Source of the DNA: Candidatus Caldarchaeum sp. | GTDB lineage: Archaea > Thermoproteota > Nitrososphaeria_A > Caldarchaeales > Caldarchaeaceae | Length of the DNA stretch: 64,000 bases | Assembly (NCBI GenBank): GCA_038885755.1 | Contig: JAVZZH010000003.1 | Coordinates: 64,001-128,000 of the forward strand | Reading direction: 5' to 3' | Shown: positions 1 to 64,000 of the stretch, one piece after another | Numbering within the stretch: the first letter of the stretch is position 1 | How the letters are laid out: each line of letters starts with the position of its first letter | Translations under genes and position numbers: made by a program | The notes under the pieces: generated by a model | The model's input: the letters and a program-made list of their open reading frames with translations, nothing else | The model's database searches: none | What the model was told of the DNA's origin: nothing

Positions 1-140
1 ATCAAAGCAACCTGCCTGCCCGCCAGTGGTCGTGAGCGTGGATATCCTGATTTCTTCCACCGGAGCGCGAGTTTGACGAGATACTTCATCTCAGAAGACC
101 TGAGATCCATCACCTCCAAGTAGTGGCGAACCTTGGGCAT
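1..140 (-). CDS. argF: Ornithine carbamoyltransferase, N-terminal part (runs off the window)
   Basis: Manual translation from ATG at 140 gives MPKVRHYLEVMDLRSSEMKYLVKLALRWKKSGYPRSRPLAGRQVALI, matching the RHFL..DL...PL.GK.VALIF start of OTCases; not in the ORF track. Confidence 0.75.
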   Translation of the reverse strand, partial: MPKVRHYLEVMDLRSSEMKYLVKLALRWKKSGYPRSRPLAGRQVAL

Positions 141-218
141 GGAAAATCGTTGAAGCGGGCCTGTATTATGTTTATTCCTCCGATAAGCCAATATTCAGGC
201 TGGGCTTGGGTTTAAGAG

Positions 219-1826
219 ATGGCTGAGCACGAAGCAGAGCATTTACTTTTCAAATCGCTGGCTTCTCCGGTGAGGCTCAGCATTCTCCAACTGTTGGACA
301 AGCAGCCGCTTGGCTACACCGAGTTGATGAAGAACGTCGGCTTGGGTGGGAAAGCGGCTTCTGGCAGGTTCGCCCATCACCTAAGGGTCCTAACCTCCAG
401 CGGGTTGATAAGGTCTAATGAGAAGACGAAGCTGTACGAGCTCACTCCGAAGGGATGCAGGGTTGTCAAGTCGTTGGAGACGCTGCGTTCATCAATCTCC
501 CGACATGCCGGGCTGGTGGTCAGGAAGTCCGGGCTTTTCATAGAGAGGTTTGACCGGAACAAGATTGCGCAGGTCTTGGTTGATGAGGCAGGCGTTCCCC
601 CCAAGATTGCGGACAAGCTGGCACGTCTCGCCGAGGAGAAGCTCGAGGGTTTGAGAGTAGAGTACCTCACAGCCCCGCTAATCAGGGAGTTGGTGAACGC
701 TCTGCTGATAGACCAAGGGTTGGAGCAGTACCGGCACAGGCTAACCCGGCTGGGGATGCCCGTCCACGACGTCGAGAAACTACTCGACCAAGCAGCTGAG
801 GAAAAGACGTTTCACTCCCTAGTGAGGAATGCATCCAACGCTGTTTACAGGGAGTTCGTACTCCAGACGATGCTGCCGCGTGAAGCAGTCGACGCCTACT
901 TGTCCGGAGACGTCGACTTTGAAGGCGTAGACACGTGGGCTTTCAGCATCCATTCAAAGATCTACGAAGCATGCATGGATGGGTTTTCGACAGCGTTGGC
1001 TGAGGCTGAGGGCGTCGAGAAGGAGATAGTGCTGAAGACGGTTGAGGAGAGCGACGACCAGCAGGCGGCTCTTTTCTTCAAGACGCCTGTGCTGAAACAC
1101 TTGACGATTGCAGTCTACAGCGAGCAATACGGTGGCTTTGCTAGTAGTTTGTTGGGGCTTGGATGCCCCGTTCTTGTGCCGGCTGAGACGTTCGGTTTGA
1201 AGAGATTGTCAAAGGTTGATCTCGTGTTTTCTCAGAGGCCGGCTTCGAGCGAAGGCCATTCTTTCCCTCCGTCGGGGATGGTTGAGGGGAAGGCTGCGGT
1301 GAACCTAGTCGGCCTTTACCTGAAGACGGGAGGCGATGAGAAGAGTTTCTGGAACGCTGTCGGCTCGGTCGTCGGCATCGTTGCGTCCTCGTTCAAGCGG
1401 AAGAAGGAGATGGTTTCAAGGTTTTGGAACGGTCTTCAGGGGGTATTCGTGCTTTCTTTCGTCGGAGTCGAGCAGATTGCAGCTGTCTACGGCGCGAACC
1501 AGATGGAGGTCGTGAGGAGGCTCTGGCGGAGGTGCAGGGACGTCTCTCAGGAGGGCGTGGTTGTTCTACCGTGCGGCCAAGCGTCGAGGAAATCAGCTGA
1601 GCGGTTCAGGCAACTGGATGTTCTGAGGTTCGGGGGAAGGCAGGTGGCTCAGGCAGCTCCCTCTGACAGCTATTCCTCCGGGCTTGGTCTGGTGAAAGTC
1701 GACGAGGTTTTCGAGCTGGTCAAGTATCTTCCCGGCGGGTTCAGAGTATCCTTGAAAGCTGACGAGGCAGCTGAAGTCCTAGACCTCAAACCTCTGGTGC
1801 TACTGTCTTCTCGACCTAAGCCCTAG
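219..1826 (+). CDS. ArsR-type HTH + ATP-cone + degenerate class III ribonucleotide reductase (NrdD)-like domain
   Basis: N-terminal LFKSLASPVRLSIL...HHLRVL..SGLI wHTH; ATP cone VRKSG..ERFDRNKI...LTAPLIRELVN; NrdD-like LPREAVDAYLSGD, VNLVGL..GDE..F and AERFRQLD..FG; no Zn ribbon or glycyl-radical motif. Confidence 0.8.
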   Translation: MAEHEAEHLLFKSLASPVRLSILQLLDKQPLGYTELMKNVGLGGKAASGRFAHHLRVLTSSGLIRSNEKTKLYELTPKGCRVVKSLETLRSSISRHAGLVVRKSGLFIERFDRNKIAQVLVDEAGVPPKIADKLARLAEEKLEGLRVEYLTAPLIRELVNALLIDQGLEQYRHRLTRLGMPVHDVEKLLDQAAEEKTFHSLVRNASNAVYREFVLQTMLPREAVDAYLSGDVDFEGVDTWAFSIHSKIYEACMDGFSTALAEAEGVEKEIVLKTVEESDDQQAALFFKTPVLKHLTIAVYSEQYGGFASSLLGLGCPVLVPAETFGLKRLSKVDLVFSQRPASSEGHSFPPSGMVEGKAAVNLVGLYLKTGGDEKSFWNAVGSVVGIVASSFKRKKEMVSRFWNGLQGVFVLSFVGVEQIAAVYGANQMEVVRRLWRRCRDVSQEGVVVLPCGQASRKSAERFRQLDVLRFGGRQVAQAAPSDSYSSGLGLVKVDEVFELVKYLPGGFRVSLKADEAAEVLDLKPLVLLSSRPKP

Positions 1827-2168
1827 GATGGCTTTGGCGAGGTCTCCCCCAGCCTCGACCAAAGCTTTTCGAGCCTCCTCGTCTGAGACGCCTGTCTGGG
1901 AGGCGACGAGCATAACGTCCTCTTCCGAGGGAGTGTAAGCCTGTTTCTCAACGGCCTCGGCCTCCGCGAGCTCACCGCCGACGACCTGTATCACGGTCTC
2001 ACCCCCCGTCTTCAGAGCGTAGACGGATGGGCCTTTTATCGTCATCGTCTTGTTGGGCAGCTTGACGACAACCTCCTCGGCGACGCCGAGCTCCTCCACG
2101 GCTAGCCCCATGTTCTTCAGCAGCCTCTCCTGAGCCCTCCTCACCTCCCTTGGCGAAAGCCTCTTCAA
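1800..2168 (-). CDS. nac: Nascent polypeptide-associated complex protein (aeNAC)
   Basis: NAC beta-barrel plus C-terminal UBA (EEDVMLVASQTGVSDEEARKAL..GDLAKAIL). Confidence 0.9.
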   Translation of the reverse strand: MKRLSPREVRRAQERLLKNMGLAVEELGVAEEVVVKLPNKTMTIKGPSVYALKTGGETVIQVVGGELAEAEAVEKQAYTPSEEDVMLVASQTGVSDEEARKALVEAGGDLAKAILGLRSRRQ

Positions 2169-2195
2169 CTTAATTCCCTTTCCGTCGATGAAGGT

Positions 2196-2660
2196 TTAAA
2201 CCTTATGCCGGACCTTGACCGCCGTTCCTCGTTTAAAATACTTCATCTCCTCACCCGACAAGACCGCCCTGCCGACGCCCAGCAGTTCTCCAGACTTGTT
2301 GAAGACCAGCGTCTCCTCCCCGGCCGTTATCGACTCGTCTGCTGCTATGATGTTGGCAGGGGAGACGTCGAACCCGTTCCTGAGTCTTTCCTCACCCTTG
2401 TCGTCCACCACGACGCTTTTCCTCCCGTCCTTCAACAGGCTTGCAAGCCGGATCCCTCCCTCAAGGGTTAGGGAAACCCGTCCGTCTGAAGGCCTCACCG
2501 TGGCCAATACTTTTCCCCCGACCCACAGCCTTCTTATCTTACCTGTTGAGGGGGAGACCTCGACCACGCAGTCGTCGGGCAGATAGGCTTTTCCGTCGAC
2601 GTTGAAGAGGAAGGATATGAGCTGTCTGGCGTGTCTGAGTCTTAGTTTATTGGACGACAT
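2196..2660 (-). CDS. PUA-domain RNA-binding protein (ArcTGT C-terminal-like)
   Basis: SPSTGKIRR...LATVRPSDG and PUA motif GELLGVGRAVLSGEEM....G.AVKVRH. Confidence 0.8.
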   Translation of the reverse strand: MSSNKLRLRHARQLISFLFNVDGKAYLPDDCVVEVSPSTGKIRRLWVGGKVLATVRPSDGRVSLTLEGGIRLASLLKDGRKSVVVDDKGEERLRNGFDVSPANIIAADESITAGEETLVFNKSGELLGVGRAVLSGEEMKYFKRGTAVKVRHKV

Positions 2661-3957
2661 GGAACTCCGCTGCTGCGTTCCTTATCTTTTCAGCAAGCTC
2701 CACGGGGGCTTCGACGTCAACCTCGACCGAGTCTACCCGGTACTCGATCTTCAGGACGTTGCACAGGTTGTTGATCTCGTCGATCAGCTTGGCGGTCGAC
2801 CCCTCGTTGGCCAGGGAAGCTCTCAGCCTAACATAGCCGCCCATCAGATTGGCGACTTTCTCACGGAGCGCGTCTAGGTTGATGTTCCTAGCTGCTGAGA
2901 TGGCGACGTATTCATGGTCGGGGCTGAGCTTCTCAATTTTAGAGCCGTAGTCAGTGCAGAGGTCTATTTTGTTGAAGACAAGCAGTATGGGGACATTCTT
3001 GACGCCGACCTCGTCCAGCACGTTGAGGCATGTGTCGAGCTTGAGCCTTATGTCGTCAACGCTCTCGCTCACGTCGACAACGAGCAGGAGGAGGTCTGCG
3101 TATATGAACTCGCTCAGGGTTGAGTGGAAGGACTCGACTAAGAGGTGTGGAAGGTTGCGTATGAACCCGACCGTGTCGGATAGGTAGGCTTTCCTTCCGT
3201 TGAAGCTGACGATTCTGGAGGTTGTCGAGAGCGTGGTGAAGAGCTGAGGCCCTGCGGGAGAGTTCTCGCCTGCGAGCAGGTTGAACAAGGTTGTTTTGCC
3301 GGCGTTGGTGTAGCCGGTCAAAGCCACGGACGGTATGCCTGTCTCGCTCCTTCTCTTCCTCGTAATCGTCTTCCTCATCCTTAAAGCCTTGAGCTTCTCC
3401 TTGATCACCGAGATACGGCGGAAAACCTCGTTGTAGTAAACATCAGCCTCGTAGGCGCCCAAGCCGTGAAACCCGGGCTGCTCACCTCGCTTAGCCAGCC
3501 TCACCTTCTCCTTAGCCCTCGAGAGCTCGTACCGCAGCTCGGCCAGCTTTATCTGGAGCTTCGCCTCGCTTGAAGCCGCTCTTCGGGCGAATGTCTCGAG
3601 AATCAGCTGGGTTCTGGAGACGACCGGAACGGAGAGAGCCTTAGCAAGGTTGTATTCCTGAACGGGCTTAAGGTCGTTCTCGAAGACCACCTTCTCAACC
3701 TCGAGGCGTTCGACGGCTTTCCTCAGCTCCTCAACCTTACCGGGCCCGATCTGGTACTTGGGGTGAGGAGGTCTTCTTTGGACAAGGCTGTAGACAGGCT
3801 CGTATCCAACCGACCTGCACAGCTCTTTAAGCTCGTCGATGTTGTATTCGCCCCACTCATCTAAACGCTGGACAACCGCCACTCTCAACCTTTTGCCTTC
3901 AACAAACCAGCTGACAGCCATCATATTTACGTATCTCTCAGGGCAACGCTCAAACAT
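2647..3957 (-). CDS. hflX: GTPase HflX (true start may be near 3924)
   Basis: ILETFARRA.S.EAKLQ; G1 GYTNAGKTT, G2 LFTTL, G3 DTVGFI, G4 NKID. Confidence 0.95.
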   Translation of the reverse strand: MFERCPERYVNMMAVSWFVEGKRLRVAVVQRLDEWGEYNIDELKELCRSVGYEPVYSLVQRRPPHPKYQIGPGKVEELRKAVERLEVEKVVFENDLKPVQEYNLAKALSVPVVSRTQLILETFARRAASSEAKLQIKLAELRYELSRAKEKVRLAKRGEQPGFHGLGAYEADVYYNEVFRRISVIKEKLKALRMRKTITRKRRSETGIPSVALTGYTNAGKTTLFNLLAGENSPAGPQLFTTLSTTSRIVSFNGRKAYLSDTVGFIRNLPHLLVESFHSTLSEFIYADLLLLVVDVSESVDDIRLKLDTCLNVLDEVGVKNVPILLVFNKIDLCTDYGSKIEKLSPDHEYVAISAARNINLDALREKVANLMGGYVRLRASLANEGSTAKLIDEINNLCNVLKIEYRVDSVEVDVEAPVELAEKIRNAAAEFHVVQ

Positions 3958-4197
3958 TCCATAGTCGCTGGGGGAAGCGGCGTCGTTCCCGACTGACTGC
4001 GTGGTCGTCGTATCGTGCAGCGAGAAGACCCTTATTCCGAAGCCCGAACCAACCAGTTAGAGCATCCAGTCTTTTCTCAGACCGAGCAGCCTCACAAATT
4101 GCACGTAGCCGTAAACCCATTTACCGAACACGTAGCTGAACGGGTTCATCCTATGGATGACTGTTTAGGGCAAAATAAAGAAAAACTACGAGCGTTT

Positions 4198-4680
4198 CTA
4201 GAGCTTGGCTAGGAAGTCCTCCCAAGTCTGCTCGTCTTCGACCTCATCCTCCAAGAGTTCTTCGAAGACCTCGTGGGTGACCACGTCTGTTAGCCTGTAT
4301 TTCTCCACCATGCTGCTGTAGAATTTGATAGCGCATTCTTCTGCGTGTATGATGTCTTTGATGAGTTTGGCGTAGTCGGTCGGGTCTTCGGGCGGCGGGA
4401 TGTAGCCGCATCCACTGGTTGTCAGGAGTTTGGAGAAGTCTAGGATGGGCTTGCCTCCAAGCTGGATGATTCTTTTGGCGAGCTTCTCGGCGTGCTTGAG
4501 CTCGTGCTGAGACATCTCCAGCAGCACCTGTCTGAAAGTGTCTGCGTCAACCCCCTTCAGCCATACGGCGGCAACCCAGTACTGGTAGTGGGCTAGCCAC
4601 TCATCGGCGTAGGCTTTCAGCAGGTCTGAGATTACCTCGTTGACGTTTGTCCGCACTATTTCACGTCCTGTTTTTCCCAT
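4198..4680 (-). CDS. DPS-like (DPSL/thioferritin) ferritin-family protein
   Basis: ADEWLAHYQYW, ELKHAEKLAKRIIQLGG, Cys pair (GCGY...AEECAI) typical of DPSL. Confidence 0.85.
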   Translation of the reverse strand: MGKTGREIVRTNVNEVISDLLKAYADEWLAHYQYWVAAVWLKGVDADTFRQVLLEMSQHELKHAEKLAKRIIQLGGKPILDFSKLLTTSGCGYIPPPEDPTDYAKLIKDIIHAEECAIKFYSSMVEKYRLTDVVTHEVFEELLEDEVEDEQTWEDFLAKL

Positions 4681-6124
4681 GCCAAGTCCGTGCAGCCGAC
4701 CCTATTATATCTTCTGCTCGTGGAATTACCTTGCCCGGGTTCATGATGTTGTTAGGGTCCAGCGCCTTCTTTATCTCCGCCAGAGTCCTAACACCCTCGA
4801 CTCCAAGCTCTCCAGCCATGTATTCAGCCAGCTTGACCCCTACTCCGTGGCAGTACTCCATCGACCCGCCCAGCCTGTGCGACAGAATCACCATCTCGTC
4901 GAACGCCGACGACAGCTGCTTCAACCCCTTCTCAGGGTCATCTCCCCGCTCCATGACAAAGGCTATGGAGAAGTTTCCAGGCCTGTTCCAGACCCCTCTG
5001 TCCAGAACCATAAGCCCGTACCTCTTCATTACCGCCGCCGTTTCCCGCTTGTACTGTAAAACCTTCGATGCGGGCAGGCTTACGTGGATGAAGTCGAAAA
5101 ACACGTCCCCCCAGACAGGGTGGTGGCTTGTGTTGCCCACGTGTTCGACGTAGAAGTCTGCTACGTCGTGTCGGTGGCTCCAAAACTCCTCGGCCCTCGA
5201 GTCCTCCAGCCTGACACCGGAGTGTTTCTGGATGACTTCTTCAGCCAGCGCTGCCTTGGCGTCGACGAGCTTATGAGGGCCCTCGAACATGAGGAAAAGC
5301 TCGCTTTCAGGTTCTGATGTTGGTTCTGAAGGATGGTTGAAAACCTCGCCGTACTCGACCATGGAGGGGTTGATGCCTGAAGAGCATACTTCCACGACCG
5401 CTTTAAAACCCTTGTCGAAGGATTCGAACCGGTAGGCCTGTAGACGCCTCTCCTCCGGTGTTGGATGAAGCTTGAGGACGGCTTTGGTGATTATGCCTAG
5501 CGTCCCCTCGCTGCCGACGAAAAGCTGTGTTAGGCTGGGGCCTGTTGACTGGTCTTCGACGGCCCGTGTCCTCAACAACCTTCCGGTGGGGAGCACCACC
5601 TCCAGCCCGAGTACTTGTCTTCGCATCGAGCCGTAGGCCGCTGCGGTGTAGCCCATGCCGTTGGTGGCTATGCATCCTCCAACCGTTGCGTATTTCTTCG
5701 TCCAAGGGTCGTGGCCGACCGTAAGCCCAGCCGATTGAACCGTTCTGTCAAGCTCGTCCAGCGTTATCCCCGCCTCACACTCCACGAGCAAGTCCTCCCT
5801 GCTCACGTGGAGGACTTTCTTCATCTCACGCATGTCTACGACCACGCAGTCGGTTATCGGCATCGCTCCACCCATCAACCCGGTCAAACCACCGGCGGGA
5901 ACCAGCGGCACACCCAGCTTGTTGGCGGCTTCAACAACCTCGACAACTTCCTCCGTGCTTCTCGGCAAAACCACCGCGATCCTGTCGACCACGTATCCTC
6001 CCCTGAACCCACGGAACTCGCGAAGCCCGTCCACCCCATACCGTCTTAAAACATCATCACCAGCCAAAACTCTAGCCGAGACCACGCCAACCAGCCTGTC
6101 GACGGCAGACATCTCCGCATCCAT
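4661..6124 (-). CDS. FAD-binding oxidoreductase (GlcD / D-lactate dehydrogenase family)
   Basis: GGLTGLMGGA, ATVGGCIATNGMG, LFVGSEGTLGIIT, HGVG, KKALDPNNIMNPGK. Confidence 0.9.
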   Translation of the reverse strand: MDAEMSAVDRLVGVVSARVLAGDDVLRRYGVDGLREFRGFRGGYVVDRIAVVLPRSTEEVVEVVEAANKLGVPLVPAGGLTGLMGGAMPITDCVVVDMREMKKVLHVSREDLLVECEAGITLDELDRTVQSAGLTVGHDPWTKKYATVGGCIATNGMGYTAAAYGSMRRQVLGLEVVLPTGRLLRTRAVEDQSTGPSLTQLFVGSEGTLGIITKAVLKLHPTPEERRLQAYRFESFDKGFKAVVEVCSSGINPSMVEYGEVFNHPSEPTSEPESELFLMFEGPHKLVDAKAALAEEVIQKHSGVRLEDSRAEEFWSHRHDVADFYVEHVGNTSHHPVWGDVFFDFIHVSLPASKVLQYKRETAAVMKRYGLMVLDRGVWNRPGNFSIAFVMERGDDPEKGLKQLSSAFDEMVILSHRLGGSMEYCHGVGVKLAEYMAGELGVEGVRTLAEIKKALDPNNIMNPGKVIPRAEDIIGSAARTWHGKNRT

Positions 6125-6204
6125 TCGGCCGGGCTGTAGAATATCTACGTTTAGGCATCTGCATGGTGATAGTTTAATAAAGGGGACGTGTCTGCGGTAT
6201 TCCG

Positions 6205-8034
6205 TTGAGGGTTCTGGAGCTGCACGTCGACTACGTCGAGTACAGGCCCGTTAGGCGTGAGGCTTCCGTGGCTGAGCATTCCTCCGGCGAACCTCAGCGT
6301 GTTGAGGAGGCTCTGCTGATGCTGGCTTCTGTGGAGCCCGACGACGATGAGAAAGTGGCTGAAGCAGCTGTAGCCGACGCTCTAGAGTTCATGCGGAGGC
6401 TCAAAGTCGGCAGGCTCGTCATCTACCCGTTCGCCCACCTCAGCAAGGAGCTGGCCAAGCCTGAGCACGCTCTCGAGGTCTTGAAAACCATGGAGAACAT
6501 AGCGGTCAGGGAAGGCGTCGAGGTCCACCGGTCGCCGTTCGGCTGGAACAAGGCCCTAGCCCTCAGCGTCAAAGGCCACCCGCTCGCAGAGAGGTCCAGA
6601 GTCTTCACACGGGCCCTAGTCCAGCAGACCAAGCAGCCGGCCGCCGAGAAAACCTACATGATCCTCACCCCCGACGGAGGCCTGTTCAAGCCGGAAGAGG
6701 TTTACGGGCTTGGCGTCGACGACGGCTTCAAGCGTCTGGTCGAGAAGGAGGCTTTGGGGAAGGCGGCTGAAGAGGTTGAGGAACCGCCGCATCACAAGGT
6801 CTTGAGGAGGCTTGGAATAGACTGGGAGGAGTTGTCCGACAGCGGCCACATGCGGTACGGCCCGGAGGGAGCTCTGGTTTACGACCTCATCTCCGACTAC
6901 GCTTCCCAGATCGTCAAGGAGCTCGGCTTCCCCGTCTACTTCGTCAAGGGAACCAACATGTTCAGCCTCGAGAGCAAGCCGATCAAGGAGCATGCAAGCT
7001 TGTTCGGGCAGCGGATGTACAGGGTGGAGGTTGACGGCAGCCCCTACGTCATGAGGTACGCGGCCTGCTTCCAGCAGTTCGCCCTCGCTAGGAAGTGGGT
7101 GATAAGCTACCGGAGCCTACCGTTCGGCATGTTCGAGGTAGCTGACAGCTACAGGCTTGAACAGAGGGGCGAGCTACTGCTGGGTTTCAGGCTGAGGAAG
7201 ATGTCGATGCCCGACCTCCACGTCTTCTGCAGAGACATCAACCAAGCTCTTGCTATGGTCGAGAGGATACACGATAGGATTTACAGCGAGATGGAGAAGA
7301 TGGGAAGAGATTACTTCTCGCTCTACAACCTCACCTCCCGCAGCTTCTTCGAGTCCAACCTCGAGTTCTTCCAGAGACTCGTCAGGAGGGAGCGTAAACC
7401 AGCCCTCCTGTCGTTCTACCCAGAGGACAGCAGCTACTACTGGGTTCTCAACATAGAGTACCATATAATCGACGGCCTCGGCAGGCCTAGGGAGATAGGC
7501 ACGGTCCAGGTGGACGTGGGGAACGCCGAACGCTTCGGCATAACGTTCGTGGACGCCGACGGAGTCAAGAAACACCCCGTCATACTTCATTCTGCTGTCA
7601 TCGGAACTGTCGAGAGATACCTTTACTCGGTCGTCGACACGGCGCTAAACAAGACACCTCCCTCCCTGCCCACATGGCTCAGCCCAACCCAGCTAAGAAT
7701 ACTGCCGCTGAACGAGAAATACGTGGATAAGGCTTTGAAGCTGGCCGCGAGGATATCGCGCGAAGGAATCAGGGTTGACGTTGACGAAAGACCCGAAAGC
7801 CTTGGTAAGAGAGTCTACGAGGCTGAGACTAATTGGATACCGTACATCGCCACGCTTGGTTCAAAGGAAGCCCGGTCGGGAAAACTGTCGGTGAGAATAA
7901 GAGGAGAGAGGAGGATAAAACAGATGACTGTCCTGAGCCTTGTGAAGCGAATCAGGAAAGAGAACGAAGGATATCCTTTCAGGCCTTTGCCCCTCCCCGC
8001 AGAGGTGTCGAAAAGACCGGTCTTCTCCGCATAG
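6205..8034 (+). CDS. thrS: Threonine--tRNA ligase (archaeal type with N-terminal editing domain)
   Basis: IYPFAHLS and RSPFGWNK editing domain; RYAACFQQF; motif 2 YRLEQRGEL..RLR..MPDLH; HSAVIGTVERY. Confidence 0.97.
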   Translation: MRVLELHVDYVEYRPVRREASVAEHSSGEPQRVEEALLMLASVEPDDDEKVAEAAVADALEFMRRLKVGRLVIYPFAHLSKELAKPEHALEVLKTMENIAVREGVEVHRSPFGWNKALALSVKGHPLAERSRVFTRALVQQTKQPAAEKTYMILTPDGGLFKPEEVYGLGVDDGFKRLVEKEALGKAAEEVEEPPHHKVLRRLGIDWEELSDSGHMRYGPEGALVYDLISDYASQIVKELGFPVYFVKGTNMFSLESKPIKEHASLFGQRMYRVEVDGSPYVMRYAACFQQFALARKWVISYRSLPFGMFEVADSYRLEQRGELLLGFRLRKMSMPDLHVFCRDINQALAMVERIHDRIYSEMEKMGRDYFSLYNLTSRSFFESNLEFFQRLVRRERKPALLSFYPEDSSYYWVLNIEYHIIDGLGRPREIGTVQVDVGNAERFGITFVDADGVKKHPVILHSAVIGTVERYLYSVVDTALNKTPPSLPTWLSPTQLRILPLNEKYVDKALKLAARISREGIRVDVDERPESLGKRVYEAETNWIPYIATLGSKEARSGKLSVRIRGERRIKQMTVLSLVKRIRKENEGYPFRPLPLPAEVSKRPVFSA

Positions 8035-8387
8035 ATGATTCAAATGTTTCGCTTACACGGATTATCCAAGAAAAACGTCGGGACGATGTCAGGTAAAACT
8101 GGTGTAAAAACACTGGGCTGTTTTCTGCAGATGTTCGGTGAACTGGAAAGACAGGCCTCTCAATGTAATTAGCTTCCTGCATTAAAAGCGGCGTGAACGT
8201 CTTCGAAACACCTACGGCTAAACATCCTTCCGGTGGTGTTATAATGCTCTGGTTGGAAGGAGCCTACCCGCTTGAGAGCTGTTTCCGGCAAAGCCCCCGG
8301 GGGCTGGCGTGGGTCGGGCGAGGCCCGCCGGGCAGAATCTGGTTGAAGAAAGCTTCCTTTTATATACGGCCAAGCAGCAGTGAAGCC

Positions 8388-9620
8388 ATGGCTGCTGCTC
8401 TTCCCATCGACCCCTACAAGGTCAGGGAAGATTTTCCGATATTCAAGCAAGGCAGGCCGCTTGTGTATCTGGACAGCACTGCGACGAGCCAAAAGCCTCG
8501 GCAGGTATTGGAGGCTATCGAGCGGTTTTACAGGACTCAAAACGCTAACGTCCACAGGGGGGTTTATGGGTTGAGTGCGGAGGCTACTGAGGAATATGAG
8601 AGGGCGCGTAGGAAAGTGGCCGAGTTCATTAATGCACGTAGCTCCCGTGAGATAGTGTTTGTGCGGAACACCACTGAAGCCCTCAACTTGGTGGCTTACA
8701 GCTTGGGGCTGAACAGCATAAAATCCGGCGGCAAAGTCGTGCTGACGATGATGGAGCACCACAGCAACATCGTCCCGTGGCAGCTCGTGGCCAGGCACAA
8801 AAGCCTCAAGCTCGACTACATCCCGCTGACCAGAGACGGATACCTAGACCTCAGCAACCTAGACAACCAGCTCAAGGGCTCAAGCGTCTTCAGCTTCGTC
8901 CACGCATCCAACGTCCTCGGCACGATCAACGACGCAAAATACTTGACGAAAGCCGCGCACGAGCACGGGGCCCTGGCCGTCGTCGACGCAGCTCAGTCAG
9001 TTCCCCACATGCCTGTTGACGTTCAGGACATTGGCTGCGATTTCATGGCTTTCAGCGGTCATAAGATGCTGGGGCCGACGGGTGTGGGGGTGTTGTACGG
9101 CAGGCGTGAGCTGCTGGAGGAGCTGGAGCCTTTCATGGGCGGTGGTGAGATGATTAAGGAGGTTTACTTGGACAGGAGTGTGTGGAACGAGGTGCCTTGG
9201 AAGTTTGAGGCGGGCACGCCGAACGTCGCTGGAGCTGTTGGGCTTGGAGCTGCAGTCGACTACCTCAAATCCATAGGGTTGGAGAAGGTGAGGGAGTACG
9301 AGCATATCCTCACCGCCAAAGCCTTGGAGACGCTGTCGGAGCTAAAGCATGTGAAGATCTACGGGCCCGAGAACCCGCGACACCGATGCGGGCTGGTTGC
9401 CTTCAACCTCGGAGACATCCACCCCCACGACCTAGCCTCCTACTTAGACGGCTTCGGAATATGCGTTAGGGCCGGTCATCACTGCGCCATGCCCACACAC
9501 ACCTATCTGGGTTTAACAGCCACTACGAGAGCAAGCTTCTACCTCTACAACCTGCCCGACGAGGTTGATGTTCTGGCTGAAGCCCTCAAAAAAGCCTCGA
9601 GCTTCTTCAAGCTAACCTAA
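8388..9620 (+). CDS. sufS: Cysteine desulfurase SufS (group II)
   Basis: YLDSTATSQKP, ANVHRG, PLP motif FSGHKMLGPTG, catalytic RAGHHCA; start moved to ATG 8388 downstream of a TTTATATA box. Confidence 0.95.
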   Translation: MAAALPIDPYKVREDFPIFKQGRPLVYLDSTATSQKPRQVLEAIERFYRTQNANVHRGVYGLSAEATEEYERARRKVAEFINARSSREIVFVRNTTEALNLVAYSLGLNSIKSGGKVVLTMMEHHSNIVPWQLVARHKSLKLDYIPLTRDGYLDLSNLDNQLKGSSVFSFVHASNVLGTINDAKYLTKAAHEHGALAVVDAAQSVPHMPVDVQDIGCDFMAFSGHKMLGPTGVGVLYGRRELLEELEPFMGGGEMIKEVYLDRSVWNEVPWKFEAGTPNVAGAVGLGAAVDYLKSIGLEKVREYEHILTAKALETLSELKHVKIYGPENPRHRCGLVAFNLGDIHPHDLASYLDGFGICVRAGHHCAMPTHTYLGLTATTRASFYLYNLPDEVDVLAEALKKASSFFKLT

Positions 9621-9766
9621 GGCTTAATCCTCGACCTCTTCCAGTGCCTCCTCCGCCTAGACGTTCTTACATTCCGCCGGGTCCTGGCGACAACCCATGC
9701 AGGCGTGGCCCAAGCCCTCCTCATCTCCCTCGACAGCCGTTTCTTGACCGCCAGCGTCTTAACCAT
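9617..9766 (-). CDS. rpl39e: 50S ribosomal protein L39e
   Basis: MVKTLAVKKRL...PAWVVARTRRNVR...RRHWKRSRIK, 49 aa, starting at an internal ATG of the listed ORF. Confidence 0.92.
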   Translation of the reverse strand: MVKTLAVKKRLSREMRRAWATPAWVVARTRRNVRTSRRRRHWKRSRIKP

Positions 9767-9838
9767 GCACGCTGAACCTCTTAAGCATCTTATCAACCTA
9801 ATGCTTAAGACGTCGCTGGATGTTGTCGATGCCGCGGG

Positions 9839-10156
9839 TTGGCGTACGAAAGGCTTGTACGGAAGCTTACGCATGAAAACCTCTGGCTCTACGTCCTCAC
9901 CCTGCTGAGCAGGAAACCTCTCTACGGCTACGAGGTCCGGAGCATGGTCGAGAAGGAGTTCGGGTTCAAGCCGGGGGAGGTGACGTCTTACGTCGTGCTT
10001 TACAGGCTTGAGAGGAGCGGCCTTATCAAGGTTGTGAACATGGCCAAGGGCAGCCGGGGACCGTCTAGGAAGTACTACACCATCACGCCCAAGGGTGTCA
10101 AGACGCTCATGGAGGCGAAGAGGTTCCTCGCCGGGCTGGCGAGCCGGCTGGGATGA
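9839..10156 (+). CDS. PadR family transcriptional regulator
   Basis: KPLYGYEV...[13 protein letters not shown]...[10 protein letters not shown]. Confidence 0.9.
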
Positions 10157-10206
10157 AGCTATTTTACAACCATAAAGTATTTAGCCATGCAAAACACTCG
10201 ATAAAC

Positions 10207-11280
10207 ATGCCCAAGGTAAAAGTAGCCATAATAGGAGTAGGCAACTGCGCCTCAGCCCTCGTCCAAGGAGTCTATTTCTACAAGGACGTGGACGACGATG
10301 CTCTTGTTCCGGGACTCATGCATACGAGGCTGGGAGGCTATCATGTAGGCGACATAGAGTTCGTAGCCGCGTTCGACGTCGACAGAAACAAGGTGGGCCT
10401 CGACCTTTCCAAGGCCATCTTCCAGAAGCCGAACTGCACGCTGAAGTTCGCCGACGTGCCGCATCTAGGTGTGGAAGTCATGCGCGGGATGACTCATGAC
10501 AGCATCGGCAAGTATTTGAAGGATGTAGTTGTAAAGCATGATTCCCCCACGGTTGACGTGGCCGATGTTCTAAAAAGCTCTGGCGCCGACGTTGTAGTGA
10601 ATTTCCTCCCCGTGGGAAGCGAGTCGGCTACGAAATGGTATGTCGAGCAGGCGTTGATGGCCGGAACAGGCTTCGTCAACGGCATCCCGGTCTTCATAGC
10701 ACGTGAGAAGAGATGGCAGGAAGTCTTCGCAAAACGCAACATCCCGCTGATAGGCGACGACGTCAAGTCCCAAGTCGGTGCGACGATACTCCACAGAGTG
10801 CTTACCAAGCTCTTCGTCGACAGAGGCGTGAAGATCGAGAGAAGTTATCAGCTGAACTTCGGCGGCAACACAGACTTCTTGAACATGCTCGAGAGGGAGA
10901 GGCTGCAGTCCAAGAAGATCTCCAAGACGCAGGCAGTCACGTCGCTCATTCCTTACGAGCTCAGCCCCGACAGAATCCACATAGGGCCGAGCGACTACGT
11001 TCCTTGGCTGGAGGACCGTAAGTGGGCCTACATACGGGTCGAGGGGTCTTCATTCGGCAACGCTCCGCTGAACGTGGAGGTCAAGCTGGAGGTCTGGGAC
11101 AGCCCCAACTCGGCTGGCGTGGTGATAGACGCCGTCAGATGCATCAAGATAGCGCGGGACAGAGGCGTTGGAGGAGTGCTTGAGGGCCCCTCTGCATACT
11201 TCATGAAATCACCGCCCAAACAATATCCAGACGACGTTGCTAGGAGTATGGTCGAGGACTTTATAGCTGGGAGGGCTTAG
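10207..11280 (+). CDS. ino1: Myo-inositol-1-phosphate synthase
   Basis: [52 protein letters not shown]. Confidence 0.95.
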
Positions 11281-12377
11281 CCGGAGACGGCCTCGACATC
11301 CCGTGAGCCGAAAACCTCCCCCAGCCTCCTCAATCCATGCCTCTTGAACTCAGGCGACAGCCTAGACGCCTTCAAAGCATCGACGACCTGCTGAAACCTC
11401 CACAGGAAATGGTCTTCGCTGTACCTCTTCACAGCCTCAAGAGGCTCGAGAGCCGGGTCGGTGAGGCTCGGCATGATGCCGTACTGGACGTAGACGCTGA
11501 ACGCCAGCAGCCTAATAATCCCCCTCCCAACCTTTTTAACGGCCAGCAACTGCTCATAATCCTTCGGAGTGTTATTCTCCAGTTCGTGCAGAACGGACCA
11601 GTTTATCTTCTCGCTGGGCCGTAGAAAATCAGCCACCTGCTTCCCTTCATCGCTCAGAGTCGTCTGGTTAGACAACCTGCCGAAAGCGTACAACCTCTGC
11701 AGCTTCGAAACACTCTGGGACAAGACCTCGAGAGACGCCCTCCTCGAGCTTCTGCTCGCTTCAGCGGTCATGTCCAAGACCCTTGGCCTTTTCTCGGCGG
11801 AGATGATCCCGGTGTGAGGCTCCTCGACGAAGCTCCGCAGATATCCCGAGAACCAGTGATAACGCCTAACCGACTGTGAGTAGGGGTTGAGGCTCTGCTG
11901 GATGACGGACCACATCCCGCTGTGGGAGAGGACCATCATGTGGAAGTAGAGGTCGTAGCCGTCCTGAAGAGCTACGCTGTCCGTTTTAGCCACCATCCTG
12001 CTGCAGTACAGCAGGTGCTCCACCTGTCTCTCCGTGAAGCCGAACAGTTCGCCGACCTGCGGCAGCTCTTGGGGGATTTTGAAACGGTTTGCGAACCGAC
12101 CGCCCAGAGCAACCACCCCGTTCCTGACATTCAAGCACTCCTTCAAAATGGACCCCATCACGAGGGTCGAGTCGCCCCACGTCTCGTCAAGGTCGCTGAC
12201 AACTATTATGAAGTCTGTGAAGAAGGGCTCGGCGAACCCCTCGACCAGTTCATCGGGACCGTGAAGGCTGATGAATGAGTGGACGACCTCGCTGAGCAGC
12301 TGCCTCGACCTGTTGTAGTTGAAGCGGGCGGTTTTACCACCCCATCCACGAAGGTCTTTTACGCCTCCACGATACAT
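11277..12377 (-). CDS. DUF763-family protein
   Basis: [38 protein letters not shown] motifs of DUF763; start set at MYRGG. Confidence 0.8.
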
Positions 12378-12455
12378 AACTGTATGAGGCTTTTCACGCC
12401 TGCTTTTATTATTGTTTATCTCGTGAACTAAACACAATACCACAGACTTCTGTAC

Positions 12456-12656
12456 TTAATACGCTCGCCTTCTCTGAAAAACCTTGAAAACGAACACGGC
12501 GACAGAAAGAAGAAGTGGCAGGTAAATTGAGAAGAATGAAAAAACGGGTGTCAGCTGGAAGCCCGCCAGCTGCAGGGCCGAGGAGAAGGCGGCGACGGCC
12601 GCCAGAAGAATGGACGCATCCCTCCACGCCCTCGTGTCGTCGCTCAGCCCAATCAC
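12456..12656 (-). CDS. Small two-TM hypothetical membrane protein
   Basis: Hydrophobic 66 aa ORF overlapping the rpo6 stop, same strand. Confidence 0.55.
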   Translation of the reverse strand: MIGLSDDTRAWRDASILLAAVAAFSSALQLAGFQLTPVFSFFSIYLPLLLSVAVFVFKVFQRRRAY

Positions 12657-12913
12657 CTGCTTTCCCTGACCAGGTCTCTCAGCGGGATGTCGACGTAGCT
12701 CCCGTCAGACCGCTTCCTTCTTATGATGATGGGCAGGACGCCGCGTTCAAACTCTCTCCGCGCTATGTCTATGTGTGTGTCCCCGGGCCTTACCTCGACC
12801 AAAGGGAAAGCACCTAGGGAAATTTGGAGGGCCCGTCCGCCGATAATCCTTGCTTTCTCGTATTTTGTAAGGCGGTTGGGGGCGGGCTTGAATTCAGTCT
12901 TCTGACTCGCCAA
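12653..12913 (-). CDS. rpoK: DNA-directed RNA polymerase subunit K (Rpo6)
   Basis: [21 protein letters not shown]...[17 protein letters not shown]. Confidence 0.95.
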
Positions 12914-14552
12914 CTCCGCCTTCTTCCTTTCCTTCTCCCTTCTTGCTCGGTGAAGGGGTCTCCAACCTTGACGCAGCTATGATGTCGTCGATCTTCAACA
13001 CCATGGCCGCAGCTTCGACGGCAGACTTGATAGTCTGCTTCTTCACCAGCAGCGGGTCTATAACCTCGAGCTTCTGCATGTCCGCTATCTCGCCTTTGAA
13101 GACGTTTATGCCGTACGTCAGACCGCCCTCCTTGTGCTTAGACGTAAGGCTGACGATGGCCTCGATCGGGTCCATGCCGCTGCTTTCAGCCAGCTGCGAC
13201 GGAATAGCCTCAAGTGCTTCGGCGAACTTGTTCACAGCCAGCTGCTCCTTCCCCGGAAGAGTTTTTGCATAATCCCTCAGCCTGAGCGCTGTCTCGATCT
13301 CACCCGCTCCGCCGCCTGCGATTACCTTCCCCTCAACGATAACGTCCTTGACAACGTTGATGGCGTCCTTCAACGACCTCTCAGCCTCGTCGACAATCCT
13401 CTGAGTGCCGCCTCGTATGAGGATGGTTAAGGACCTTGGGTTGTCGCAGCCCTCCACGAACACCATCTTGTCCTCCCCCACACGCCTCTCCTCGACCAAG
13501 GCAGCCTTGCCAAGGTCAGCAGGCGTTAGGTCGTCGATCCGTGATATTACACGGCCGTTCGTGGCTTTAGCCAGCTTGTCCATGTCGCTCTTCTTTATCC
13601 GCCTTACAGCCATTATGCCTTTCTTGGCTAGGAAGTACTGGGCGAGGTCGTCTATGCCCTTCTGGCAGAGGACGACGTTCGCGCCTGTGGAGGCTATCTT
13701 CTCAACCATCTGCTTCAGCATGTCCTCCTCCTGCTTCATGAAAGCCCTCATCTGCTCCGGCGACTCGATGTTCAGCTTGGCGTCAAACTCCGTCTTCTCA
13801 ATCTCCAGCGCCGCATCGAGTAGAGCGATCTTCGCGTTCCTGACGAGCTTAGGCATGTCTGCGTGGACAACCTCCTTGTCGAGGACGATTCCCTCAACCA
13901 GCGACGTATCCCTCAGCGACTGACCCTCCTTCTTCTCCAGCTTGACGTCGTCCAAGTCAACTTTCCACTTATCACCGACTTTCTCAGCCACCCGTGTCAC
14001 GGCCTCGACCACTACGTCGGCCAAGTAGTCCGCCTCCTCGCTCACAAGCTTGCTTATCATGGCTGTCTTGGCGACTTTCTTCAGCAACGCCTTGTCAGTC
14101 GGGCTGGCCTTTATGCCGATCTCGTCGAGAATCTCCAGAGCTTTGACAGCCGCCTTCCTGTATCCCTCGATGACTATCGTCGGATGGACTTCTTTCTCGA
14201 TGAGCTCCTCGGCCTTGGCCAGCAGCTCGCCGGCTAGGACAACAGTTGACGTCGTCCCGTCTCCCACCTCCTCGTCCTGAGCCTTCGAAACCTCCACCAG
14301 CATCTTGGCCACAGGATGCTCGACGTCCATCTCCTTCAGGATAGTGGCTCCGTCGTTGGTGATGACTATGTCGCCGAAGCTGTCGACCAGCATCTTGTCC
14401 ATCCCCCTCGGGCCGAGCGAAGACTTCATGGTCTCGGCGATGATCTTCGCCACCATGATGTTGGCGCTCTGCACCTCCCTTCCACGCATCCTCTTCGCTC
14501 CTTCCTTCAAAATTATAACAGGCTGCGTAGGCGTACCTACTGTTGCTGCCAT
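12894..14552 (-). CDS. ths: Thermosome subunit (group II chaperonin)
   Basis: [33 protein letters not shown]. Confidence 0.97.
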
Positions 14553-14659
14553 ACTACATCACTCCTAGCTATGGACGGGTTAAGGCTTTTTATAGACCTT
14601 TCTCACCCATGGCTTGGGCCAAGCTTTAATACAGCTGGAGGTATTACGGTAAGCTTGGT

Positions 14660-14803
14660 ATGAAGCTGATATCGGTCAAAATGCCTGAGGCTTTGATAGA
14701 CGGGATGGACGAGCTCATCAAGAAAGGAGTTTACCCGAGCCGGAGCGCTCTCATGAGGACCGCTGTCAGAGACCTGCTGCGGAAGGAGCTGTGGAAGGCT
14801 TAG
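14660..14803 (+). CDS. Ribbon-helix-helix (CopG-like) regulator, 47 aa
   Basis: Manual translation MKLISVKMPEALIDGMDELIKKGVYPSRSALMRTAVRDLLRKELWKA; below the ORF-track length cutoff. Confidence 0.88.
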   Translation: MKLISVKMPEALIDGMDELIKKGVYPSRSALMRTAVRDLLRKELWKA

Positions 14804-15495
14804 AGCCTGAACGGGAAGCTTTCGACGAAGACGAGACGGCCGTAGACGTAGCGTGCGTCGGAGACGGAGTCTGTGAAGTGGATGGAGCCGCCGCCTGAGA
14901 CAGGTTTGTAGGCTATGAAGGGGGCTGTGGGCTTGGCCTCAAGCTCTGTGAAGTAGACTAGAGGGAGGGCAGCCGAGTCGTAGTACTCGAACAGAGGATA
15001 TATGACGCCGGCCAAGTATCGACCGCCCTTTTTGAAGCACCAGAGAGGCGGGTTTGAGGCTTCGTCCGTCATGGCTGAGACAAGCCGCATCAGCGAGTCG
15101 AGGGATTTCACGTGGACGGATTCGAGTCCGGGAATTTTTCTCGCAACCGTGGTTGTTAAAGCTTTCCCGACAAGCTCCGGCACAGGCTCCACCTCCACGA
15201 CCGGGAAGGATACAAACCTCCCTGTTTCGGGGATGTCTGAGAAACGGGCCATCTCATGCTCTAGAGGCGTGTATACGACGTACTGCAGGGGCTTTGCCGC
15301 CGTTTCGACGTAAACCAGCAGAGGTATGCTGTATTTTCTGAAGGGTAGGGTGAAGAGGTGGGCTAAGACGTGCTTCGAGCCTATCTTGAAGTAGTGCAGT
15401 GGAGGGATGTAGTCCGCCCGTGAGGCTACGACCCGCACGAGGCTGGGCAGGTCCTCGACCTTCATCGGAACCGGGGCCTTGTCTCGCCTGCTCAT
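14800..15495 (-). CDS. Conserved archaeal hypothetical protein with an internal two-fold repeat (cren-protein-like)
   Basis: Repeats KVEDLPSLVRVV..PPLHYFK..PLLVY and HVKSLDSLMRLV..PPLWCFK..PLVYF. Confidence 0.6.
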   Translation of the reverse strand: MSRRDKAPVPMKVEDLPSLVRVVASRADYIPPLHYFKIGSKHVLAHLFTLPFRKYSIPLLVYVETAAKPLQYVVYTPLEHEMARFSDIPETGRFVSFPVVEVEPVPELVGKALTTTVARKIPGLESVHVKSLDSLMRLVSAMTDEASNPPLWCFKKGGRYLAGVIYPLFEYYDSAALPLVYFTELEAKPTAPFIAYKPVSGGGSIHFTDSVSDARYVYGRLVFVESFPFRL

Positions 15496-15569
15496 TACCT
15501 GGTCTGACGCCGTCTACTACCTTCAGCCCGCTAGGTTAAAAACCTGCGCCAAATCATCTACACGCTTCT

Positions 15570-16397
15570 TCAAGGCTCGGTGTGGGCTCTAGGGTAGGAG
15601 CCTAAAACCTTGACAAAGGTCGTGAGAGACGCGAGCTCCACCAACGCTCTCCTGACCTTATCATCCTCCTGATGCCCCTCAAAATCCACGAAGAAGTAAT
15701 ACTCCCAAGGCCTCTGCCTAGTAGGCCTGGATTCTATCTTCGTCAGGTTGATGTTGTTTCGGGCGAAGGCGCCTAGGGCGTTGTAGAGTGCGCCGGGTTT
15801 GTGCGTGGTCGAGAATATTATCGACGTCTTACTGTCGGGCTGACTAGGGGCGTCCTTCGTCGAAACCACTAGAAACCTTGTGTAGTTGTGGCCATAGTCC
15901 TCTATTCCTCTGGCCAGAACTTTCAAGCCGTAAAGCTTCGCAGCCCGTTCGCTAGCCACCGCAGCAGCCTCCCTCAACCCCTTCTCCCCAATCATCTTTA
16001 CGCTTCCGGCTGTGTCGTACGTGACCACGGTCTCGGCGCCCAGCGAGGTGAGGAAACCACGGCACTGGGCGAGGGCTTGTGGATGAGAATAGACGACCCT
16101 GACCTCGTTGAGGCTCGTTTCAGGCAGAGCTATCAGGCAGTGTCTTATCCTGAGGATTATCTCTCCGACGACTTTGACGCTGGAGTTGAGGAACATGTCG
16201 TAGGTCTCTGCCACGCTGCCCTCGATGCTGTTCTCAACCGGCACCACACCGTAGTCGACCACACGCGCCTCAGTATACTTGAAGACGTCTCGGATGGTTT
16301 TGCATGGAACTGTCTCGACCTCCTCCCCGAAGAAAGACACTATCGCCTCCTCGCTGTAAGCTCCACGCTCGCCCTGGAATGCCACCGATGTCTTCAC
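15570..16397 (-). CDS. pheA: Prephenate dehydratase
   Basis: AFQGERGAYSE, VPVENSIEG, YSHPQALAQC, NYTRF, ACT domain NLTKIESRP. Confidence 0.95.
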   Translation of the reverse strand: MKTSVAFQGERGAYSEEAIVSFFGEEVETVPCKTIRDVFKYTEARVVDYGVVPVENSIEGSVAETYDMFLNSSVKVVGEIILRIRHCLIALPETSLNEVRVVYSHPQALAQCRGFLTSLGAETVVTYDTAGSVKMIGEKGLREAAAVASERAAKLYGLKVLARGIEDYGHNYTRFLVVSTKDAPSQPDSKTSIIFSTTHKPGALYNALGAFARNNINLTKIESRPTRQRPWEYYFFVDFEGHQEDDKVRRALVELASLTTFVKVLGSYPRAHTEP

Positions 16398-16438
16398 ACG
16401 CTGTTCGACGGTTTTAAGCGTCGTACGTATTTAAATTA

Positions 16439-16720
16439 ATGCAAGCCATGCTTAAATACCCTCATGCTGATCTTCGTGCTGTGAGGCCGCAGCGGGCGGC
16501 TGGGAAGCTGGGCGGCGACATCAAGCAGTGTCTCGAGGTTCAGATAGGTAAAACGGGTGAAATAAACACGGAGTACGGAGGCTTTGAGATCACGGTCAAC
16601 GAGCCCGCTTACTTTCCGTGGCATGACTGTCTGGCTACTCTTTTGAACCACGGGTATGGGGTGTGGGTTTCGAAGAAGAAGGACAGGATTGTTATAATAG
16701 CCAAGCCTGAGGAGGACTAA
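16439..16720 (+). CDS. Hypothetical protein (start uncertain)
   Basis: Fills the gap between pheA and the transporter; protein-like composition (GFEITVNEP..FPW). Confidence 0.55.
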   Translation: MQAMLKYPHADLRAVRPQRAAGKLGGDIKQCLEVQIGKTGEINTEYGGFEITVNEPAYFPWHDCLATLLNHGYGVWVSKKKDRIVIIAKPEED

Positions 16721-18090
16721 ACCATCAGCGGGACCTGCAGTAGCAGTAGAAGTAAGGCGATGAGAACTGTTGGGAACGTTGTGGCGGAGCCGGCCAAAAT
16801 CCACTGCCTGAGCGTCATGTGTATGCGTTTACGTCTCTCAAGCAGGCCTACAGCAACTATGTTTGCTGTGCTGCCTATGATGGTTAAGTTGCCCCAGAAG
16901 GTTCCTGCGAACAGCATGGTCCACCAGAGCGGGAAGGCGTTTATTCCGAATTCTCCAAGTGTTTTGATTACAGGTATCCATGTAGCTACGGCCAGCACGT
17001 TGTCCATGAAGGCGGACATCAGCCCCGCGAGAACAGTTAGCAGCAGCATGATTACCGGGATATCCACCCCCACCTCCAGAATCATCCCAGCGAAAACCTT
17101 CGTTGCCCCGGTGTGAACGAGTGTCCCGACGCTTGCGAAGAAGGTCATGAAGAAAAGCAGCGTCCACCAGTCTATCCTCCTCTCGACAAGCTCTCTCGCT
17201 CTATCCCGTTCGAGTAGGAGCACGAATCCGGCGAAGAACAGCGGGACTCCGAGGAGCATGACGTTTTTCTCCAGCCCCAACAACTTCTCCATCTCGGCGT
17301 GCAGAACGAGGGCAGCTATCATCAACAGGAAGACGACGGCGGGCAGTCTTACGTCGGGCTTGTCATCCGCCTCAACGAGAACAACCTGCCTGCTTTCCGC
17401 CTTCATGGCAGCGCCCAACTGTGAAATATCTTGCCGGAATAAGTAGAGGTTAATGGCGATGCACAGAAGCAGAGCAATTGCGGAGATTGGTGTGCTCCAC
17501 CTCAGGAAGTCTAGAAAACCTAGGTCGGCCTGAAACGCTATCAATATTCCCACGGGGTTTCCGATGACTGTTGAGGCGCTTCCGATGTTTGTGGCGAATA
17601 TAGACATCATGATGAAGTTGACTGGGTTGAGGTTATACCTCGTGGTGAAGTCCAGCAGTATGGCCACCATGATTAGTATCGAGGTGACTTCATCCACCAA
17701 TGCGGCTAAGACACCCGACATGACCGTGAAGAAGAAGACAAGGACCCTAGGCCTGTTTCCCAATACAGGCAGCAGTTTATCGATCGTGAATTCGAAGAAC
17801 CGTGCGTCCTCAAGGTATCCAACAACGATCATCATGGATGCTAGGAACAGTATGGTGTCCAGATGCGCGTATTCGATGAGTAGCCCGACATCGATGAGGT
17901 TGGCTGCCAGCATGAAGGTTAGCGCGAAGAAGGCGAAAACAAGCCTAAACCTCCAGAACATCAAGGTGGCTCCAATCAACCCACCTAGAACAATCAGAGA
18001 GAGTGTTTGAGCCGTGTTGAGCTTAAGCATGATGGAGAGGACGTATACGCCGGCCAGAACTAGGACGTATCTTATTACTTTGTTCAACAA
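16717..18090 (-). CDS. ArsB/NhaD (ion transporter superfamily) permease
   Basis: Many TM segments; ALVDEVT, TNIGSASTVIGNP, SAFMDNV, GNLTIIGSTANIV. Confidence 0.88.
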   Translation of the reverse strand: MLNKVIRYVLVLAGVYVLSIMLKLNTAQTLSLIVLGGLIGATLMFWRFRLVFAFFALTFMLAANLIDVGLLIEYAHLDTILFLASMMIVVGYLEDARFFEFTIDKLLPVLGNRPRVLVFFFTVMSGVLAALVDEVTSILIMVAILLDFTTRYNLNPVNFIMMSIFATNIGSASTVIGNPVGILIAFQADLGFLDFLRWSTPISAIALLLCIAINLYLFRQDISQLGAAMKAESRQVVLVEADDKPDVRLPAVVFLLMIAALVLHAEMEKLLGLEKNVMLLGVPLFFAGFVLLLERDRARELVERRIDWWTLLFFMTFFASVGTLVHTGATKVFAGMILEVGVDIPVIMLLLTVLAGLMSAFMDNVLAVATWIPVIKTLGEFGINAFPLWWTMLFAGTFWGNLTIIGSTANIVAVGLLERRKRIHMTLRQWILAGSATTFPTVLIALLLLLLQVPLMV

Positions 18091-18127
18091 CTGCGTAGCA
18101 ACTGGTGGTTTGGAGGATTTATTTTTT

Positions 18128-18409
18128 CTATGCGTGAGAGGAACGTATTGTTTCGAGGATGCTTATCGCCATCCAGAGCTGGGTTCTCGTGAAGGACGGC
18201 ATGTTGGGGTCGTTGATTATCTCCTCGATAAGCTCGATTGAGTTGGCCGCTCTAACAGCCGGGTTGTATTTTTCGTTGAAAAGCTCGTCGGAAGCCTGTT
18301 TAGCTATCCTTCTTATGTTCCGAGGGGTCTCAGTGTCGTTTATTATGGTCTCCAGCAGCTGGACTACCTGCTGGCGTTTTTCCTCCCACTCTTGGCCGGG
18401 CAGCGGCAA
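18128..18409 (-). CDS. UPF0147 family protein
   Basis: IINDTETPRNIRR...AVRAAN...DPNMPSFTRT..W. Confidence 0.88.
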   Translation of the reverse strand: MPLPGQEWEEKRQQVVQLLETIINDTETPRNIRRIAKQASDELFNEKYNPAVRAANSIELIEEIINDPNMPSFTRTQLWMAISILETIRSSHA

Positions 18410-18469
18410 AGCCGAAGCACCTCGTCAAAACGCTGTCCATACAGTCGAATAACGTGCTTAAAACCCTTT

Positions 18470-20137
18470 TCAGCTGCAGACGGCGCCTTTGCTCGCCGAC
18501 CCGACCAGCTTGGCGTACTTCGCCAAGACGCCTGAGGAGTAGCGGGGCTTGGGAGGAGTCCACGCCTGCAGTCGTTTCGCGATCTCGGCTTCGTCAAGCT
18601 CTACGTCGAGCCTGCGCCGGGGTACGTCGATGACGATGGTGTCGCCGTTTCGGACAGCAGCCAGAGGCCCGCCCACCGCTGCCTCCGGCGAGACGTGGCC
18701 AACCATGAGGCCGTGGGTCGCTCCTGAGAACCTTCCGTCGGTTATCAACGCTACCTTCTCCTTCAACCCCTGTCCTACCACGAGCGCCGTGACGGCCAGC
18801 ATCTCTCTCATCCCCGGCCCTCCCTTGGGGCCTTCGTACCTTATGACGACGACGTCGCCCGCGACTATCTCACGGCGCAGGAGCGCTCTGTAAGCCTCTT
18901 CCTCGGAGTCGTAGACTTTCGCAGGCCCTCTGAAAGTCTCAACTGTGGATGCTGTGGACTTTACCACCGCTCCCTCGGGCGCTAGGTTGCCTTTCAGGAT
19001 GGCTATGCCGCCAGTTGGATGTATTGGGTTGGTGATGGGTCTCACAACCTCTCCGCCTTCCCCGGGCTTGAACTCCCGCAGGTTCTCGGCGAGAGTTTTA
19101 CCCGTGACCGTCAGGGTGTCGCCGTGGAGCAGGCCTGCATCGAGAAGCTTCTTCAAGACAACGGGGACGCCGCCCACCCTGTCCAAGTCAACCATCACGA
19201 AACGGCCGCCCGGCCTCATGTCGGCGATGTGTGGAGTTCTCCGGCTTATCCTGTCGAAGACCTCGATGTCGAATTTTACACCCGCCTCGTGGGCGATGGC
19301 TGGCAGGTGAAGGACTGCGTTGGTCGAGCCGCCCATGGCGCTGACAACGGTCGCAGCGTTCTCGAAAGCCTCGTAGGTTAGTATGTCCCGTGGCTTTATG
19401 CCGTTCTCCAGAAGCTTCATCACTTGGACGCCCGACCTGTAAGCCGCGTCGTAAATGCGCTGGTCCACTGCTGGAATGGATGCCGTGCCCGGGAGGGACA
19501 TTCCCATGGCCTCTATTGCCGATGCCATGGTGTTGGCTGTGTACAGGCCTGCGCACGAGCCCTCAGTCGGGCATGCAACCTTCTCCAGCTCGATGAGCTG
19601 CTGGAGCGTCATCTGGCCAGTGCTGTAAGCGCCCACAGCCTCGTAGACATCCTGTATCGTGACATCCCTGCCCATGTACTTGCCGGGGAGGATTGTGCCG
19701 CCGTACAGGAAGACCGAGGGAATGTTGAGCCTTGCCATGGCCATCACGGTTCCTGGAAGGCTTTTGTCGCAGCCCGCTATGCCGACCAAGCCGTCAAACC
19801 TCTGGGCGAAGCACGTCAATTCGATAGAGTCGGCTATGACCTCCCTGCTCACCAGCGAAGCTTTCATCCCCTCCGTGTTCATCGAGATTCCATCGCTTAC
19901 TGCGATGGTGGTGAACTGGATGCCGACGCCCATGCTGTCCCGCACACCGTCCTTCGCCCTCTCAGCCAAACCGTTGAGGTGAAGGTTGCAAGGAGTCACC
20001 TCGTTGCCCGTGCTCGCCACGCCTATGAACGGCTTGGCGAAATCCTCATCCCTCAACCCCACAGCCCTGAGCATAGACCTGTGAGGCGCTCTCTCAGGGC
20101 CCTCGGTAACATCCTTGCTGAAAATCTTACCTGCCAT
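18470..20137 (-). CDS. ilvD: Dihydroxy-acid dehydratase
   Basis: [48 protein letters not shown]. Confidence 0.97.
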
Positions 20138-20190
20138 GAGGCTTTAGCCACGAATCCGGATTTAAATCTTCCTCGGCGTGAATAAGCCTG

Positions 20191-20796
20191 TTGAGGAGAG
20201 GGCTTTATGTTGCGGTTGAGGGAATAGACGGGGCGGGTAAGACGACTCATGCACGGCTTCTCGCAGACAGGCTGAGGAAGGAAGGCTTCAGGGTTGTGAT
20301 GGTTCACGAGCCGTCAGAGAGCGAGGTCGGAAGGGTTTTGAGGAAGGCTTTGAGGACCAAGCGCCTGCCCGAGGATGCTCTGGCTCTCCTGTTTGCAGCC
20401 GACAGGCTGGTTCTCAGGGAAGTGGTGGTTGATGCTTTGGCGAAGGGCTGCGTAGTTGTGTCGGACAGGAGCGTTCTCTCCTCGCTTGCCTACCAAACCG
20501 CTGCGACGGGAAAGAGGAAATGGGTGGAGGAGGTCAACCGGTATGCTCTGAAGCCCGACGTTGTTGTTTTCATCGACATCCCGCCTGAGAAAGCCCTTAG
20601 AAGGCTTGGGAGGTCTCGTCAGAGGTATGAGACGGCTGCATTCCTCAGAAAAGTCCGGAGAGAGTATCTAAGGACCCTGCGAAGGTTCCGCAGGGTTGTC
20701 GCAGTCAGCGACGACAAGCCGGTTGACGAGGTTAGCCGTGAGGTATACGAAGGGGTTAAGCCTTTTTTGAGAAGACTTCATCGGCGGCGGCCCTGA
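20191..20796 (+). CDS. tmk: Thymidylate kinase
   Basis: EGIDGAGKTT, LLFAADR, VSDRS..SSLAYQ. Confidence 0.93.
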   Translation: MRRGLYVAVEGIDGAGKTTHARLLADRLRKEGFRVVMVHEPSESEVGRVLRKALRTKRLPEDALALLFAADRLVLREVVVDALAKGCVVVSDRSVLSSLAYQTAATGKRKWVEEVNRYALKPDVVVFIDIPPEKALRRLGRSRQRYETAAFLRKVRREYLRTLRRFRRVVAVSDDKPVDEVSREVYEGVKPFLRRLHRRRP

Positions 20797-21916
20797 CCGA
20801 GTCAACCTTCTGAACATCCCGGTCGACATACACTCGGACGAGCTTGAGGGGTTTGGATAGCTGCTGCAGTATCCACGACTCGGTTTCGACGGGTGGGTGG
20901 ATTTTGATTTCGCCGGGCCCGTACTTGGTCAACGGCGGTGCGTACGAGAAGTCGACGAACACCTTGACCGGGTCCAGGCCTGCTTCGTCGGCCACCGTCT
21001 TCTCGACCTCCTCCCTGTCCTTCAAGTCCAGCCGAGGCCCGTCCCCGCCGAAGAACTGTCTCTCGAACACGCTTCTTGGCAGAACACGCCTCTCAAGCCT
21101 CCTGATGACCCAGCGTGTCTCCTCTCTGCTCCTCAGCAAACACCAAGTAGTGAAGTCGTCGTGCTCAAGGTACTCGTCGACAGTCATTCCGCCGAAGTCT
21201 AGATCGTCGCTGAGGATGATCGCTCCACGCAGCAGCAGAAGCTGAGCCGCCCTGACTGCGTGGTGAAAGTAGATGTTGATGAACGAGTGGTATCTAGCCA
21301 TGGCCAGCTCCTCGACGGCCCCAATCACCCGGCTGTCGACCGCAGGCCCGTCATCGAGCAGCTTCGTCAGTCTTATTATCCTCTTGACGTCGACGACGCC
21401 GTAGGTCGCTCCTGAGAAGTACGAGTCTCTGACGAGGAAGTCTAAACGGTCTACGTCTAAAGGTCCCGAGATTAAGCCGCTCAGCTTGCTCCGGCCTCTG
21501 AGCATGTCGACGACGTCGTCCACACTTACGCCCATTTGTCTCAATTCTTTCGACACCTCCCCGTCCTGCTGTATGATTCTAATGCTCATGTCCTCGTGGC
21601 TTAGGCCTTTCACGACTAGGAGCTCTTCAAGAAGATGGGAGAAGGGGGTGTGGCCCGCGTCGTGCAGTAGGGCTGCGACCCTCACCAAGGTTTTCTCCGA
21701 CTCGTCTAGACGCAGGTGGTCGGCGAACTCTCCCGCCAGATGCATGCATCCGAGCGAGTGGTCAAACCTGCTGTGCCGTGCTCCGGGGTAGACTAGGTGG
21801 ACTAGCGGCAGCTGGCTTATTCGTCTGAGCCTCTGGACGGTTCTCGAGTCGACTAGGCCCAGCTCTTGCTCCGTAAGGGTGATGTAGCCGTGTACTGGGT
21901 CCTTGACCAGCTTCAA
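20756..21916 (-). CDS. HD-domain phosphohydrolase (dNTP triphosphohydrolase-like)
   Basis: DPVHG, QRLRRISQL, HSRFDHSLG, ALLHDAGHTPFSH, LDVDRLDFLVRDS. Confidence 0.9.
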   Translation of the reverse strand: MKLVKDPVHGYITLTEQELGLVDSRTVQRLRRISQLPLVHLVYPGARHSRFDHSLGCMHLAGEFADHLRLDESEKTLVRVAALLHDAGHTPFSHLLEELLVVKGLSHEDMSIRIIQQDGEVSKELRQMGVSVDDVVDMLRGRSKLSGLISGPLDVDRLDFLVRDSYFSGATYGVVDVKRIIRLTKLLDDGPAVDSRVIGAVEELAMARYHSFINIYFHHAVRAAQLLLLRGAIILSDDLDFGGMTVDEYLEHDDFTTWCLLRSREETRWVIRRLERRVLPRSVFERQFFGGDGPRLDLKDREEVEKTVADEAGLDPVKVFVDFSYAPPLTKYGPGEIKIHPPVETESWILQQLSKPLKLVRVYVDRDVQKVDSVRAAADEVFSKKA

Positions 21917-21950
21917 ACCATTTTCTCTGATGGGCCGCCTCCAATAAGGT

Positions 21951-22295
21951 TTAACGGCTGAGCTTTACGTTTCTAACCCAGACCACGGCGCCCTGCGGAT
22001 GCCTATACTTCAGAGGCTTCTTGAACCGTTTGACAACCTTCAAGACCCAGCCGTACCTGTATCTGGTGCTTGCCCCCAAATGATAGCGTCTAAGCCTGAA
22101 AATCTCGCTCCTGCTCAGAGGCCCTCGAACACCAACAATCCTGACCACTCCCAAGGCGTATCCTCCGGACAGCAGGTAGATGTTCTTGCCGAGCTTGCCG
22201 GCCGGCGCAGGCCACCGCCTCATCTCCCACTTCTTCCGCCCCGAAATTATCAGTCCAGCGTAGGGCTGCTTTACTACCAGCCCGTCCAAGCTCAT
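21951..22295 (-). CDS. ASCH domain protein
   Basis: VKQPYAGLIISGRKKWEMR (GxKxxExR) motif. Confidence 0.85.
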   Translation of the reverse strand: MSLDGLVVKQPYAGLIISGRKKWEMRRWPAPAGKLGKNIYLLSGGYALGVVRIVGVRGPLSRSEIFRLRRYHLGASTRYRYGWVLKVVKRFKKPLKYRHPQGAVVWVRNVKLSR

Positions 22296-22696
22296 TCCTC
22301 GAACTCTCGAGAATCCATCTTAAGCCCGAGGTATGTGTAGGCAGCTGTCTTGACCGCCTTGAGAGGTAGGAGGGCGCACTTGACTCTCACGGGCCCTACT
22401 TCTATCCCCAGCATGTCGAAGACGTGCTGCTTGTCGAGAGCTTTTATATCGTCAAGCTTCTTGCCCTGAATAGACTCGATGAGCATCGAAGTTGAGGCTT
22501 GGCTGATGGCGCATCCATGCCCACGGAAGCTGGCTTTTTCAACCACGCCGTCGGCGTTTATCTTGAGGTAAACCTCCACAACATCTCCGCACAGCGGGTT
22601 CGAGTCCTTCACCTTGACCGAGGCATCCTTCAGCTCTCCGTAGTTGCGTGGGTTGCGGTAGTGGTCGAGAATAACCTCGAACTGAGACTCGCTCAA
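22292..22696 (-). CDS. sufU: Fe-S cluster scaffold / sulfur transfer protein (SufU/IscU)
   Basis: ILDHYRNPRN, NPLCGD, GHGCAISQAS, RVKCALL. Confidence 0.9.
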   Translation of the reverse strand: MSESQFEVILDHYRNPRNYGELKDASVKVKDSNPLCGDVVEVYLKINADGVVEKASFRGHGCAISQASTSMLIESIQGKKLDDIKALDKQHVFDMLGIEVGPVRVKCALLPLKAVKTAAYTYLGLKMDSREFEE

Positions 22697-22798
22697 ACTC
22701 GTCTATCCAACCAACAGCCCGAATTTAATGTTTCAAAAACACCAAAGCCGCGAAACGACGTTAAAAACCTTATAAACGCTGCAGAACCAGTGAAAAAC

Positions 22799-23665
22799 GT
22801 GTCTCTACGTGAGTTGATAGATTTAGTTGAGACGTTGAAAAGCCGTATCAAAAAACATCACGACGAGCTGCAAAAGAACGAGACACTAACCAGATATGTC
22901 TTGGTCGACCCGTTGCTCAGGGCTTTGGGATGGGACACGGAAAACCCGGAGCTGCTCGTCCCAGAGATGACCACGCAGTCAGGTAGGCCCGACTATACGC
23001 TGCTGCATAACGGACAGAAAATTGCTTTCGTCGGAGTAAAAGCACTCGGCAAGCCGGAAGACCTGATTAAGCAACTTTCTTACTGTGTAGCGGAAGGCGT
23101 TAGATATTTCATCGCAACAGATGGAGCAAAGTGGGAAGTTTATGACACACGGATTCAGAAACCTCTGGCGGAGAAACGCATAGCCGAGTGGGACATGGAA
23201 TCCATGGATGCGGGCGAGGTGGTTAGACGCGCTTTCTCCATAATGCGGCATGCAGGCGTGGGCATGCCTCCGCAAATCATCGAGTTTCCCAAACCTGAAG
23301 GAACTCCTCTATCACGGATAACTCCTAAACATCACGAAAAACTCAAGTTCACAAAAATAGTTTTTCCCGATGGGAAGAGCTTCGACCTCGAATATTGGAG
23401 AGACTTGTTGGTGGCTACGGTTGAATGGCTGTCCTCAACAGATAAACTCAAACCACCAGTCAAACTACCTCGCGGCTCTACCTACTTAGTGAACACCGAG
23501 CCAAAACACGCCGACGGCAGACGATTTTTAAGCATTAGACAGGTTGGAAACCTATTTGTCGAAACAAATTTCAACAACAAGGATATCGTGAAGCACACCA
23601 AATACCTGCTCCAACAACACGGAGTGGACGCCAACCACGTATTTCTGCACACCCAGAGTGAGTAG
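22799..23665 (+). CDS. HsdR_N-type PD-(D/E)xK nuclease domain fused to a SeqA-like C-terminal domain
   Basis: NETLTR..LVDPLLRALGWD...RPDY..; ATDG..W..YD; C-terminal WRDLL...FVETNFN..DI...LLQ..G; start set at GTG 22799. Confidence 0.7.
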   Translation: MSLRELIDLVETLKSRIKKHHDELQKNETLTRYVLVDPLLRALGWDTENPELLVPEMTTQSGRPDYTLLHNGQKIAFVGVKALGKPEDLIKQLSYCVAEGVRYFIATDGAKWEVYDTRIQKPLAEKRIAEWDMESMDAGEVVRRAFSIMRHAGVGMPPQIIEFPKPEGTPLSRITPKHHEKLKFTKIVFPDGKSFDLEYWRDLLVATVEWLSSTDKLKPPVKLPRGSTYLVNTEPKHADGRRFLSIRQVGNLFVETNFNNKDIVKHTKYLLQQHGVDANHVFLHTQSE

Positions 23666-24107
23666 CTCGGAAGGCCCCGCATCCCCACTATATAGAGTCT
23701 TCCCTGACGGAATACCAGCCTCTATTTCCCCAGCCTGCGTATGTCGTAGACTCTGAGGATGTCCCTGAACACGTCTGGGACCGAAGTCCTATCGCCACTA
23801 GGGCCGCCACGTCTCCGGCTGTTCGCCGCGGTATCTGGACTGGGTCTAGGTAGGCAGCATGGACGCCTTTTCCGATAGCAAGCCATGACGTGAAAGCCAT
23901 AAAATCTGTCTCAGACAAACTGGTAGCCATGAGCAGCGGGATAAAATCGCTGAAGGCGTTCACAGCAAGGTAATTATTTCAGCAGAGGTTATGAATCGTA
24001 TTTGGGTGTTGGTGGTAGAAATTCTGATTGCGAGCTATATAAAAGGCGTGCCAGTTTTAGATAATGTAAACTCATAGGTAAACGGTATTGCTGCTGTTTA
24101 CCTATGT

Positions 24108-24611
24108 TTAACGCGTTCTTTTGGGCTGGATACGCCATCGTGGTGAATGTTCCCGTCTGTAGAGGAGAAACTCCCGCTCAACCTGCATGACCTGCGTAGC
24201 AAAATTGTTTTTGTATGTTTTGTGCCTGGCTATAACTATGCCGACATCATTCCGGTCTGATGCTTCTCTTGTTTCTAAAATCTCTGTCACTACGTGTAAC
24301 GTGTCGCCGTCGAATACGGGGGCGAGCATTTTTAGGTCTCTAACCTCTATCTCCCGCGCAACATTCATAAAATCTTCGGAAGCGATGCCGTAAGTTATCC
24401 CAAGAACCATCGTCACGACAAGAAGCGGTTGTTTGAACTCTGTAAACTGCATGCATTCTCTGTCAAAATGGATGCTGGCTGTATTAAGTAATGTGTGGGA
24501 AAAAAATAAGTTATCCTGGAAGGTGACTGTTCTGCCTAGGCGATGAACTATGGTCTGCCCTGGCTTGACATCTTCGAAAAACAACCCAGCATAACCTGAA
24601 AACGCTTTCAA
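24108..24611 (-). CDS. MaoC-family (hotdog) dehydratase resembling the C-terminal half of mesaconyl-CoA hydratase
   Basis: GLFFED..GQ..H..GRTVT..DN....LLNTASIHFD; PVFDGDTL. Confidence 0.85.
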   Translation of the reverse strand: MKAFSGYAGLFFEDVKPGQTIVHRLGRTVTFQDNLFFSHTLLNTASIHFDRECMQFTEFKQPLLVVTMVLGITYGIASEDFMNVAREIEVRDLKMLAPVFDGDTLHVVTEILETREASDRNDVGIVIARHKTYKNNFATQVMQVEREFLLYRREHSPRWRIQPKRTR

Positions 24612-24613
24612 AG

Positions 24614-25138
24614 TTATGTCCCACGCACCTTCTTAAGATACTCCCGCCATGGAGAGCTGGACCGCTTGAAGACGAGGTTCGTCCTTTTTATCTCGCCAAC
24701 CAACTCGTTATTCTGATTGTAGCCACGATGCAGCCAAGTGACTATGCCCGCGTTGGGACGTGACCTTGATTCGCGGACGTCGATGACCTCTGTCTCAACA
24801 TACAGCGTGTCGCCGGGATATAGCTGCCTATGGATTCTCATGTAATCAGCCTGCAGGAAAGCCATTGTGTTCATGCTGCTGTCCTTAACACTCATAGCTA
24901 GCAGCGCGTTCAAAACGACCAGAGGATGTATGATGATTCTACCAGATTCCGCAACCTTCGCATATTCTTTATCGATGTACAGCGGTGTGCAGTCTCCCGT
25001 GAACGAAAGCCAGCTATAGTTGTCGTATTCCGTGAAAGTTCGGCCCGGCCATGAGATGATCTTCATACCGACTTTGAAGTCTTCGAAGTATGGCCCTTCG
25101 CCGTCCCATGGCGGAGCCTGCATCTCCTCCCCTGTCAT
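24614..25138 (-). CDS. MaoC-family (hotdog) dehydratase resembling the N-terminal half of mesaconyl-CoA hydratase
   Basis: GPYFEDFKVG..GRTFTEYDN; IHP; YPGDTL; RESRSRPNAGIVTW..G.NQ...RTNLV. Confidence 0.85.
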   Translation of the reverse strand: MTGEEMQAPPWDGEGPYFEDFKVGMKIISWPGRTFTEYDNYSWLSFTGDCTPLYIDKEYAKVAESGRIIIHPLVVLNALLAMSVKDSSMNTMAFLQADYMRIHRQLYPGDTLYVETEVIDVRESRSRPNAGIVTWLHRGYNQNNELVGEIKRTNLVFKRSSSPWREYLKKVRGT

Positions 25139-25142
25139 GTTT

Positions 25143-26360
25143 CTATACCTCTCCGTAAGACCTCGGCATCCCCAGAATGTTTGTGGCGACGAAGTTTAAC
25201 ACCATGTGAGGCGATATCTGTGCAAAGACAAGGAACTCGCTTCCACGCCACAGCCTCTCCACATCCATGTCGACTGAATATCCATACCCTCCAAGCGTCA
25301 GAACAGCTTCCCTACATGCAAGCGCACACGCCTCGGCTGCAGCATATTTTGCAGCATTTGAATAATAGCCGACCTGCTTAGGTTCTCCTCCGTTGTCGAT
25401 GAGCTCTAATGCCTTCCACTTCAGGGCATCAGCGGCCTCTAGCCTTATCCATGCATCGGCTAGGGGAAACTGAATGCCTTGATACTTAGCTATTGGGTCG
25501 GGAGGAAATACAACCCTTTGCATGGCGTATTCCACAGCTTTTTTGACAGCATACCTGCCCATGGAGACGCATTGTCCAGCAATGAGTGTACGCTCGACGT
25601 TAGCTCCTTCAAGCAGGTGGTAAAAGCCTCTCACCTCGTCGCCCAGCAAATGGTCAGCAGGCACTGCAAGCTCATCGATATACATCATGTTGGTGTCGAT
25701 GGGGCGTCTAACGTTATTAGGTATTTCCTCCACTTTAATCTCCTTCCCCAGGGAATTTCTGAGATCTACTAGGAACAGGGCTATTCCCTCAGTTTTCTTT
25801 TTCGCCTCCTCGTAGGGTATCACTCTGGCAGCTATAATTCCCAAATGCGAGTATCGAACTCTGGAGATGAAAGCTTTCTGACCGTTGATGATGTAGTAGT
25901 CTCCCTCGCGTCTGGCTATAGTCTTCATACATAGCGTGTTAAACCCGGTTTGAGGTTCTGTGACCGCAAAGACTTGGAACCTCAGCCGGCCTTTCGCCAC
26001 CTCAGGCAAATACTTGTGCTTAACCTCATCCTTTCCATACTTCACTAACATGTGGTTGTTGAAGAAACCTCCATGAATACTGTTCGAAGCCACTACACCT
26101 CCGGGGGAGGCAGCTATCTCCTCCAAGGTTATGTCAATCTCTGTCACACCGTAGCCAGAGCCCCCGTATTCCTCAGGGATGTTAACACCCATCAGCCCGT
26201 GTTTTTCGACTTCCTGGACGAATTCTAAGGGGAACCTCCTCTCTTCATCCATTTTCATCCAGTATCTAGAGCCATAGTTATTCATTATGGACTTGACGGT
26301 GTTCTTTGCAAGTTCTATAAACTCTTTTCTCTGCTTGTTGAGCCACCACACGGTCTTCAC
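25143..26360 (-). CDS. Acyl-CoA dehydrogenase
   Basis: IPEEYGGSG, FAVTEPQTG, INGQKAFIS, QGIQFPLAD, LGGYGY....VERLWR. Confidence 0.93.
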   Translation of the reverse strand: MKTVWWLNKQRKEFIELAKNTVKSIMNNYGSRYWMKMDEERRFPLEFVQEVEKHGLMGVNIPEEYGGSGYGVTEIDITLEEIAASPGGVVASNSIHGGFFNNHMLVKYGKDEVKHKYLPEVAKGRLRFQVFAVTEPQTGFNTLCMKTIARREGDYYIINGQKAFISRVRYSHLGIIAARVIPYEEAKKKTEGIALFLVDLRNSLGKEIKVEEIPNNVRRPIDTNMMYIDELAVPADHLLGDEVRGFYHLLEGANVERTLIAGQCVSMGRYAVKKAVEYAMQRVVFPPDPIAKYQGIQFPLADAWIRLEAADALKWKALELIDNGGEPKQVGYYSNAAKYAAAEACALACREAVLTLGGYGYSVDMDVERLWRGSEFLVFAQISPHMVLNFVATNILGMPRSYGEV

Positions 26361-26401
26361 TAGACATAGGGTTGGTAATATAGATTTTCGGACGCTGAGA
26401 A

Positions 26402-26884
26402 GGCACCGTCATTCAAGATGGTTGTTTAGCGTCTGCAAAGACCCGCCAGCCCCTCTACGTCCTAGTAGCCATCGACGCCTTTGACGAATGCCGGCTCCTT
26501 TATAGCCGCGAGCTGGGGTTCGGGAGGTTTATAGTGGTTTATGGGGCCGTAGGGTAATAATGTCTGGTTGGATATTGGTGTGGATTCTTGAGAGCTTTTG
26601 GCTCTGGAGGCGTCCCTTAGAAAGAGCTGTTTGAAAGCTATCAGGTTTCTGAAGAGTCCTTAAACAAACCTAGAGGGGCTGGACTGGATTGTGAGCTTCA
26701 GGGGTTTGCTATGAGGAACGGTGTTGAGATGTTCTTCAGATACCTGAAGGAGAGCACTACAAGCCTAGCGCCAAAAACTATATACAGAGGATAACAAACC
26801 TCAACCAATTCCTCAAACTCTTCGAACTCTACAACCAAACCATCTGAGACGGAGATGGCTAACCATGCTCATCCCGACAATACT
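26402..26884 (+). mobile_element. IS6-family transposase remnant(s)
   Basis: Fragments LYVLVAID, VWLDIGVDS*ELLAL, MRNGVEMFFRYLKE, ITNLNQFLKLF; right end 26868-26884 matches the TIR at 31184 in 13 of 17 positions. Confidence 0.7.
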
Positions 26885-26964
26885 CCTAACGCCTAAAGAA
26901 AAGCTCGAATAAGGTTGAAAGCGCTCGACGATGAAAGAGAATGTTCAGTCGTTCCAAAAGGTTC

Positions 26965-28431
26965 TCAGCCGTCCATTGCTTTTGTTTGAAGGAATCGTGC
27001 AAATGCATCCAAATCTACTGGTGCATGTCCTCCTCGTCTCCTGACCGCGGCCAGGTATTTGTACAGCTCGTCCCTGAAGTCTGGGTGGGCGCATCTTTCG
27101 ATTATAAGGCTCGCCCTGCTCAATGGCGACAGGCCCCGTAAGTCTGCCCATCCCTGTTCAGTTATAACGACGTCAACATCGTGGTCTGACACGTCGGTGT
27201 GAAGTGTGAAGGGCACTATCCTCGAAACCCTTCCGCTGGCTGCTGTTGATGGTAGGGCTACAATAGTCAGGTATGCTGCGCGTGTAAAGTCGCCGGAACC
27301 ACCCACACCGTTATGTATTTTCCCGTCTATGTGAGACACGTTTGTGTTGCCGTATAGATCGACTTCAAGAGCCTGTTGCACGCAGATGACTTGAAGCCTC
27401 GATATAACCTCCAAAGAGTTAGTTATCTCGTATGGTCTCACCACAATGTATGTGGAAAGTTTATCAAAGCTTTCGTAAAACTCGTTCCTAAACTTTTCCT
27501 CACCCTTCAAAGTGTATAAGCAGGCCGTGCTCATGCCGTTGACCTTTTCCGGAATAGTTAACGCCCACTTCACTGGAGCCACCTCGGTCCATACAGAGAC
27601 ATGCTTTTGCGGAAGCTCGTCAACAAACCTGCTTGCGAGGGGCCCTACCCCAGCCTGGATCACCATGTTCTCCCCCATTTCTGCAGAGCATTCTAGAAAC
27701 TCTATTATATTGCGTGCGATTTTTTCCTCAATCTTTGAAGGGGGCTGGTAAGCAGCTGCATACTCCTCCTCGGCCTCGCTGACCACTATAGATGCTATCT
27801 TCGACCTGGGAATCCTGAGGTGAGGTAGGCCTACACGGTCTCTCACATCCCGTATAGGGATCGGTGTACGTGGTTCTGGAACGTATATGTCGTGAACTCC
27901 GTGGAAAACTGGTTTCCGAACGTTTACCTCAACTATAACCATCTTAGCTGTGGTGACGATGGAGGGGATGCAGTCCAGCGAAAGCGAGGGTGTGATGTTG
28001 CCGTTTTCATCGATGTATGTAGCTTCTATAACCGCTATGTCTAAACCTCCACTAGGAATAACAGAACGTCTCACGAGCCGGCTGTACTCGGACAGCCAGC
28101 AGTCGGAAAATTCTATAATCCCCTGGTTAACCCTCTCCCTCATAACACCGCTTCCGGCTATGAGGTATCTTGTTCCTACGTTGGCCGCCGACATACACTC
28201 CTCAAAGCTGTTCGTGGTTGTCCCCGACACAAGAAGCGCTTTTATCTTAAGCCCTTCACCCTTTTCCTCAGATATCTCAGCTATGGCTTTAGGTATCTCT
28301 TTCGGCACAGCTGTTCCAGCCATTCCGGAGAACGCAACGCTTACACCGTCGTTGAAAAATTCTCTGACAGTGGTATACGCGTCCTTCACTTTGTTCCTCA
28401 ACTCTCTTTCTCTAATCCTGTCAAAAACCAT
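26965..28431 (-). CDS. Acetyl-CoA hydrolase/transferase family CoA transferase
   Basis: DIAVIEAT, QAGVG, ALEVDLYGNTN, GVGGSGDFTR, SRIVP, DVVITEQGWADLRGLSP, CAHPDFR. Confidence 0.92.
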   Translation of the reverse strand: MVFDRIRERELRNKVKDAYTTVREFFNDGVSVAFSGMAGTAVPKEIPKAIAEISEEKGEGLKIKALLVSGTTTNSFEECMSAANVGTRYLIAGSGVMRERVNQGIIEFSDCWLSEYSRLVRRSVIPSGGLDIAVIEATYIDENGNITPSLSLDCIPSIVTTAKMVIVEVNVRKPVFHGVHDIYVPEPRTPIPIRDVRDRVGLPHLRIPRSKIASIVVSEAEEEYAAAYQPPSKIEEKIARNIIEFLECSAEMGENMVIQAGVGPLASRFVDELPQKHVSVWTEVAPVKWALTIPEKVNGMSTACLYTLKGEEKFRNEFYESFDKLSTYIVVRPYEITNSLEVISRLQVICVQQALEVDLYGNTNVSHIDGKIHNGVGGSGDFTRAAYLTIVALPSTAASGRVSRIVPFTLHTDVSDHDVDVVITEQGWADLRGLSPLSRASLIIERCAHPDFRDELYKYLAAVRRRGGHAPVDLDAFARFLQTKAMDG

Positions 28432-28514
28432 GGAACATTCTTGGTGGTGTTTTCTCCCATTTAAATAGGTTTTTACACATTACGATGGGCCTGTCAACCA
28501 AGCTTTCTTTCAGG

Positions 28515-28675
28515 TTTAAGAGGGGTGCTGTCAAACCAGTAGTATACGCCCTTCCGTTTGGGTTATAGGTAGTATGTTGAGGGCTATTGGTGGTTATCTC
28601 TTCTATGCTCTAGAAGCATGGGTTAAGTAGTGCCTTTCACTAGGGTTCAAACAAGCAACGTTAAACCCTCTTAAA
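28515..28675. repeat. 10-bp inverted repeat (TTTAAGAGGG / CCCTCTTAAA) enclosing an IS-end-like GGTGCTGTCAA; possible MITE or IS scar
   Basis: Arms at 28515-28524 and 28666-28675 in a non-coding gap. Confidence 0.3.
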
Positions 28676-28814
28676 AGGACCATAGTTACGGGGTCTGAAG
28701 AGACAGTCCACGGTCCCAAGCTGCTTAAGCGTAATAGATTAAGGGCGGAAGGTTAAGAACCCCAACCTACTCACATTAAACAACCAGACGATAAAGAGCA
28801 GGAAGTGGTTAAAC

Positions 28815-29967
28815 ATGCTTATCTGGACATCCTCGTTGTTAAGAGGGAAATGCTCTTTCGCAGCCCTTTCACAACAGCCCTTGCTACCCTTAGTCAGCTC
28901 TGAACTTGGGCTGACTGCCGGCGGAGCAGGCCTGCTAATGTTTATGCTTTATCTAACTACGGCAGTAGCAGCACCCCCATCCGGATTTCTAACCGATAGA
29001 GTCAGGATGAAGTTTCTCGTGCCATTTTCAACCTGCATGCTTTCGTTAGTTTAGTGCTGCTGGCTTTCGTAAAAGATTTCCCTACCGCGGTTGCCGCCGT
29101 GTTAATCATGGGCATCGGTTATTCTATTTCCGGGCCTCTCAGCACTAAGATGGTTGCAATAAATTTTAAAAATAAGGAGAGAGCAACAGCTATAGGGTTT
29201 AAGCAGAGGGGGACGTCAAGCGGTAGCACTCTAGCAGCTCTAACTCTGCCGTCCATAGCTGTCGTTGCACAAAGTAGCTCAGCATTCATAGCGGTGATTG
29301 CTGCAGCAGCTATGCCGTTTATTCTTGTGAACTACGTACGTGCCAACAACCACGGGAGAGCTGAAGGTGAAAGTTATATGCTCAGAGCCGTGTTTGAATA
29401 AAGGAATATTTTCTTCCTGCTGAGCTCGTTTGGTTTAGGCTTTTCCATGTTCGTTATGTTGACACACTTACCTCTCTTTCTTACACATGATGTAGGTTTG
29501 AGCGTAGTCCAAACCGGATTCATGCTGGCCTTGGTTCAGTTTTTCAGCATTTTGGGTAGAATAGGTCTAGGTGTTTTAGCCGATAGGTTTTTCAGAAGAA
29601 CACGCATAGTGGTTCTCTTGCTGGTAGGCTTTATTGCCGCAATAGCTTCAACTGTTTTTCTTTTTCTGTTAAGCCTGAGATATGGATGGCTGTGGCTACG
29701 ATTGCCTTTCTCGGTTTCTTTCTCTTCAGAGCTATCGCTGTGGTGTTCACGGTTGGAGCAGAGCATGTCGGCACAACAAGCGGAATGACCTACTTTACCC
29801 TAGCTTTTGGGAATGCAGCCGACCCATTGGCATTCGGCCACGTTGCAGACATCGTAGGCCGCTGGGTTGCATGGCTGTTGTATGTGTTAGCGGTTTACCT
29901 CAGCTCCCTGGCCCTCTTTTTCGCATGGCTGTATCAGACAAAGCCTAGCATGCGATTTTCAACATAG
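28815..29967 (+). pseudogene. MFS transporter pseudogene
   Basis: Four consecutive ORF fragments with MFS motifs (GFLTDRV, KERATAIG, GRIGLGVLADRF, FGHVADIVG) broken by frameshifts and stops. Confidence 0.85.
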
Positions 29968-29986
29968 CCTTAAAGCAGATATCTGG

Positions 29987-30136
29987 CTAATAGAGCGGGA
30001 CCTCTGTTATCTCTTCAGCAGGCCACTTGCTTATAACTTCATAACCAGGTTTGGTGATTATTATCATGTCCTCTATTCTTACACCGTATCTGCCGTCAGA
30101 AGCGCAGCCGAGGGTTTCAAGGGCGATGGCCATGTT
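29987..30136 (-). pseudogene. C-terminal remnant of an M24 peptidase, paralog of 57000-58289
   Basis: NMAIALETLGCASDGRYGVRIEDMIIITKPGYEVISKWPAEEITEVPLY* versus NMAIALETLDCTPDAKSGVRIEDMIIVTESGHEVISKWPAEEVTEAPLF*. Confidence 0.85.
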
Positions 30137-30218
30137 GGTCGGCCTCACTTGTCAGGACTATTTTGAACCCTTCACCCGTCGTATGGTTGACATGTTGTTC
30201 TATCAATTTTCTTACTTA

Positions 30219-31127
30219 CTAGACATGTTTAGATATTTTTTCGTTCGCCAGCTTCCCGTAAGTGATCGCCACCGCCATTATATCAAAATCCCTCATACCC
30301 ATATGAGCTGTAGCTGTGAAGAGGTCTTTTGCCAGCGAACCTAATGGTGTCGGCACCTCTACATCCCTAGCTACCTCCATGGCCAGCCTCAAATCTTTAA
30401 CGGCGAGTTCTATGGTGGCGACTGGGCTCCATTCATCATCTATTATTTTCTGGGCCTTGTACTCCGTGACATAATTCTTGAAGACGGTGTTGTTGAATAC
30501 TTCGGTGAGTGTTTTGGGGTTGACGCCGAGCCTCGATGCTAGCACCACACATTCGGAGAACCCGGCCATGTTTATCCATAGATGGAGGTTGAGTATCAGC
30601 TTGATGGCTGTTCCAGCGCCTATATCACCCACATGAAGAATCTTCTGGCTAGTGGTCTGGAGGATAGGTGAGACGGCTTCAACTGACTCCTTCCTACCTG
30701 CAGCCAGTATGGTGAGCTTGGCCTGTTCAGCGATGAAGGCCCCACCAACAACCGGAGCCTCGACAAAGTCGCCACCCTTGGATCTGACCTTCTCAGCTAT
30801 CCTGCGGGCGACTAATGGATGATTGGTGCTCATATCCACAACGATCTTACCAGGTCCAACGCCGTCAAGAACAGATAGTCCCTTCATGTCTCCAGCCCCG
30901 GTCAACACGTTCTCAGTAACAGCGGGATCTGTCAGCATGCTTATCACGATAGGACATCTTTCCGCCACATCGCTCGGAGACTCAGCTACAACAGCACCAA
31001 ACTTAGCGAGTTCCTCAGCTTTGGAACGTGTTCTATTCCACACTATCAGTGGAAACCCACCCTTCAATATATTCCGGGCTATGCGGCCGCCCATCCGGCC
31101 CAACCCTATAAAACCTACATCAGGCAA
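30219..31127 (-). CDS. NAD(P)-dependent beta-hydroxyacid dehydrogenase family protein
   Basis: GFIGLGRMG, WNRT, DMST, EAPVVGG, catalytic KLILN, KDL. Confidence 0.92.
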   Translation of the reverse strand: MPDVGFIGLGRMGGRIARNILKGGFPLIVWNRTRSKAEELAKFGAVVAESPSDVAERCPIVISMLTDPAVTENVLTGAGDMKGLSVLDGVGPGKIVVDMSTNHPLVARRIAEKVRSKGGDFVEAPVVGGAFIAEQAKLTILAAGRKESVEAVSPILQTTSQKILHVGDIGAGTAIKLILNLHLWINMAGFSECVVLASRLGVNPKTLTEVFNNTVFKNYVTEYKAQKIIDDEWSPVATIELAVKDLRLAMEVARDVEVPTPLGSLAKDLFTATAHMGMRDFDIMAVAITYGKLANEKISKHV

Positions 31128-31183
31128 AACTGTTCAACCGGGTAGGCAGCTAGGTGTTTTTTAAACTTTCCACAACCATGTCC

Positions 31184-31533
31184 GGTAATGTCCGGATAAG
31201 CGTTTCCTGTTCTTAGTGTTTGGTGGTGTATAGTTTTCTCATCCCCTGTGCGTGGCTTGTGGCGCTGGGCTTGCCGTGGAGTACAGCCTTCCTCTCCTGA
31301 AGAGCCTCTCAACCCTGTTCCTAATACCGGGCCTCTGGTGTTCATACTCTATCCCAAGCCTCTGCAGAGCCCATGGATACCATGCACCCCTCCTACAGCC
31401 ACCGTGAAACATATACCCAAGAACCGCTAAAACCTCAACCCCACGGCTTTTTCGCTAGGCTTAAAACAACCCGAAGCAACATCCACACAGATAACATCCC
31501 GCCTCTAAACACACCTCTTATCAGGACACTATC
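31184..31533 (-). mobile_element. Internally deleted IS6-family element with both TIRs (350 bp)
   Basis: TIRs GGTAATGTCCGGATAAG (31184-31200) and CTTATCAGGACACTATC (31517-31533), complementary at 14 of 17 positions; internal WYPWALQRLGIEYEHQRPGIRNRVERLFR typical of archaeal IS6 transposases. Confidence 0.8.
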
Positions 31534-31568
31534 CTATGTCCAGCGCAAAAGGACCAATAAAACCAGCT

Positions 31569-31800
31569 TCATAGCTGCTTTTTGATGATGTGTTGGCCTC
31601 GCTCAAACAGCTTATTTATCAAGCCAACATGCTCAAAGTTCACAATACGTAGGTAAAGAACATGGGCCAGCATAGCTATTGTTACCATCAAACCCATCAC
31701 GACATACCGAACTCCTATGCTTGCGACTAACACGGACATTATTCTGGCTATTGCGTCGGCGCCCAATATGAATGAGACCCCGCCGGATGTCTCAATATCT
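31569..31800 (-). pseudogene. MarC-family membrane protein C-terminal remnant
   Basis: GADAIARIMSVLVASIGVRYVVMGL matches the MarC C-terminal RIMGLLLAAIAVQ motif; upstream part decayed. Confidence 0.55.
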
Positions 31801-32372
31801 CTATTAAAATACTGGCCTACTGTGTTTCATGCAAGTCGCTCTGTGGCCGTGGTAGTTGCTTCAGCCGGAAACTCATGTAGGGGTTTGTATGGTCTGGCGG
31901 TTAAGACTGTTGGCTTGCCTTGGTGGGCTGCCACAGAATATGTAATGAGCGTTAAAAATAGGGAGGGGCTGGCTCGGAACACCAGAAGGATGATGTCAAC
32001 GAAACCAGAGAGCAGCAGATGTGTATTGTAGTAGACAAGCAGATTATAGGATGGCAGTTATTCATCCATAACATCAAGTTATGCTGAACAGCTCTCCCTA
32101 GAATATATCATGTCTTAACTCCTCTGGCTCTTTTTCACATTAGTGTATGGAGGTCCTAGTAAGCGATGTGCCAACCCCCTGCTCTTCCCGGTGTAACCGC
32201 CAACACAATGTAATTCTGAGAACCGTCTCTACAAACTGCTTTTTGAGAGAATCCTTATTAAACAATTATTTCCCACCAAATGCAGTATTGCGATCGACTC
32301 CACAAAGATGTTGGCGTTTATAAAACAACTACATCAGCTAACACTTAAGTAGTCGCCGCCCCAGATGGCATC

Positions 32373-33299
32373 ATGAACAGCTATCAGAAGCTCAGAGTAG
32401 GGTTCATAGGGCTAGGTAAGATGGGTGTACACATGGCCGAAAATATCAAGGCATCTGGATTCCCCCTAACAGTCTGGAATAGGACGCGGGAGAAAGCCCA
32501 GTCATTCAGCAGCAGGACAGGGGCATCCATCGCCGAGACGCCGAAGGATCTAGCAGCTGAGAACGACGTTGTGGTCAACATGCTTACAGAGCCATGGATA
32601 ACCGAGGATGTGATACTGGGGACGGGTGAGATGAGGGGCAGGGCTGTCATCGATGGAATCAGTGAAGGAAAGGTGGTGATAGACATGAGTACAAATCATC
32701 CATCTTCTGTGAAAAGAATGGCCTCGGCGTTACGAGATGTAGGTGGAGCGTTCATCGATGCACCAGTTATGGGTGGACCTTTTGTGGCCTCCCAGAGAAA
32801 GCTCACGATTCTCGCAGCAGGCGATGAAAGGGTTTTAGAGAGGGTTCGTCCAGTACTTCTGAGTATGGGTCAGAAAGTTCTTCACGTCGGTGATGTGGGT
32901 GCTGGGATGACGGTTAAGCTGCTCCTCAATCTACATCTGTGGGTCATAATGGCTTCCTACGCGGAGTGTGTGGCTATCGGATCGAAACTCGGGATAAATC
33001 CCAGGAAACTCACAGAGATATTCAACAACACCGTCCTCAAGAACTATGTTACAGAGTTCAAGGCGAGAAAGCTTCTGGAGAATGACTGGAAGCCGGACGC
33101 CCACATTTCCATAGCCATGAAAGACCTACGCTTAGTCGCCGAAGTTGCCCTAGAGGCTGAAGCACCCATGCTGCTGGGCTCCATTACAAGAGACCTGTTC
33201 ACGGCGACAATGCAGCAGGGATTCGAAGACTATGACGTGATGGCGATAGCCCTCATGTACTCCAAGATGGCTGGCGTAGATCTCTCAGCCAAGGACTAG
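32373..33299 (+). CDS. NAD(P)-dependent beta-hydroxyacid dehydrogenase family protein (paralog of 30219-31127)
   Basis: GFIGLGKMG, DMSTNHP, DAPVMGG, KLLLNLHLW, FNNTVLKNYVTE. Confidence 0.92.
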   Translation: MNSYQKLRVGFIGLGKMGVHMAENIKASGFPLTVWNRTREKAQSFSSRTGASIAETPKDLAAENDVVVNMLTEPWITEDVILGTGEMRGRAVIDGISEGKVVIDMSTNHPSSVKRMASALRDVGGAFIDAPVMGGPFVASQRKLTILAAGDERVLERVRPVLLSMGQKVLHVGDVGAGMTVKLLLNLHLWVIMASYAECVAIGSKLGINPRKLTEIFNNTVLKNYVTEFKARKLLENDWKPDAHISIAMKDLRLVAEVALEAEAPMLLGSITRDLFTATMQQGFEDYDVMAIALMYSKMAGVDLSAKD

Positions 33300-34207
33300 G
33301 ATAGGAGTTTAGCTGTCTCGAATATTCGCTGGGCTATTCTTATCGTGGCGTCATCAACCATTATACCATCAACTGAAACTGCTCCCAACCCCTCGGCCAC
33401 AGCCCTTTCATAGGCTTCAACAATTTTCCTAGCCTTGTCAACCTCCTCCCTCGATGGTGTGTAAATCCTGTTGCAGGGTTCAATCTGGCTCGGATGTATG
33501 ACCCACTTCCCTTCAAATCCGAGACTCTTTGAGAGCCTAGCCGACTTCTCAAACCCCTCTAAGTCGGTGTACAGTGCGTAAGGCCCGTCTATCGCCTGCA
33601 GACCCGCAGCAGCCGACGCGTTCCTAATTGTGAAAAGTGGGTAATGCCATATATGGCCTGGATATTCCTCCACATGTCCCCCTATCACCAGAGACGACAT
33701 TCCTAAGCTGGCGGCATAGTCTCCCGGCCCGAAGATGAATGATTCAAGGCGCTGGCTGCTGAAGGCTATTTCACCACATCTTAGCAAGCCCTCAGCCGTC
33801 TCGATAATGGCTTCAAGCCCGATAGGCGACTCTATTCCATTCTCATCCTCAAGAACCTTCAGAGCCTTGTCGACAAGCACTATGTCAGCCGCCCTGTTGA
33901 CCTTAGGTACTATAACGCAGTCTATCTTACTGCCAACCCCGCTGATTATGTATTTGAGGTCGTCATACCAGAACCTCGTGTCCACTGCGTTAATTCTGAA
34001 GGCGATAGTTTTCCCTCGGGGCTTCTCAACATCTTTGAGAACCTCGACAACGTTGCGGCGGGCCACATCCTTATGCGAGTCGGGGACTGATGCCTCAAGG
34101 TCGAAGAACACCTCATCAGCTGCGGTCTCCATCAAACCCTTCCTCATCATCTTGGGACTGACGGCGGGTGTTGCCAGCTCGGTTCTCCTTAGCCTGCGGC
34201 GGGGCAT
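33296..34207 (-). CDS. CitE-superfamily CoA ester lyase, malyl-CoA/beta-methylmalyl-CoA lyase (Mcl)-like
   Basis: RINAVDTRFWYDD, PKV, IIETAEG, GPGDYAASLG, WHY, AIDGPY, GKWVIHPSQI, C-terminal MVDDA. Confidence 0.9.
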   Translation of the reverse strand: MPRRRLRRTELATPAVSPKMMRKGLMETAADEVFFDLEASVPDSHKDVARRNVVEVLKDVEKPRGKTIAFRINAVDTRFWYDDLKYIISGVGSKIDCVIVPKVNRAADIVLVDKALKVLEDENGIESPIGLEAIIETAEGLLRCGEIAFSSQRLESFIFGPGDYAASLGMSSLVIGGHVEEYPGHIWHYPLFTIRNASAAAGLQAIDGPYALYTDLEGFEKSARLSKSLGFEGKWVIHPSQIEPCNRIYTPSREEVDKARKIVEAYERAVAEGLGAVSVDGIMVDDATIRIAQRIFETAKLLS

Positions 34208-34254
34208 ATCAGCGGTCAGAATTCAGAGGATTATTTATGGGTTCGCAGAATAGG

Positions 34255-35950
34255 CTATCCACCTCATTCGGGCTTAGACGTGGGAGTGAACCACCTCTGC
34301 ACACTAAGGTCATCCAACAAGACGTTTACACAGTTTTATCCAAGCGCAAACGAAACACTCCCGCTAGGGTGTGAAGTTGATCCCGCAAGATAAAGACCAG
34401 CTGTGGGTGTCCGATAGTTTGAGAGCGGTGGATGGGACCTATTGATGCTCATCTGGTCTGGGATGTAGGCACCAAGGTGTACACTGCCCTCACCCATGCT
34501 GATGCTGTGTCAGAATGTGTCCAGAGTAGAGTATGATGTCTTAGCCAGTAACGAGGTCTTTGGATTTGGCGCATATTCAGACCAGACTCCCAGCAGATAG
34601 CCAACATATCTACCCTTCAACTCATCCCATACCCCTCCAGCGATTCGAAATGGTGCGCGGGGCGCCCAGAAGACCACACGCTGTCCCGCAGGAGCATATG
34701 AAGGGCCCAAAAACGTGTTGCATGTACTATTACCGGCCGGCTTCTCAGGGAGCTCCCCCTACTTCAGCTGTCTATGATTCGCTTCAAGCTTCCTCGAAAC
34801 TTCAACCCCAAAGTAGATGTTGAAGGTCTGGTTGATGAGGGGCCCGGTATTACTAGATGACGTGTAGTTGGGCGGCTCCCTAAGAGTTAGACGTAGAACA
34901 AGCAGACTCCATTTTCACACCATAGCCTTCTGCACGATTTCACTGTCCCAGCTCTCCTCACCTGCCATCCGAACTGTCTGCGGAAAATCAAAAACACTCA
35001 CCACTACCTTCCTATCCTCCACCACACTGCAGTCCGACAACACCCCTCCATAAGCCCCCGTCTTTGACGAAAATCCTATCTACATGCCGTCCAGTCCATA
35101 AACTCCCACCATTCTCCACGATCACTTTCTTGAAGGCTTTGGCAAGGTTTGTTGCCCCACCTTTAACGAGAAAGTGTGTTGATGAGAGCTTTGAGTCTTG
35201 TAAGGGCTCCGCCGGTCATCGGATCGTTGCCAGATTGGAAGCTATGTATTACCAGTTTGAGAAAAGTTCTAACCCTCTTATCTTCAAAATTCTCAGCCAC
35301 AGCATTATACATAGTCATCGTGCTGAACATGATGAACTCCTCACCGAGGTCGCCTTTTATTGTCTTTCTAAGGTCATCTAGTTGGGTTGGAGGATTATAG
35401 GACAGGGATGCTATCGCACTCCCCCTCATCCGGCTGAACTTTTCGTAGAGAGCCCTGTATGTCCGCGCATCCTTTTCAGAGGGTCTTGCCAGCGAACGTA
35501 CTGCGACGTCTATGTCCCCATGCAGGACAACGGCCGTTCCATCCTTGAGTGCGCCGCCAGTGTTGCAGTCAAGCATTATGGCTTGGACTCCATAGTGAGC
35601 CGGTTGGAGATCCCTGAATACCGGATTGTTGGTAAGGTTTACGAATAAGTTGGCGTGTGTGGCATGCTTGAACCCGGGAAGGGTTATCTCCTAAGTCCAA
35701 ACGCCACCCAGCAGAAGATTATGGAGAGTAGATGTTACGTATTCAAGGGCGAAGCCAATCTCCAGACCGGATACGTATAGCCTTTGGGGGATTCAGGATG
35801 TCGCCTAGGTATTTGGGGGGAATAGTGTTGACTGTCCCACATCACTATTCTATCTATGAGGAGGACGCTCGACCGGGATCTGGCGAGATACGCTGCTGCC
35901 GTTGAACCATCAGGCCCCTCGCCTATAACAATAAAGTGGGTGCACAGCCC
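34255..35950 (-). pseudogene. Phytoene dehydrogenase-like FAD oxidoreductase pseudogene
   Basis: Fragments IVIGEGPDGSTAAAYLAR, ITLPGFKH, PSYAPAGQ, YRTPTAGLYLAGSTSHPSG in different frames with stops. Confidence 0.8.
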
Positions 35951-36033
35951 GCTGAGTAACTGACTTCGTTTTTTGAGTTGTGTAGTTTCATGTCTGAGCA
36001 AGGTTTATTATCATTTTAGCCGCTGTCGAAGCC

Positions 36034-37080
36034 ATGCAAGAAATGCAGGTGATAGATATTTTCTGCCATATATTTCCAGCCGGCTTCATGCAGGAGCTTA
36101 AGAAAAGATGCCCGCATCTATCATTTAGGCAGGCTGGGGCTGGTAGTGCGTTGAATATTTTCAACGATCAGTCTGGTTACTGGGTGGCTTACGTAATCCC
36201 CGACTCGGCTTTTGATACTCCGGAGAAGCGTATAGAGGATATGGACAGGTATGGTGTCGACATACAGGTTTTGAGCGCCTCACTGCCCGGAGCTGAGCCA
36301 TCATCTCTGTCGGCAACCCCTGAGGACCTGATCAAGATTGCTAGATTTGTCAACGACGCGATAGCAGGAGTTGTAAGCAGGTATCCCGACCGTTTTTTAG
36401 GCGTGGCCGAGATACCTGCGACGGAGGAAGAGAGCGCCTTGGAGGAGTTTGACCGCGCCGTCAATGAGCTGGGTATGAAGGCTGTTCAGCTATATACACA
36501 GATGGGTGGGATGCCTATAGATAACGAGAGGTTCTACCCGTTGTTTGAAAGGGCTGTAAAATATGATTTACCGATACTCCTGCATCCTTCAAACCCGCCC
36601 CCGGCCCAGTCCAGAAGCTATGAAAAAGACTACTCACTCATGCTATTGTTCGGATGGCCATATGAAACAACACTGGCGCTCTCTAGGCTTGTGATATCGG
36701 GAGTCCTTGAGAAGTTTCCAAGACTGAAGATAGTTTCACATCACATGGGTGGGATGATAGCCTATTTCGGGGGGCGGCTTCAGATCTATGAGAACCTAGC
36801 CGCCGTGCGTGGCGTCAAGTATCCCAAGCCACTTCTTGAATATTTCAAAGCATTCTACGCCGACACGGTTCTGGGTGGGCACCTTCCCGCGGCCAAATGC
36901 GGGTACGAGGTTTTCGGCCCTGATCATATTGTATTCGCAACAGACTATCCATTCGGTCCTGAGATTGGCCGAGCTTTCATAAGGCAGGCCATAAACACAG
37001 TCAGAGAACTCAACATACCGGAGGAGGAACAGGCCAAGATATTCCACAAGAACGCACGCGAGCTTCTCAACATACATTAG
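36034..37080 (+). CDS. Amidohydrolase_2 family protein (ACMSD / aromatic decarboxylase-like)
   Basis: IDIFCH, RIEDMDRYGVDIQVLS, PILLHP, FGWPYET, HHMGG, FATDYPF. Confidence 0.9.
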   Translation: MQEMQVIDIFCHIFPAGFMQELKKRCPHLSFRQAGAGSALNIFNDQSGYWVAYVIPDSAFDTPEKRIEDMDRYGVDIQVLSASLPGAEPSSLSATPEDLIKIARFVNDAIAGVVSRYPDRFLGVAEIPATEEESALEEFDRAVNELGMKAVQLYTQMGGMPIDNERFYPLFERAVKYDLPILLHPSNPPPAQSRSYEKDYSLMLLFGWPYETTLALSRLVISGVLEKFPRLKIVSHHMGGMIAYFGGRLQIYENLAAVRGVKYPKPLLEYFKAFYADTVLGGHLPAAKCGYEVFGPDHIVFATDYPFGPEIGRAFIRQAINTVRELNIPEEEQAKIFHKNARELLNIH

Positions 37081-37850
37081 GTCATATCCTCATAGGCTTC
37101 TGACACTCGGCCGGATAGTCTATCAGCCCTCATAACGACGGGTTTTTTCCAAATCTATATCCGCCACCAATACCTCCTCCACATACCCCGCGTCCGCCAG
37201 AGTCTTCACAACCCCCACTCCCCCAGCGGTTTCCCTGACGGTTAGGATTGTGGAAAGGCCACCGTAGAGGTCCGGCAGGATAATGTTGGGAGCAACGAGC
37301 GGATCCTGTTCTCGAAGGCAGCGGACCTCAAGGTACCTTTTCCATGGAGCACAGCCATCCCTGACTATTCTAGATGGGTTGAAGGCTAGCTCAGCGCTCC
37401 TTAGGGCTAGGGTTCTCGCAGCCTCGGGATAGACTATATCATGGCATACCAGCCTTCACACCGTCCATATCAAAAACTTTGAATCGCTTACCATGTCTTA
37501 AGACCGTTTTCTCACCTCTGAAGAGATGAACCTTCTCCTGCAATCATGTCTCCATCAGGTGATATGATGGGGCAACCACACTTGGTCCGTCCCGCGAATA
37601 CAACCCACCTACCACAGCCCACACCTTGTTATTCGCTGCTGACTCCGAGAGTCTTCCCCAGATGATCTCATAGCTGGAGAGCATGGCATCTATGTAGGCC
37701 AGAGGAGTATGGTGAAACCAAGCCTCCGGTAGACAGACGACTGACACGCCTCCATCCCCCTGCTCACTTAACCGCTTTCTCCAGACTCTCCGAAACCGTT
37801 GAAGGTGTTAGCGGTACAGCCGCCACCCTAATACTCCGCATGAAGTTAAC
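37080..37850 (-). pseudogene. Carbon-nitrogen hydrolase (nitrilase superfamily) pseudogene
   Basis: VVCLPEAW, EKVHLF and LVCHDIVYPEAARTLAL (E-K-C triad motifs) split over frames. Confidence 0.78.
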
Positions 37851-38010
37851 CTCTAGCCAGCTTGGATAAGGATATGCAGGGAGCTTAGGAGGGAAGTTCC
37901 GGACAAGGATAAGATGGCGGGCAGCCAAGCGATCTTCCAGCTGGACATAGTATATGTGATAGCCAACCTACGGCTTGGTATACTAAACCCCTTCTAGGAC
38001 AAGCACATAC

Positions 38011-39399
38011 TCACGGTGCAGCACCACCAGCTACGCAGTGCTTGACTAACTCCCCCACGTCATCCAGCCTGTCAACATTCATGATTATGTCTATCAGCTC
38101 TTCGGCCACCTCATCGGTGACGACCAGCCGTGCATTGCTCCTAAACTTAGCCATTATGTCTATGAGAGCCGGGCTAGCTATATCGGATTTCTTGACGGTG
38201 TACCGGCTTCCGTCGACCATGACTATCTCAATAAGCTCCTTGTCCGGGCTATCAGCCCTCTGAAACCCTATCTTCCTAGATAGGAGGGCAACGTCTCTAT
38301 CTACACCGCCTTCTACATCAAAATCTCGAATGTTGGCCGAGCCTTTCACAAGCACTGTGGCGACCCCATAGGGTAGGCTGAACATCGCATCGTATCTGGT
38401 CTTCGGGTTCAGCTTTCTATCCGCCGGCAGACATATTATGGGTATGGCTAGCTCGCTGACGAAGCAGGTTGCCTCCCTGATGTCACGGTGGCTTATGCGG
38501 TGTTTCTTCTTAATTGCTAGAGCGGCGTGCATAAACTCATGTATGAGATGACAGTTGGGAAAGAGCTTGAACGAGATGTTCATGGTCTCCCACTCCCTTC
38601 CAAGGCCAGCCACCACCTCCTCAAAGCTGGGCCTGAAACCCGCATATGCAGCATATACCCCCCTATCACCCTCGAGTATCCGCGCCGGACCCGATAGTCC
38701 TTGGCCCGCTAGGAGGGCCGCCATAATACCTGCGTGGGCAGCCCAACCCACGTGTAGTGGTTTCACCCATGAACCGTCGGATAAAAACTCCATTAGCCCT
38801 GAGCTCATACTTCCCGCGATCCCCATAGCGCCTGATAGCTGAGCCTTACTATGGTCAAGCAGTTTTCCAGCAGCGAGGGAGCAGCCTAGGACACCGCATA
38901 CTGAAGTAGCGTGAAAGCCCTTCTCATGGAATTTGCCTCTGGAGGCCATGCCTATCCTAGAGTTCACCTCATATCCGGCGACTAGAGCCGTCATGACCTC
39001 AGCGCCTGAAGCGTGTATAGCTTCACCGAGGGATAGGACAGTAGATACCAGCGGTGAACTCAGGTGCATTATTGAGCCGAGGTGGGTGTCGTCATAGTCC
39101 AGCGCATGGGCCATGGAGCCGTTGGCCAGTGCGGCGATGGGGGCTGAGGCCCTGAAACCGTGCCACATAACGGTGCTTTCTCCGGAGCCGGCCGCCTTCT
39201 TCAGGGCTTCCGAGATGGATCGGGATCCAGGCTCCAGAGAACCTGCTGCAGAAACACCGATAGTATCCATTAGATGAAGCTTAGCCCTGGCAATCACCTC
39301 TTCTGGAATATCACTAAACCTTAGACCATCCACGAAGCATGCAAACTCCTCACTCATTGTGTGCAAATTAACACACAAGGCCACGTCTATATCACCCAT
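38011..39399 (-). CDS. MmgE/PrpD family protein
   Basis: ANGSMAHALDYDDTH, HLSS, GFHAT, KPLHVGWAA, FKLFPNCHLIH, FSLPY. Confidence 0.92.
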   Translation of the reverse strand: MGDIDVALCVNLHTMSEEFACFVDGLRFSDIPEEVIARAKLHLMDTIGVSAAGSLEPGSRSISEALKKAAGSGESTVMWHGFRASAPIAALANGSMAHALDYDDTHLGSIMHLSSPLVSTVLSLGEAIHASGAEVMTALVAGYEVNSRIGMASRGKFHEKGFHATSVCGVLGCSLAAGKLLDHSKAQLSGAMGIAGSMSSGLMEFLSDGSWVKPLHVGWAAHAGIMAALLAGQGLSGPARILEGDRGVYAAYAGFRPSFEEVVAGLGREWETMNISFKLFPNCHLIHEFMHAALAIKKKHRISHRDIREATCFVSELAIPIICLPADRKLNPKTRYDAMFSLPYGVATVLVKGSANIRDFDVEGGVDRDVALLSRKIGFQRADSPDKELIEIVMVDGSRYTVKKSDIASPALIDIMAKFRSNARLVVTDEVAEELIDIIMNVDRLDDVGELVKHCVAGGAAP

Positions 39400-39485
39400 T
39401 ATTAAAATATAGCTATGTTAGGACGGCAAAACAATTGCTCGGGATGTTTCGCCGCTCCTTATAGTCGGCCATAGCCCGCTAGGTT

Positions 39486-39590
39486 ATGTACGCCCAAGTT
39501 CAGACGGCTGAGCATATGATGATTAGGAAGGCTGTGAGTGAGCTAGCTTCCAAGTATCTTCCAACATACTTCTCCCTCATCAACACGTCT
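39486..39590 (+). pseudogene. N-terminal remnant of an acyl-CoA dehydrogenase
   Basis: TAEHMMIRKAVSELASKYLPTYF resembles the first ACAD helix, then the frame degenerates. Confidence 0.45.
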
Positions 39591-39727
39591 AACCAGAACT
39601 ATACCGCCTCTCAAACTCATGGGAAACCTTGGGAAAAAGCCATGCCATGCTCGGACTTGTGGGAGCAGGTTTGTATCCTCTGCTGTGTATTTCTGAAGCT
39701 GAAAAGATTTAAGGTGGATGTGGAGGG

Positions 39728-41236
39728 TTGACAGCTATGGTGGAGAAGTCTGAAGAGATTCACAGATATGAATTATTCATAAATGGAGAGTGGACCGAGC
39801 CGAGCTCCGGTAATTATTTCAAGGTCATATACCCGTTCAACCAGAAGGTTGTTGCTGAAGTGGCTGAAGCCGCACCAGACGACGTGGAGAGGGCGATCAG
39901 AGCTGCGAGGGAAGCCTTCGATGACGGTCCCTGGCGTAGGATGGCGGCGTCTGAAAGGTCTAGACTTCTCTGGAGGCTGGCAGACCTCATCGAATCTGAG
40001 GCTGAGAGGCTGGCACGTTTAGAGACACTATGCAACGGAAAGCTATACAGGGAGATGCTGGGGCAGTTGAAAGTCATCCCCCACTATTACAGATACTTCG
40101 CAGGATGGGCTGACAAGATACTGGGTGATGCAAAATATCTACCTGACAAACCCAACGTGCTCAACTATACAATGCGTGAGCCATATGGTGTGGTCTCTAT
40201 AATAGTACCTTGGAACTCGCCCATACTTCTTACTACCTTCTCTCTGGCACCCGCCCTAGCGTGTGGGAACACAGTCATAGTGAAACCGTCCAAAAACGCG
40301 CCGCTCGGGGTGCTTGCCCTTGGTGAGCTGTTCCAGCGAGCCGGTTTTCCGCATGGTGTTTTCAACATTGTAACCGGTCCAGGTTCCGTTGGGGAGATGC
40401 TGGCAGGCCACCACTCCGTGGATAAGGTGTGCTTCACAGGTGGAACAGATACTGGCATACATGTGGCTAGGATAACCTCCAGCAACCTAACCAGATACGT
40501 CTTGGAGCTGGGCGGGAAGTCGCCTCAGATAGTTTTTGAGGACTGTGATGTTGATACTGCAGTGAGTGGTGTGGTGTCGGGAATAGTTGCTGCCACTGGT
40601 CAGACATGTGTAGCCGGCTCAAGACTACTAGTCCAGAAGGGATTGTATGAGGAGTTTCTGGAGAGGCTGAGGGAGGTGTTCGGGAGGGTGAGGCTAGGAG
40701 ATCCCATGGACCCGCAGACCCAGATGGGGCCTGTTGCTACACGGGACCAGCTTGAAAAAATACTGTATTACATCGAGTCCGCTAAGAAGGAGGGGGCTAG
40801 ACTGGTCTATGGTGGCGAGAGGCCGAGTGATCCATCACTCTCGGATGGGTTCTTCATACTTCCCACGATCTTCGCCGACGTAACGCCTCGCATGACTATT
40901 TGGCGTGAGGAGATATTTGGCCCGGTTCTGGCTGCCACAAGCTTCGAGACTGAGGAGGAAGCTGTTAAGCTGGCTAACTCGGTTGATTATGGACTTGCTG
41001 CTGGGATATGGACCAGGGATATCTACAAGGCGCACCGTGTAGCGAGGAATGTTCAGGCTGGGACTGTATGGATCAACATGTATAGAAGCCTCTCATATGC
41101 ATCCCCATTCGGCGGCTTCAAGAAGAGCGGGGTTGGTAGAGAGCTGAGCGTCGAGGCCATACGAGAGTTTACACAAGTAAAGAGCGTGTGGGTTGAGCTG
41201 TCGGGTCAAAGGCGCGACCCCTTTATACTCGGTTGA
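39728..41236 (+). CDS. Aldehyde dehydrogenase
   Basis: PWNSP, FTGGT, LELGGKSP, catalytic GQTCVAGSR, EEIFGPV, PFGGFKKSG. Confidence 0.95.
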   Translation: MTAMVEKSEEIHRYELFINGEWTEPSSGNYFKVIYPFNQKVVAEVAEAAPDDVERAIRAAREAFDDGPWRRMAASERSRLLWRLADLIESEAERLARLETLCNGKLYREMLGQLKVIPHYYRYFAGWADKILGDAKYLPDKPNVLNYTMREPYGVVSIIVPWNSPILLTTFSLAPALACGNTVIVKPSKNAPLGVLALGELFQRAGFPHGVFNIVTGPGSVGEMLAGHHSVDKVCFTGGTDTGIHVARITSSNLTRYVLELGGKSPQIVFEDCDVDTAVSGVVSGIVAATGQTCVAGSRLLVQKGLYEEFLERLREVFGRVRLGDPMDPQTQMGPVATRDQLEKILYYIESAKKEGARLVYGGERPSDPSLSDGFFILPTIFADVTPRMTIWREEIFGPVLAATSFETEEEAVKLANSVDYGLAAGIWTRDIYKAHRVARNVQAGTVWINMYRSLSYASPFGGFKKSGVGRELSVEAIREFTQVKSVWVELSGQRRDPFILG

Positions 41237-41268
41237 AGACTTTTAAAGCCCAGTGACAGCTTGCCTGC

Positions 41269-41514
41269 ATGGTCGGGATATACAAGCTGATTCTCCCCCG
41301 CATCGACGTAGCTATGGAGTCTGGAAGGATTATTGAGTTGTTGAAGAAGGAGGGCGACAAGGTGTCCAAAGACGAGCTGGTGGCCGTAGTTGAGACTGAG
41401 AAGGCGGCTGTTGAGATCAGGTCCGAGGTTGATGGTGTGATAGTTAAGATACTCCATGCTGTTGGTGAGGAAGTTGGGGTAAGTGAGCCAATAGCTGAGA
41501 TAAGAGTAGACTAG
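41269..41514 (+). CDS. Stand-alone lipoyl-domain protein
   Basis: 81 aa; lipoyl-lysine motif VETEKAAVEI, KKEGDKV, G.I.KI...GEEV.V..PI. Confidence 0.88.
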   Translation: MVGIYKLILPRIDVAMESGRIIELLKKEGDKVSKDELVAVVETEKAAVEIRSEVDGVIVKILHAVGEEVGVSEPIAEIRVD

Positions 41515-41550
41515 CGAAACGCTTATACGCCAAACAGCTGCTGCAAACGT

Positions 41551-42552
41551 ATGTCCCGCGACTTCAGCTATGGTGTTGGGTTGCAGACATACACAGGCGG
41601 CATGTGGGACGGTGGCCAGCCCACATTGGAGGAGCTTGCCAGCTATGTGAAGCGGGCTGAGGAGCTGGGCTACAGTACAATATGGCATACGGATAGGCTG
41701 CTACCAACAGTTCCCCCAGGATACAGCACAGCATGGTATGAGCCCCTAATCACCCTATCCGTTATCATCCCGTACATCAAGAAGGCTGGAATAGGCACCT
41801 CGGCTGTGGTGCTTCCCATGAGAAATCCAATACTGCTGGCTAAGCAGCTGGCCACTATGGATGTTCTGTCTGCTGGTAGGCTGCGGGTTGGGATAGCCAT
41901 GGGATGGTCGCAGCAGGAATATGCCGCCACAGCCACGGATTTCAAGCGCAGGTCCTCGGTTTATAGCGAATATGCTCAGGTCCTCAGCATGTTACTTACT
42001 GGTGAGAAAGTCAGCTTCCAAGGCAAGTATCTCAGCCTCTCGGATGTTGAGATAAGACCACGTCCACTCCAGAGGCCGAGACCGCCGATTTACATGGGTG
42101 GTGGCGGGCCGTGGGTTGGCGTTGACGATGCCACACGTGGGAGGCTTGAGCTGAGGGTTTTCAGCCGAATAGCCGATTATGCTGATGGGTGGATTGCCGG
42201 GGCCCGCATAGACCCAGACAGCGCCCAAAGATACATTCAATTATTGAGAAGACTTCTTTCTGAGAGGGGGAGAGACCCTGAGAAGTTCACGATACTTAAT
42301 CAGAACTTCGTATACGTCTACGGGGTAAGCGGCTCCCCTGAAGAGTTGAAGGCCAAAATCAATAAGATCGTACCCACCCCATTCGATGCAGTCTCTAAGG
42401 TATGGATTATTGGTGAAAAAGCGGATGTGGCGGCTAAGGTAGATAGGATGGTTAAGGCTGGTGTCCAGCATTTCATAGTGTGGCCTGTTGGAAACCATAC
42501 ACCCACCATAGAGTTCCTAGCTGACGAAATATTCCCCAAATATATGAAGTGA
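41551..42552 (+). CDS. LLM-class flavin/F420-dependent oxidoreductase
   Basis: AEELGY..IW, LPMRNPILLAKQLATMDVLSAGR, PRPLQRPRPPIYMGG, ADGW. Confidence 0.9.
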   Translation: MSRDFSYGVGLQTYTGGMWDGGQPTLEELASYVKRAEELGYSTIWHTDRLLPTVPPGYSTAWYEPLITLSVIIPYIKKAGIGTSAVVLPMRNPILLAKQLATMDVLSAGRLRVGIAMGWSQQEYAATATDFKRRSSVYSEYAQVLSMLLTGEKVSFQGKYLSLSDVEIRPRPLQRPRPPIYMGGGGPWVGVDDATRGRLELRVFSRIADYADGWIAGARIDPDSAQRYIQLLRRLLSERGRDPEKFTILNQNFVYVYGVSGSPEELKAKINKIVPTPFDAVSKVWIIGEKADVAAKVDRMVKAGVQHFIVWPVGNHTPTIEFLADEIFPKYMK

Positions 42553-42570
42553 GCTTTCCCGGTCAGAATT

Positions 42571-43160
42571 GTGAAGATTGCTGATGTCAGGAAGGGAATA
42601 GCTGGCAGGCTAGCCTAGTCTACACCAGTCTCCTTATGATTACCATCCAAGCGGAAAACATAATGAGCGCCTATCATAACATGAAGACCGTCTCTGGCCA
42701 GGCGGCTCCAAGCATGACTTCAATAATGGCCCAGATACGCTTTCAAACCCTCAGACGGCACGACTACAACGCTGTGGTAGAAGGGGACGAGGTGAGGATA
42801 AAGTCAACATAGCTGTAGCGGTTGACACTCCGCGTTGGCTCTTTGCGCAGGTTATACGTAAAGCCGATAAGCTGAAGCTTGGGGATGATTGAAGCCATGT
42901 TGAGAAGTGAGAGGGCTGTCTCGGGGAGGATAACCTAAGGAGATCTGACGGGACATACCTTCACCATCTCAAACCTTGGCCATGAAGGAGTGACATACTT
43001 CACGCCTGTGATAAACCTGAAGCATACTCGGGGTTGGAGCGGTGCAAAAGAGTAGTCAGGGTATGGTTGGCCTTCTTAGCATAGTCTTCGACCACAGGGC
43101 TGTTGACGGCGCCCCAGCCGCCAGCCCCCTAGCGTATGTAAGAAAAGCCGCCGAATCTTT
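42571..43160 (+). pseudogene. Dihydrolipoamide acyltransferase (E2) catalytic-domain pseudogene
   Basis: VRKGIAGRLA*, VNIAVAVDTP, DLTGHTFTISNLG..GV..FTPVIN, LSIVFDHRAVDGAPAA with stops and frameshifts. Confidence 0.85.
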
Positions 43161-44170
43161 CACTTCACCAGTCGAGTAGCTGCCTCCACAATCTTGTCAG
43201 CAGTGACCATATACTTCTTTTCAAGTTCATGCGACTGGGGGGCTGGCATGGTTGGAGAGTTCAGCCTGATGATGGGCGCCTCCAAGTAATCAAATGCATA
43301 TTCACATACGTAGCTGGCCACTTCAGCCGATATACCGCATGTCTTCACACTATCCTCCGCAACTATTAGCCTGTTGGTCTTCCTCACCGATTCTAAGATT
43401 GTCTGATAATCCATCGGCACTATAGTCCTCAAGTCTATGACTTCGGCTTGGACCCCGTTCCCAGCCAGCTGTTCAGCTGCTGCCATAGCCTCGGAAACGA
43501 CCCTGGAAACAGCTACGATTGTCAGGTCGTCGCCAGACTTCTTCACATCAGCCCTGCCTATGGGTGTCAGATACTCTTCCTCAGGCACAGGACCCTTATA
43601 CCCATAGTATGTTCGGTTCACATATAGGGCTCCTGACTCCACGAATAGGACTGGGTCATCATCCCTTATCGAAGATTTTATCAGCCCCTTAGCATCTTTG
43701 GGAGTGGCGGGTGCCACAATCTTGAGGCCGGGAGCTTGCATGAAAGAAGCTGCTAGGAACTGGGTGTGTTGGCTACCGTACGCCCGGCCGAGGCTATACT
43801 GTGTCCTAACAACTAGGGGAAGCTTAACCTGACCTGCGCTCATGAAACGCATCTTAGAAGCATGTGTAACCAGCTGGTCGAAGGCGATACCTGCGAAGTC
43901 GAAGAACATCAGCTCCGCCACAGGTCGCAACCCGTTAAGAGCAGCTCCTATCGCAGCACCCACTATAGCTATCTCCGAAATGGGTGTGTCCAAGACCCTC
44001 TTGGGGCCAAACTCTTTGAGAAGGTCTTTGGTTACCTTGTAGACGCCTCCCGAGGCTGCCACCTCCTCGCCGAAGACTATCACCCTTTCATCCCGACGCA
44101 TCTCTTCACGAAGCCCCTCATTCAGGGCCTCGACATATGTAAGCTCCCTCACAGCCAACCCTCTACTCAC
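43160..44170 (-). CDS. 2-oxoacid/acetoin dehydrogenase E1 beta subunit
   Basis: FGPKRVLDTPISE, GLRPVAELMF, PGLKIVAP..P.DAKGL, EVIDLRT. Confidence 0.93.
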   Translation of the reverse strand: MSRGLAVRELTYVEALNEGLREEMRRDERVIVFGEEVAASGGVYKVTKDLLKEFGPKRVLDTPISEIAIVGAAIGAALNGLRPVAELMFFDFAGIAFDQLVTHASKMRFMSAGQVKLPLVVRTQYSLGRAYGSQHTQFLAASFMQAPGLKIVAPATPKDAKGLIKSSIRDDDPVLFVESGALYVNRTYYGYKGPVPEEEYLTPIGRADVKKSGDDLTIVAVSRVVSEAMAAAEQLAGNGVQAEVIDLRTIVPMDYQTILESVRKTNRLIVAEDSVKTCGISAEVASYVCEYAFDYLEAPIIRLNSPTMPAPQSHELEKKYMVTADKIVEAATRLVK

Positions 44171-45190
44171 CTACACAGGAGTAGAGTAAACCAGTGAAGA
44201 GAGCTTCTCATATTCGTATACTGGTGAGTTGAGAACCTCATCCACTACAACATCTAGCTGACGGGCGACATCAGCCTCGATCGTCTTCTTCTCCTCGTCT
44301 TGGAGTAAACCAGCTGATTTCATCTTTTCAACCAACATGTCTATTGGGTCTCTTCGCAGCCATTCCTCAATCTCTTCCCTAGGCCTATATCCTGTCCCTA
44401 GGTCATAAGCCCCGTGTCCTTTGAATCGGTATGTCTTACATTCGATGAAAGCCGGGCCGGCGCCGGACCTTATCTTATCCAAGGCTTTAAGGGTTGTTTC
44501 ATAGACTTCTATGACATCATTCCCAAAGGCGGTGTAGGCTGGCATACCATAGCAGGCAGCCCTCGCCATTATGCTTTCGCCTGCAAAGACGGATTTGAGT
44601 GGTGTGGTCATGGCATAGGTATTATTCTCACACACAAAGAGAACTGGGAGCTTCCAAGCAGCCGCTAGGTTAAGCGCCTCATGGAACGCTCCGGTATTGA
44701 CTGCACCGTCTCCGAAGAAGGCGACAGCCACATTCTTACTCTCCCTGTATTTGAACGCCAATCCCACACCCACAGCGATAGGTATGCCGCTGCCAACTAT
44801 AGCTGTCGCGAGCGGGATACCAAGCTCTGCAGAGATCGGGGCATGCATGGAGCCTCCCAAGCCCTTACACGTCCCCACAGCCTTACCCAAAATCTCTCCC
44901 AACATGGCTTTCATCGGTATGCCACGGGCTATTCCATGTCCATGGCCTCTATAAGTTGAGATAATCACATCATCCTTCTCGAGAGCCTCAATAACACCAA
45001 CCGCCACACCCTCCTGCCCAATGTACAGGTGTGTTGGTCCCAGAATACGTCCCTCACGGTATAGCTTCTCCACACGCTCCTCGAACATCCTAATCTCGAT
45101 CATCTTCCGCAACATGCCCAGGAGCTTGTCGCGGGAGATGAGAAGTTGCTGACGAGAACTCATTTGCGGTTGGCTGATTCTCTGAGACAT
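44171..45190 (-). CDS. 2-oxoacid/acetoin dehydrogenase E1 alpha subunit
   Basis: HLYIGQEG, STYRGHGH, GGSMH, TPP motif GDGA...ENN, TYRFKGH. Confidence 0.93.
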   Translation of the reverse strand: MSQRISQPQMSSRQQLLISRDKLLGMLRKMIEIRMFEERVEKLYREGRILGPTHLYIGQEGVAVGVIEALEKDDVIISTYRGHGHGIARGIPMKAMLGEILGKAVGTCKGLGGSMHAPISAELGIPLATAIVGSGIPIAVGVGLAFKYRESKNVAVAFFGDGAVNTGAFHEALNLAAAWKLPVLFVCENNTYAMTTPLKSVFAGESIMARAACYGMPAYTAFGNDVIEVYETTLKALDKIRSGAGPAFIECKTYRFKGHGAYDLGTGYRPREEIEEWLRRDPIDMLVEKMKSAGLLQDEEKKTIEADVARQLDVVVDEVLNSPVYEYEKLSSLVYSTPV

Positions 45191-45239
45191 ATTTAAAAAT
45201 TGCGGACCCTGCTCAGGAATGATCGCTAGCCGCCATGCT

Positions 45240-46070
45240 CAGTTTGATATGCCGGAATTCTAAGGCGTCTTTCCAACTAACAGGTTCATGCCCGCCGTCC
45301 ATACATGCCTTCTCAAAATAGTCTGCTAAGGCATCCCTAATCCTATCGTGTAATCAGTTCGCTATCATTGCCCTAGCTCTCTAAAAGGATGACATACCTC
45401 TAAGGTCAGCCCACCCATTCTCAGCTACATGTCGATTGATAGAAACTATCCTAGAGAATTTCCCCTCTGAAGCGGTGGATGGAAGAGTGCTGCCAGAGGG
45501 CATGCTCTAGGTTGGGGGTATGGGAAGACCTTAGCTGCCACCCACCAGCAATCTAGCCAAGTATTTCCGTTTCACAGCCCGCAATGTTTAACTCAACAGA
45601 CCCCACTCCACCATAGGCCCCCCGCACCGCTCAGGCTTGTCCGTAACTACAATAGCAGCTATCTTTTTCCAAGGGCATCTCGACACAGGTTCTCCCACCC
45701 TATCCAAGACGTTCTTTATCAGCACAGGCTCGTCATTCCTGATAAGATACGCATCATGCATCATCGGCTTGGAAACATTCACCTCAACCATGGCGGGCAT
45801 TGCATCAATGGATAGGGAGGGTACGACGTCATTCTGGGCCACCCCGGTCTATGTTATGAAGAGCGTGTAAATCTTTTTAGCCTACGGTATCCCTCCACAC
45901 CTTATCAGCCTGCTATACTCCGAGAGCCAGTAGCCGGCAACGCATAAGGCCCCGCTGTTGTCCATATCGCGGGATGTCTTTCCAGAGGCTACTGGATAGC
46001 GGCGGCCCACTTGTATGGATGAGAGCCCTTCCTCAAACAAAGAGGTTGTCGTTCCACCGCGAAGCAATTT
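45240..46070 (-). pseudogene. Second acetyl-CoA hydrolase/transferase copy, decayed
   Basis: GTTTSLFEE, WLSEYSRLIR, VPSLSIDAMP, VEVNVSKP, LPSTASEGKFSRIV, ENGWADLRGM align to 26965-28431; large deletions and stops. Confidence 0.82.
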
Positions 46071-46087
46071 GTGTTACCGATATTTGT

Positions 46088-47062
46088 TCAGTCATATCTT
46101 GGTGCTATCTCGTTAGCAACATACTCCAATACATCCAAATCCCTTGTGAGAGGTATGAGGTTAAAGTGGGTTAGACCCGCTGAAATCTGTTCATCTATGC
46201 GCTTAGCCAGTTCCACTTTATCACATATGAAATACTGTTTCCTAGCCTCCTCGAATGGCATAGCCAAAACCTGTGACACATCCTCTGCAGCTTTGTTCTC
46301 ACGTCCGTCGAGTAGGTAGACGTATTTGTGGGACATCATTGGAAAGTTGCTGTCATCCTTCCTAAGAGACTTGAGATGTTTACGGAGTATCTCTATGCTT
46401 TTTCTGATATATTCCACCGGTACGTATGTCGCTGCATACCAGCCATCACCCAGTTCGGCAGCCCTTCTCAACAGCCTCTCAAACCGGCTTGGGTCGTTCA
46501 ACGACCTGCCGCCGGCTCCAATTATTATTGGTGGGTGGGGTTTCTGGATTGGCTTCGGCTCTAGACGTATATCCTTGAACCTCCAGAATCTACCCTCCCA
46601 ACTGGCTGACTCCTCAGTCCAGAGCAGCTTCATTATTTTTACGGCCTCCTCGAATCTCCTACCCCTCTCCTTCATACTAACTCCCACAAGCTCGTATTCC
46701 TTGTCGAGCCAGCCAATTGCTACACCTAAGATGAATCGGCCGTTGGAGATGACATCCAGGGTCGCAACCTCTTTAGCCAGGACTCCGGGGTTTCTCAAGG
46801 GAAGTATTACTATGGCTGTACCTATCTTCACCTTCTTGACAGCCGAGGATACGGCGGCCATAGTGACTAGGGGCTCGTACCAGCTTGTGGAGAGAAGCGG
46901 TGGGGCCATTACAAAATGTTCTGCATGCCAGATGGATGTGTATCCCAGCCTCTCAACCTCTCGACAGTAAGAGGCCAGCTCCTCACCCGACATGTATCCC
47001 CCCTTCCAAGTTCCGCCACAGTAGTCGGGCAAAACAACTCCGAAAGTTGCTCTATTCCTCAC
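46088..47062 (-). CDS. LLM-class flavin/F420-dependent oxidoreductase
   Basis: ERLGYTSIWHAEH, LPLRNPGVLAKEVATLDVISNGR, PKPIQKPHPPI. Confidence 0.9.
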   Translation of the reverse strand: MRNRATFGVVLPDYCGGTWKGGYMSGEELASYCREVERLGYTSIWHAEHFVMAPPLLSTSWYEPLVTMAAVSSAVKKVKIGTAIVILPLRNPGVLAKEVATLDVISNGRFILGVAIGWLDKEYELVGVSMKERGRRFEEAVKIMKLLWTEESASWEGRFWRFKDIRLEPKPIQKPHPPIIIGAGGRSLNDPSRFERLLRRAAELGDGWYAATYVPVEYIRKSIEILRKHLKSLRKDDSNFPMMSHKYVYLLDGRENKAAEDVSQVLAMPFEEARKQYFICDKVELAKRIDEQISAGLTHFNLIPLTRDLDVLEYVANEIAPRYD

Positions 47063-47083
47063 GAGCGGGTTGGCCGCCGGTTA

Positions 47084-48463
47084 TTATTTAACTACTACTT
47101 TTAACCGCCTCCCCTGACTGTACGCCGACCCGGCACTCTGACACTCTCCAGCATCCGGTCTAGTAGCAAGCCATGCCACCACCCTGCATGGAGCAGCCTC
47201 ACAGCCCACAATGGGTATCGGGAAGGCGGTAATCCACACCCTCCTCACCCCGTCCAGCGGTGTTAGATTCAAGTTCTCCAGGATCAATATATCATTAGAT
47301 AGCAGTATCTTGTGGATTGGATAGTCAAATCCATCCTTCCTCATGTGATACGGTATTTCTGGTGTTAGGGTGTCAACACCTATCATACTCACCTTAGCAT
47401 CACACAGCCACCACGCCACTTCCTCGGATATGAAGGGATGTAGATTGTATTCGGGCTGCCTGAAGAAGCCACCCCATCCAGTATTAAAGAATACCATAGA
47501 GTTTTCCCCGACAAGCTCTTCATATCCGCTGACATCACGGAGGGTGATGGGCTGGTTGCAGTTCTTCCTTACCTTGATTATGACACATTCTCCCGCAAAC
47601 CTAGAGAGATCATACTCCTCTATCGTCTTCCCCCTCTCGAAAAACTGTCTAGGCGTATCTACATGTGTTCCTATGTGGGAGGGCATGTAGATATTTGTAA
47701 TGTTGACGGAGTCAACCATCACGTTGCAGGCTGTCCTTATCTGGGGCGGGGTCAGTATCTTGGGAATATGGGGCATTCCATTGAATATTGGTTGGGATAG
47801 ATCTACGATCAGGGGCCTGTTAAGCTTATTCCCCTTGGCTCTCGTGAGGGCGTCCACTCTTCTCCTCAACTCACGTACTGTGAGTGTCTCCTCAACCACC
47901 TGACGGAATAACCTATCCTGCAGCGCCCTATCACGCACCTTTAGTAATACCCTAGCATGTAGAAGCCCGAATCTATTGGTATCGATACTACCGCTCCGGA
48001 CCGCTCTTATGATATTGGGGCTTAGCGACAGCAGCTGCACCCGGTTATAGACGTATTCTTTACGGACACCGACCAACCGCGCAATATCCTCATATGTTCT
48101 GCCAAACCTAGCTTTCCATGTCTCGAAAAGGTCTGCCTCCTCTAGAGGGTTCTTGTCCTTCCTAAACAGGTTTTCCACCGCATTCTGTATGAGAACATGC
48201 TCATCATCGAGCTCTTCCACAATCGTACTGATCTTGTTCAGCCCTGCAAGCATGGCTGCCTCGAGACGCCGCCTACCCCAGACTAGCTCGTAAAACCCGT
48301 CTGCCGTGGGTCTGACCTTTATAGGTACATCCACATCACCCCTCGCCTTAAGGGATTTTGCAAGCTCCACCACATCGCCCAAGTCCTTCCTCTCGGGCAG
48401 CCAGCTGATGAGACGTATCTTCTCGACCGGGATCTTCTTGATTTTAGAGGAGCTATTCATCAC
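47084..48463 (-). CDS. ParB/Spo0J-type N-terminal domain + HTH fused to a cyclase-family (kynurenine formamidase-like) domain
   Basis: PIKVRP...YELVWGRRRLEAA, VENLFRKDKNPLEEA, HTH TYEDIARLVG..KEYVYNR, LHARVLL; C-terminal DLSQPI, HIGTHVDTPRQF, FNTGW, IGVDT, HKILL...ILENL, AAPCRV. Confidence 0.88.
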   Translation of the reverse strand: MMNSSSKIKKIPVEKIRLISWLPERKDLGDVVELAKSLKARGDVDVPIKVRPTADGFYELVWGRRRLEAAMLAGLNKISTIVEELDDEHVLIQNAVENLFRKDKNPLEEADLFETWKARFGRTYEDIARLVGVRKEYVYNRVQLLSLSPNIIRAVRSGSIDTNRFGLLHARVLLKVRDRALQDRLFRQVVEETLTVRELRRRVDALTRAKGNKLNRPLIVDLSQPIFNGMPHIPKILTPPQIRTACNVMVDSVNITNIYMPSHIGTHVDTPRQFFERGKTIEEYDLSRFAGECVIIKVRKNCNQPITLRDVSGYEELVGENSMVFFNTGWGGFFRQPEYNLHPFISEEVAWWLCDAKVSMIGVDTLTPEIPYHMRKDGFDYPIHKILLSNDILILENLNLTPLDGVRRVWITAFPIPIVGCEAAPCRVVAWLATRPDAGECQSAGSAYSQGRRLKVVVK

Positions 48464-48526
48464 TTTTTGACGACCTAGGTATATATATAAGCAGTTGGTT
48501 TCGTGCCCCTGCTAGGGCTTTAAGTT

Positions 48527-48645
48527 GCCGGCTGTTAAACCCGTTATCCTAGTGTCCGGATAAGGACGGTATTTAATTACTGGATGGTTTCTCTCCTCTT
48601 GTATGGCTCTAGGCTGGCTGTCAAAAGCGTTATCCGGACACCACC
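48527..48645. repeat. 90-bp element bounded by a perfect 12-bp inverted repeat, plus a 23-bp imperfect direct repeat
   Basis: GTGTCCGGATAA (48552-48563) and TTATCCGGACAC (48630-48641); direct repeats 48527-48549 and 48613-48635 identical at 19 of 23 positions. Confidence 0.8.
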
Positions 48646-48693
48646 ATCCCAGTTTGCACAAGATTTATATGCCTTACAGCGGAGCCACAATCC

Positions 48694-50100
48694 ATGAAGG
48701 AGAAAAACTGTGAAGCCGCTGGAGAGCAACGAATCACCAGACGGAGGGCCATCAGCAATGCTGTAGCCGCAGGCGTAGTGGTCGGTGTTGGGATAGTAGC
48801 CGGACTGGGGGGGTATTTCGCCGGAGCATCGTCAAGCGGTAGGGTTGAAACCGTTACACAGAAGGAGACAGTTGCAGTGGGCGGGCAGACAGTGACCGTG
48901 ACAAACACAGTGACACAGACTACAACAGCCACAGTCACAGGAACCGCGGGATCTGACAAACCTGTGATCATTGGATACACACTACCCAAGACCGGTGGAT
49001 TCGCTGCAAACGGTGTGGTACATGATATCGCTGATGAGGTGGCTATAAGGAAAATAAACGAGACTGGCGGATTCTTAGGAAGACCTGTCAGAAGGCTTGT
49101 CTATGACGACCGCTCCGACATTTCACAGATACCTCCTCTCTATGAACGGCTGATAACACAGGACAAGGTGGACCTCATCGTGGGTCCATACGCTACACCA
49201 TTCATAGCAGCAGCCATGCCTGTGGCGGAGAAATATAGAAAGGTCTACATCTTTGACTCATACACACTTCCCAAACAGGCTACCTATGAATTCGCGTTCT
49301 CCAGCTGGGCCACAGGATACAACACTGACATCGAATGGCCGACTCTATTGTTTGAGGCTTTGCAGAACTCGGCAGGTAAGCTTCCCAAGCGTCTTGTCGT
49401 CGTGCATAGCACGCATCCCGGAGCAACATTCGTGGCCAGCGGTGTCCCCACTGTTGCAGAGAGATTCGGGATCGAGGTGCTTGATGTGATCAGATACGAG
49501 CTGGGTACCACAGACTTCCTACCGATAGCGACACGGCTGAAGGAGCTGAAGCCGGAGTTCCTCCTACAGGCTGGGCTCGTGCTCGATGAGAGTAACATGA
49601 GACAAGCTTTGGACAAAGTTGGCTTCATCCCGTATGGCCATTCAAGTCTCTGGCCTTCGGTGGGCGCATTGCTCGGCCTCGGTCCACTAGGAGATGGGTT
49701 GATAAGCCAGTCTGTCTTCGAGGCGCATATACCGTTTACGCAAGATGCAGAGGCCAGATATTTTGTTGAAAACTACCAGAAGCGGGCGAGAGAGGCTGGT
49801 CTAGCCTACTGGAAAGCTGATACACAGAGTGGCACGAGCTACGCCATGTTCCAGATATTGAGGGAGGCTGTCAGGGGGTCAGGCTCTCTCAACGATGAGG
49901 ACATTGGTAAGTGGCTCAAGAAAAACAAGGTTGATACAATATTCGGAGAGCTCACTTTCGACGGCCCCAACAATTATGGACCCATGAAGACTTGGATAGC
50001 TCAGATTCAGAACGGCGAGCAGATAGTAGTGTGGCCACCAGACTACGCAAAGCCAAGGTCGAAGCTACAGTATCCATCACCACTAGCCAAGGGCTACTAG
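48694..50100 (+). CDS. ABC transporter substrate-binding protein (Liv/HAAT type) with twin-arginine signal and Thr/Val linker
   Basis: ITRRRAI followed by a hydrophobic helix, TVTVT linker, INETGGFLGRPV..YDD.SD, DKVDLIVGPY. Confidence 0.9.
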   Translation: MKEKNCEAAGEQRITRRRAISNAVAAGVVVGVGIVAGLGGYFAGASSSGRVETVTQKETVAVGGQTVTVTNTVTQTTTATVTGTAGSDKPVIIGYTLPKTGGFAANGVVHDIADEVAIRKINETGGFLGRPVRRLVYDDRSDISQIPPLYERLITQDKVDLIVGPYATPFIAAAMPVAEKYRKVYIFDSYTLPKQATYEFAFSSWATGYNTDIEWPTLLFEALQNSAGKLPKRLVVVHSTHPGATFVASGVPTVAERFGIEVLDVIRYELGTTDFLPIATRLKELKPEFLLQAGLVLDESNMRQALDKVGFIPYGHSSLWPSVGALLGLGPLGDGLISQSVFEAHIPFTQDAEARYFVENYQKRAREAGLAYWKADTQSGTSYAMFQILREAVRGSGSLNDEDIGKWLKKNKVDTIFGELTFDGPNNYGPMKTWIAQIQNGEQIVVWPPDYAKPRSKLQYPSPLAKGY

Positions 50101-50131
50101 TAGGTCGGAACCCACACCAACAGCGGCTCAA

Positions 50132-51001
50132 GTGGATGGCATGGTATCGGTTGCGGGGGTAATCCAGAGCCTCCTGACAGGCACGCTAGTGGGAGGATTC
50201 TACGGCCTGTTTGCGCTCGGACTCTCAATGTCCTGGGGGGTCTTGTACATCATAAACATGTCCTACTTCCCATTCGCCGTCCTGTCCGCCTACATAACAT
50301 ATGCGGTTGTGACAACCCTCGGCTTCGACCCATTCATCTCCCTCATTTTTTCCATCCCCAGTTTCTTCATCATCGGCATCCTCATGCAACTCTTCTTCAA
50401 CAGATTCAAGATAGACATATTCAGGTCGCTGATAATCACCTTCGCCCTATTCGTGGTGGTTGAGAATACACTGATTTATGTATGGACGGCTGATGTTCGG
50501 CGCGTACCAGTGGGACTACTTGGCAGCTCGTTCTTAATCGGCTCCATGTATGTTCCAATAGGCGAGCTCATAGCCTTCTTCATAGGGGTGGCCATAGTTT
50601 TTGCCAACATGTTTATACTGAAGAAGACGAGGTTGGGGCTGGCTCTTAGGGCAGTAGCTGAGAATAGGGAGGCATCAGCCATGTGGGGTGTGAACTATTC
50701 TAGAATAGCCCTAGTAGTCGGTGGCCTGTCAATGTGCTATGTTGCAATAGCTGGATTATTCATCGCAATATTCTTCCCCTTCACCCCAAGCCATGGAAGC
50801 CTCTTCATAGGGAGGATATTCGCAGTTACAATCTTTGGAGGTCTTGGAAGCGTCACAGGAGCCTTCATAGCTGGTATAATACTCGGAGTCGCCGAGTCTG
50901 TGGCCGCCATACTCTTCGCACCGTCATGGTCGCCTCTAGTAGTGTTCCTACTGCTTTTGATTATACTCGTAGTCAAGCCCAGCGGGCTGACGTGGCGATG
51001 A
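50132..51001 (+). CDS. livH: Branched-chain amino acid-type ABC permease
   Basis: YGLFALGLSMSWGV..IIN, TRLGLALRAVAEN, GGLGS..GA. Confidence 0.85.
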   Translation: MDGMVSVAGVIQSLLTGTLVGGFYGLFALGLSMSWGVLYIINMSYFPFAVLSAYITYAVVTTLGFDPFISLIFSIPSFFIIGILMQLFFNRFKIDIFRSLIITFALFVVVENTLIYVWTADVRRVPVGLLGSSFLIGSMYVPIGELIAFFIGVAIVFANMFILKKTRLGLALRAVAENREASAMWGVNYSRIALVVGGLSMCYVAIAGLFIAIFFPFTPSHGSLFIGRIFAVTIFGGLGSVTGAFIAGIILGVAESVAAILFAPSWSPLVVFLLLLIILVVKPSGLTWR

Positions 51002-51960
51002 GGGCTAGAAGACAGACAGCCTATACGATTATCATGTTATCCTCATCATTCATAATACTGCTCGCATTACCCTACATGGGGATTTCAGCGTTCATGATAT
51101 CCTTTCTGTTATCCGTATTCATTTGGGTTACGTTGGCGGTCAGCTGGAACATATTATCGGGCTACGTAGGCTACTTCAGCTTCGGACACACGGGGTTCTT
51201 CGGCTCGGGAGCATTCGCATCAGCCGTCACCGACTTCTTCTTCGAGATAGACTACTTCCTAACAATTCCCATAGCTGGTGCTGTTACAACGGCGATGGCC
51301 GCGGGGCTGGGGCTTGTCACATTCAGGCTCAGGAGGCTCCGTGGCGAGCTCTTTGCACTAACAACGCTGGTCCTAACCTCTGTCTCCTCAATAGTAGTGA
51401 TAAACAACTGGGGGAGCGGCATTGTCATGCGCTCAGTTAAGGCCTTCTGGCCATTCATCAGCATACCGCATATTTTCTACACTCTAGCGCTAATATTGTG
51501 TTTTATCAGTATCTATATCTCGGTGGCGATATATCGGTCGAGGCTTGGTCTAAACTTCTTCGCAATAAGGGATGATGAGGAGGCTGCAGAGGCCATAGGT
51601 ATCAACACCTTCAAGAGTAAGATGATAGCTTTTTGCATCAGCTCACTACTGGTAGGTGTGGCTGGAGCGGTCTTTGGCGGCTGGATAAAGTATGTCTGGC
51701 CCGAAACCGTATTCAGCTTAAACTATTCGTTGTATCCCATACTTATGACCATACTGGGAGGTATGGGAACCTGGATTGGGCCAATCGTTGGCGGTGTAAT
51801 CCTCACCACAATCTTCCAAATTGTAGCTGGTGGAGAGGCCGTGCTTAACAACATCATCTTAGGCTCGCTACTGGTGGTCGTGATGATATTCCTACCACGT
51901 GGACTCTTCAACCTTGTACTATCCGGCTACAGGAGAGTCAGGAGTCCAAGGCATCTGTAG
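50998..51960 (+). CDS. livM: Branched-chain amino acid-type ABC permease
   Basis: SWNILSGYVGYFSFGH, FALTTL, AIRDDEEAAEAIGIN, ILGGMGT..GP; start set at ATG 50998. Confidence 0.85.
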   Translation: MRARRQTAYTIIMLSSSFIILLALPYMGISAFMISFLLSVFIWVTLAVSWNILSGYVGYFSFGHTGFFGSGAFASAVTDFFFEIDYFLTIPIAGAVTTAMAAGLGLVTFRLRRLRGELFALTTLVLTSVSSIVVINNWGSGIVMRSVKAFWPFISIPHIFYTLALILCFISIYISVAIYRSRLGLNFFAIRDDEEAAEAIGINTFKSKMIAFCISSLLVGVAGAVFGGWIKYVWPETVFSLNYSLYPILMTILGGMGTWIGPIVGGVILTTIFQIVAGGEAVLNNIILGSLLVVVMIFLPRGLFNLVLSGYRRVRSPRHL

Positions 51961-52009
51961 GCTTTGCCTGCTAAAACGTTTATAAGCACCATGGGAGCGG
52001 AGAGCGTGG

Positions 52010-52711
52010 ATGTCCCTGCTGAAACTCTTGAATGTGAGCAAGTCATTCGGTGGACTAAAGGCGGTTAACAAGGTTTCGATGGATGTTCCTCCCAACGTAA
52101 TTTTGGGTTTGATCGGGCCCAACGGCTCAGGCAAGACCACATTAGTCAATCTCATCACAGGGTTCTACAGGCCTGATTCGGGCGACATTTTCTTCAAGGG
52201 TGAGAAGATAACAGGACTCAAGCCCTACCATATCGCCAACAGAGGCATAGTCAGGACCTTCCAGCTGACAAGAGTGTTCAAACAACTGACAGTTATGCAG
52301 AATCTGCTGACAGCCTTAAACTCCCACAGGGATTACAACCAGCAGAAGATGTCAGAAATTCTAGCTATGATGGGGCTTCAGCGGAAGGAGCATGTGTTGG
52401 CGGCGAATCTGTCTTATGGTGAGCAGAAACTTCTCGAGATAGGTAGAGCTCTCATGAAGGACCCTGATCTACTTATTTTGGATGAACCTGTCAGCGGGAT
52501 CAGCCCAACCATAATCGAAAGGCTAACCCAGCTGGTAAGGGATTTGAAGGGGTTGGGCAAGACAATCCTAGTCATAGAACACAACCTGAATGTAATTAGC
52601 ACAATATGCGATAGAGTCGTCGTCCTTAATTATGGAGAGAAGATCGCTGAAGGTACCTTCAATGAGATCTCGCAAGACCAACGGGTTATAATGGCATACA
52701 TAGGCGAGTGA
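52010..52711 (+). CDS. livG: ABC transporter ATP-binding protein
   Basis: KSFGGLKAV, GPNGSGKTT, RTFQ, LSYGEQK, LDEP, IEHN. Confidence 0.88.
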   Translation: MSLLKLLNVSKSFGGLKAVNKVSMDVPPNVILGLIGPNGSGKTTLVNLITGFYRPDSGDIFFKGEKITGLKPYHIANRGIVRTFQLTRVFKQLTVMQNLLTALNSHRDYNQQKMSEILAMMGLQRKEHVLAANLSYGEQKLLEIGRALMKDPDLLILDEPVSGISPTIIERLTQLVRDLKGLGKTILVIEHNLNVISTICDRVVVLNYGEKIAEGTFNEISQDQRVIMAYIGE

Positions 52712-53460
52712 GTTTCATGAGTTTGGAGATACGGGATCTAACGGCTGGATACGGGCATACTGAGGTCCTGCACGGTGTAGACATCACAGTTGTTGCCGGT
52801 GAGACAACAGCCATGATAGGGCCCAACGGGGCTGGTAAGACAACTCTCCTGAAGACTATAATGGGTCTTGTCAAAGCCCGTAGTGGAACTATCCTCTATA
52901 AGGTTGACGGCAGGATTGAAGACCTTAACCGCTCTGGCCCTCACACCCGTGTGAGGTCTGGGATATGTATGGTCCCCGAGAGCGGGAGAGTCTTCCAAAA
53001 GATGACCGTCCTGGAAAATCTTAGATTCGCTGCTTATACAATCAAGGATAAGGGGATCATTGCTGAGCGCATGAACAGGGTTTTTCAACTCTTCCCCATA
53101 TTAAACAAGAGACGAAATCAGTTGGCCGGTACTCTAAGCGGTGGGGAGCAGGCGATGCTGGCTATCGGGAAGGCCTTGATGCTCAGCCCAAGACTAATCC
53201 TCTTGGACGAGCCCTCGATAGGGTTGGCGCCCAAGGTGGTGAGCGACGTCTACTCTAAGCTGAGGGAGATTAACGCATTAGGTGTAACCCTCTTCATAGT
53301 GGAGCAGAACGTTGATAAAGCTTTGAGCGTTGCGACGCATCTCTATGTGCTCAGCCAAGGCAAGATAGTTTACTCGGGAAGTCCTAGGGATGTTAAGAAG
53401 GAGGAGCTATTCGCCAGATACTATGCCGGCTATGGTGAGGTGACGCAAAAAAATAGATAG
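52708..53460 (+). CDS. livF: ABC transporter ATP-binding protein
   Basis: GPNGAGKTT, AGTLSGGEQAMLAIG, LDEPSIGLAP, VEQN. Confidence 0.88.
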   Translation: MSFMSLEIRDLTAGYGHTEVLHGVDITVVAGETTAMIGPNGAGKTTLLKTIMGLVKARSGTILYKVDGRIEDLNRSGPHTRVRSGICMVPESGRVFQKMTVLENLRFAAYTIKDKGIIAERMNRVFQLFPILNKRRNQLAGTLSGGEQAMLAIGKALMLSPRLILLDEPSIGLAPKVVSDVYSKLREINALGVTLFIVEQNVDKALSVATHLYVLSQGKIVYSGSPRDVKKEELFARYYAGYGEVTQKNR

Positions 53461-53496
53461 GATGCTGGATGGTGGAGAGTTTGGTGAGCAGTTGTA

Positions 53497-55725
53497 ATGA
53501 TAGGGGACTCTATACCGCCTGAGGAGAACCTCCGTCTAGTCACGGGGAGAGGGGTATACGCTGGAGACATGAATATTCGTGGAGCCCTATATCTAGGTGT
53601 TGTCAGAAGCCCCTATCCACGTGCAATGGTCAGGCGGGTTGATGCCTCCGACGCCTCAAAGGTGTCGAGACTGGTAATCTTGCGGTCTGACCTCGAAACC
53701 ATCTTCAAGACCGTGCTTATGCCTGCGATGGGGTTCCCCGATGTAAAGATGGCTAGGATGCCGATCTTAGCGTCTGACAAGGTGAACTTTGTGGGTCAGC
53801 CTGTGGCGGCCGTCATCTGTGATGACCTTTACACCCTCCAGGACGCAGTAGAGCTTGTGTCAGTTGACTATGACCCACTGGAGCCTGTCGTTGACCCTAA
53901 GAGGGCTCTTGATGGCGGGTCTCCCATTATACATCCTGAGATCGGCTCCAACATATGTGTGTATAGGGAGCTGGGGGGAGACGTTACTGAAGCCTTCCGC
54001 AGAGCTGACGTCGTGTTGGAGGATGAATATGAGATTCATAGAGTAGCTCCCGCACCGATGGAGCCTAGGGCTGCTGTGGCCGTCTATGAAAATGGCAGAC
54101 TCACCCTATATGTAGCGTCGCAGGGAGTCTTCATATTCAAGCAACTTCTGCTGGAAAACCTAGCACTCCAAGAAGATCATGTACGAATAGTTCAGGCTGA
54201 TGTTGGCGGGGCGTTCGGAAGCAAGACACCACCCTATCCAGAGCATCTACTAGCCGTATATGCTTCCATGAAGCTCGGTAGGCCGGTAAAATGGGTTGAG
54301 ACGCGTAGGGAGCATCTGACGGCTTCAAGCCATTCAAGGGATATTCGGGGAAGAATTTCACTGGCGGCCGGCAGGGAGGGGCGCATACTGGGGATAAGGG
54401 CGTCCATAACCGCGGACATCGGCGCATACGCCTTCTTCGTAAACCCCCTGTTCGGAGTCTTTACTGGACAGCAGATAACCGGACCTTATGACGTTAGGGC
54501 AGCCCATGTGGATGTGACCGCTGTCTACACAAACAAGACACCTACAGGGCCATACAGAGGGTTCAGCAGGCCCGAGGCAGCGTTCTTCTATGAGAGGGCG
54601 GTAGACATGCTGGCAGACGAGCTCGGCCTTGATCCGGCTGAAGTCAGGTTAAACAACCTAGTGAAGCTGGAGAGTATGCCATACAAGACACCTCTTGGGC
54701 TTGAGCTTGACCCAGAGGACTACCTTAACATCATGTCGCGAGCGTTAACGCTCTTCAACTATGATCGACTAAAGACGGAGCTGGAGGCTGAGAGAAGAAG
54801 TGGAAGGATGGTGGGAATGGGGCTGGCCAACTATTTCGAGCTAAACAGAGCCAGTTTTGGACGTGGTGAGTCAGGTCTAGCTAGGCTTGAGCGGGACGGT
54901 ACAGTCTCCATAGCGACAGGAGCAGGCCCACACGGCCAAGGACTCGCAACAATACTTCGGCAGATGGCGGCTTGGGAGATGGGCGTAAGCGTTGAGAGGA
55001 CAAGATTTCTAGGCCCAGACTCTGACCTTATGAAGACAGGGGTGGGCACCTTCGGAAGCCGCAGCACGGTAATCAGTGGCGAGGCAGTCATATCAGCTGC
55101 CAAAGCCTTGAAGCGACTCATACTGGAGCGTGCCTCGTCGCTCCTTGGCGTTCCCCTATCCCAGCTCTCATATTCGAATGGATACATAACAACTGCGGGC
55201 AACCCATCCACCACAGTTGACTTGAAATACATAGCTGAGAAGGCAGGACCGCTGGAGGCGCAGGTTTTCGTTGAGGGGAAGGATATATTCTCCTACGGTG
55301 TCCACATGGCTATTGTCGAGGTGGACGGAGAAAGCGGGGCAGTGAGGCTGCTCAGATACGCATGCGTGGATGATGCGGGCCGTGTAGTTAACCCACTATT
55401 AGCTGAGGCCCAGGTTGTAGGTGGTGTAGCTCAGGCCGTGGGGCAAGTATTCTATGAAGAGATATTCTATGACTCAGATGGCCAGCCCCAGAACCTAACA
55501 ATATCAGATGCTGGGTTGCCAACAGCCCTCGAGATGGGCCCAGTAGAATCCATGCTCCTTGAATATCCGTCGCAGTACTCACACGGAGCTAGGGGCATCG
55601 GTGAGGCGGGAACAATTGCCGGTCTACCCACCCTGGTTAGGGCTGTCGAGAACGCGTTGGGCAGGCGGGTCAGGAGCACAAATCTCAAGACTGAAAGGAT
55701 ATGGCGTATGGCAAATTTGGGATGA
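53497..55725 (+). CDS. Xanthine dehydrogenase family molybdopterin-binding (large) subunit, CoxL/CutA-like
   Basis: PMEPR, DVGGAFGSK, GPYRGFSRPEA, HGQG, GTFGSRS, DDAGRVVNP, GIGEAG. Confidence 0.92.
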   Translation: MIGDSIPPEENLRLVTGRGVYAGDMNIRGALYLGVVRSPYPRAMVRRVDASDASKVSRLVILRSDLETIFKTVLMPAMGFPDVKMARMPILASDKVNFVGQPVAAVICDDLYTLQDAVELVSVDYDPLEPVVDPKRALDGGSPIIHPEIGSNICVYRELGGDVTEAFRRADVVLEDEYEIHRVAPAPMEPRAAVAVYENGRLTLYVASQGVFIFKQLLLENLALQEDHVRIVQADVGGAFGSKTPPYPEHLLAVYASMKLGRPVKWVETRREHLTASSHSRDIRGRISLAAGREGRILGIRASITADIGAYAFFVNPLFGVFTGQQITGPYDVRAAHVDVTAVYTNKTPTGPYRGFSRPEAAFFYERAVDMLADELGLDPAEVRLNNLVKLESMPYKTPLGLELDPEDYLNIMSRALTLFNYDRLKTELEAERRSGRMVGMGLANYFELNRASFGRGESGLARLERDGTVSIATGAGPHGQGLATILRQMAAWEMGVSVERTRFLGPDSDLMKTGVGTFGSRSTVISGEAVISAAKALKRLILERASSLLGVPLSQLSYSNGYITTAGNPSTTVDLKYIAEKAGPLEAQVFVEGKDIFSYGVHMAIVEVDGESGAVRLLRYACVDDAGRVVNPLLAEAQVVGGVAQAVGQVFYEEIFYDSDGQPQNLTISDAGLPTALEMGPVESMLLEYPSQYSHGARGIGEAGTIAGLPTLVRAVENALGRRVRSTNLKTERIWRMANLG

Positions 55726-55758
55726 TGGATGTGTATGTCCAGAGGATAAACACTTGGA

Positions 55759-56221
55759 ATGACGGTGACCCGAATCCGCCACGCAGGACTCACACTGAAA
55801 GACATCAAGAAACACATCGAATTCTTCCAGCAAGTCTTGGGCGCTGAGCTGATACATGTGGGGGAGAGCCGAGACCGGAGGAGGGCATACCTAAGTAGAG
55901 TTTTGAGACGAATACAAATGTGAGGGGGCACACCTGAGATACGCCTTGGCGATACACTATTCGAGCTAATATGCTACATCGACCCGCGGGGAAGGAACAA
56001 AACGTTAACAGTCACAATGATGTAGGAGCTCCACGTTATGCCTTCGAAGTCGATGACATGGACAAGGCTGTGAGAGAGCTTGAGGAGAGAGATGTAAAAC
56101 TACACACAAAACCTTTCAACGTTGTCCGGAGAGAGATAGATGGGGTGTGAAGGGTTTCAAATTCGCCGTCTTCACAGGTCCGGATGGGGAGCTATATGAG
56201 GTCTTCCAAGAACTGAAGTAG
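55759..56221 (+). pseudogene. VOC/glyoxalase family pseudogene
   Basis: RIRHAGLTLKDI....FFQQVLG, FELICY, AFEVDDMDKAVREL, FTGPDGELYEVFQ in shifting frames. Confidence 0.82.
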
Positions 56222-56229
56222 CTATAAGC

Positions 56230-56860
56230 TGGGCTTGAACGGGGACCAGCCGGGAATCTCTCCCAGTAACATCTATGTATAGACTCTCGCTGGTCATGGG
56301 CTTGCCAGCAACTCTGTCATGGAGGAAGTCTGACAAGATGTGGAGCCAGTATACGTTGGGGAGCGCATGTATCTCTCCCTCTACGTCATCGTCTTCTTAA
56401 GCCCCGCAAGCTCTTCATAGAAGGCATACGCATCAGCTATTGGAGCTAGCTCATCATCCTCCCCCGCAATTATTAGGAAAGGTTTTGTGATCTTCTTCCC
56501 AAACCCCTTCAACGTCAACTTAGCGGCGAATGCGTCGAACGTCTCCTCATCGTATATGTCGGTCATGAACATGTACCGCATCTTGAACGATGGCGAAGCC
56601 GAGTTGAGCAGAGTCTTATGGCCGGGCTCAAAGCATGGCATGGCAACCGCCGTTGCCTTGACATACTCGTTGTTATACGAAGCTACTTGGGCAGCCCAGA
56701 ATGAGCCCATGCTCACACCATAGACACAGATGTTATCCGGGTCGACATCCTTCCTACTTTATGCATGTTCGGCCAGCCCTTCCGAAGTTTTCTTCAGTCA
56801 TTGGAATCTTGCGTCTCGGGTTAAGGGATTCTCCTATGCCAGGCCCATCTATTGAGGGGG
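56230..56860 (-). pseudogene. Alpha/beta hydrolase pseudogene (FrsA / dihydroxypseudooxynicotine hydrolase-like)
   Basis: IDGPGIGES, nucleophile GVSMG, AGEDDEL, GEIH; N-terminus missing, frameshifts present. Confidence 0.78.
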
Positions 56861-56999
56861 CGCCCATCCCATCTGCTGGGGAGCCCATTGGCGGTGAGGG
56901 CGGCCGCAACTTATTTAAGCATTCTTTTTGCCCGGGCCGTTTTACACGTATACCTGTTTGTTCAAAAAATTTAAATGCCCTTATTCACATCGCTACAAC

Positions 57000-58289
57000 A
57001 TGTCCACCTACAACTTGGGGGAGCTGGGGTTTCCAGAGGATACACCGCTGGGAAGACTAGATTATGACAGAATGCTACGGGAGAAGATGGCTAGGGCTAG
57101 GGAGAAGATGCGTCAGTATGGTTTGGGCTCTATCGTATGCATGACCGATATCAATGTGGGATACTGCACAAATATTCCGCCCATATTTCCCGCAGCAGGA
57201 GCAATAGGGGGAAACAGGTATGCACTCTTCCCGATAGAGGGCGAGCCTGTGGCCTTCGAGGAGTGTAACACGGCTTTCGTGCTTAGACAGTGTCTCCCCA
57301 ACATACGTGTGGAGTATGCGATACCTGGGTCAGGCGGACCGCACCTCGCCAGCGCCAAAGAAGCACAGGAATATCTCACTAGAGAGTGGGCTGAACAGAT
57401 AGCATCCATCCTACGTGAGTATAAGCTTGATAAGGAGAGGGTAGGCGTAGACGTTAACTCGCCCCCGCTGATAGAAGCCCTCAAGAAGGCGGGTCTAGAC
57501 GCGACACCTGAGGGTGGAAAAGCGCTACTCGAGGCACGTATGATAAAGACACCCGTGGAACTGCAGTGCATACGGGCCCTGGCAACAATCATAGACGGTG
57601 TTTTCGCCACACTGGCCAAGAACCTGAGAGCGGGCGTAACGGAGAAGGAGATCTACGCCAAATGTATTTCATATGCGATAGAGCAGGGCATAACACCCTA
57701 CGGAGGCTTCATAGTCTCGGGTCAGCACACATGGCCTAAGGACAACTCTAGGCCGTTCAGCGGCAGGCGAATTAGGCCGGGAGAGGTTGTGTACGCCGAC
57801 TTCTTCAACTTCAGCTTCAACGGTTACAAGTCGTGCTACTACAGGACATTCGTGGTGGGCAGAGCTTCCAAGGAACTCAGGGAGACAAATGAGAGGGTAT
57901 ACAACTGGTTAAAAGAGGCTGAGAAGAAGGTCAAGCCGGGAAACACCACGAAGGATGTCGTGGAGAGCTGGCCGGACGAGGGCTACCTCTGGTCTGAGAA
58001 ACCTCCGTTCATAAGAACTGAGAGGGATAAGCTGGCCACCTTCTGGATGAACATGGGCCATGGAATAGGTCTAGGACTATATGAACCACCCTTCTTCTGG
58101 CGGCCGGTTGCTCTGAAATGGCCTCAGAAACTTGAGGCAAATATGGCCATCGCCCTTGAAACCCTCGACTGCACCCCGGACGCCAAGTCCGGTGTCAGGA
58201 TAGAGGACATGATAATAGTGACCGAGAGCGGGCATGAAGTAATCAGCAAGTGGCCGGCCGAGGAGGTCACGGAAGCACCCCTCTTCTAG
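57000..58289 (+). CDS. M24-family (creatinase/prolidase fold) hydrolase
   Basis: EARMIKT..E, GYKSCYYRTF, GHGIGL..EPP, ALET, GVRIED; start set at ATG 57000. Confidence 0.9.
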   Translation: MSTYNLGELGFPEDTPLGRLDYDRMLREKMARAREKMRQYGLGSIVCMTDINVGYCTNIPPIFPAAGAIGGNRYALFPIEGEPVAFEECNTAFVLRQCLPNIRVEYAIPGSGGPHLASAKEAQEYLTREWAEQIASILREYKLDKERVGVDVNSPPLIEALKKAGLDATPEGGKALLEARMIKTPVELQCIRALATIIDGVFATLAKNLRAGVTEKEIYAKCISYAIEQGITPYGGFIVSGQHTWPKDNSRPFSGRRIRPGEVVYADFFNFSFNGYKSCYYRTFVVGRASKELRETNERVYNWLKEAEKKVKPGNTTKDVVESWPDEGYLWSEKPPFIRTERDKLATFWMNMGHGIGLGLYEPPFFWRPVALKWPQKLEANMAIALETLDCTPDAKSGVRIEDMIIVTESGHEVISKWPAEEVTEAPLF

Positions 58290-58290
58290 G

Positions 58291-58704
58291 CTAGATTACT
58301 GCAATCGCTTCAAGCTCCACCCGAGCTTCCCTGACCACTAGCGACCTAACCTCGACAGTGGTGGTTGTTGGAAGGTTATCGCCAAATATCTCCCACATAA
58401 CCTCGTTCACCTGATCCTGCTCCTCAATCTTTGTAAGGTAGCGTCTCATGGAGACGATGTTCTCAAACCCTCCACCGGCGGCGTTTAGCACCAGCTTTAT
58501 GTTGCTGAAAGCCCGTCTGGTCTGCTCCTTGATATCCTCAGGTATCTTCAGCTCCTCAGGGTCGTGTGGATGCTTGTGATATAGAGGTAGGGCTGTCATG
58601 CCTGCGATGAAAAGCAGCCTACCACCGGTCACCAAGATGCCTGGCACATATGGCATGCGATGCTGAGGTGGCTGTGGATGTATGGCCACCCTGTTCATGC
58701 CCAT
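58291..58704 (-). CDS. RidA/YjgF superfamily protein
   Basis: LFIAG, EQTRRAFSNI..VL.AAG, PTTTTVEV..L....VELEAIA. Confidence 0.88.
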   Translation of the reverse strand: MGMNRVAIHPQPPQHRMPYVPGILVTGGRLLFIAGMTALPLYHKHPHDPEELKIPEDIKEQTRRAFSNIKLVLNAAGGGFENIVSMRRYLTKIEEQDQVNEVMWEIFGDNLPTTTTVEVRSLVVREARVELEAIAVI

Positions 58705-58789
58705 TCCTTATCTCGAGAAGGATTTAAACGTCCTCCACCTCGTATAGAGGTGTAAGCCTTATAGGGATGGTGGTCGGCAGGTAGCATTT

Positions 58790-59407
58790 GTGAGCAGCAT
58801 AACATCGGACCCACTCTACCACAGGCTCGGGCGGGTTGTGGAAGAAACTAGACGTCTACTGGGAGAAGCTGCGGGTACGCCTGTGAGGATATCCGTCAAA
58901 TCCAACCTAAAGATGATAGGTGTCCAGACCGGTGAGGCTGTGGTGGGTGGTAAGGTGGGCCCGTCTGAGGTCTCATTCACGTTGAGGTCTGATGAGAGGG
59001 AGTTTAGACAAACACCTTCGGAGGTTCTAGGTCCGTATCCTCTTGAATACTTCCTCAGCTCGCTTGGCTTCTGCGAGCTAACACAGTACGGCAGATATGC
59101 GGCTTACCTCGGACTTAAGCTGGATAACGTTTACATTACCGTCAGCGGTGTGTTTGACAAGAGAGGACTATATGGAATAGGCGATATCGACTCCGCATTT
59201 AGCGAGATATCGGTCACCACCAACATGGTGGGCGGCTTAACAGCTGAAGAGGCAGCTGAGCTGGTTAAATGGGTTAGACGATGCTGCGTGGTCTACAACA
59301 CGTTGAAGAAGGCTGTGAAGATTGTGGAGACTATCAGCCTAAACGGAAAAACGTTGGACATCTATGTAAGCTGGCCCGGTCAAGACTCTATTGCACACAA
59401 TCCATAG
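58790..59407 (+). CDS. OsmC/Ohr family protein
   Basis: SDE.....GP.PLEYFLSSLGFC ... RCCVVYNTL (both conserved Cys positions). Confidence 0.82.
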   Translation: MSSITSDPLYHRLGRVVEETRRLLGEAAGTPVRISVKSNLKMIGVQTGEAVVGGKVGPSEVSFTLRSDEREFRQTPSEVLGPYPLEYFLSSLGFCELTQYGRYAAYLGLKLDNVYITVSGVFDKRGLYGIGDIDSAFSEISVTTNMVGGLTAEEAAELVKWVRRCCVVYNTLKKAVKIVETISLNGKTLDIYVSWPGQDSIAHNP

Positions 59408-59410
59408 AAG

Positions 59411-59764
59411 CTACTCCACATCGGGGTTAAGCACTTTACTCTGAAGGTCCTCCCTCCGGGGAACGAGAACCTCGAATAGCATTAGGCCTTTCTCTCCTGA
59501 GAAAAGCCAATGCTCCTCATTAGAACCTATGTAATACATGTCGCCCTCCGCAAGGGGAAACTCGCCGTTCTCAGCCACATACCTACCGCTACCCCTCACT
59601 ATCACACCGTAAGTCACATGTGGGTGTTTATGTTTGGGGAAGTTGGAGTTGGGGGCCAGCTCAACCAGAACAGCAGTGGCTTTGTCGTCTGCCGACGCAT
59701 ACCTACCCCTGAGAGCCTCTGTGACCTGCTTCCAAGCCTCGGGCTTGGGTCTCCAGATCTTCAT
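59411..59764 (-). CDS. Cupin domain protein
   Basis: PKHKHPH....G.G...GD..YI.SNEEH...P.RED. Confidence 0.85.
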   Translation of the reverse strand: MKIWRPKPEAWKQVTEALRGRYASADDKATAVLVELAPNSNFPKHKHPHVTYGVIVRGSGRYVAENGEFPLAEGDMYYIGSNEEHWLFSGEKGLMLFEVLVPRREDLQSKVLNPDVE

Positions 59765-59852
59765 ATGCTTCCCAGAGGTCTGTGAGGCTTATAAACGTTG
59801 TCATCAACACTCACTGGATAATTTATTAGTTAACACATCAGGTCTGACTTAC

Positions 59853-60755
59853 ATGGCTGTGCAACAGCAGACGATAGGGTTCATCGGTCTAGGTAATATG
59901 GGGTATCCTATAGCGCTTAACCTTATCAAAGCAGGCTACAGACTCGTTGTATATGACGTTTTGTGGGAGAGGATGGAGAGACTGATTAAGGAGGGCGCCT
60001 CAGGGGCTGGCTCGCCCAAAGATTTGGCTGAATCAGTCAGCCTAGTCATGACATCCCTTCCAACACCCGAGTCCCTCGAACAGGTTGTGGCCGGAAGGGG
60101 CGGTATATTGGAAGGTGCCCGTGAGGGGTCGGTGATTGTGATGCTAGACACGATATCACCCGCTACAGCTAGGCGGCTGGCCTGTGAGGCTGGCAGGAAG
60201 GGTGTCAAGGTGTTGGATGCGCCTGTTAGCGGCGGCCCATACTTGGCGAGGGAGGGCGCCCTTACAATAATGGTGGGGGGTGAGAAGGATGTATTCGAGA
60301 GATGCAGGCCCATACTTGAGGAGATAGGCAAGCATATCTTCTACGTTGGTGAAAACGGGTCAGGTGCTGTGGTGAAGCTCGTCAACAACCTCCTCTCCCT
60401 TGGAAACGTGGTGCTGATGTGCGAGGCGATAGTCCTAGGGGTTTTGGCAGGCGTTGACGGGAAAATACTCTACGAAGTTGTGTCCAAGAGTACTGGGAGA
60501 AGTTTCGCACTAGAGTACAAGCTACCCAACATAATTGCTAAAAGACGTTTCGACGGTGGTTTCGCCATAGACCTTGCCTGTAAGGATTTGGGGATTATTT
60601 CAGACTTGGCAAAGGAGCTGGGATATCCCCTTTTCATGGGCTCAGTTGTTGACCAACTATACAGGCTTGCCAGAATGATGGGGCTGGGGCGGGAGGACCA
60701 CACAGCGGTTGTAAAGATTTTCGAGCGGTGGGCTAATTTGACGCTTGATTTCTGA
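59853..60755 (+). CDS. Beta-hydroxyacid dehydrogenase (tartronate semialdehyde reductase / 3-hydroxyisobutyrate dehydrogenase-like)
   Basis: GFIGLGNMG, DAPVSGG, LTIMVGG, KLVNN, KDL; start set at ATG 59853. Confidence 0.92.
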   Translation: MAVQQQTIGFIGLGNMGYPIALNLIKAGYRLVVYDVLWERMERLIKEGASGAGSPKDLAESVSLVMTSLPTPESLEQVVAGRGGILEGAREGSVIVMLDTISPATARRLACEAGRKGVKVLDAPVSGGPYLAREGALTIMVGGEKDVFERCRPILEEIGKHIFYVGENGSGAVVKLVNNLLSLGNVVLMCEAIVLGVLAGVDGKILYEVVSKSTGRSFALEYKLPNIIAKRRFDGGFAIDLACKDLGIISDLAKELGYPLFMGSVVDQLYRLARMMGLGREDHTAVVKIFERWANLTLDF

Positions 60756-60792
60756 CAACACTCTATATATATCGGACAACCCATCAGCAGAC

Positions 60793-61185
60793 ATGTCCAC
60801 AAGGGATGAGGTTGTAGAGTATTTCAGGAGAGAGCTCGGGTGGGTTCCAGAGTTCGTGGAGCTTCTGGCCGAGTATACGCCGACGGCCCTTAAGGGGATG
60901 CTGGAGTTCAGACGTGGCTTTATGGCCGAGCCTCCCGCCGGCGCCCTCCCCAAGAAAGTGAAGGAGCTAATCTTCATCGTATTGGACACAGTCTCCAACA
61001 ATGTTGAAGGTGGTAAGGCTCATGCCAGAGCAGCGGTAAAGGCGGGCGCCACCGTGGCTGAGATTGCTGAAGCCTTGGTTATTACCATGTATCTCAGGGG
61101 TGTTCCAACGATGGAGGTGGCTGGAAAAGAGATTCTAAAGGCCGCCATAGAGACGGCGGGGGCAGGTAGGTTAAAGTCAGGCTAG
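60793..61185 (+). CDS. Carboxymuconolactone decarboxylase/AhpD family protein
   Basis: GALPKKVKELI...HARAAVKAGATVAEIAEAL. Confidence 0.85.
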   Translation: MSTRDEVVEYFRRELGWVPEFVELLAEYTPTALKGMLEFRRGFMAEPPAGALPKKVKELIFIVLDTVSNNVEGGKAHARAAVKAGATVAEIAEALVITMYLRGVPTMEVAGKEILKAAIETAGAGRLKSG

Positions 61186-61289
61186 GGTCATCATAAGAAG
61201 AGCGAGCCTTAGAAGCACCATGTTAATCCTGAGACCCGTCTTTTCTGGAGTTTTGGCTGAATTCCATGCTCCGAGCCCCCAGATCCAAA

Positions 61290-61490
61290 TTATCCTGCAT
61301 CATCCGAAGCAGCTTCTTTCCCCTTAGGTTTGAAGTATATGTTGGCGTTGAGAAGTGCAGCCAGCGATGCCAGCCCACCCACTAGGATCATCGCCCCGTG
61401 CCTCGTGCTTATGACTGTTAGTTGAAGTAGCCCCATGTAGAGGACTAGGCCGACGCCGCTCAGCCTGATAGACCATAGCATGTATTCCAT
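61290..61490 (-). pseudogene. Hydrophobic fragment of a decayed membrane protein
   Basis: Two TM-like segments with no clean upstream frame; divergent from the DtxR pseudogene. Confidence 0.3.
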
Positions 61491-61908
61491 GGACTTTTGT
61501 CTCGAATTCCCTAGCGTCGCGGCTTCACCAGATATGTTATTCCGCTACCCTAAACCTCTGGTGGAGCTATTGGGAGGATGAGGTATGGTCTGTTGGTAGA
61601 AGGGGCAGCATCCAGCTCACGGTATGGGCAGCGTCTGACTCTGCGGCTTCCAACCCGACCCTCAACATATCGGGTTTCCCCCTAGGGGCCTTCTAAAGAG
61701 GTCAGGAATAGATGATATTCGCCGGCGTCCAATCTCCGTCATGTCCACCACACCCCCATCATCAACAATCCCTACACGAACACCAACACCGGTCACACGG
61801 AAGCGGACCGGCAGCAGCATCACACCAGCCAATGTTCAACGACCGTAAAGGATTTTTGAAGCTGACGCTTCCACTGACTCGAGAATCGGTTGGATAAGCA
61901 AACTTAAA

Positions 61909-61941
61909 TTTAGGCCGAACCTAATTTAGGGCGTGCCTAAA
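61909..61941. promoter_or_regulatory. Two tandem TTAGG-N5-CCTAA palindromes (DtxR/MntR-type operator)
   Basis: TTAGG ccgaa CCTAA (61910-61924) and TTAGG gcgtg CCTAA (61926-61940) directly upstream of a DtxR-family gene. Confidence 0.75.
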
Positions 61942-61948
61942 AATAAAC

Positions 61949-62390
61949 TTGAATCATATTAAGGCTAGGTATCTGTCTGAGATATACCGTATGTTGGAGA
62001 GGCGTGAGGTTGTTGCCGCAGGCGTGTTGGCTGAAATGTTTCGAGTTAAGCCATCCTCGTCGTGGACGTGGTGGAAAGGCTGCGGAGAAAGGGCTTAATC
62101 GAGAGGCCCGCTTGGGGTAGGATGATCCTCGCTAGAAAAGGGTTTGAAACAGCCTCGAAGATTATACATAATCACAGGGTTCTGGAACCTTATTTCAGGA
62201 ACAAGCTTGACCTGCCACCTGAAGAAACTTGCAGTCAGCCCCTCCTTATTGACTATATGATCGGCGACCTTGTAGGTAATTAAAAAGATGTGTGAGAGGC
62301 TTAGCTGGAAGCCCCGAAAATGGCTGGTAAAGGGATGCAAGGATAGGTATGGCGACAAACCGTTTCACGAGGTTCTGGGCAGTATAAGGC
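61949..62390 (+). pseudogene. DtxR/MntR family metal-dependent regulator pseudogene
   Basis: RYLSEIYRM....LAEMFRVKPSS, frameshift, then VDVVERLRRKGLI.....G...A.KIIHNHRVLE. Confidence 0.8.
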
Positions 62391-62618
62391 TTAAGCTGTC
62401 CAAAACAGTATGGCAGGCTTTATACATACCAGACATAGTTTAAAGGAAGAAATGATGAGAGACCTTTCTTCCATCCCTGATATCCCCACGATATAAAATG
62501 GGGAAAGGATACTGTACCGTATGTGAAGAGACTTACGGGAACATGGATGGATGTCCAAACTGCCACAGAACCCTGAGAAAAAACCCAAGAAAAAAGCAGG
62601 CAGATGAATAAGGTATAT

Positions 62619-62692
62619 CGCCGGGGGCCCGATTTGAACGGGCGACCGACGGGTTAACAGCCCGCCGCTCTACCAGGCTGAGCTACCCCGGC
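62619..62692 (-). tRNA. tRNA-Asn(GTT), no intron, CCA not encoded
   Basis: GCCGGGGTAGCTCAGCCTGGTAGAGCGGCGGGCTGTTAACCCGTCGGTCGCCCGTTCAAATCGGGCCCCCGGCG folds into a cloverleaf with anticodon GTT. Confidence 0.97.
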
Positions 62693-62718
62693 TGGTTTTT
62701 GGTTTCCGTTGTTTTTTA

Positions 62719-63555
62719 TTAAGTGTTTATCATGGTGGTTGCGGCTGCGGCCAGCGCTATTCCGGCGGCTCGGCGTTTTCCGAGCTTTTCATGGAGGATT
62801 GTTTTTGCGAGCAGCACCGTTGAAACGGGGTAGAGGGATGAGAGCACGCCTGCTACGTCGAGCCTTCCTGCTTGGCGGGCGAGAAGGTAGAAGAAGCTTC
62901 CAGCCGTGTCGAAGACGCCGGCCGCAACTACGTAGGGCAGGGCCTTGGATAGGGGTGGTGTGCTCTTCACGGATCGTATGACGGCGAAAGCCAGCCCAAC
63001 CGTCAAAAGCCTCGACACCATCAACGGGTAGAGGTAAGAGCCTTCAGACACCTGTCCTAGGAAGACTAGGAAGAGGCCGAAGCACAGCCCGGCGGCCGCC
63101 GGCAGTAAAGATACCGTCCGAGGCCTGAGATGGTCTGTCGAAAACCCGGCCACCAGCGCTATGCTTGCAAAAGCTAGGAAGAAGCCGAATGCTTGCTGCA
63201 CCGAGGGACTCCCCTCCAGAAAAGAGCCCGCAGCCGCAGGCACGACAGCGGTCAAGACGCCTGTCGCAGGCGCTGCGTACCCCATGCTTCCCCTCGACAG
63301 GGCTGCGTAGTAGAAGGTCAGTCCGAGGCCGCTGAAGACTCCTCCCAGCATCGACCAAACCAAATCAGCCAAGCTCGGCGGCTGCTCGCCCGTCCACAAC
63401 GCCAAGAATAGCAGCAGCGTGCATCCGATTGCCTGAGAATACGCAACCACGCCCGAGACACGAGCCTTCATCGAGGCGTAGCCGCCGAAGAAATCTCCAG
63501 CACCCCACGTAAAAGCTGAAGCGAGGCCGTACAGTGTTGCAACGGTTTCGGTCAA
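62719..63555 (-). CDS. DMT/EamA family transporter
   Basis: WGAGDFFGG, YYAALSRG.M, LSSLYPVSTVLLA...LHEKL; about ten TM segments. Confidence 0.88.
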   Translation of the reverse strand: MTETVATLYGLASAFTWGAGDFFGGYASMKARVSGVVAYSQAIGCTLLLFLALWTGEQPPSLADLVWSMLGGVFSGLGLTFYYAALSRGSMGYAAPATGVLTAVVPAAAGSFLEGSPSVQQAFGFFLAFASIALVAGFSTDHLRPRTVSLLPAAAGLCFGLFLVFLGQVSEGSYLYPLMVSRLLTVGLAFAVIRSVKSTPPLSKALPYVVAAGVFDTAGSFFYLLARQAGRLDVAGVLSSLYPVSTVLLAKTILHEKLGKRRAAGIALAAAATTMINT

Positions 63556-63627
63556 AACCAGCTACCTCGCATAACGGGGCCCGTAATAAACCGTGAGCCA
63601 AAAACTAAATGATGGATGACATGGTAA

Positions 63628-64000
63628 ATGGTCGTGAATGCTGTCGAGGTCGATGGGCTCTGGCGTTTCTTCGGGCAAACACCTGTGTTGAGGAACGTGG
63701 AGCTGTCGGTCGAGGAGGGCGTGGTTTTCGGGGTGATAGGCCCGAACGGAGCTGGCAAGACAACGCTTTTCAGAATCCTAGCAACGCTTCTGAAGCCCAG
63801 CCGGGGACAAGCCAGAGTCTTCGGGAAGGACGTCCTGAAGGAGCCGGCTGAAGCGAGGAAGCTCGTCTCCTACCTGCCGGAAGAGGCTGGAGTTTACAGA
63901 CACCTGACGGGAATAAGCTTCCTCAAGATGATGAAAACCCTCTACAACATGGACTCATCAGCTGTCGAGAGGGGTGCTGCAGTCTCAGGCCTGGGCGAAG
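63628..64000 (+). CDS. ABC transporter ATP-binding protein (partial, runs off the window)
   Basis: MVVNAVEVDGLWRFFG...GPNGAGKTTLFRILATLLKP...SYLPEEAG. Confidence 0.88.
   Translation, partial: MVVNAVEVDGLWRFFGQTPVLRNVELSVEEGVVFGVIGPNGAGKTTLFRILATLLKPSRGQARVFGKDVLKEPAEARKLVSYLPEEAGVYRHLTGISFLKMMKTLYNMDSSAVERGAAVSGLGE

Follow-up and report, generated by a model that had tools for sequence, protein, structure and literature searches.

Gene content and layout of the cluster

The window, by which we mean the whole stretch of 64,000 nucleotides analysed, from a hot-spring archaeon, carries on its minus strand two tandem MaoC genes, the downstream one (DN, P0002, 167 aa) at 24108-24611 and the upstream one (UP, P0001, 174 aa) at 24614-25138, together with an acyl-CoA dehydrogenase with three ACAD Pfam domains (ACAD, P0005, 405 aa; 25143-26360) and a family-I CoA transferase of the Pfam family AcetylCoA_hydro (YgfH/ScpC-like, P0004, 488 aa; 26965-28431). 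Open reading frames and Pfam matches confirm that these four genes are co-oriented, as the original prediction had it, and the MaoC motifs it named are found in the translations ('IIIHPL', 'SRSRPNAGIVTW' and 'KRTN' in UP; 'LLNTASIHF' in DN). An Mcl-like acyl-CoA lyase of the HpcH/CitE type (P0003, 303 aa; Pfam and PDB matches) is likewise present on the minus strand at 33296-34207, 5 kb past the transferase, and so is, farther on, an MmgE/PrpD-family gene (38011-39399, minus strand, Pfam). The predicted gene set is real; only the glyoxalase pseudogene had been misplaced. It exists, as a VOC-type frame with frameshifts recognised by its translations and by weak Pfam Glyoxalase matches (E 0.003 and 0.085), at 55750-56221 on the plus strand, far beyond the range 24108-39399 in which it had been put and in which Pfam Glyoxalase has zero matches.

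Two beta-hydroxyacid dehydrogenases of the HIBADH family lie near the lyase: HIBADH 1 (30219-31127, minus strand, Pfam) and HIBADH 2 (32373-33299, plus strand, open reading frame and Pfam), the latter convergent with the lyase gene and overlapping it by 4 nt. Outside the cluster the window holds an aldehyde dehydrogenase (39728-41236), E1 alpha/beta genes (43160-45190), a LIV-type ABC transporter (48694-53460) and a third HIBADH-family gene (59634-60755). An Amidohydro_2 protein (36034-37080, plus strand, Pfam) has an uncertain link to the other genes; the same family occurs in an ACAD-MaoC-CitE-PrpD cluster of Caballeronia (L009) and, as a fragment, in locus L003. A hint of expression comes from RNA library X7, whose contigs match parts of UP, ACAD and the CoA transferase with full identity to the window.

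Two genes equivalent to the halves of fused hydratases

PDB matches, fused homologs, a domain tree and conserved residues bear out what had been proposed from the motifs: UP is the equivalent of the N half, and DN of the C half, of Mch-type hydratases with a double hot dog. The best PDB matches of UP are N domains (4e3e, 49 bits against 8 for the C domain; 8hgn, 37 against 16), and DN aligns with the C domain of solved Mch. In fused homologs of 331-352 aa, whose source names are Metallosphaera, Vulcanisaeta and, as named by NCBI, a Sulfolobales archaeon, the N half matches UP and the C half DN, with identities of 53% and 40% in P0067 (352 aa) and of 44% and 41% in P0068. Among 116 hot-dog domains, UP clusters with the N halves of these two proteins (SH-aLRT 98) and DN with their C halves (SH-aLRT 92). 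Both proteins exceed the gathering score of Pfam PF19315 and are placed inside the Mch / RipB-Ich group. Their best NCBIfam match is RipB_Ich (UP 98 and DN 95 bits, cut-off 340), and the Halo Mch model gives 86 and 38 bits, respectively (cut-off 560). At the UP-DN junction, stop and start codons overlap (ATGA or GTGA) in four of seven loci and are separated by 0-2 nt in the other three. A natural fusion of 658 aa, P0071, joins a RipC/Ccl-like lyase to two hot-dog domains.

The residues of the active site are divided between the two proteins. DN Asn43 and His48 align with the catalytic Asn226 and His231 of MeMeaC (PDB 8hgn), UP Ser88 and Arg152 with its Ser79 and Arg142, and UP Arg122 with its Lys113, the roles being those given in the structure paper (PMC10164722). 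The positions of the catalytic pair are Asp and Tyr in UP, and Tyr replaces the catalytic His in all 11 orthologs, which also invariably keep Ser/Thr88, Arg122, Arg127 and Arg152 (11/11 each). In the DN orthologs Asn and His are kept (6/6), Ser88 is never found (0/6) and Arg122 occurs in just two of the six.

The solved or named members of Mch/MeaC (Chloroflexus 4e3e, Methylorubrum 8hgn, Haloarcula Hah_1340) belong to the same superfamily as the UP/DN pair and share with it an N-type hot dog with Ser/Arg for binding, a C-type one with Asn/His, and an active site at the interface. They differ in being a single chain of ~350 aa with a bridge, whereas the archaeal pair consists of separate chains (174 and 167 aa) that have low identity to the solved enzymes and miss the Halo Mch cut-off. 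A hydratase probably made here from two separate genes is in other microbes the product of a single fused gene. The itaconyl-CoA hydratase RipB/Ich is a single-domain homodimer of ~175 aa, and its linkage partners, as in the archaeal pair, are a family-I CoA transferase and a lyase of the CitE type. Chains of this type hold catalytic and binding residues together (the whole set is kept in 20 of 25 single-domain relatives) and therefore form a homodimer with two full sites, whereas in the archaeal proteins the residues are divided between two diverged paralogs, with one full site left. Heteromeric MaoC hydratases are also found in mycobacteria, where ChsH1-ChsH2 and HadAB/HadBC act on lipid or steroid substrates. 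Catalytic and non-catalytic hot-dog subunits share one active site in these enzymes too, although they belong to other branches of the superfamily and are not known to be linked to a CitE-type lyase. A related entry, 4WNB, is mentioned in PMC10164722.

The predicted complex of UP and DN scores 0.75 (best control 0.00). Of 78 solved complexes 51 attain this mark, but only 2 of 108 mismatched pairs do. Between runs, at least 96% of contacts are shared, pLDDT of the partner is at least 88, and the interface takes in DN residues 40-47 and UP residues 88-89. Since hot-dog dimers are abundant among solved structures, this score reflects likeness to them; the heterodimer that had been proposed passes the controls, but the prediction cannot tell it from homodimers.

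Linkage in related loci

Hydratase loci were compared in eight genomes of a 401-genome phylum sample plus locus L003 (n = 9). ACAD and family-I CoA transferase adjoin the hydratase in six of the nine, and a CitE-type lyase lies within 10 kb of it in four; this association is beyond chance. Compact operons with the order ACAD-UP-DN-lyase-(PrpD)-CoA transferase are found in L002 and L003, and L033 has an operon of fused hydratase, CoA transferase and ACAD. The ACAD P0005 is 66-88% identical to the hydratase-adjacent ones of L001-L004, and homologs of the transferase P0004 (41-84% identity) adjoin the hydratase in the same four loci and in L033. Directly downstream of DN, two relatives of the same genus (L001 and L004) have an MCM-family mutase. 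Where HcmA has Ile and Gln, this mutase has Tyr and Arg, the carboxylate-binding pair of MCM, which, like the Mcl-like lyase, hints at a dicarboxylate. Relatives also have in their operon a binding protein of the Leu/Ile/Val type and the A/B pair of a class-I CoA transferase.

The partner enzymes

The lyase is Mcl-like, as predicted. Its closest solved relative is the malyl-CoA/beta-methylmalyl-CoA lyase 5ugr (215 bits), followed by 4l9y (194) and 4l7z (145), well above RipC 3qll (101), the acyl-CoA lyase beta chains 8khl/9nzb (91) and CLYBL (75). It is the sole full-length HpcH_HpaI lyase of the genome, which has in addition a truncated copy on contig C1. The transferase P0004 matches the NCBIfam models TIGR03458 (369 bits) and ScpC (351 bits), both under the cut-off. 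The ACAD has generic NCBIfam matches, the best being acryloyl-CoA reductase (181 bits), and ETF genes are found in the genome. An assignment to the Mcd type of the ethylmalonyl-CoA pathway was rejected, this Mcd having an N-terminal extension of ~170 residues (PMC5798300) that the standard-length P0005 lacks.

The MmgE/PrpD protein, homologs of which (37-40% identity) lie within the operons of L002 and L003, has cis-aconitate decarboxylase (139 bits) and IDS epimerase (133 bits) as best solved relatives and may work on a C4-dicarboxylate backbone, either as isomerase or as decarboxylase; as a bona fide 2-methylcitrate dehydratase it was rejected (NCBIfam PrpD 35 bits, cut-off 950). HIBADH 1 scores 205 bits with NCBIfam 2-hydroxy-3-oxopropionate reductase (cut-off 397), and a 66% identical homolog immediately follows the lyase gene in L001; by its inferred role it is a candidate glyoxylate or tartronate-semialdehyde reductase.

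Proposed pathway and alternatives

Domain correspondence, residue pattern, gene linkage and predicted binding having been established computationally, we propose, with moderate confidence, that UP and DN form a heterodimeric (R)-specific hydratase of the Mch / RipB-Ich family within a module, together with ACAD, transferase and lyase, for CoA esters of short dicarboxylates; the cluster probably serves to degrade dicarboxylic acids that are short and branched. Each heterodimer would have one composite active site, in which DN would be the catalytic subunit, giving Asn43 and His48, and UP, with Tyr for His, a non-catalytic one whose Ser88, Arg152 and Arg122 would bind substrate and CoA, as their equivalents in solved Mch hold the substrate carboxylate and the CoA phosphate. 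We infer the substrates, the electron acceptor and the fate of glyoxylate in what follows. The family-I CoA transferase would turn a short (C4-C6) dicarboxylic acid into its CoA ester, the co-transcribed ACAD would oxidise this dicarboxylyl-CoA to an enoyl-CoA, mesaconyl-CoA being the best guess, with ETF as acceptor, the UP-DN hydratase would hydrate it and the Mcl-like lyase, 5 kb off, would cleave the resulting hydroxyacyl-CoA.

Several observations count against this proposal: three of the nine loci have the hydratase without ACAD or transferase; the lyase is separated from the transferase by 4.9 kb containing a broken transporter, an IS fragment and other genes; none of the cluster's proteins reaches an NCBIfam equivalog cut-off; and the NCBIfam and further matches of the ACAD give no recognisable dicarboxylate signature. 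Close lyase orthologs (54-89% identity) occur in five family-f1 genomes without UP/DN, and the lyase is therefore independent of this hydratase; the function of CitE-family proteins is moreover not reliably readable from sequence (PMC6689899). No enzymology of any member of the archaeal group was found in the literature.

Within the dicarboxylate module, cleavage of beta-methylmalyl-CoA to propionyl-CoA and glyoxylate (C1 route) is, at low confidence, the likelier of the two named routes, and is favoured by the mutase that follows the hydratase directly in same-genus relatives; cleavage of (S)-citramalyl-CoA to acetyl-CoA and pyruvate (C4 route) has a somewhat smaller chance, and some other dicarboxylyl-CoA takes the remainder. 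The pathway originally predicted is partly supported. The Pseudomonas cluster that had been cited as its analogy has since been shown to have (PMC12290011) a methylsuccinyl-C4-CoA dehydrogenase and ends in acetyl-CoA and pyruvate, not in propionyl-CoA and glyoxylate, and therefore points to the C4 route. With the lower ethylmalonyl-CoA pathway (Ecm-Mcd-Mch-Mcl1), L001 and L004 share the clustering of MCM-family mutase, ACAD and Mch-type hydratase, L001 also that of an Mcl-like lyase; unlike in that pathway, the ACAD is without the Mcd extension, the mutase is missing from the window's genome and Ccr is above its cut-off in none of five genomes.

The citramalyl-CoA route of the bacterial itaconate/methylsuccinate cluster (Ict-Ich-Ccl-Mcd-Msi) is possible, and a cluster that is its archaeal counterpart is the alternative to be taken most seriously, although we consider it clearly less probable than our proposal. 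It would run from methylsuccinate or itaconate, as the C4 ester, by way of mesaconyl-C4-CoA and (S)-citramalyl-CoA to acetyl-CoA and pyruvate, with Mcd-C4 as dehydrogenase and MmgE/PrpD as methylsuccinate isomerase. The same five protein families, with the same logic of CoA transfer, desaturation, hydration and cleavage, are clustered in the bacterial system (PMC12290011), in a 15-kb stretch of the window and in one operon in L002 and L003; the bacterial ACAD, according to the same source, is of standard length and makes mesaconyl-C4-CoA, and its MmgE/PrpD protein is an isomerase. DN, moreover, scores higher with RipB_Ich than with Halo Mch (95 against 38 bits), P0005 is 39.6% identical to the Caballeronia ACAD (L009) as against at most 35.5% to paralogs of its own genome, and citramalyl-CoA is also cleaved by some Mcl, the Chloroflexus lyase being named trifunctional (PMC5592240). 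However, the lyase of the window resembles Mcl and not Ccl, being far nearer Mcl (215 bits) than RipC (101) or Ccl-type chains (91), the transferase is of family I instead of family III, there are two hydratase subunits and the MmgE/PrpD protein is a distant one, just 25% identical to that of L009. The methylsuccinate isomerases in the published survey are from only two archaea, both Thermoplasmatales, and such a route leaves the B12 mutase that L001 and L004 add next to the hydratase without a function.

Routes for other substrates are improbable. In the Mycobacterium tuberculosis kind of leucine/isovalerate degradation, whose operon reportedly has this make-up, the ACAD would be an isovaleryl-CoA dehydrogenase, while (R)-HMG-CoA would be formed from 3-methylglutaconyl-CoA by the RipB-type hydratase and cleaved by the CitE-type lyase to acetyl-CoA and acetoacetate. 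The CoA transferase A/B pair and the binding protein of the relatives' operon, as well as the window's E1 alpha/beta genes and LIV-type transporter, are consistent with it; yet the archaeal clusters and their surroundings contain no carboxylase, the only carboxyltransferase of the genome lies on a different contig, and the lyase resembles Mcl more than it does mycobacterial CitE (68 bits). Marginally less probable still is a monocarboxylate route (valine, isobutyrate, propionate), with the MaoC pair as a generic (R)-hydratase forming 3-hydroxyacyl-CoA after desaturation by the ACAD, the transferase removing CoA, HIBADH and aldehyde dehydrogenase oxidising the 3-hydroxyacid, and lyase and PrpD as unrelated neighbours. 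Such a route has in its favour the three HIBADH-family genes, the aldehyde dehydrogenase, the E1 genes and the transporter of the window as well as the acryloyl-CoA reductase match of the ACAD, and could pass propionyl-CoA on to the relatives' mutase. Against it, both MaoC proteins belong to the Mch / RipB-Ich group and UP keeps the Ser and Arg by which solved Mch holds a carboxylate, the hydratase of L002 and L003 has a CitE-type lyase as its direct neighbour, P0071 is a fusion of the two, and the aldehyde dehydrogenase scores 273 bits where the CoA-acylating methylmalonate-semialdehyde cut-off is 448.

Decay of the window's copy

The window's cluster is a reduced, partly pseudogenised version of that of its relatives: the binding protein and the second transferase are gone, the MCM-family mutase was not found in the genome and the transporter is frameshifted. 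Because of this transporter and these missing genes the dicarboxylate pathway may be impaired in this strain, which counts against our reading of the window. The transporter is an MFS pseudogene (28743-29964, plus strand) in at least three frames, with MFS_1 matches on three separate ones, and its tblastn alignment with the intact MFS of L001 falls into three pieces (63-77% identity). The same sequence, free of indels here, is found in contigs from DNA runs X1 and X5, which may be the assembly's own source. The IS-type repeat fragment at 31189-31546 (no strand assigned) has a counterpart in the same genome at C1:163417-163785 (95% identity, 369 bases), a stretch that matches an IS240-type transposase of L001; metagenome depth is doubled at the fragment and contigs break there, and it is a rearrangement scar.

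Gene organization

In the genome under study (G000; an assembly of 1.33 Mb in 10 contigs, 86.5% complete), ORF and Pfam annotation located every enzyme gene listed in the original prediction. The minus strand carries a family-I (AcetylCoA_hydro) CoA transferase (P0004, 26965-28431), an acyl-CoA dehydrogenase of 405 aa (ACAD; P0005, 25143-26360), the two MaoC genes, upstream UP (P0001, 24614-25138, 174 aa) and downstream DN (P0002, 24108-24611, 167 aa), a CitE-type lyase (P0003, 33296-34207) and an MmgE/PrpD gene (38011-39399). Two beta-hydroxyacid dehydrogenase genes (HIBADH; 30219-31127 and 32373-33299), with an Amidohydro_2 gene beyond them, were assigned by Pfam; the window has three HIBADH genes in all, besides E1 alpha/beta genes and a LIV-type transporter. 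The motifs quoted for the MaoC proteins are present in the UP and DN translations. The glyoxalase pseudogene listed with these genes does exist, at 55750-56221, 16 kb past the range proposed for the pathway (24108..39399). The nearest database relatives of UP (87% identity) are named Candidatus Caldarchaeum.

Two genes for the proposed halves of a mesaconyl-CoA-type hydratase

Mesaconyl-CoA hydratase (Mch) is a single chain of about 350 aa with two hot-dog domains, whereas here each domain has a gene of its own, the two being divided by a stop codon at 7/7 loci; at four of these loci the genes share 4 nt (ATGA or GTGA), and at the other three they lie 0-2 nt apart. The proposal that UP and DN correspond to the N and C halves of Mch is well supported by computation; matches to solved structures, fused orthologs and the domain tree agree. 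Both proteins pass the gathering score (26.5 bits) of the Mch/MeaC family PF19315, UP with 82.7 and DN with 36.8 bits; both are below the NCBIfam equivalog cut-offs for Mch (NF041625; 86 and 38 bits, cut-off 560) and for RipB/Ich (NF038241; 98 and 95 bits, cut-off 340). UP prefers the N domain to the C domain in both solved structures, 4e3e (49 versus 8 bits) and 8hgn (37 versus 16), while DN favours the C domain of 8hgn (42 versus 26) and scores nearly equally with the halves of 4e3e (27 and 23). When 1.84 billion representatives were searched with DN by HMMER, 1182 relatives were obtained at E <=0.001 and six at <=1e-30, and the top match beyond the cluster of DN itself was P0067, a fused protein of 352 aa whose N half is 53% identical to UP and whose C half is 40% identical to DN. 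In a second fused protein, P0068 (331 aa; source name at NCBI, Sulfolobales archaeon), these identities are 44% and 41%, and further fused orthologs carry the source names Metallosphaera and Vulcanisaeta. A 340-aa ORF running across UP and DN at locus L036 was considered as a fusion and rejected, as it is only an open alternative frame: tblastn sets UP and DN in different frames and a stop codon closes UP.

The domain tree was calculated with IQ-TREE in quick mode from 116 hot-dog domains, including those of all 37 two-domain proteins among the 150 representatives listed and of 25 hand-picked single-domain relatives, other single-domain matches being left out. In this tree 11 UP proteins join the N halves of P0067 and P0068 (SH-aLRT 98) and six DN proteins join their C halves (SH-aLRT 92). 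Its tips bear no experimentally based names, because none of the 64 hydratase relatives scanned with NCBIfam exceeded an equivalog cut-off (best, RipB_Ich, 291 versus 340).

In a further group, fused proteins with two hot-dog domains and a length of about 350 aa (P0070, P0073, P0076, P0078-P0080, P0088, P0095 and P0147), the domain order is reversed, with the Asn/His pair in the N domain (10/10) and Arg122, Arg127 and Arg152 in the C domain (9/10 each); one member, with the source name Legionella, is labelled itaconyl-CoA hydratase by JGI. This group and the domain tree suggest that hot-dog fusion took place independently at least twice, with either domain in front. Among bacterial stand-alone proteins, P0033, P0045 and P0060 are of the N type that lacks the His and fall with N halves of the Mch-like kind, P0075 clusters with the C half of a fused protein, and P0100 has a C-type residue pattern devoid of the Ser and Arg, with no supported placement in the tree. 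Hence, two-gene Mch-like hydratases may exist in bacteria too.

Complementary residues and the predicted complex

The active site of the related hydratase MeMeaC is located where its two domains meet: in the N domain, Ser79 and Arg142 hold the malate carboxylate; Lys113 holds the CoA phosphate, and the C domain provides the catalytic pair Asn226 and His231, as described in the accessible text of PMC10164722. Upon alignment, these positions correspond to Ser88, Arg152 and Arg122 of UP and to Asn43 and His48 of DN, so that the residue split of Mch is present, with Ser88/Arg152 in the N-type and Asn43/His48 in the C-type chain. The partition is conserved: UP orthologs have Tyr at the His position (11/11) and retain Ser/Thr88, Arg122, Arg127 and Arg152 (each 11/11), and DN orthologs retain Asn and His (6/6), with Lys or Met at position 88 (6/6) and Arg122 in two of the six. 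Neither chain has the residue set of single-domain RipB/Ich, UP lacking the His and DN lacking Ser88 and Arg122; the whole set is retained in 20/25 single-domain relatives. Such a pattern would be expected if a homodimer with two sites had duplicated to give a heterodimer with one.

The heterodimer put forward in the original prediction passed its controls in a complex prediction, with a score of 0.75 versus 0.00 for the best control, a value attained by 51/78 solved complexes and 2/108 mismatched pairs. The contacts were at least 96% alike between runs, the pLDDT of the partner was at least 88, and the predicted interface includes residues 88-89 of UP and 40-47 of DN. Since solved structures include many hot-dog dimers, this result is to be read as likeness, and it cannot tell a heterodimer from homodimers.

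Lyase, dehydrogenase, MmgE/PrpD and mutase

The lyase had been described as Mcl-like, and its matches to solved structures agree: 215 bits with 5ugr and 194 with 4l9y, versus 101 with RipC (3qll), 91 with 8khl/9nzb, 75 with CLYBL and 68 with mycobacterial CitE. By these scores, Mcl is its nearest characterised relative, ahead of Ccl, RipC and CitE; its score with the NCBIfam Halo-Mcl model (130 bits) is below the cut-off of 500. Specificity in the CitE family is broad and, according to the accessible text of PMC6689899, not callable from sequence. CitE-type genes are present in 5/5 hydratase-bearing genomes tested; their mere presence is uninformative, as they occur in 108/401 Thermoproteota genomes. 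Neither is this lyase bound to the hydratase alone, since five genomes of the family that lack UP and DN contain close orthologs of it.

The 60-kDa subunit of Mcd in the ethylmalonyl-CoA pathway is extended at its N terminus by about 170 residues and has an arginine cluster, as reported in the accessible part of PMC5798300. The extension is missing from P0005, whose ACAD domains start at residue 18. A role of the MmgE/PrpD protein as 2-methylcitrate dehydratase in propionyl-CoA disposal was rejected (NF042438, 35 bits, cut-off 950); among solved structures it comes nearest to cis-aconitate decarboxylase and IDS epimerase, not to PrpD.

Directly after the hydratase genes of two relatives of the same genus (L001:11176-13366 in G058 and L004:11096-13172 in G237) lies an MCM-family mutase paralog. 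Its overall nearest solved relative is 2-hydroxyisobutyryl-CoA mutase (4r3u, 510 bits, versus 409 for human MCM), and at the Ile and Gln sites of that enzyme it has Tyr ('RQYAGYG') and Arg ('ARNAF'), which we take to be the carboxylate-binding pair of methylmalonyl-CoA mutase and other dicarboxylyl-CoA mutases. The ESM Atlas gives it generic names only ('acyl-CoA mutase / methylmalonyl-CoA mutase'). It is an extra paralog: there are two MCM-family genes in G058 and three in G237, versus none in two genomes from the genus that lack the cluster and are 99% complete.

Gene context across genomes

Within the phylum sample of 401 genomes, close DN orthologs (63-100% identity) occur in six (G000, G058, G237, G180, G187 and G344), three of them among the 12 genomes of the own genus (G000, G058 and G237), and a fused hydratase occurs in two (G115 and G343), a patchy distribution. 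The scan of species genomes gave 11 loci. At L001 and L004 the genes are, in order, MFS, CoA transferase, a Peripla_BP_6 binding protein, ACAD, UP and DN, followed by the mutase genes, for the large subunit (588 aa) and for the small subunit that binds B12, and by the A and B genes of a class-I CoA transferase. In L001 an IS240 transposase separates the binding protein from ACAD, and the distance from the CoA transferase to the Mcl-like lyase upstream of it is 3.4 kb. L004 gave no match of the CitE type, the lyase ortholog of G237 being on another contig. A compact operon, ACAD-UP-DN-lyase-(PrpD)-CoA transferase, is found in a MAG titled Methanomethylicia (L002) and in a crenarchaeote single-cell assembly (L003), and G343 has the operon fused hydratase-CoA transferase-ACAD. 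In G115, G180 and G187 neither ACAD nor CoA transferase neighbours the hydratase. At the bacterial loci a single 150-aa MaoC gene adjoins a CitE-type lyase, and P0071 is a natural fusion of 658 aa joining a RipC/Ccl-like lyase to two hot-dog domains.

Two side observations concern single loci. The alignment of the UP gene of G237 (L004:10001-10517) switches frame near codon 52, which reflects either a frameshift or an error in the sequence of the MAG. A Caballeronia calidae record (L009) has a cluster of LysR, Amidohydro_2, HIBADH, CoA_transf_3, ACAD, BKACE, MaoC, CitE, alpha/beta hydrolase, MmgE/PrpD and SDR genes; six protein families are shared with the window neighbourhood, and its ACAD is 39.6% identical to that of the window.

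Pathway assignment

A role in C5-dicarboxylate metabolism is plausible, and the question is which route would be followed. Cleavage of beta-methylmalyl-CoA to propionyl-CoA and glyoxylate, as originally proposed, is possible, though somewhat short of probable. It is favoured by the mutase of the relatives, an extra paralog with the Tyr/Arg pair that binds the carboxylate in methylmalonyl-CoA mutase, and by a malate synthase that could take up the glyoxylate; no glyoxylate carboligase was found over the cut-off (best 295 bits, cut-off 711). A route through citramalyl-CoA to acetyl-CoA and pyruvate seems rather unlikely, although the ordinary length of P0005 and the score of DN, higher with RipB_Ich than with Halo Mch, point in its direction. 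Its precedent is a bacterial five-gene cluster in which methylsuccinyl-C4-CoA dehydrogenase leads to citramalyl-CoA and MmgE/PrpD acts as methylsuccinate isomerase, as described in the accessible part of PMC12290011, whose isomerase survey lists there no Thermoproteota. The five protein families to which the members of that cluster belong (Ict, Ich, Ccl, Mcd-C4 and Msi) are all represented here; the lyase is nearer to Mcl. The E1 alpha/beta genes, the LIV-type transporter and the three HIBADH genes of the window could instead speak for a route of another kind, either for leucine via (R)-HMG-CoA, of the mycobacterial kind, which is very improbable, or for valine, isobutyrate or propionate by means of HIBADH and aldehyde dehydrogenase genes, which is even less to be expected. 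Against both stand the position of the hydratase within the Mch/RipB-Ich group, its retained carboxylate contacts, the lyases adjacent or fused to it, and the failure to find a carboxylase nearby.

A complete ethylmalonyl-CoA pathway is not present, since Ccr (TIGR01751) exceeded its cut-off in none of five genomes (G000, G058, G237, G344 and G343). We propose, as a doubtful model for Caldarchaeum-type archaea, that the intact clusters of G058 and G237 represent an archaeal lower ethylmalonyl-CoA pathway assembled from non-orthologous parts, of which the window would be a decaying remnant. In the model, the diverged MCM-family mutase would interconvert ethylmalonyl-CoA and methylsuccinyl-CoA, the standard-length ACAD would take the place of Mcd, and the two-subunit Mch with the Mcl-like lyase would yield propionyl-CoA and glyoxylate. 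As Ccr is lacking, such a route would serve C5-dicarboxylate catabolism and not acetate assimilation. The data would also allow a bolder variant, in which succinyl-CoA is converted through fumaryl-CoA and L-malyl-CoA to acetyl-CoA and glyoxylate.

How the branched C5-dicarboxylates mesaconate, methylsuccinate and itaconate are metabolised is established for bacteria and haloarchaea. In the literature searched we found no report of such metabolism in Aigarchaeota/Caldarchaeales or Sulfolobales, and no description of this archaeal cluster or of an Mch/Ich-type hydratase with two subunits. A two-gene hydratase of this type, with binding and catalytic residues cleanly partitioned between the UP and DN chains, would represent an intermediate state between the RipB homodimer with two full sites and the fused Mch with one. 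Fused orthologs in cultured Metallosphaera and Vulcanisaeta make the function accessible to tests with thermostable enzymes and in tractable thermophiles. Enzymes of this sort are of practical interest for synthetic dicarboxylate and CO2-fixation pathways, in which Mch, Mcd and Mcl are already employed. This significance is tempered by the decay of the cluster copy in the window.

Reduction of the window copy

Compared with L001 and L004, the window copy is reduced: it lacks the binding protein, the mutase, the B12 subunit and the A/B transferase, and tblastn gave no mutase in the whole assembly. The MFS gene is broken across three frames, of an M24 peptidase just the last 49 codons are left (29990-30136), and an IS fragment lies at 31189-31546. 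The frameshifts are no slip of this one assembly, because contigs of the DNA runs X1 and X5, which may be the assembly's own source, match 23593-31218 with zero differences. The window sequence recurs without change in contigs of the RNA library X7 at 24746-25161 (UP and the start of ACAD), 26118-26327, 27322-27766 and 27999-28420, which hints weakly at transcription of the intact genes; none of the contigs covers 23803-24403 (most of DN) or the MFS pseudogene, an absence of cover that is no evidence. Run X8 held a small share of the words, and no conclusion rests on it.

The stretch just past DN (22000-23600), where the relatives have the mutase, looks like a strain-variable or multi-copy junction. 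Metagenome depth there is 46-182, versus 11-24 over the cluster, variant letters are many, the contigs of two runs begin at 23593, and an HSDR_N-like ORF occupies 22499-23665. At 0.47-0.53, G+C between 22 and 52 kb of the window is lower than over the initial 22 kb (0.53-0.58). Other damaged genes, all on the minus strand, resemble an FAD/NAD-binding oxidoreductase (34339-36004, several frames), a carbon-nitrogen hydrolase (37126-37967) and an alpha/beta hydrolase (fragment, 56381-56758), and a second family-I CoA transferase, 38-41% identical to P0004, is in two pieces (45243-46067). On a contig of the same genome, C1:159480-163790 holds a decayed partial second copy with MFS, M24 peptidase, HIBADH and lyase segments; for its lyase piece, identity over residues 164-297 is 78%, and the copy adjoins the IS fragment that is also present at 31189-31546 of the window.

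Follow-up and report, generated by a model that had tools for sequence, protein, structure and literature searches.

A ParB-cyclase fusion in Caldarchaeales-type archaea as a candidate ligand-sensing transcription regulator

What might be the role of a protein that carries a ParB-type half in front of a kynurenine-formamidase-like cyclase domain and is encoded next to catabolic genes? The question was raised by a gene at 47084..48463 on the minus strand of the window, that is, the 64,000-nucleotide stretch of a Candidatus Caldarchaeum sp. contig (JAVZZH010000003.1) that was analysed here. A preliminary description of this locus, drawn up from the sequence letters, had interpreted the gene product as a one-component regulator in which a catalytically weakened cyclase both dimerises a ParB clamp and senses a pathway intermediate, and this interpretation as a whole is partly supported by the present analysis, each point open to computational checking having borne it out. 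I consider it moderately likely that the protein is a one-component, ligand-sensing transcription regulator of ParB type with a pseudo-enzymatic cyclase domain, specific to the Caldarchaeales-type lineage.

The gene encodes 459 amino acids from a GTG at 48463 or 458 from an ATG at 48460, ends with a stop codon at 47084-47086, and is free of internal stops over all 459 residues, as the preliminary description had read it. The ATG is the likelier start, since the database copy of the protein (P0002) has 458 residues. Three domains scored above their Pfam cut-offs: ParB_N (PF02195; 50.8 bits, cut-off 26.3) at aa 7-99, HTH_ParB (PF17762; 66.1 bits, cut-off 22.6) at aa 103-206, and Cyclase (PF04199; 95.7 bits, cut-off 23.1) at aa 220-368. 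[quoted passage not shown] A short variable linker follows (aa 207-218, 47810..47845), and the corresponding segment between conserved residues 203 and 221 measures 15-40 residues across the fused family. The cyclase domain proper, defined by Pfam, NCBIfam and structure matches, covers aa 219-432 (47168..47809) and is followed by a variable basic tail (aa 433-459, 47087..47167; all on the minus strand) with a pLDDT of about 30 and 5-15% identity across the family. Among NCBIfam models, parB_part (TIGR00180) scored 90.3 bits, above its cut-off of 58.45, while the Noc equivalog (TIGR04285, 111.6 bits) and arylformamidase (TIGR03035, 59 bits over aa 219-429) remained below theirs of 315 and 223. 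The ParB-like motifs listed earlier for the N-terminal half were all found (WGRRR at 62-66, ENLFR at 97-101, NPLEEA, LHARVLL and LTVREL), and Foldseek matched the protein to ParB, Noc and KorB as well as to cyclase hydrolases with target TM scores of 0.72-0.78. The C-terminal dimerisation domain PF23552, which Pfam detected in most bacterial ParB matches, was found neither in the window protein nor in any fused match; a whole cyclase domain occupies its place, which agrees with what had been proposed. Distant members of the family retained 62% identity to the window protein in ParB_N, 45% in the HTH and 36% in the cyclase domain, a gradient consistent with a switch that stays constant and a sensor, joined to it, that diversifies.

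The fusion turned out to be common to at least 29 protein clusters with 31-87% identity. A protein search returned fused homologues P0002-P0027, with nine fused representatives at the 50% identity level; as to split forms, the exhaustive representative search, at any length, turned up nothing but fragments of the family, P0108 aside. When 185,579 species genomes were scanned, 12 loci emerged, all in Caldarchaeales-type archaea, and two near-complete genomes (99%) of the same genus, G010 and G011, showed partial matches only. The ParB-cyclase gene is accessory and patchy in its distribution. The concern that the fusion might be unique to this assembly was dispelled, and because it recurs in independent assemblies it is far more than a chance or frameshift artefact. 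A quick tree covered 101 stand-alone proteins together with 24 of the 29 fused ones; P0006, P0008, P0009, P0027 and P0103 were omitted as near-duplicates or truncated, and P0151 as a fragment.

In the cyclase half, the metal ligands of the HxGTHxD motif and a later His and Glu had been described as kept and the last His of HxGTHxDxPxH as replaced by Gln, and both statements held. All five metal-ligand positions are present in the window protein (H263, H267, D269, H384, and E396), and the motif reads HIGTHVDTPRQ at aa 263-273, with Gln273 as its last residue. According to the active-site passages of PMC4243253, the metal ligands of BaKynB are His50, His54, Asp56, His161, and Glu173, while His60 is a catalytic proton shuttle and not a ligand. 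At the position of this His60, none of the 29 fused proteins has a His, compared with 98 of 99 motif-bearing stand-alone relatives; the only one without it, P0151, is itself a fused-protein fragment, and another 12 stand-alone proteins with variant motifs carry the His too. The residues that replace it vary across the fused family (Q, K, L, E, F, A, and Y), as expected of a site that is no longer needed. Relative to KynB and cyclase-family hydrolases, the window protein also has an insertion around residues 370-381. Judged by these residues, the cyclase half of the fused family is most likely catalytically dead, with the fold kept and the KynB-type His lost.

The cyclase half had also been expected to dimerise, and here the homodimer prediction for it reached a score of 0.87, compared with 0.00 for the best of three controls. 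Among proteins solved as one-chain pairs the mark for this score was attained in 20 of 30 cases, and among those known as single chains in 1 of 23; since KynB-like dimers have already been solved, passing it signals likeness, not proof. At least 85% of contacts agreed between runs, the pLDDT of the partner was at least 88, and the predicted interface comprises aa 223-227, 251-263, 272-276, and 412-429. The modelled dimer is KynB-like, in that each pocket would be completed by a hairpin of the partner. Foldseek matches to the cyclase domain were 3krv, 8hmo, 4co9, and 1r61, with target TM scores of 0.74-0.78.

The same half of the protein gives rise to the strongest alternative, namely a bifunctional enzyme-repressor whose cyclase domain is still an active metal amidohydrolase with another proton shuttle, and whose ParB/HTH half tethers it to DNA or serves autoregulation. 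All five metal-ligand positions are intact in the clade of the window protein, and some fused clades place a His just one residue ahead of the canonical site (DSPHQ, DTPHL), so that residual or altered catalysis is possible; the predicted dimer forms a pocket, the neighbouring genes all encode enzymes, and the closest solved relatives, 1r61 and 8hmo, are hydrolases that have no assigned substrate. Against this stand the complete loss of the catalytic His with its varied substitutes and the position of the cyclase as the least conserved of the folded domains. Furthermore, the first metal ligand is changed from His to Lys, Asn or Arg in several other fused clades, and metal binding is therefore not universal in the family. 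On balance, I regard an active enzyme as unlikely.

The ParB half retains its phosphate-binding boxes: Box II (WGRRR, with G63, R65, and R66) and Box III (ENLFR, with E97, N98, and R101) are invariant at these residues in 29 of 29 fused proteins, and HTH residues Y139, N140, R141, L144, and L145 are invariant in the family as well. Solved bacterial ParB proteins share 31-36% identity with this half, and canonical-type ParB matches 29-44%. Where canonical ParB has its catalytic Gln and Glu, the window protein has L22 and R64, and none of the fused proteins carries either residue there (0/29 for each), as opposed to 67 of 94 non-fused ParB matches with Gln at the position of Myxococcus ParB Q52 and 70 of 94 with Glu at that of E93. 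According to the mutant descriptions in bioRxiv 10.1101/2021.05.05.442810, the Q52A and E93A variants of this protein bound CTP and closed into rings with barely any hydrolysis, while R95A could not bind CTP. The loss of both equivalents from all fused proteins predicts nucleotide binding without hydrolysis, and the ParB half of the family would accordingly be binding-competent and hydrolysis-dead, as far as residues can tell. CTP may be the nucleotide that is bound; the base-contacting loop, GDVDVP, differs from the CTP-binder examples quoted in the main text of a ParB survey (PMC12704722), which states, as does its preprint, that nucleotide identity cannot be predicted from sequence for the ParB fold. 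The protein may also act as a sliding clamp, and because the linker is short a DNA-entrapping lumen is not assured.

Alternatively, the ParB/Srx fold could be an ATP or CTP catalytic module that works together with the cyclase in a nucleotide-dependent metabolic enzyme, with DNA binding being secondary or lost. The base-contacting loop, which is unlike that of canonical ParB, would suit such an enzyme, and the main text of the survey describes the fold as binding diverse NTPs and as the ATP-binding module for the enzymatic activity of SerK, SbnI, and Srx. These three proteins are described there as having no HTH, whereas the fusion has an HTH_ParB domain of 66 bits with invariant recognition-helix residues; moreover, Boxes II and III are those of canonical ParB and the best structural matches are the DNA-binding proteins ParB, Noc, and KorB, which makes an enzyme of this kind distinctly improbable.

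The preferred reading, a transcription regulator, also draws on the neighbourhood of the gene. A gene for a luciferase-like (LLM-family) oxidoreductase (46088..47062, minus strand) lies 21 bp downstream and, to judge from this spacing, probably belongs to the same operon. In the RNA-library run X7, the three small contigs present all fell within the luciferase-like gene (46184-47029), and two were 93-94% alike; their strand and level were unreadable, and that the ParB-cyclase gene was uncovered proves nothing. On the plus strand, an ABC importer (48694..53460) runs divergently from the ParB-cyclase gene, followed by the large subunit of a molybdopterin hydroxylase (53497..55725; Ald_Xan_dh_C, MoCoBD_1, and MoCoBD_2), in keeping with the arrangement described before. 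The importer starts with a substrate-binding protein gene (48694..50100) that Pfam assigned to Peripla_BP_6, and its remainder (50132..53460) comprises, to judge by position, two putative Liv-type permease and two putative ATPase ORFs. Every ParB-cyclase locus examined was a catabolic cluster: the genomic context differs between fused clades, yet it is always catabolic, and two separate clades have it divergent from a gene for an ABC binding protein, the transporter families being different. Because the genomes compared are related, these neighbourhoods do not count as independent evidence. The gene had been called the only intact regulator-like one in the catabolic part of the island, and no other transcription-factor family was indeed found among the 30 window ORFs scanned (20 larger and 10 smaller ones). 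A role in anti-phage defence was considered and rejected, as PADLOC models matched 0 families at E <= 0.01. With regard to a possible mobility of the island, G+C content at 22-52 kb of the window was 0.47-0.52 as against 0.55-0.58, and a tRNA-Asn gene is located at 62619-62692.

A third possibility is that the protein serves partition or chromosome organisation as the ParB of an integrated mobile element, in which case the cyclase would provide dimerisation only. The parB_part score and the resemblance of the N-terminal half to solved bacterial ParB proteins point in this direction, as do the lower G+C content of the region and the patchy distribution of the gene. However, the ParA-binding motif LG(R/K)GL was present in none of the 29 fused proteins, compared with 34 of 44 canonical-type matches. 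As had been noted before, there is no parA in the window, where searches for the ParA/MinD families PF13614 and PF01656 were empty, and no ParA was found among the annotated flanking genes at other ParB-cyclase loci. Likewise, there was no integrase or replication family among the ORFs annotated (window from 29 kb on), the context varies between clades while always being catabolic, and the main text of the survey (PMC12704722) deems archaeal ParB-HTH proteins unlikely to function in segregation. A partition role is therefore very improbable. Lastly, the chance that two adjacent genes were read as one through an assembly or annotation artefact is negligible, given a single stop-free frame in 13 full-length matches from 12 of the 76 genomes of the class and many independent metagenome clusters, the presence of the whole stretch in six public DNA runs (possibly its own source and so not independent), and the rejection of the apparent split form P0018 (256 aa, 'kynurenine formamidase'), which starts inside the linker, carries the fused-type Gln and is thus a truncated gene call and not a stand-alone gene.

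If the protein is a transcription regulator, as I favour, it presumably binds DNA at the divergent promoter in the intergenic region between the ParB-cyclase and substrate-binding protein genes (48464..48693). By my reading of the sequence, one TATA-like box (48480-48490) precedes the ParB-cyclase start by about 22-25 nt, and another (48665-48672) precedes the ATG of the substrate-binding protein gene by about 26 nt. The region also contains two inverted copies of TTATCCGGACAC (48552-48563 and 48630-48641) and a 23-nt direct repeat (48527-48549 and 48613-48635) that was reported as enclosing them. Five exact copies of TTATCCGGACAC occur in the genome compared with 0.15 expected, forming four inverted pairs, and two of the pairs bound an element of ~340 bp that is the same at both sites. 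TTATCCGGACAC is missing from the orthologous promoters L036 and L037, relative to which the window promoter has about 100 extra bases at the repeats. TTATCCGGACAC, which belongs to a genome-wide repeat family, was consequently rejected as a conserved operator, and the repeats of this region are poor operator candidates because they are not conserved in orthologous promoters; something may nevertheless bind TTATCCGGACAC in this strain. Comparison of four orthologous promoters showed conserved blocks only near the TATA boxes, and a search for palindromes, such as parS-type sites, shared upstream of 11 family genes gave none.

In the mechanism that I propose, the cyclase half would homodimerise in the style of KynB and stand in for the missing ParB C-terminal dimerisation domain, and its pocket would bind, without turnover, a small amide-like molecule, aromatic or heterocyclic, from the local pathway, conceivably a pathway intermediate. 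By way of the short linker, pocket occupancy would be signalled to the nucleotide-binding domain and the HTH and alter DNA binding or N-domain engagement. As hydrolysis would be disabled, the nucleotide would be a bound cofactor and not a timer, and the metabolite, not NTP turnover, would set when the protein holds or leaves DNA. The protein would thereby control its own operon, luciferase-like oxidoreductase included, as well as the divergently transcribed importer and Mo-hydroxylase operon. That DNA closing and release by a hydrolysis-dead ParB are set by a ligand in a pseudo-amidohydrolase acting as dimerisation gate, instead of by CTP turnover, is put forward tentatively, as possible rather than probable. 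If true, the protein would be the first ParB to respond to a small molecule, and also the first transcription regulator of ParB type acting on catabolic operons in archaea; divergence of the cyclase pockets would then adapt different clades to different substrates of an aromatic or heterocyclic kind.

The known roles of ParB-fold switches are those of a segregation clamp and, as a more recent addition, of a regulator of plasmids, ICEs and virulence that is driven by CTP and partner proteins, and I know of none that reads a small metabolite. The removal of the hydrolysis residues and of the amidohydrolase His, with both binding sites kept, is what would be expected when two enzymes become one allosteric sensor. 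Confirmation would introduce a new input logic for ParB switches, a new class of archaeal one-component regulator, a DNA-binding module that is thermostable and under ligand control, and a clean case of a pseudo-enzyme recruited as a sensor domain, and it would render the annotations "chromosome partitioning protein" and "kynurenine formamidase" misleading for these proteins. The preliminary description knew of no ParB-cyclase fusion, and a literature search found none described in print; a PF04199 fusion is unmentioned in the main texts of both versions of the ParB survey, whose supplementary fusion lists may include it.

Several known systems share parts of this design. ParB/Spo0J and Noc (1vz0, 6sdk, 7bnk, 6t1f, 7nfu) align end to end with the N-domain and HTH at E-values of 1e-20 to 1e-23 and share GxRR, ENLxR and the recognition helix with the fusion, which, unlike them, has no ParA-binding peptide, PF23552 or parA and carries L22 and R64 in place of the catalytic Gln and Glu. 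KynB (4co9/4cz1), the hydrolases 1r61/3krv and 8hmo, and isatin hydrolase (5nna) have the same fold as the cyclase half (TM 0.72-0.78) and the five metal-ligand positions; in contrast to KynB, the fusion has Gln273 as its His60 equivalent, and its cyclase domain sits behind a DNA-binding module. Among ParB/Srx-fold kinases, SbnI is also a heme-responsive regulator. Both SbnI and SerK are, by the account in the main text of the survey, a precedent for a ParB fold serving metabolism, but they use ATP catalytically and have neither the HTH nor the C-terminal domain of ParB.

KorB of RK2, VirB of Shigella and BisD of ICEclc likewise use a ParB N-domain and HTH for gene regulation and not for segregation, and KorB was among the structure matches (8qa9_B, target TM 0.72; 8qa8, E 7e-6). 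These proteins are bacterial and plasmid- or ICE-encoded, each dimerises through a C-terminal domain of its own, and their activity is modulated by CTP and by partner proteins (KorA and TrbA), whereas the fusion is archaeal and chromosomal in a metabolic setting, ends in a small-molecule-type enzyme fold, and has lost both CTP-hydrolysis residues. Archaeal ParB-CBS fusions, in the main text of the PNAS 2025 survey (PMC12704722), resemble the ParB-cyclase fusion in combining a ParB-CTPase fold with a ligand-binding module, and a coupling of nucleotide binding to metabolic state is proposed there for them. In that case the CBS module is a dedicated sensor of adenosyl ligands, found in Methanobacteriota and Haloarchaea, while the candidate sensor of the fusion is a decayed amidohydrolase, accompanied by an HTH, in a Caldarchaeales-type lineage.

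On the minus strand, the ParB-cyclase gene (47084..48463) reads through 459 codons in one open frame, uninterrupted as the preliminary description had it, and all the motifs quoted there were present in its product. An identical database protein (cluster P0002) is 458 aa long, and the ATG at 48460 is therefore the likelier start. Three Pfam domains matched far above their curated cut-offs, namely ParB_N (residues 7-99), HTH_ParB (103-206), and Cyclase PF04199 (220-368), and the generic parB_part domain of NCBIfam was also matched above cut-off. The NCBIfam arylformamidase match widened the C-terminal half to 219-429, at 59 bits, below its cut-off of 223. An AlphaFold2 monomer model built from a 23-row family alignment folded both halves confidently (mean pLDDT 82.3), with low confidence at residues 234-257 and over the final 25; the low pTM of 0.49 is expected of two domains on a flexible joint. 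Foldseek matched the N-terminal half to ParB, Noc, and KorB, and the C-terminal half to cyclase-family hydrolases including KynB, the bacterial kynurenine formamidase (target TM 0.72-0.78).

The gene diverges from the genes of a binding-protein-dependent importer and of a Mo-hydroxylase, as had been claimed. Downstream, 21 bp separate it from a luciferase-like oxidoreductase gene, beyond which come 2-oxoacid dehydrogenase E1 alpha and beta. The wider island encodes MmgE/PrpD, aldehyde dehydrogenase, Amidohydro_2, HpcH aldolase, three HIBADH-type dehydrogenases, M24 peptidase, RidA, OsmC, and CMD, and the whole arrangement, divergence included, was common to the two orthologous loci closest in sequence, at 76-78% identity. 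More remote members, at about 40-45% identity, lay at other locations, still amid degradative genes: LigB extradiol dioxygenase, FAA hydrolase, HAD, Rieske, and a PEP-utilizers/PPDK_N pair at loci L040, L041, and L044; a divergent SBP_bac importer, a weak NUDIX-like ORF, a luciferase-like oxidoreductase, two UbiD decarboxylases, and a Mo-hydroxylase at L043, with the same layout at L042; 3-hydroxyacyl-CoA dehydrogenase, a metallo-beta-lactamase-fold protein, an ABC ATPase, a luciferase-like oxidoreductase, CMD, and M29 at L039; and M24, M20, and an amidohydrolase at L038. Divergence from a transporter binding-protein gene occurred in two clades whose transporter families differ, a regulator-like layout, and none of the 30 other window ORFs scanned matched a transcription-factor family, in line with the earlier statement that this is the sole intact regulator-like gene in the island's catabolic part. 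The context was always catabolic at the loci examined, which are not independent samples because their genomes are related.

At L040 (9416-12284) and L041 (10366-13261), PEP-utilizers (611-615 aa) adjoins PPDK_N (346-351 aa) next to the family member and near LigB and FAA hydrolase, a pair reminiscent of phenylphosphate synthase and its two large subunits. Within the window, an MFS transporter at 28815-29967 appears to lie in pieces and is probably a pseudogene, as ORFs 29054-29401 and 29447-29788 match different parts of PF07690 below cut-off, and a 111-aa ORF at 56381-56716 (minus strand), which matches only the C-terminal part of the alpha/beta-hydrolase families Hydrolase_4 and Peptidase_S9, probably represents the relic of a gene within the gap at 55.9-56.9 kb. 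The composition of 22000-52000 is island-like (G+C 0.47-0.52 versus 0.55-0.58 before it); a tRNA-Asn lies at 62619-62692 (minus strand), and no annotated window ORF matched an integrase family.

Bacillus anthracis KynB is an obligate dimer in which the partner's beta2-beta3 hairpin completes the pocket; His50, His54, Asp56, His161, and Glu173 coordinate two zinc ions, while the signature's last histidine, His60, makes a hydrogen bond to the bridging water and is the proposed proton shuttle (PMC4243253). In HMMER alignments (4cz1/4co9 and 1r61) the five ligand positions are occupied in the window protein by H263, H267, D269, H384, and E396, and the His60 position by Q273, so that the metal ligands are kept and the last histidine is Gln, as previously read. 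Histidine was found at this position in none of the 29 proteins that join ParB_N, HTH_ParB, and Cyclase, which carry Q, K, L, E, F, A, or Y instead. Among 133 proteins shorter than 300 aa from an exhaustive representative search, 99 had the strict motif and 98 of these the final histidine; the sole one without it, P0151, starts within the HTH and carries the P0021-clade motif, and is thus a fragment of a fused protein. Histidine was also seen in 11 proteins with Pro-to-Ala or Thr-to-Cys/Ser motif variants and in the fragment P0230, while 5 cyclase-type sequences lacked a recognisable motif and 17 were ParB-type. Loss of the catalytic histidine hence tracks fusion, and the cyclase half looks like a pseudo-enzyme, much as the proposed catalytic weakening implied. 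A still-active enzyme-repressor would fit the kept ligands of the window protein, and some fused clades carry a histidine one residue before the canonical position and may have altered chemistry; the absent His60 equivalent, and a first ligand replaced by K, N, or R in some fused clades, make this alternative unlikely, if worth keeping in mind. A metagenomic protein, P0206 (499 aa), joins a HIBADH-type dehydrogenase (NAD_binding_2, NAD_binding_11) to a cyclase domain with the catalytic histidine and looks like a genuine two-enzyme fusion, in contrast to the ParB-cyclase family.

The idea that the cyclase dimerises the protein was supported by a model of two copies of residues 214-436, which scored 0.87 against 0.00 for the best of three controls. 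The score mark is attained by 20 of 30 proteins solved as one-chain pairs and 1 of 23 solved as single chains, a calibration that holds only roughly because a custom alignment was supplied. Runs agreed in at least 85% of contacts, with partner pLDDT of at least 88. The predicted interface (223-227, 251-263, 272-276 including Q273, and 412-429) appears to correspond by position to the KynB dimer elements, and dimer formation accounts for the disorder at 234-257 in the monomer model. Since like dimers are already solved, the model is a likeness rather than proof.

In Myxococcus ParB (MxParB), substitution of either catalytic residue (Q52A, E93A) reportedly leaves nucleotide affinity near wild type and lets rings form even without parS, with hardly any CTP hydrolysis and 7- to 60-fold slower DNA release, while R95A abolishes CTP binding (bioRxiv 10.1101/2021.05.05.442810). 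Alignments to 7bnk/7bnr, 6sdk, 1vz0, and 6t1f spanned the whole N-domain and HTH. Comparison of two PDB sequences identified Q52 as the Gln of QPR, aligned with L22 of the window protein, and the R95 numbering makes E93 the Glu of GERR, aligned with R64. When 29 fused proteins were aligned by MAFFT with 94 non-fused ParB hits, the Q52 position was never Gln in the fused set (Leu 23, Ile 2, Ala, Val, and Lys 1 each, one gap) versus Gln in 67 and Asn in 16 non-fused ones; the E93 position was never Glu (Arg 20, Lys 3, Tyr 3, Phe, His, and Trp 1 each) versus Glu in 70. R66, E97, N98, and R101 were each present in 29/29 fused proteins and in 93, 91, 93, and 92 of the 94 others. The ParB half thus looks, on these residues, like a nucleotide binder that cannot hydrolyse. 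The nearly invariant base-contacting loop GDVDVP differs from the loops quoted for CTP binders in a PNAS survey of ParB-CTPase fusions, according to which nucleotide specificity is not predictable from sequence; NTP rather than CTP is therefore named here. An NTP-dependent enzyme is an improbable alternative. Another metagenomic protein, P0108 (345 aa), has the same ParB subtype (FIPER, EDVDIP, WGKRR) without a cyclase domain, ending in a Pro/Glu/Ala-rich linker and a Cys-containing terminus with no Pfam match, which indicates modular use of the N-half.

A partition role, which the ParB domains might suggest, is very improbable: the ParA-binding motif was found in 0/29 fused proteins versus 34/44 canonical-type hits, and the gene is accessory. 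Only six residues precede ParB_N in the window protein. PF13614 and PF01656 had no match within the window, where absence of parA had been asserted, and their best genome match was on contig C1; the genome's only other ParB_N match was weak (20 bits).

An artefact is practically dismissed, since the fusion recurs across clusters, genomes, and species and is not unique to this assembly. A word-indexed search gave 26 clusters with all three domains (39-100% identity; P0002-P0027 except P0018). When 1.84 billion representatives were searched exhaustively, P0103, P0104, P0105, and P0110 joined them, the last a distant member (31% identity) with three domains confirmed. P0018, the only apparent split form, was rejected as a truncated gene call because it starts inside the linker with a fused-type motif. 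Full-length matches without internal stop occurred in 12/76 genomes of the class (11 of family f1, 1 of f2; one with two copies) and in 7/13 of the genus; G010 and G011 of that genus, both 99% complete, gave partial matches only, an absence that holds for this query alone. A scan of one genome per species (185,579 species) with family-specific peptides, which very distant forms could escape, confirmed 12 loci titled Caldarchaeum, Pelearchaeum, Calditenuaceae, archaeon HR01, or Nitrososphaerota MAG. A quick maximum-likelihood tree was built from the cyclase domains of 24 fused and 101 stand-alone proteins; in it, 23 of the fused ones formed one group (SH-aLRT 92) and P0110 stood apart on a long, weakly supported branch; the starred branches may be compatible with a single origin that includes it. 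Genome G013 carries two paralogues, L036 (78%) and L038 (43% identity to the window protein), in different catabolic clusters, as expected of pathway-specific regulators. A short contig, G014:C53 (L007, L045), holds a copy 100% identical over all 459 residues, despite G014 being listed under genus g2 and the window's genome under g1; binning overlap or very recent transfer is possible.

The divergent intergenic region contains two TATA-like boxes, read as suitably placed for near-leaderless transcripts, and an inverted pair of TTATCCGGACAC copies within a 23-nt direct repeat. These repeats were rejected as a conserved operator: they belong to a genome-wide family (5 exact copies versus 0.15 expected), at each of two sites a pair bounds the same ~340-bp element, and the orthologous promoters lack the motif, having only TATA-proximal blocks in common. 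No common palindrome was found upstream of 11 family genes, nor an operator in the intergenic region or family promoters examined. With inverted copies of about TTATCCGGACAC(TATC) at its boundaries, the repeat family looks like a MITE that has terminal inverted repeats, and it lies at window 31188-31529 and 48552-48641 and at C1:163435-163786, C2:210697-210791, and C2:228341-228352 of the same genome (G000); one ~340-bp copy is the reverse complement of the other, and two short versions span ~80-90 bp.

The most economical reading, towards which I lean, is a one-component regulator; probability beyond the readings considered falls to other roles. In such a regulator an amidohydrolase-dead cyclase dimer would provide both dimerisation and ligand sensing, the HTH would recognise DNA, and a hydrolysis-dead ParB N-domain would supply an NTP-dependent conformational step. 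Identity of distant members to the window protein (ParB_N 62%, HTH 45%, cyclase 36%, linker 10%) agrees with a picture in which the switch stays conserved while the sensor joined to it diverges from pathway to pathway; DNA entrapment and sliding are not assured because the linker is short.

Public labels are automatic ("ParB/RepB/Spo0J family partition protein", "cyclase family protein", "kynurenine formamidase"). As the preliminary description supposed, a full-text literature search found no published account of a ParB fusion to a cyclase or kynurenine formamidase, and cyclase, formamidase, and PF04199 are absent from the main text of both versions of that PNAS survey (2025), whose supplementary tables may list the combination. 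The archaeal fusions highlighted in that survey carry CBS, ASCH, and MT-A70, and ParA is described there as rarely near archaeal ParB-HTH proteins. Set among the ParB-fold regulators, the ParB-cyclase family has a real chance of representing a new regulatory principle.
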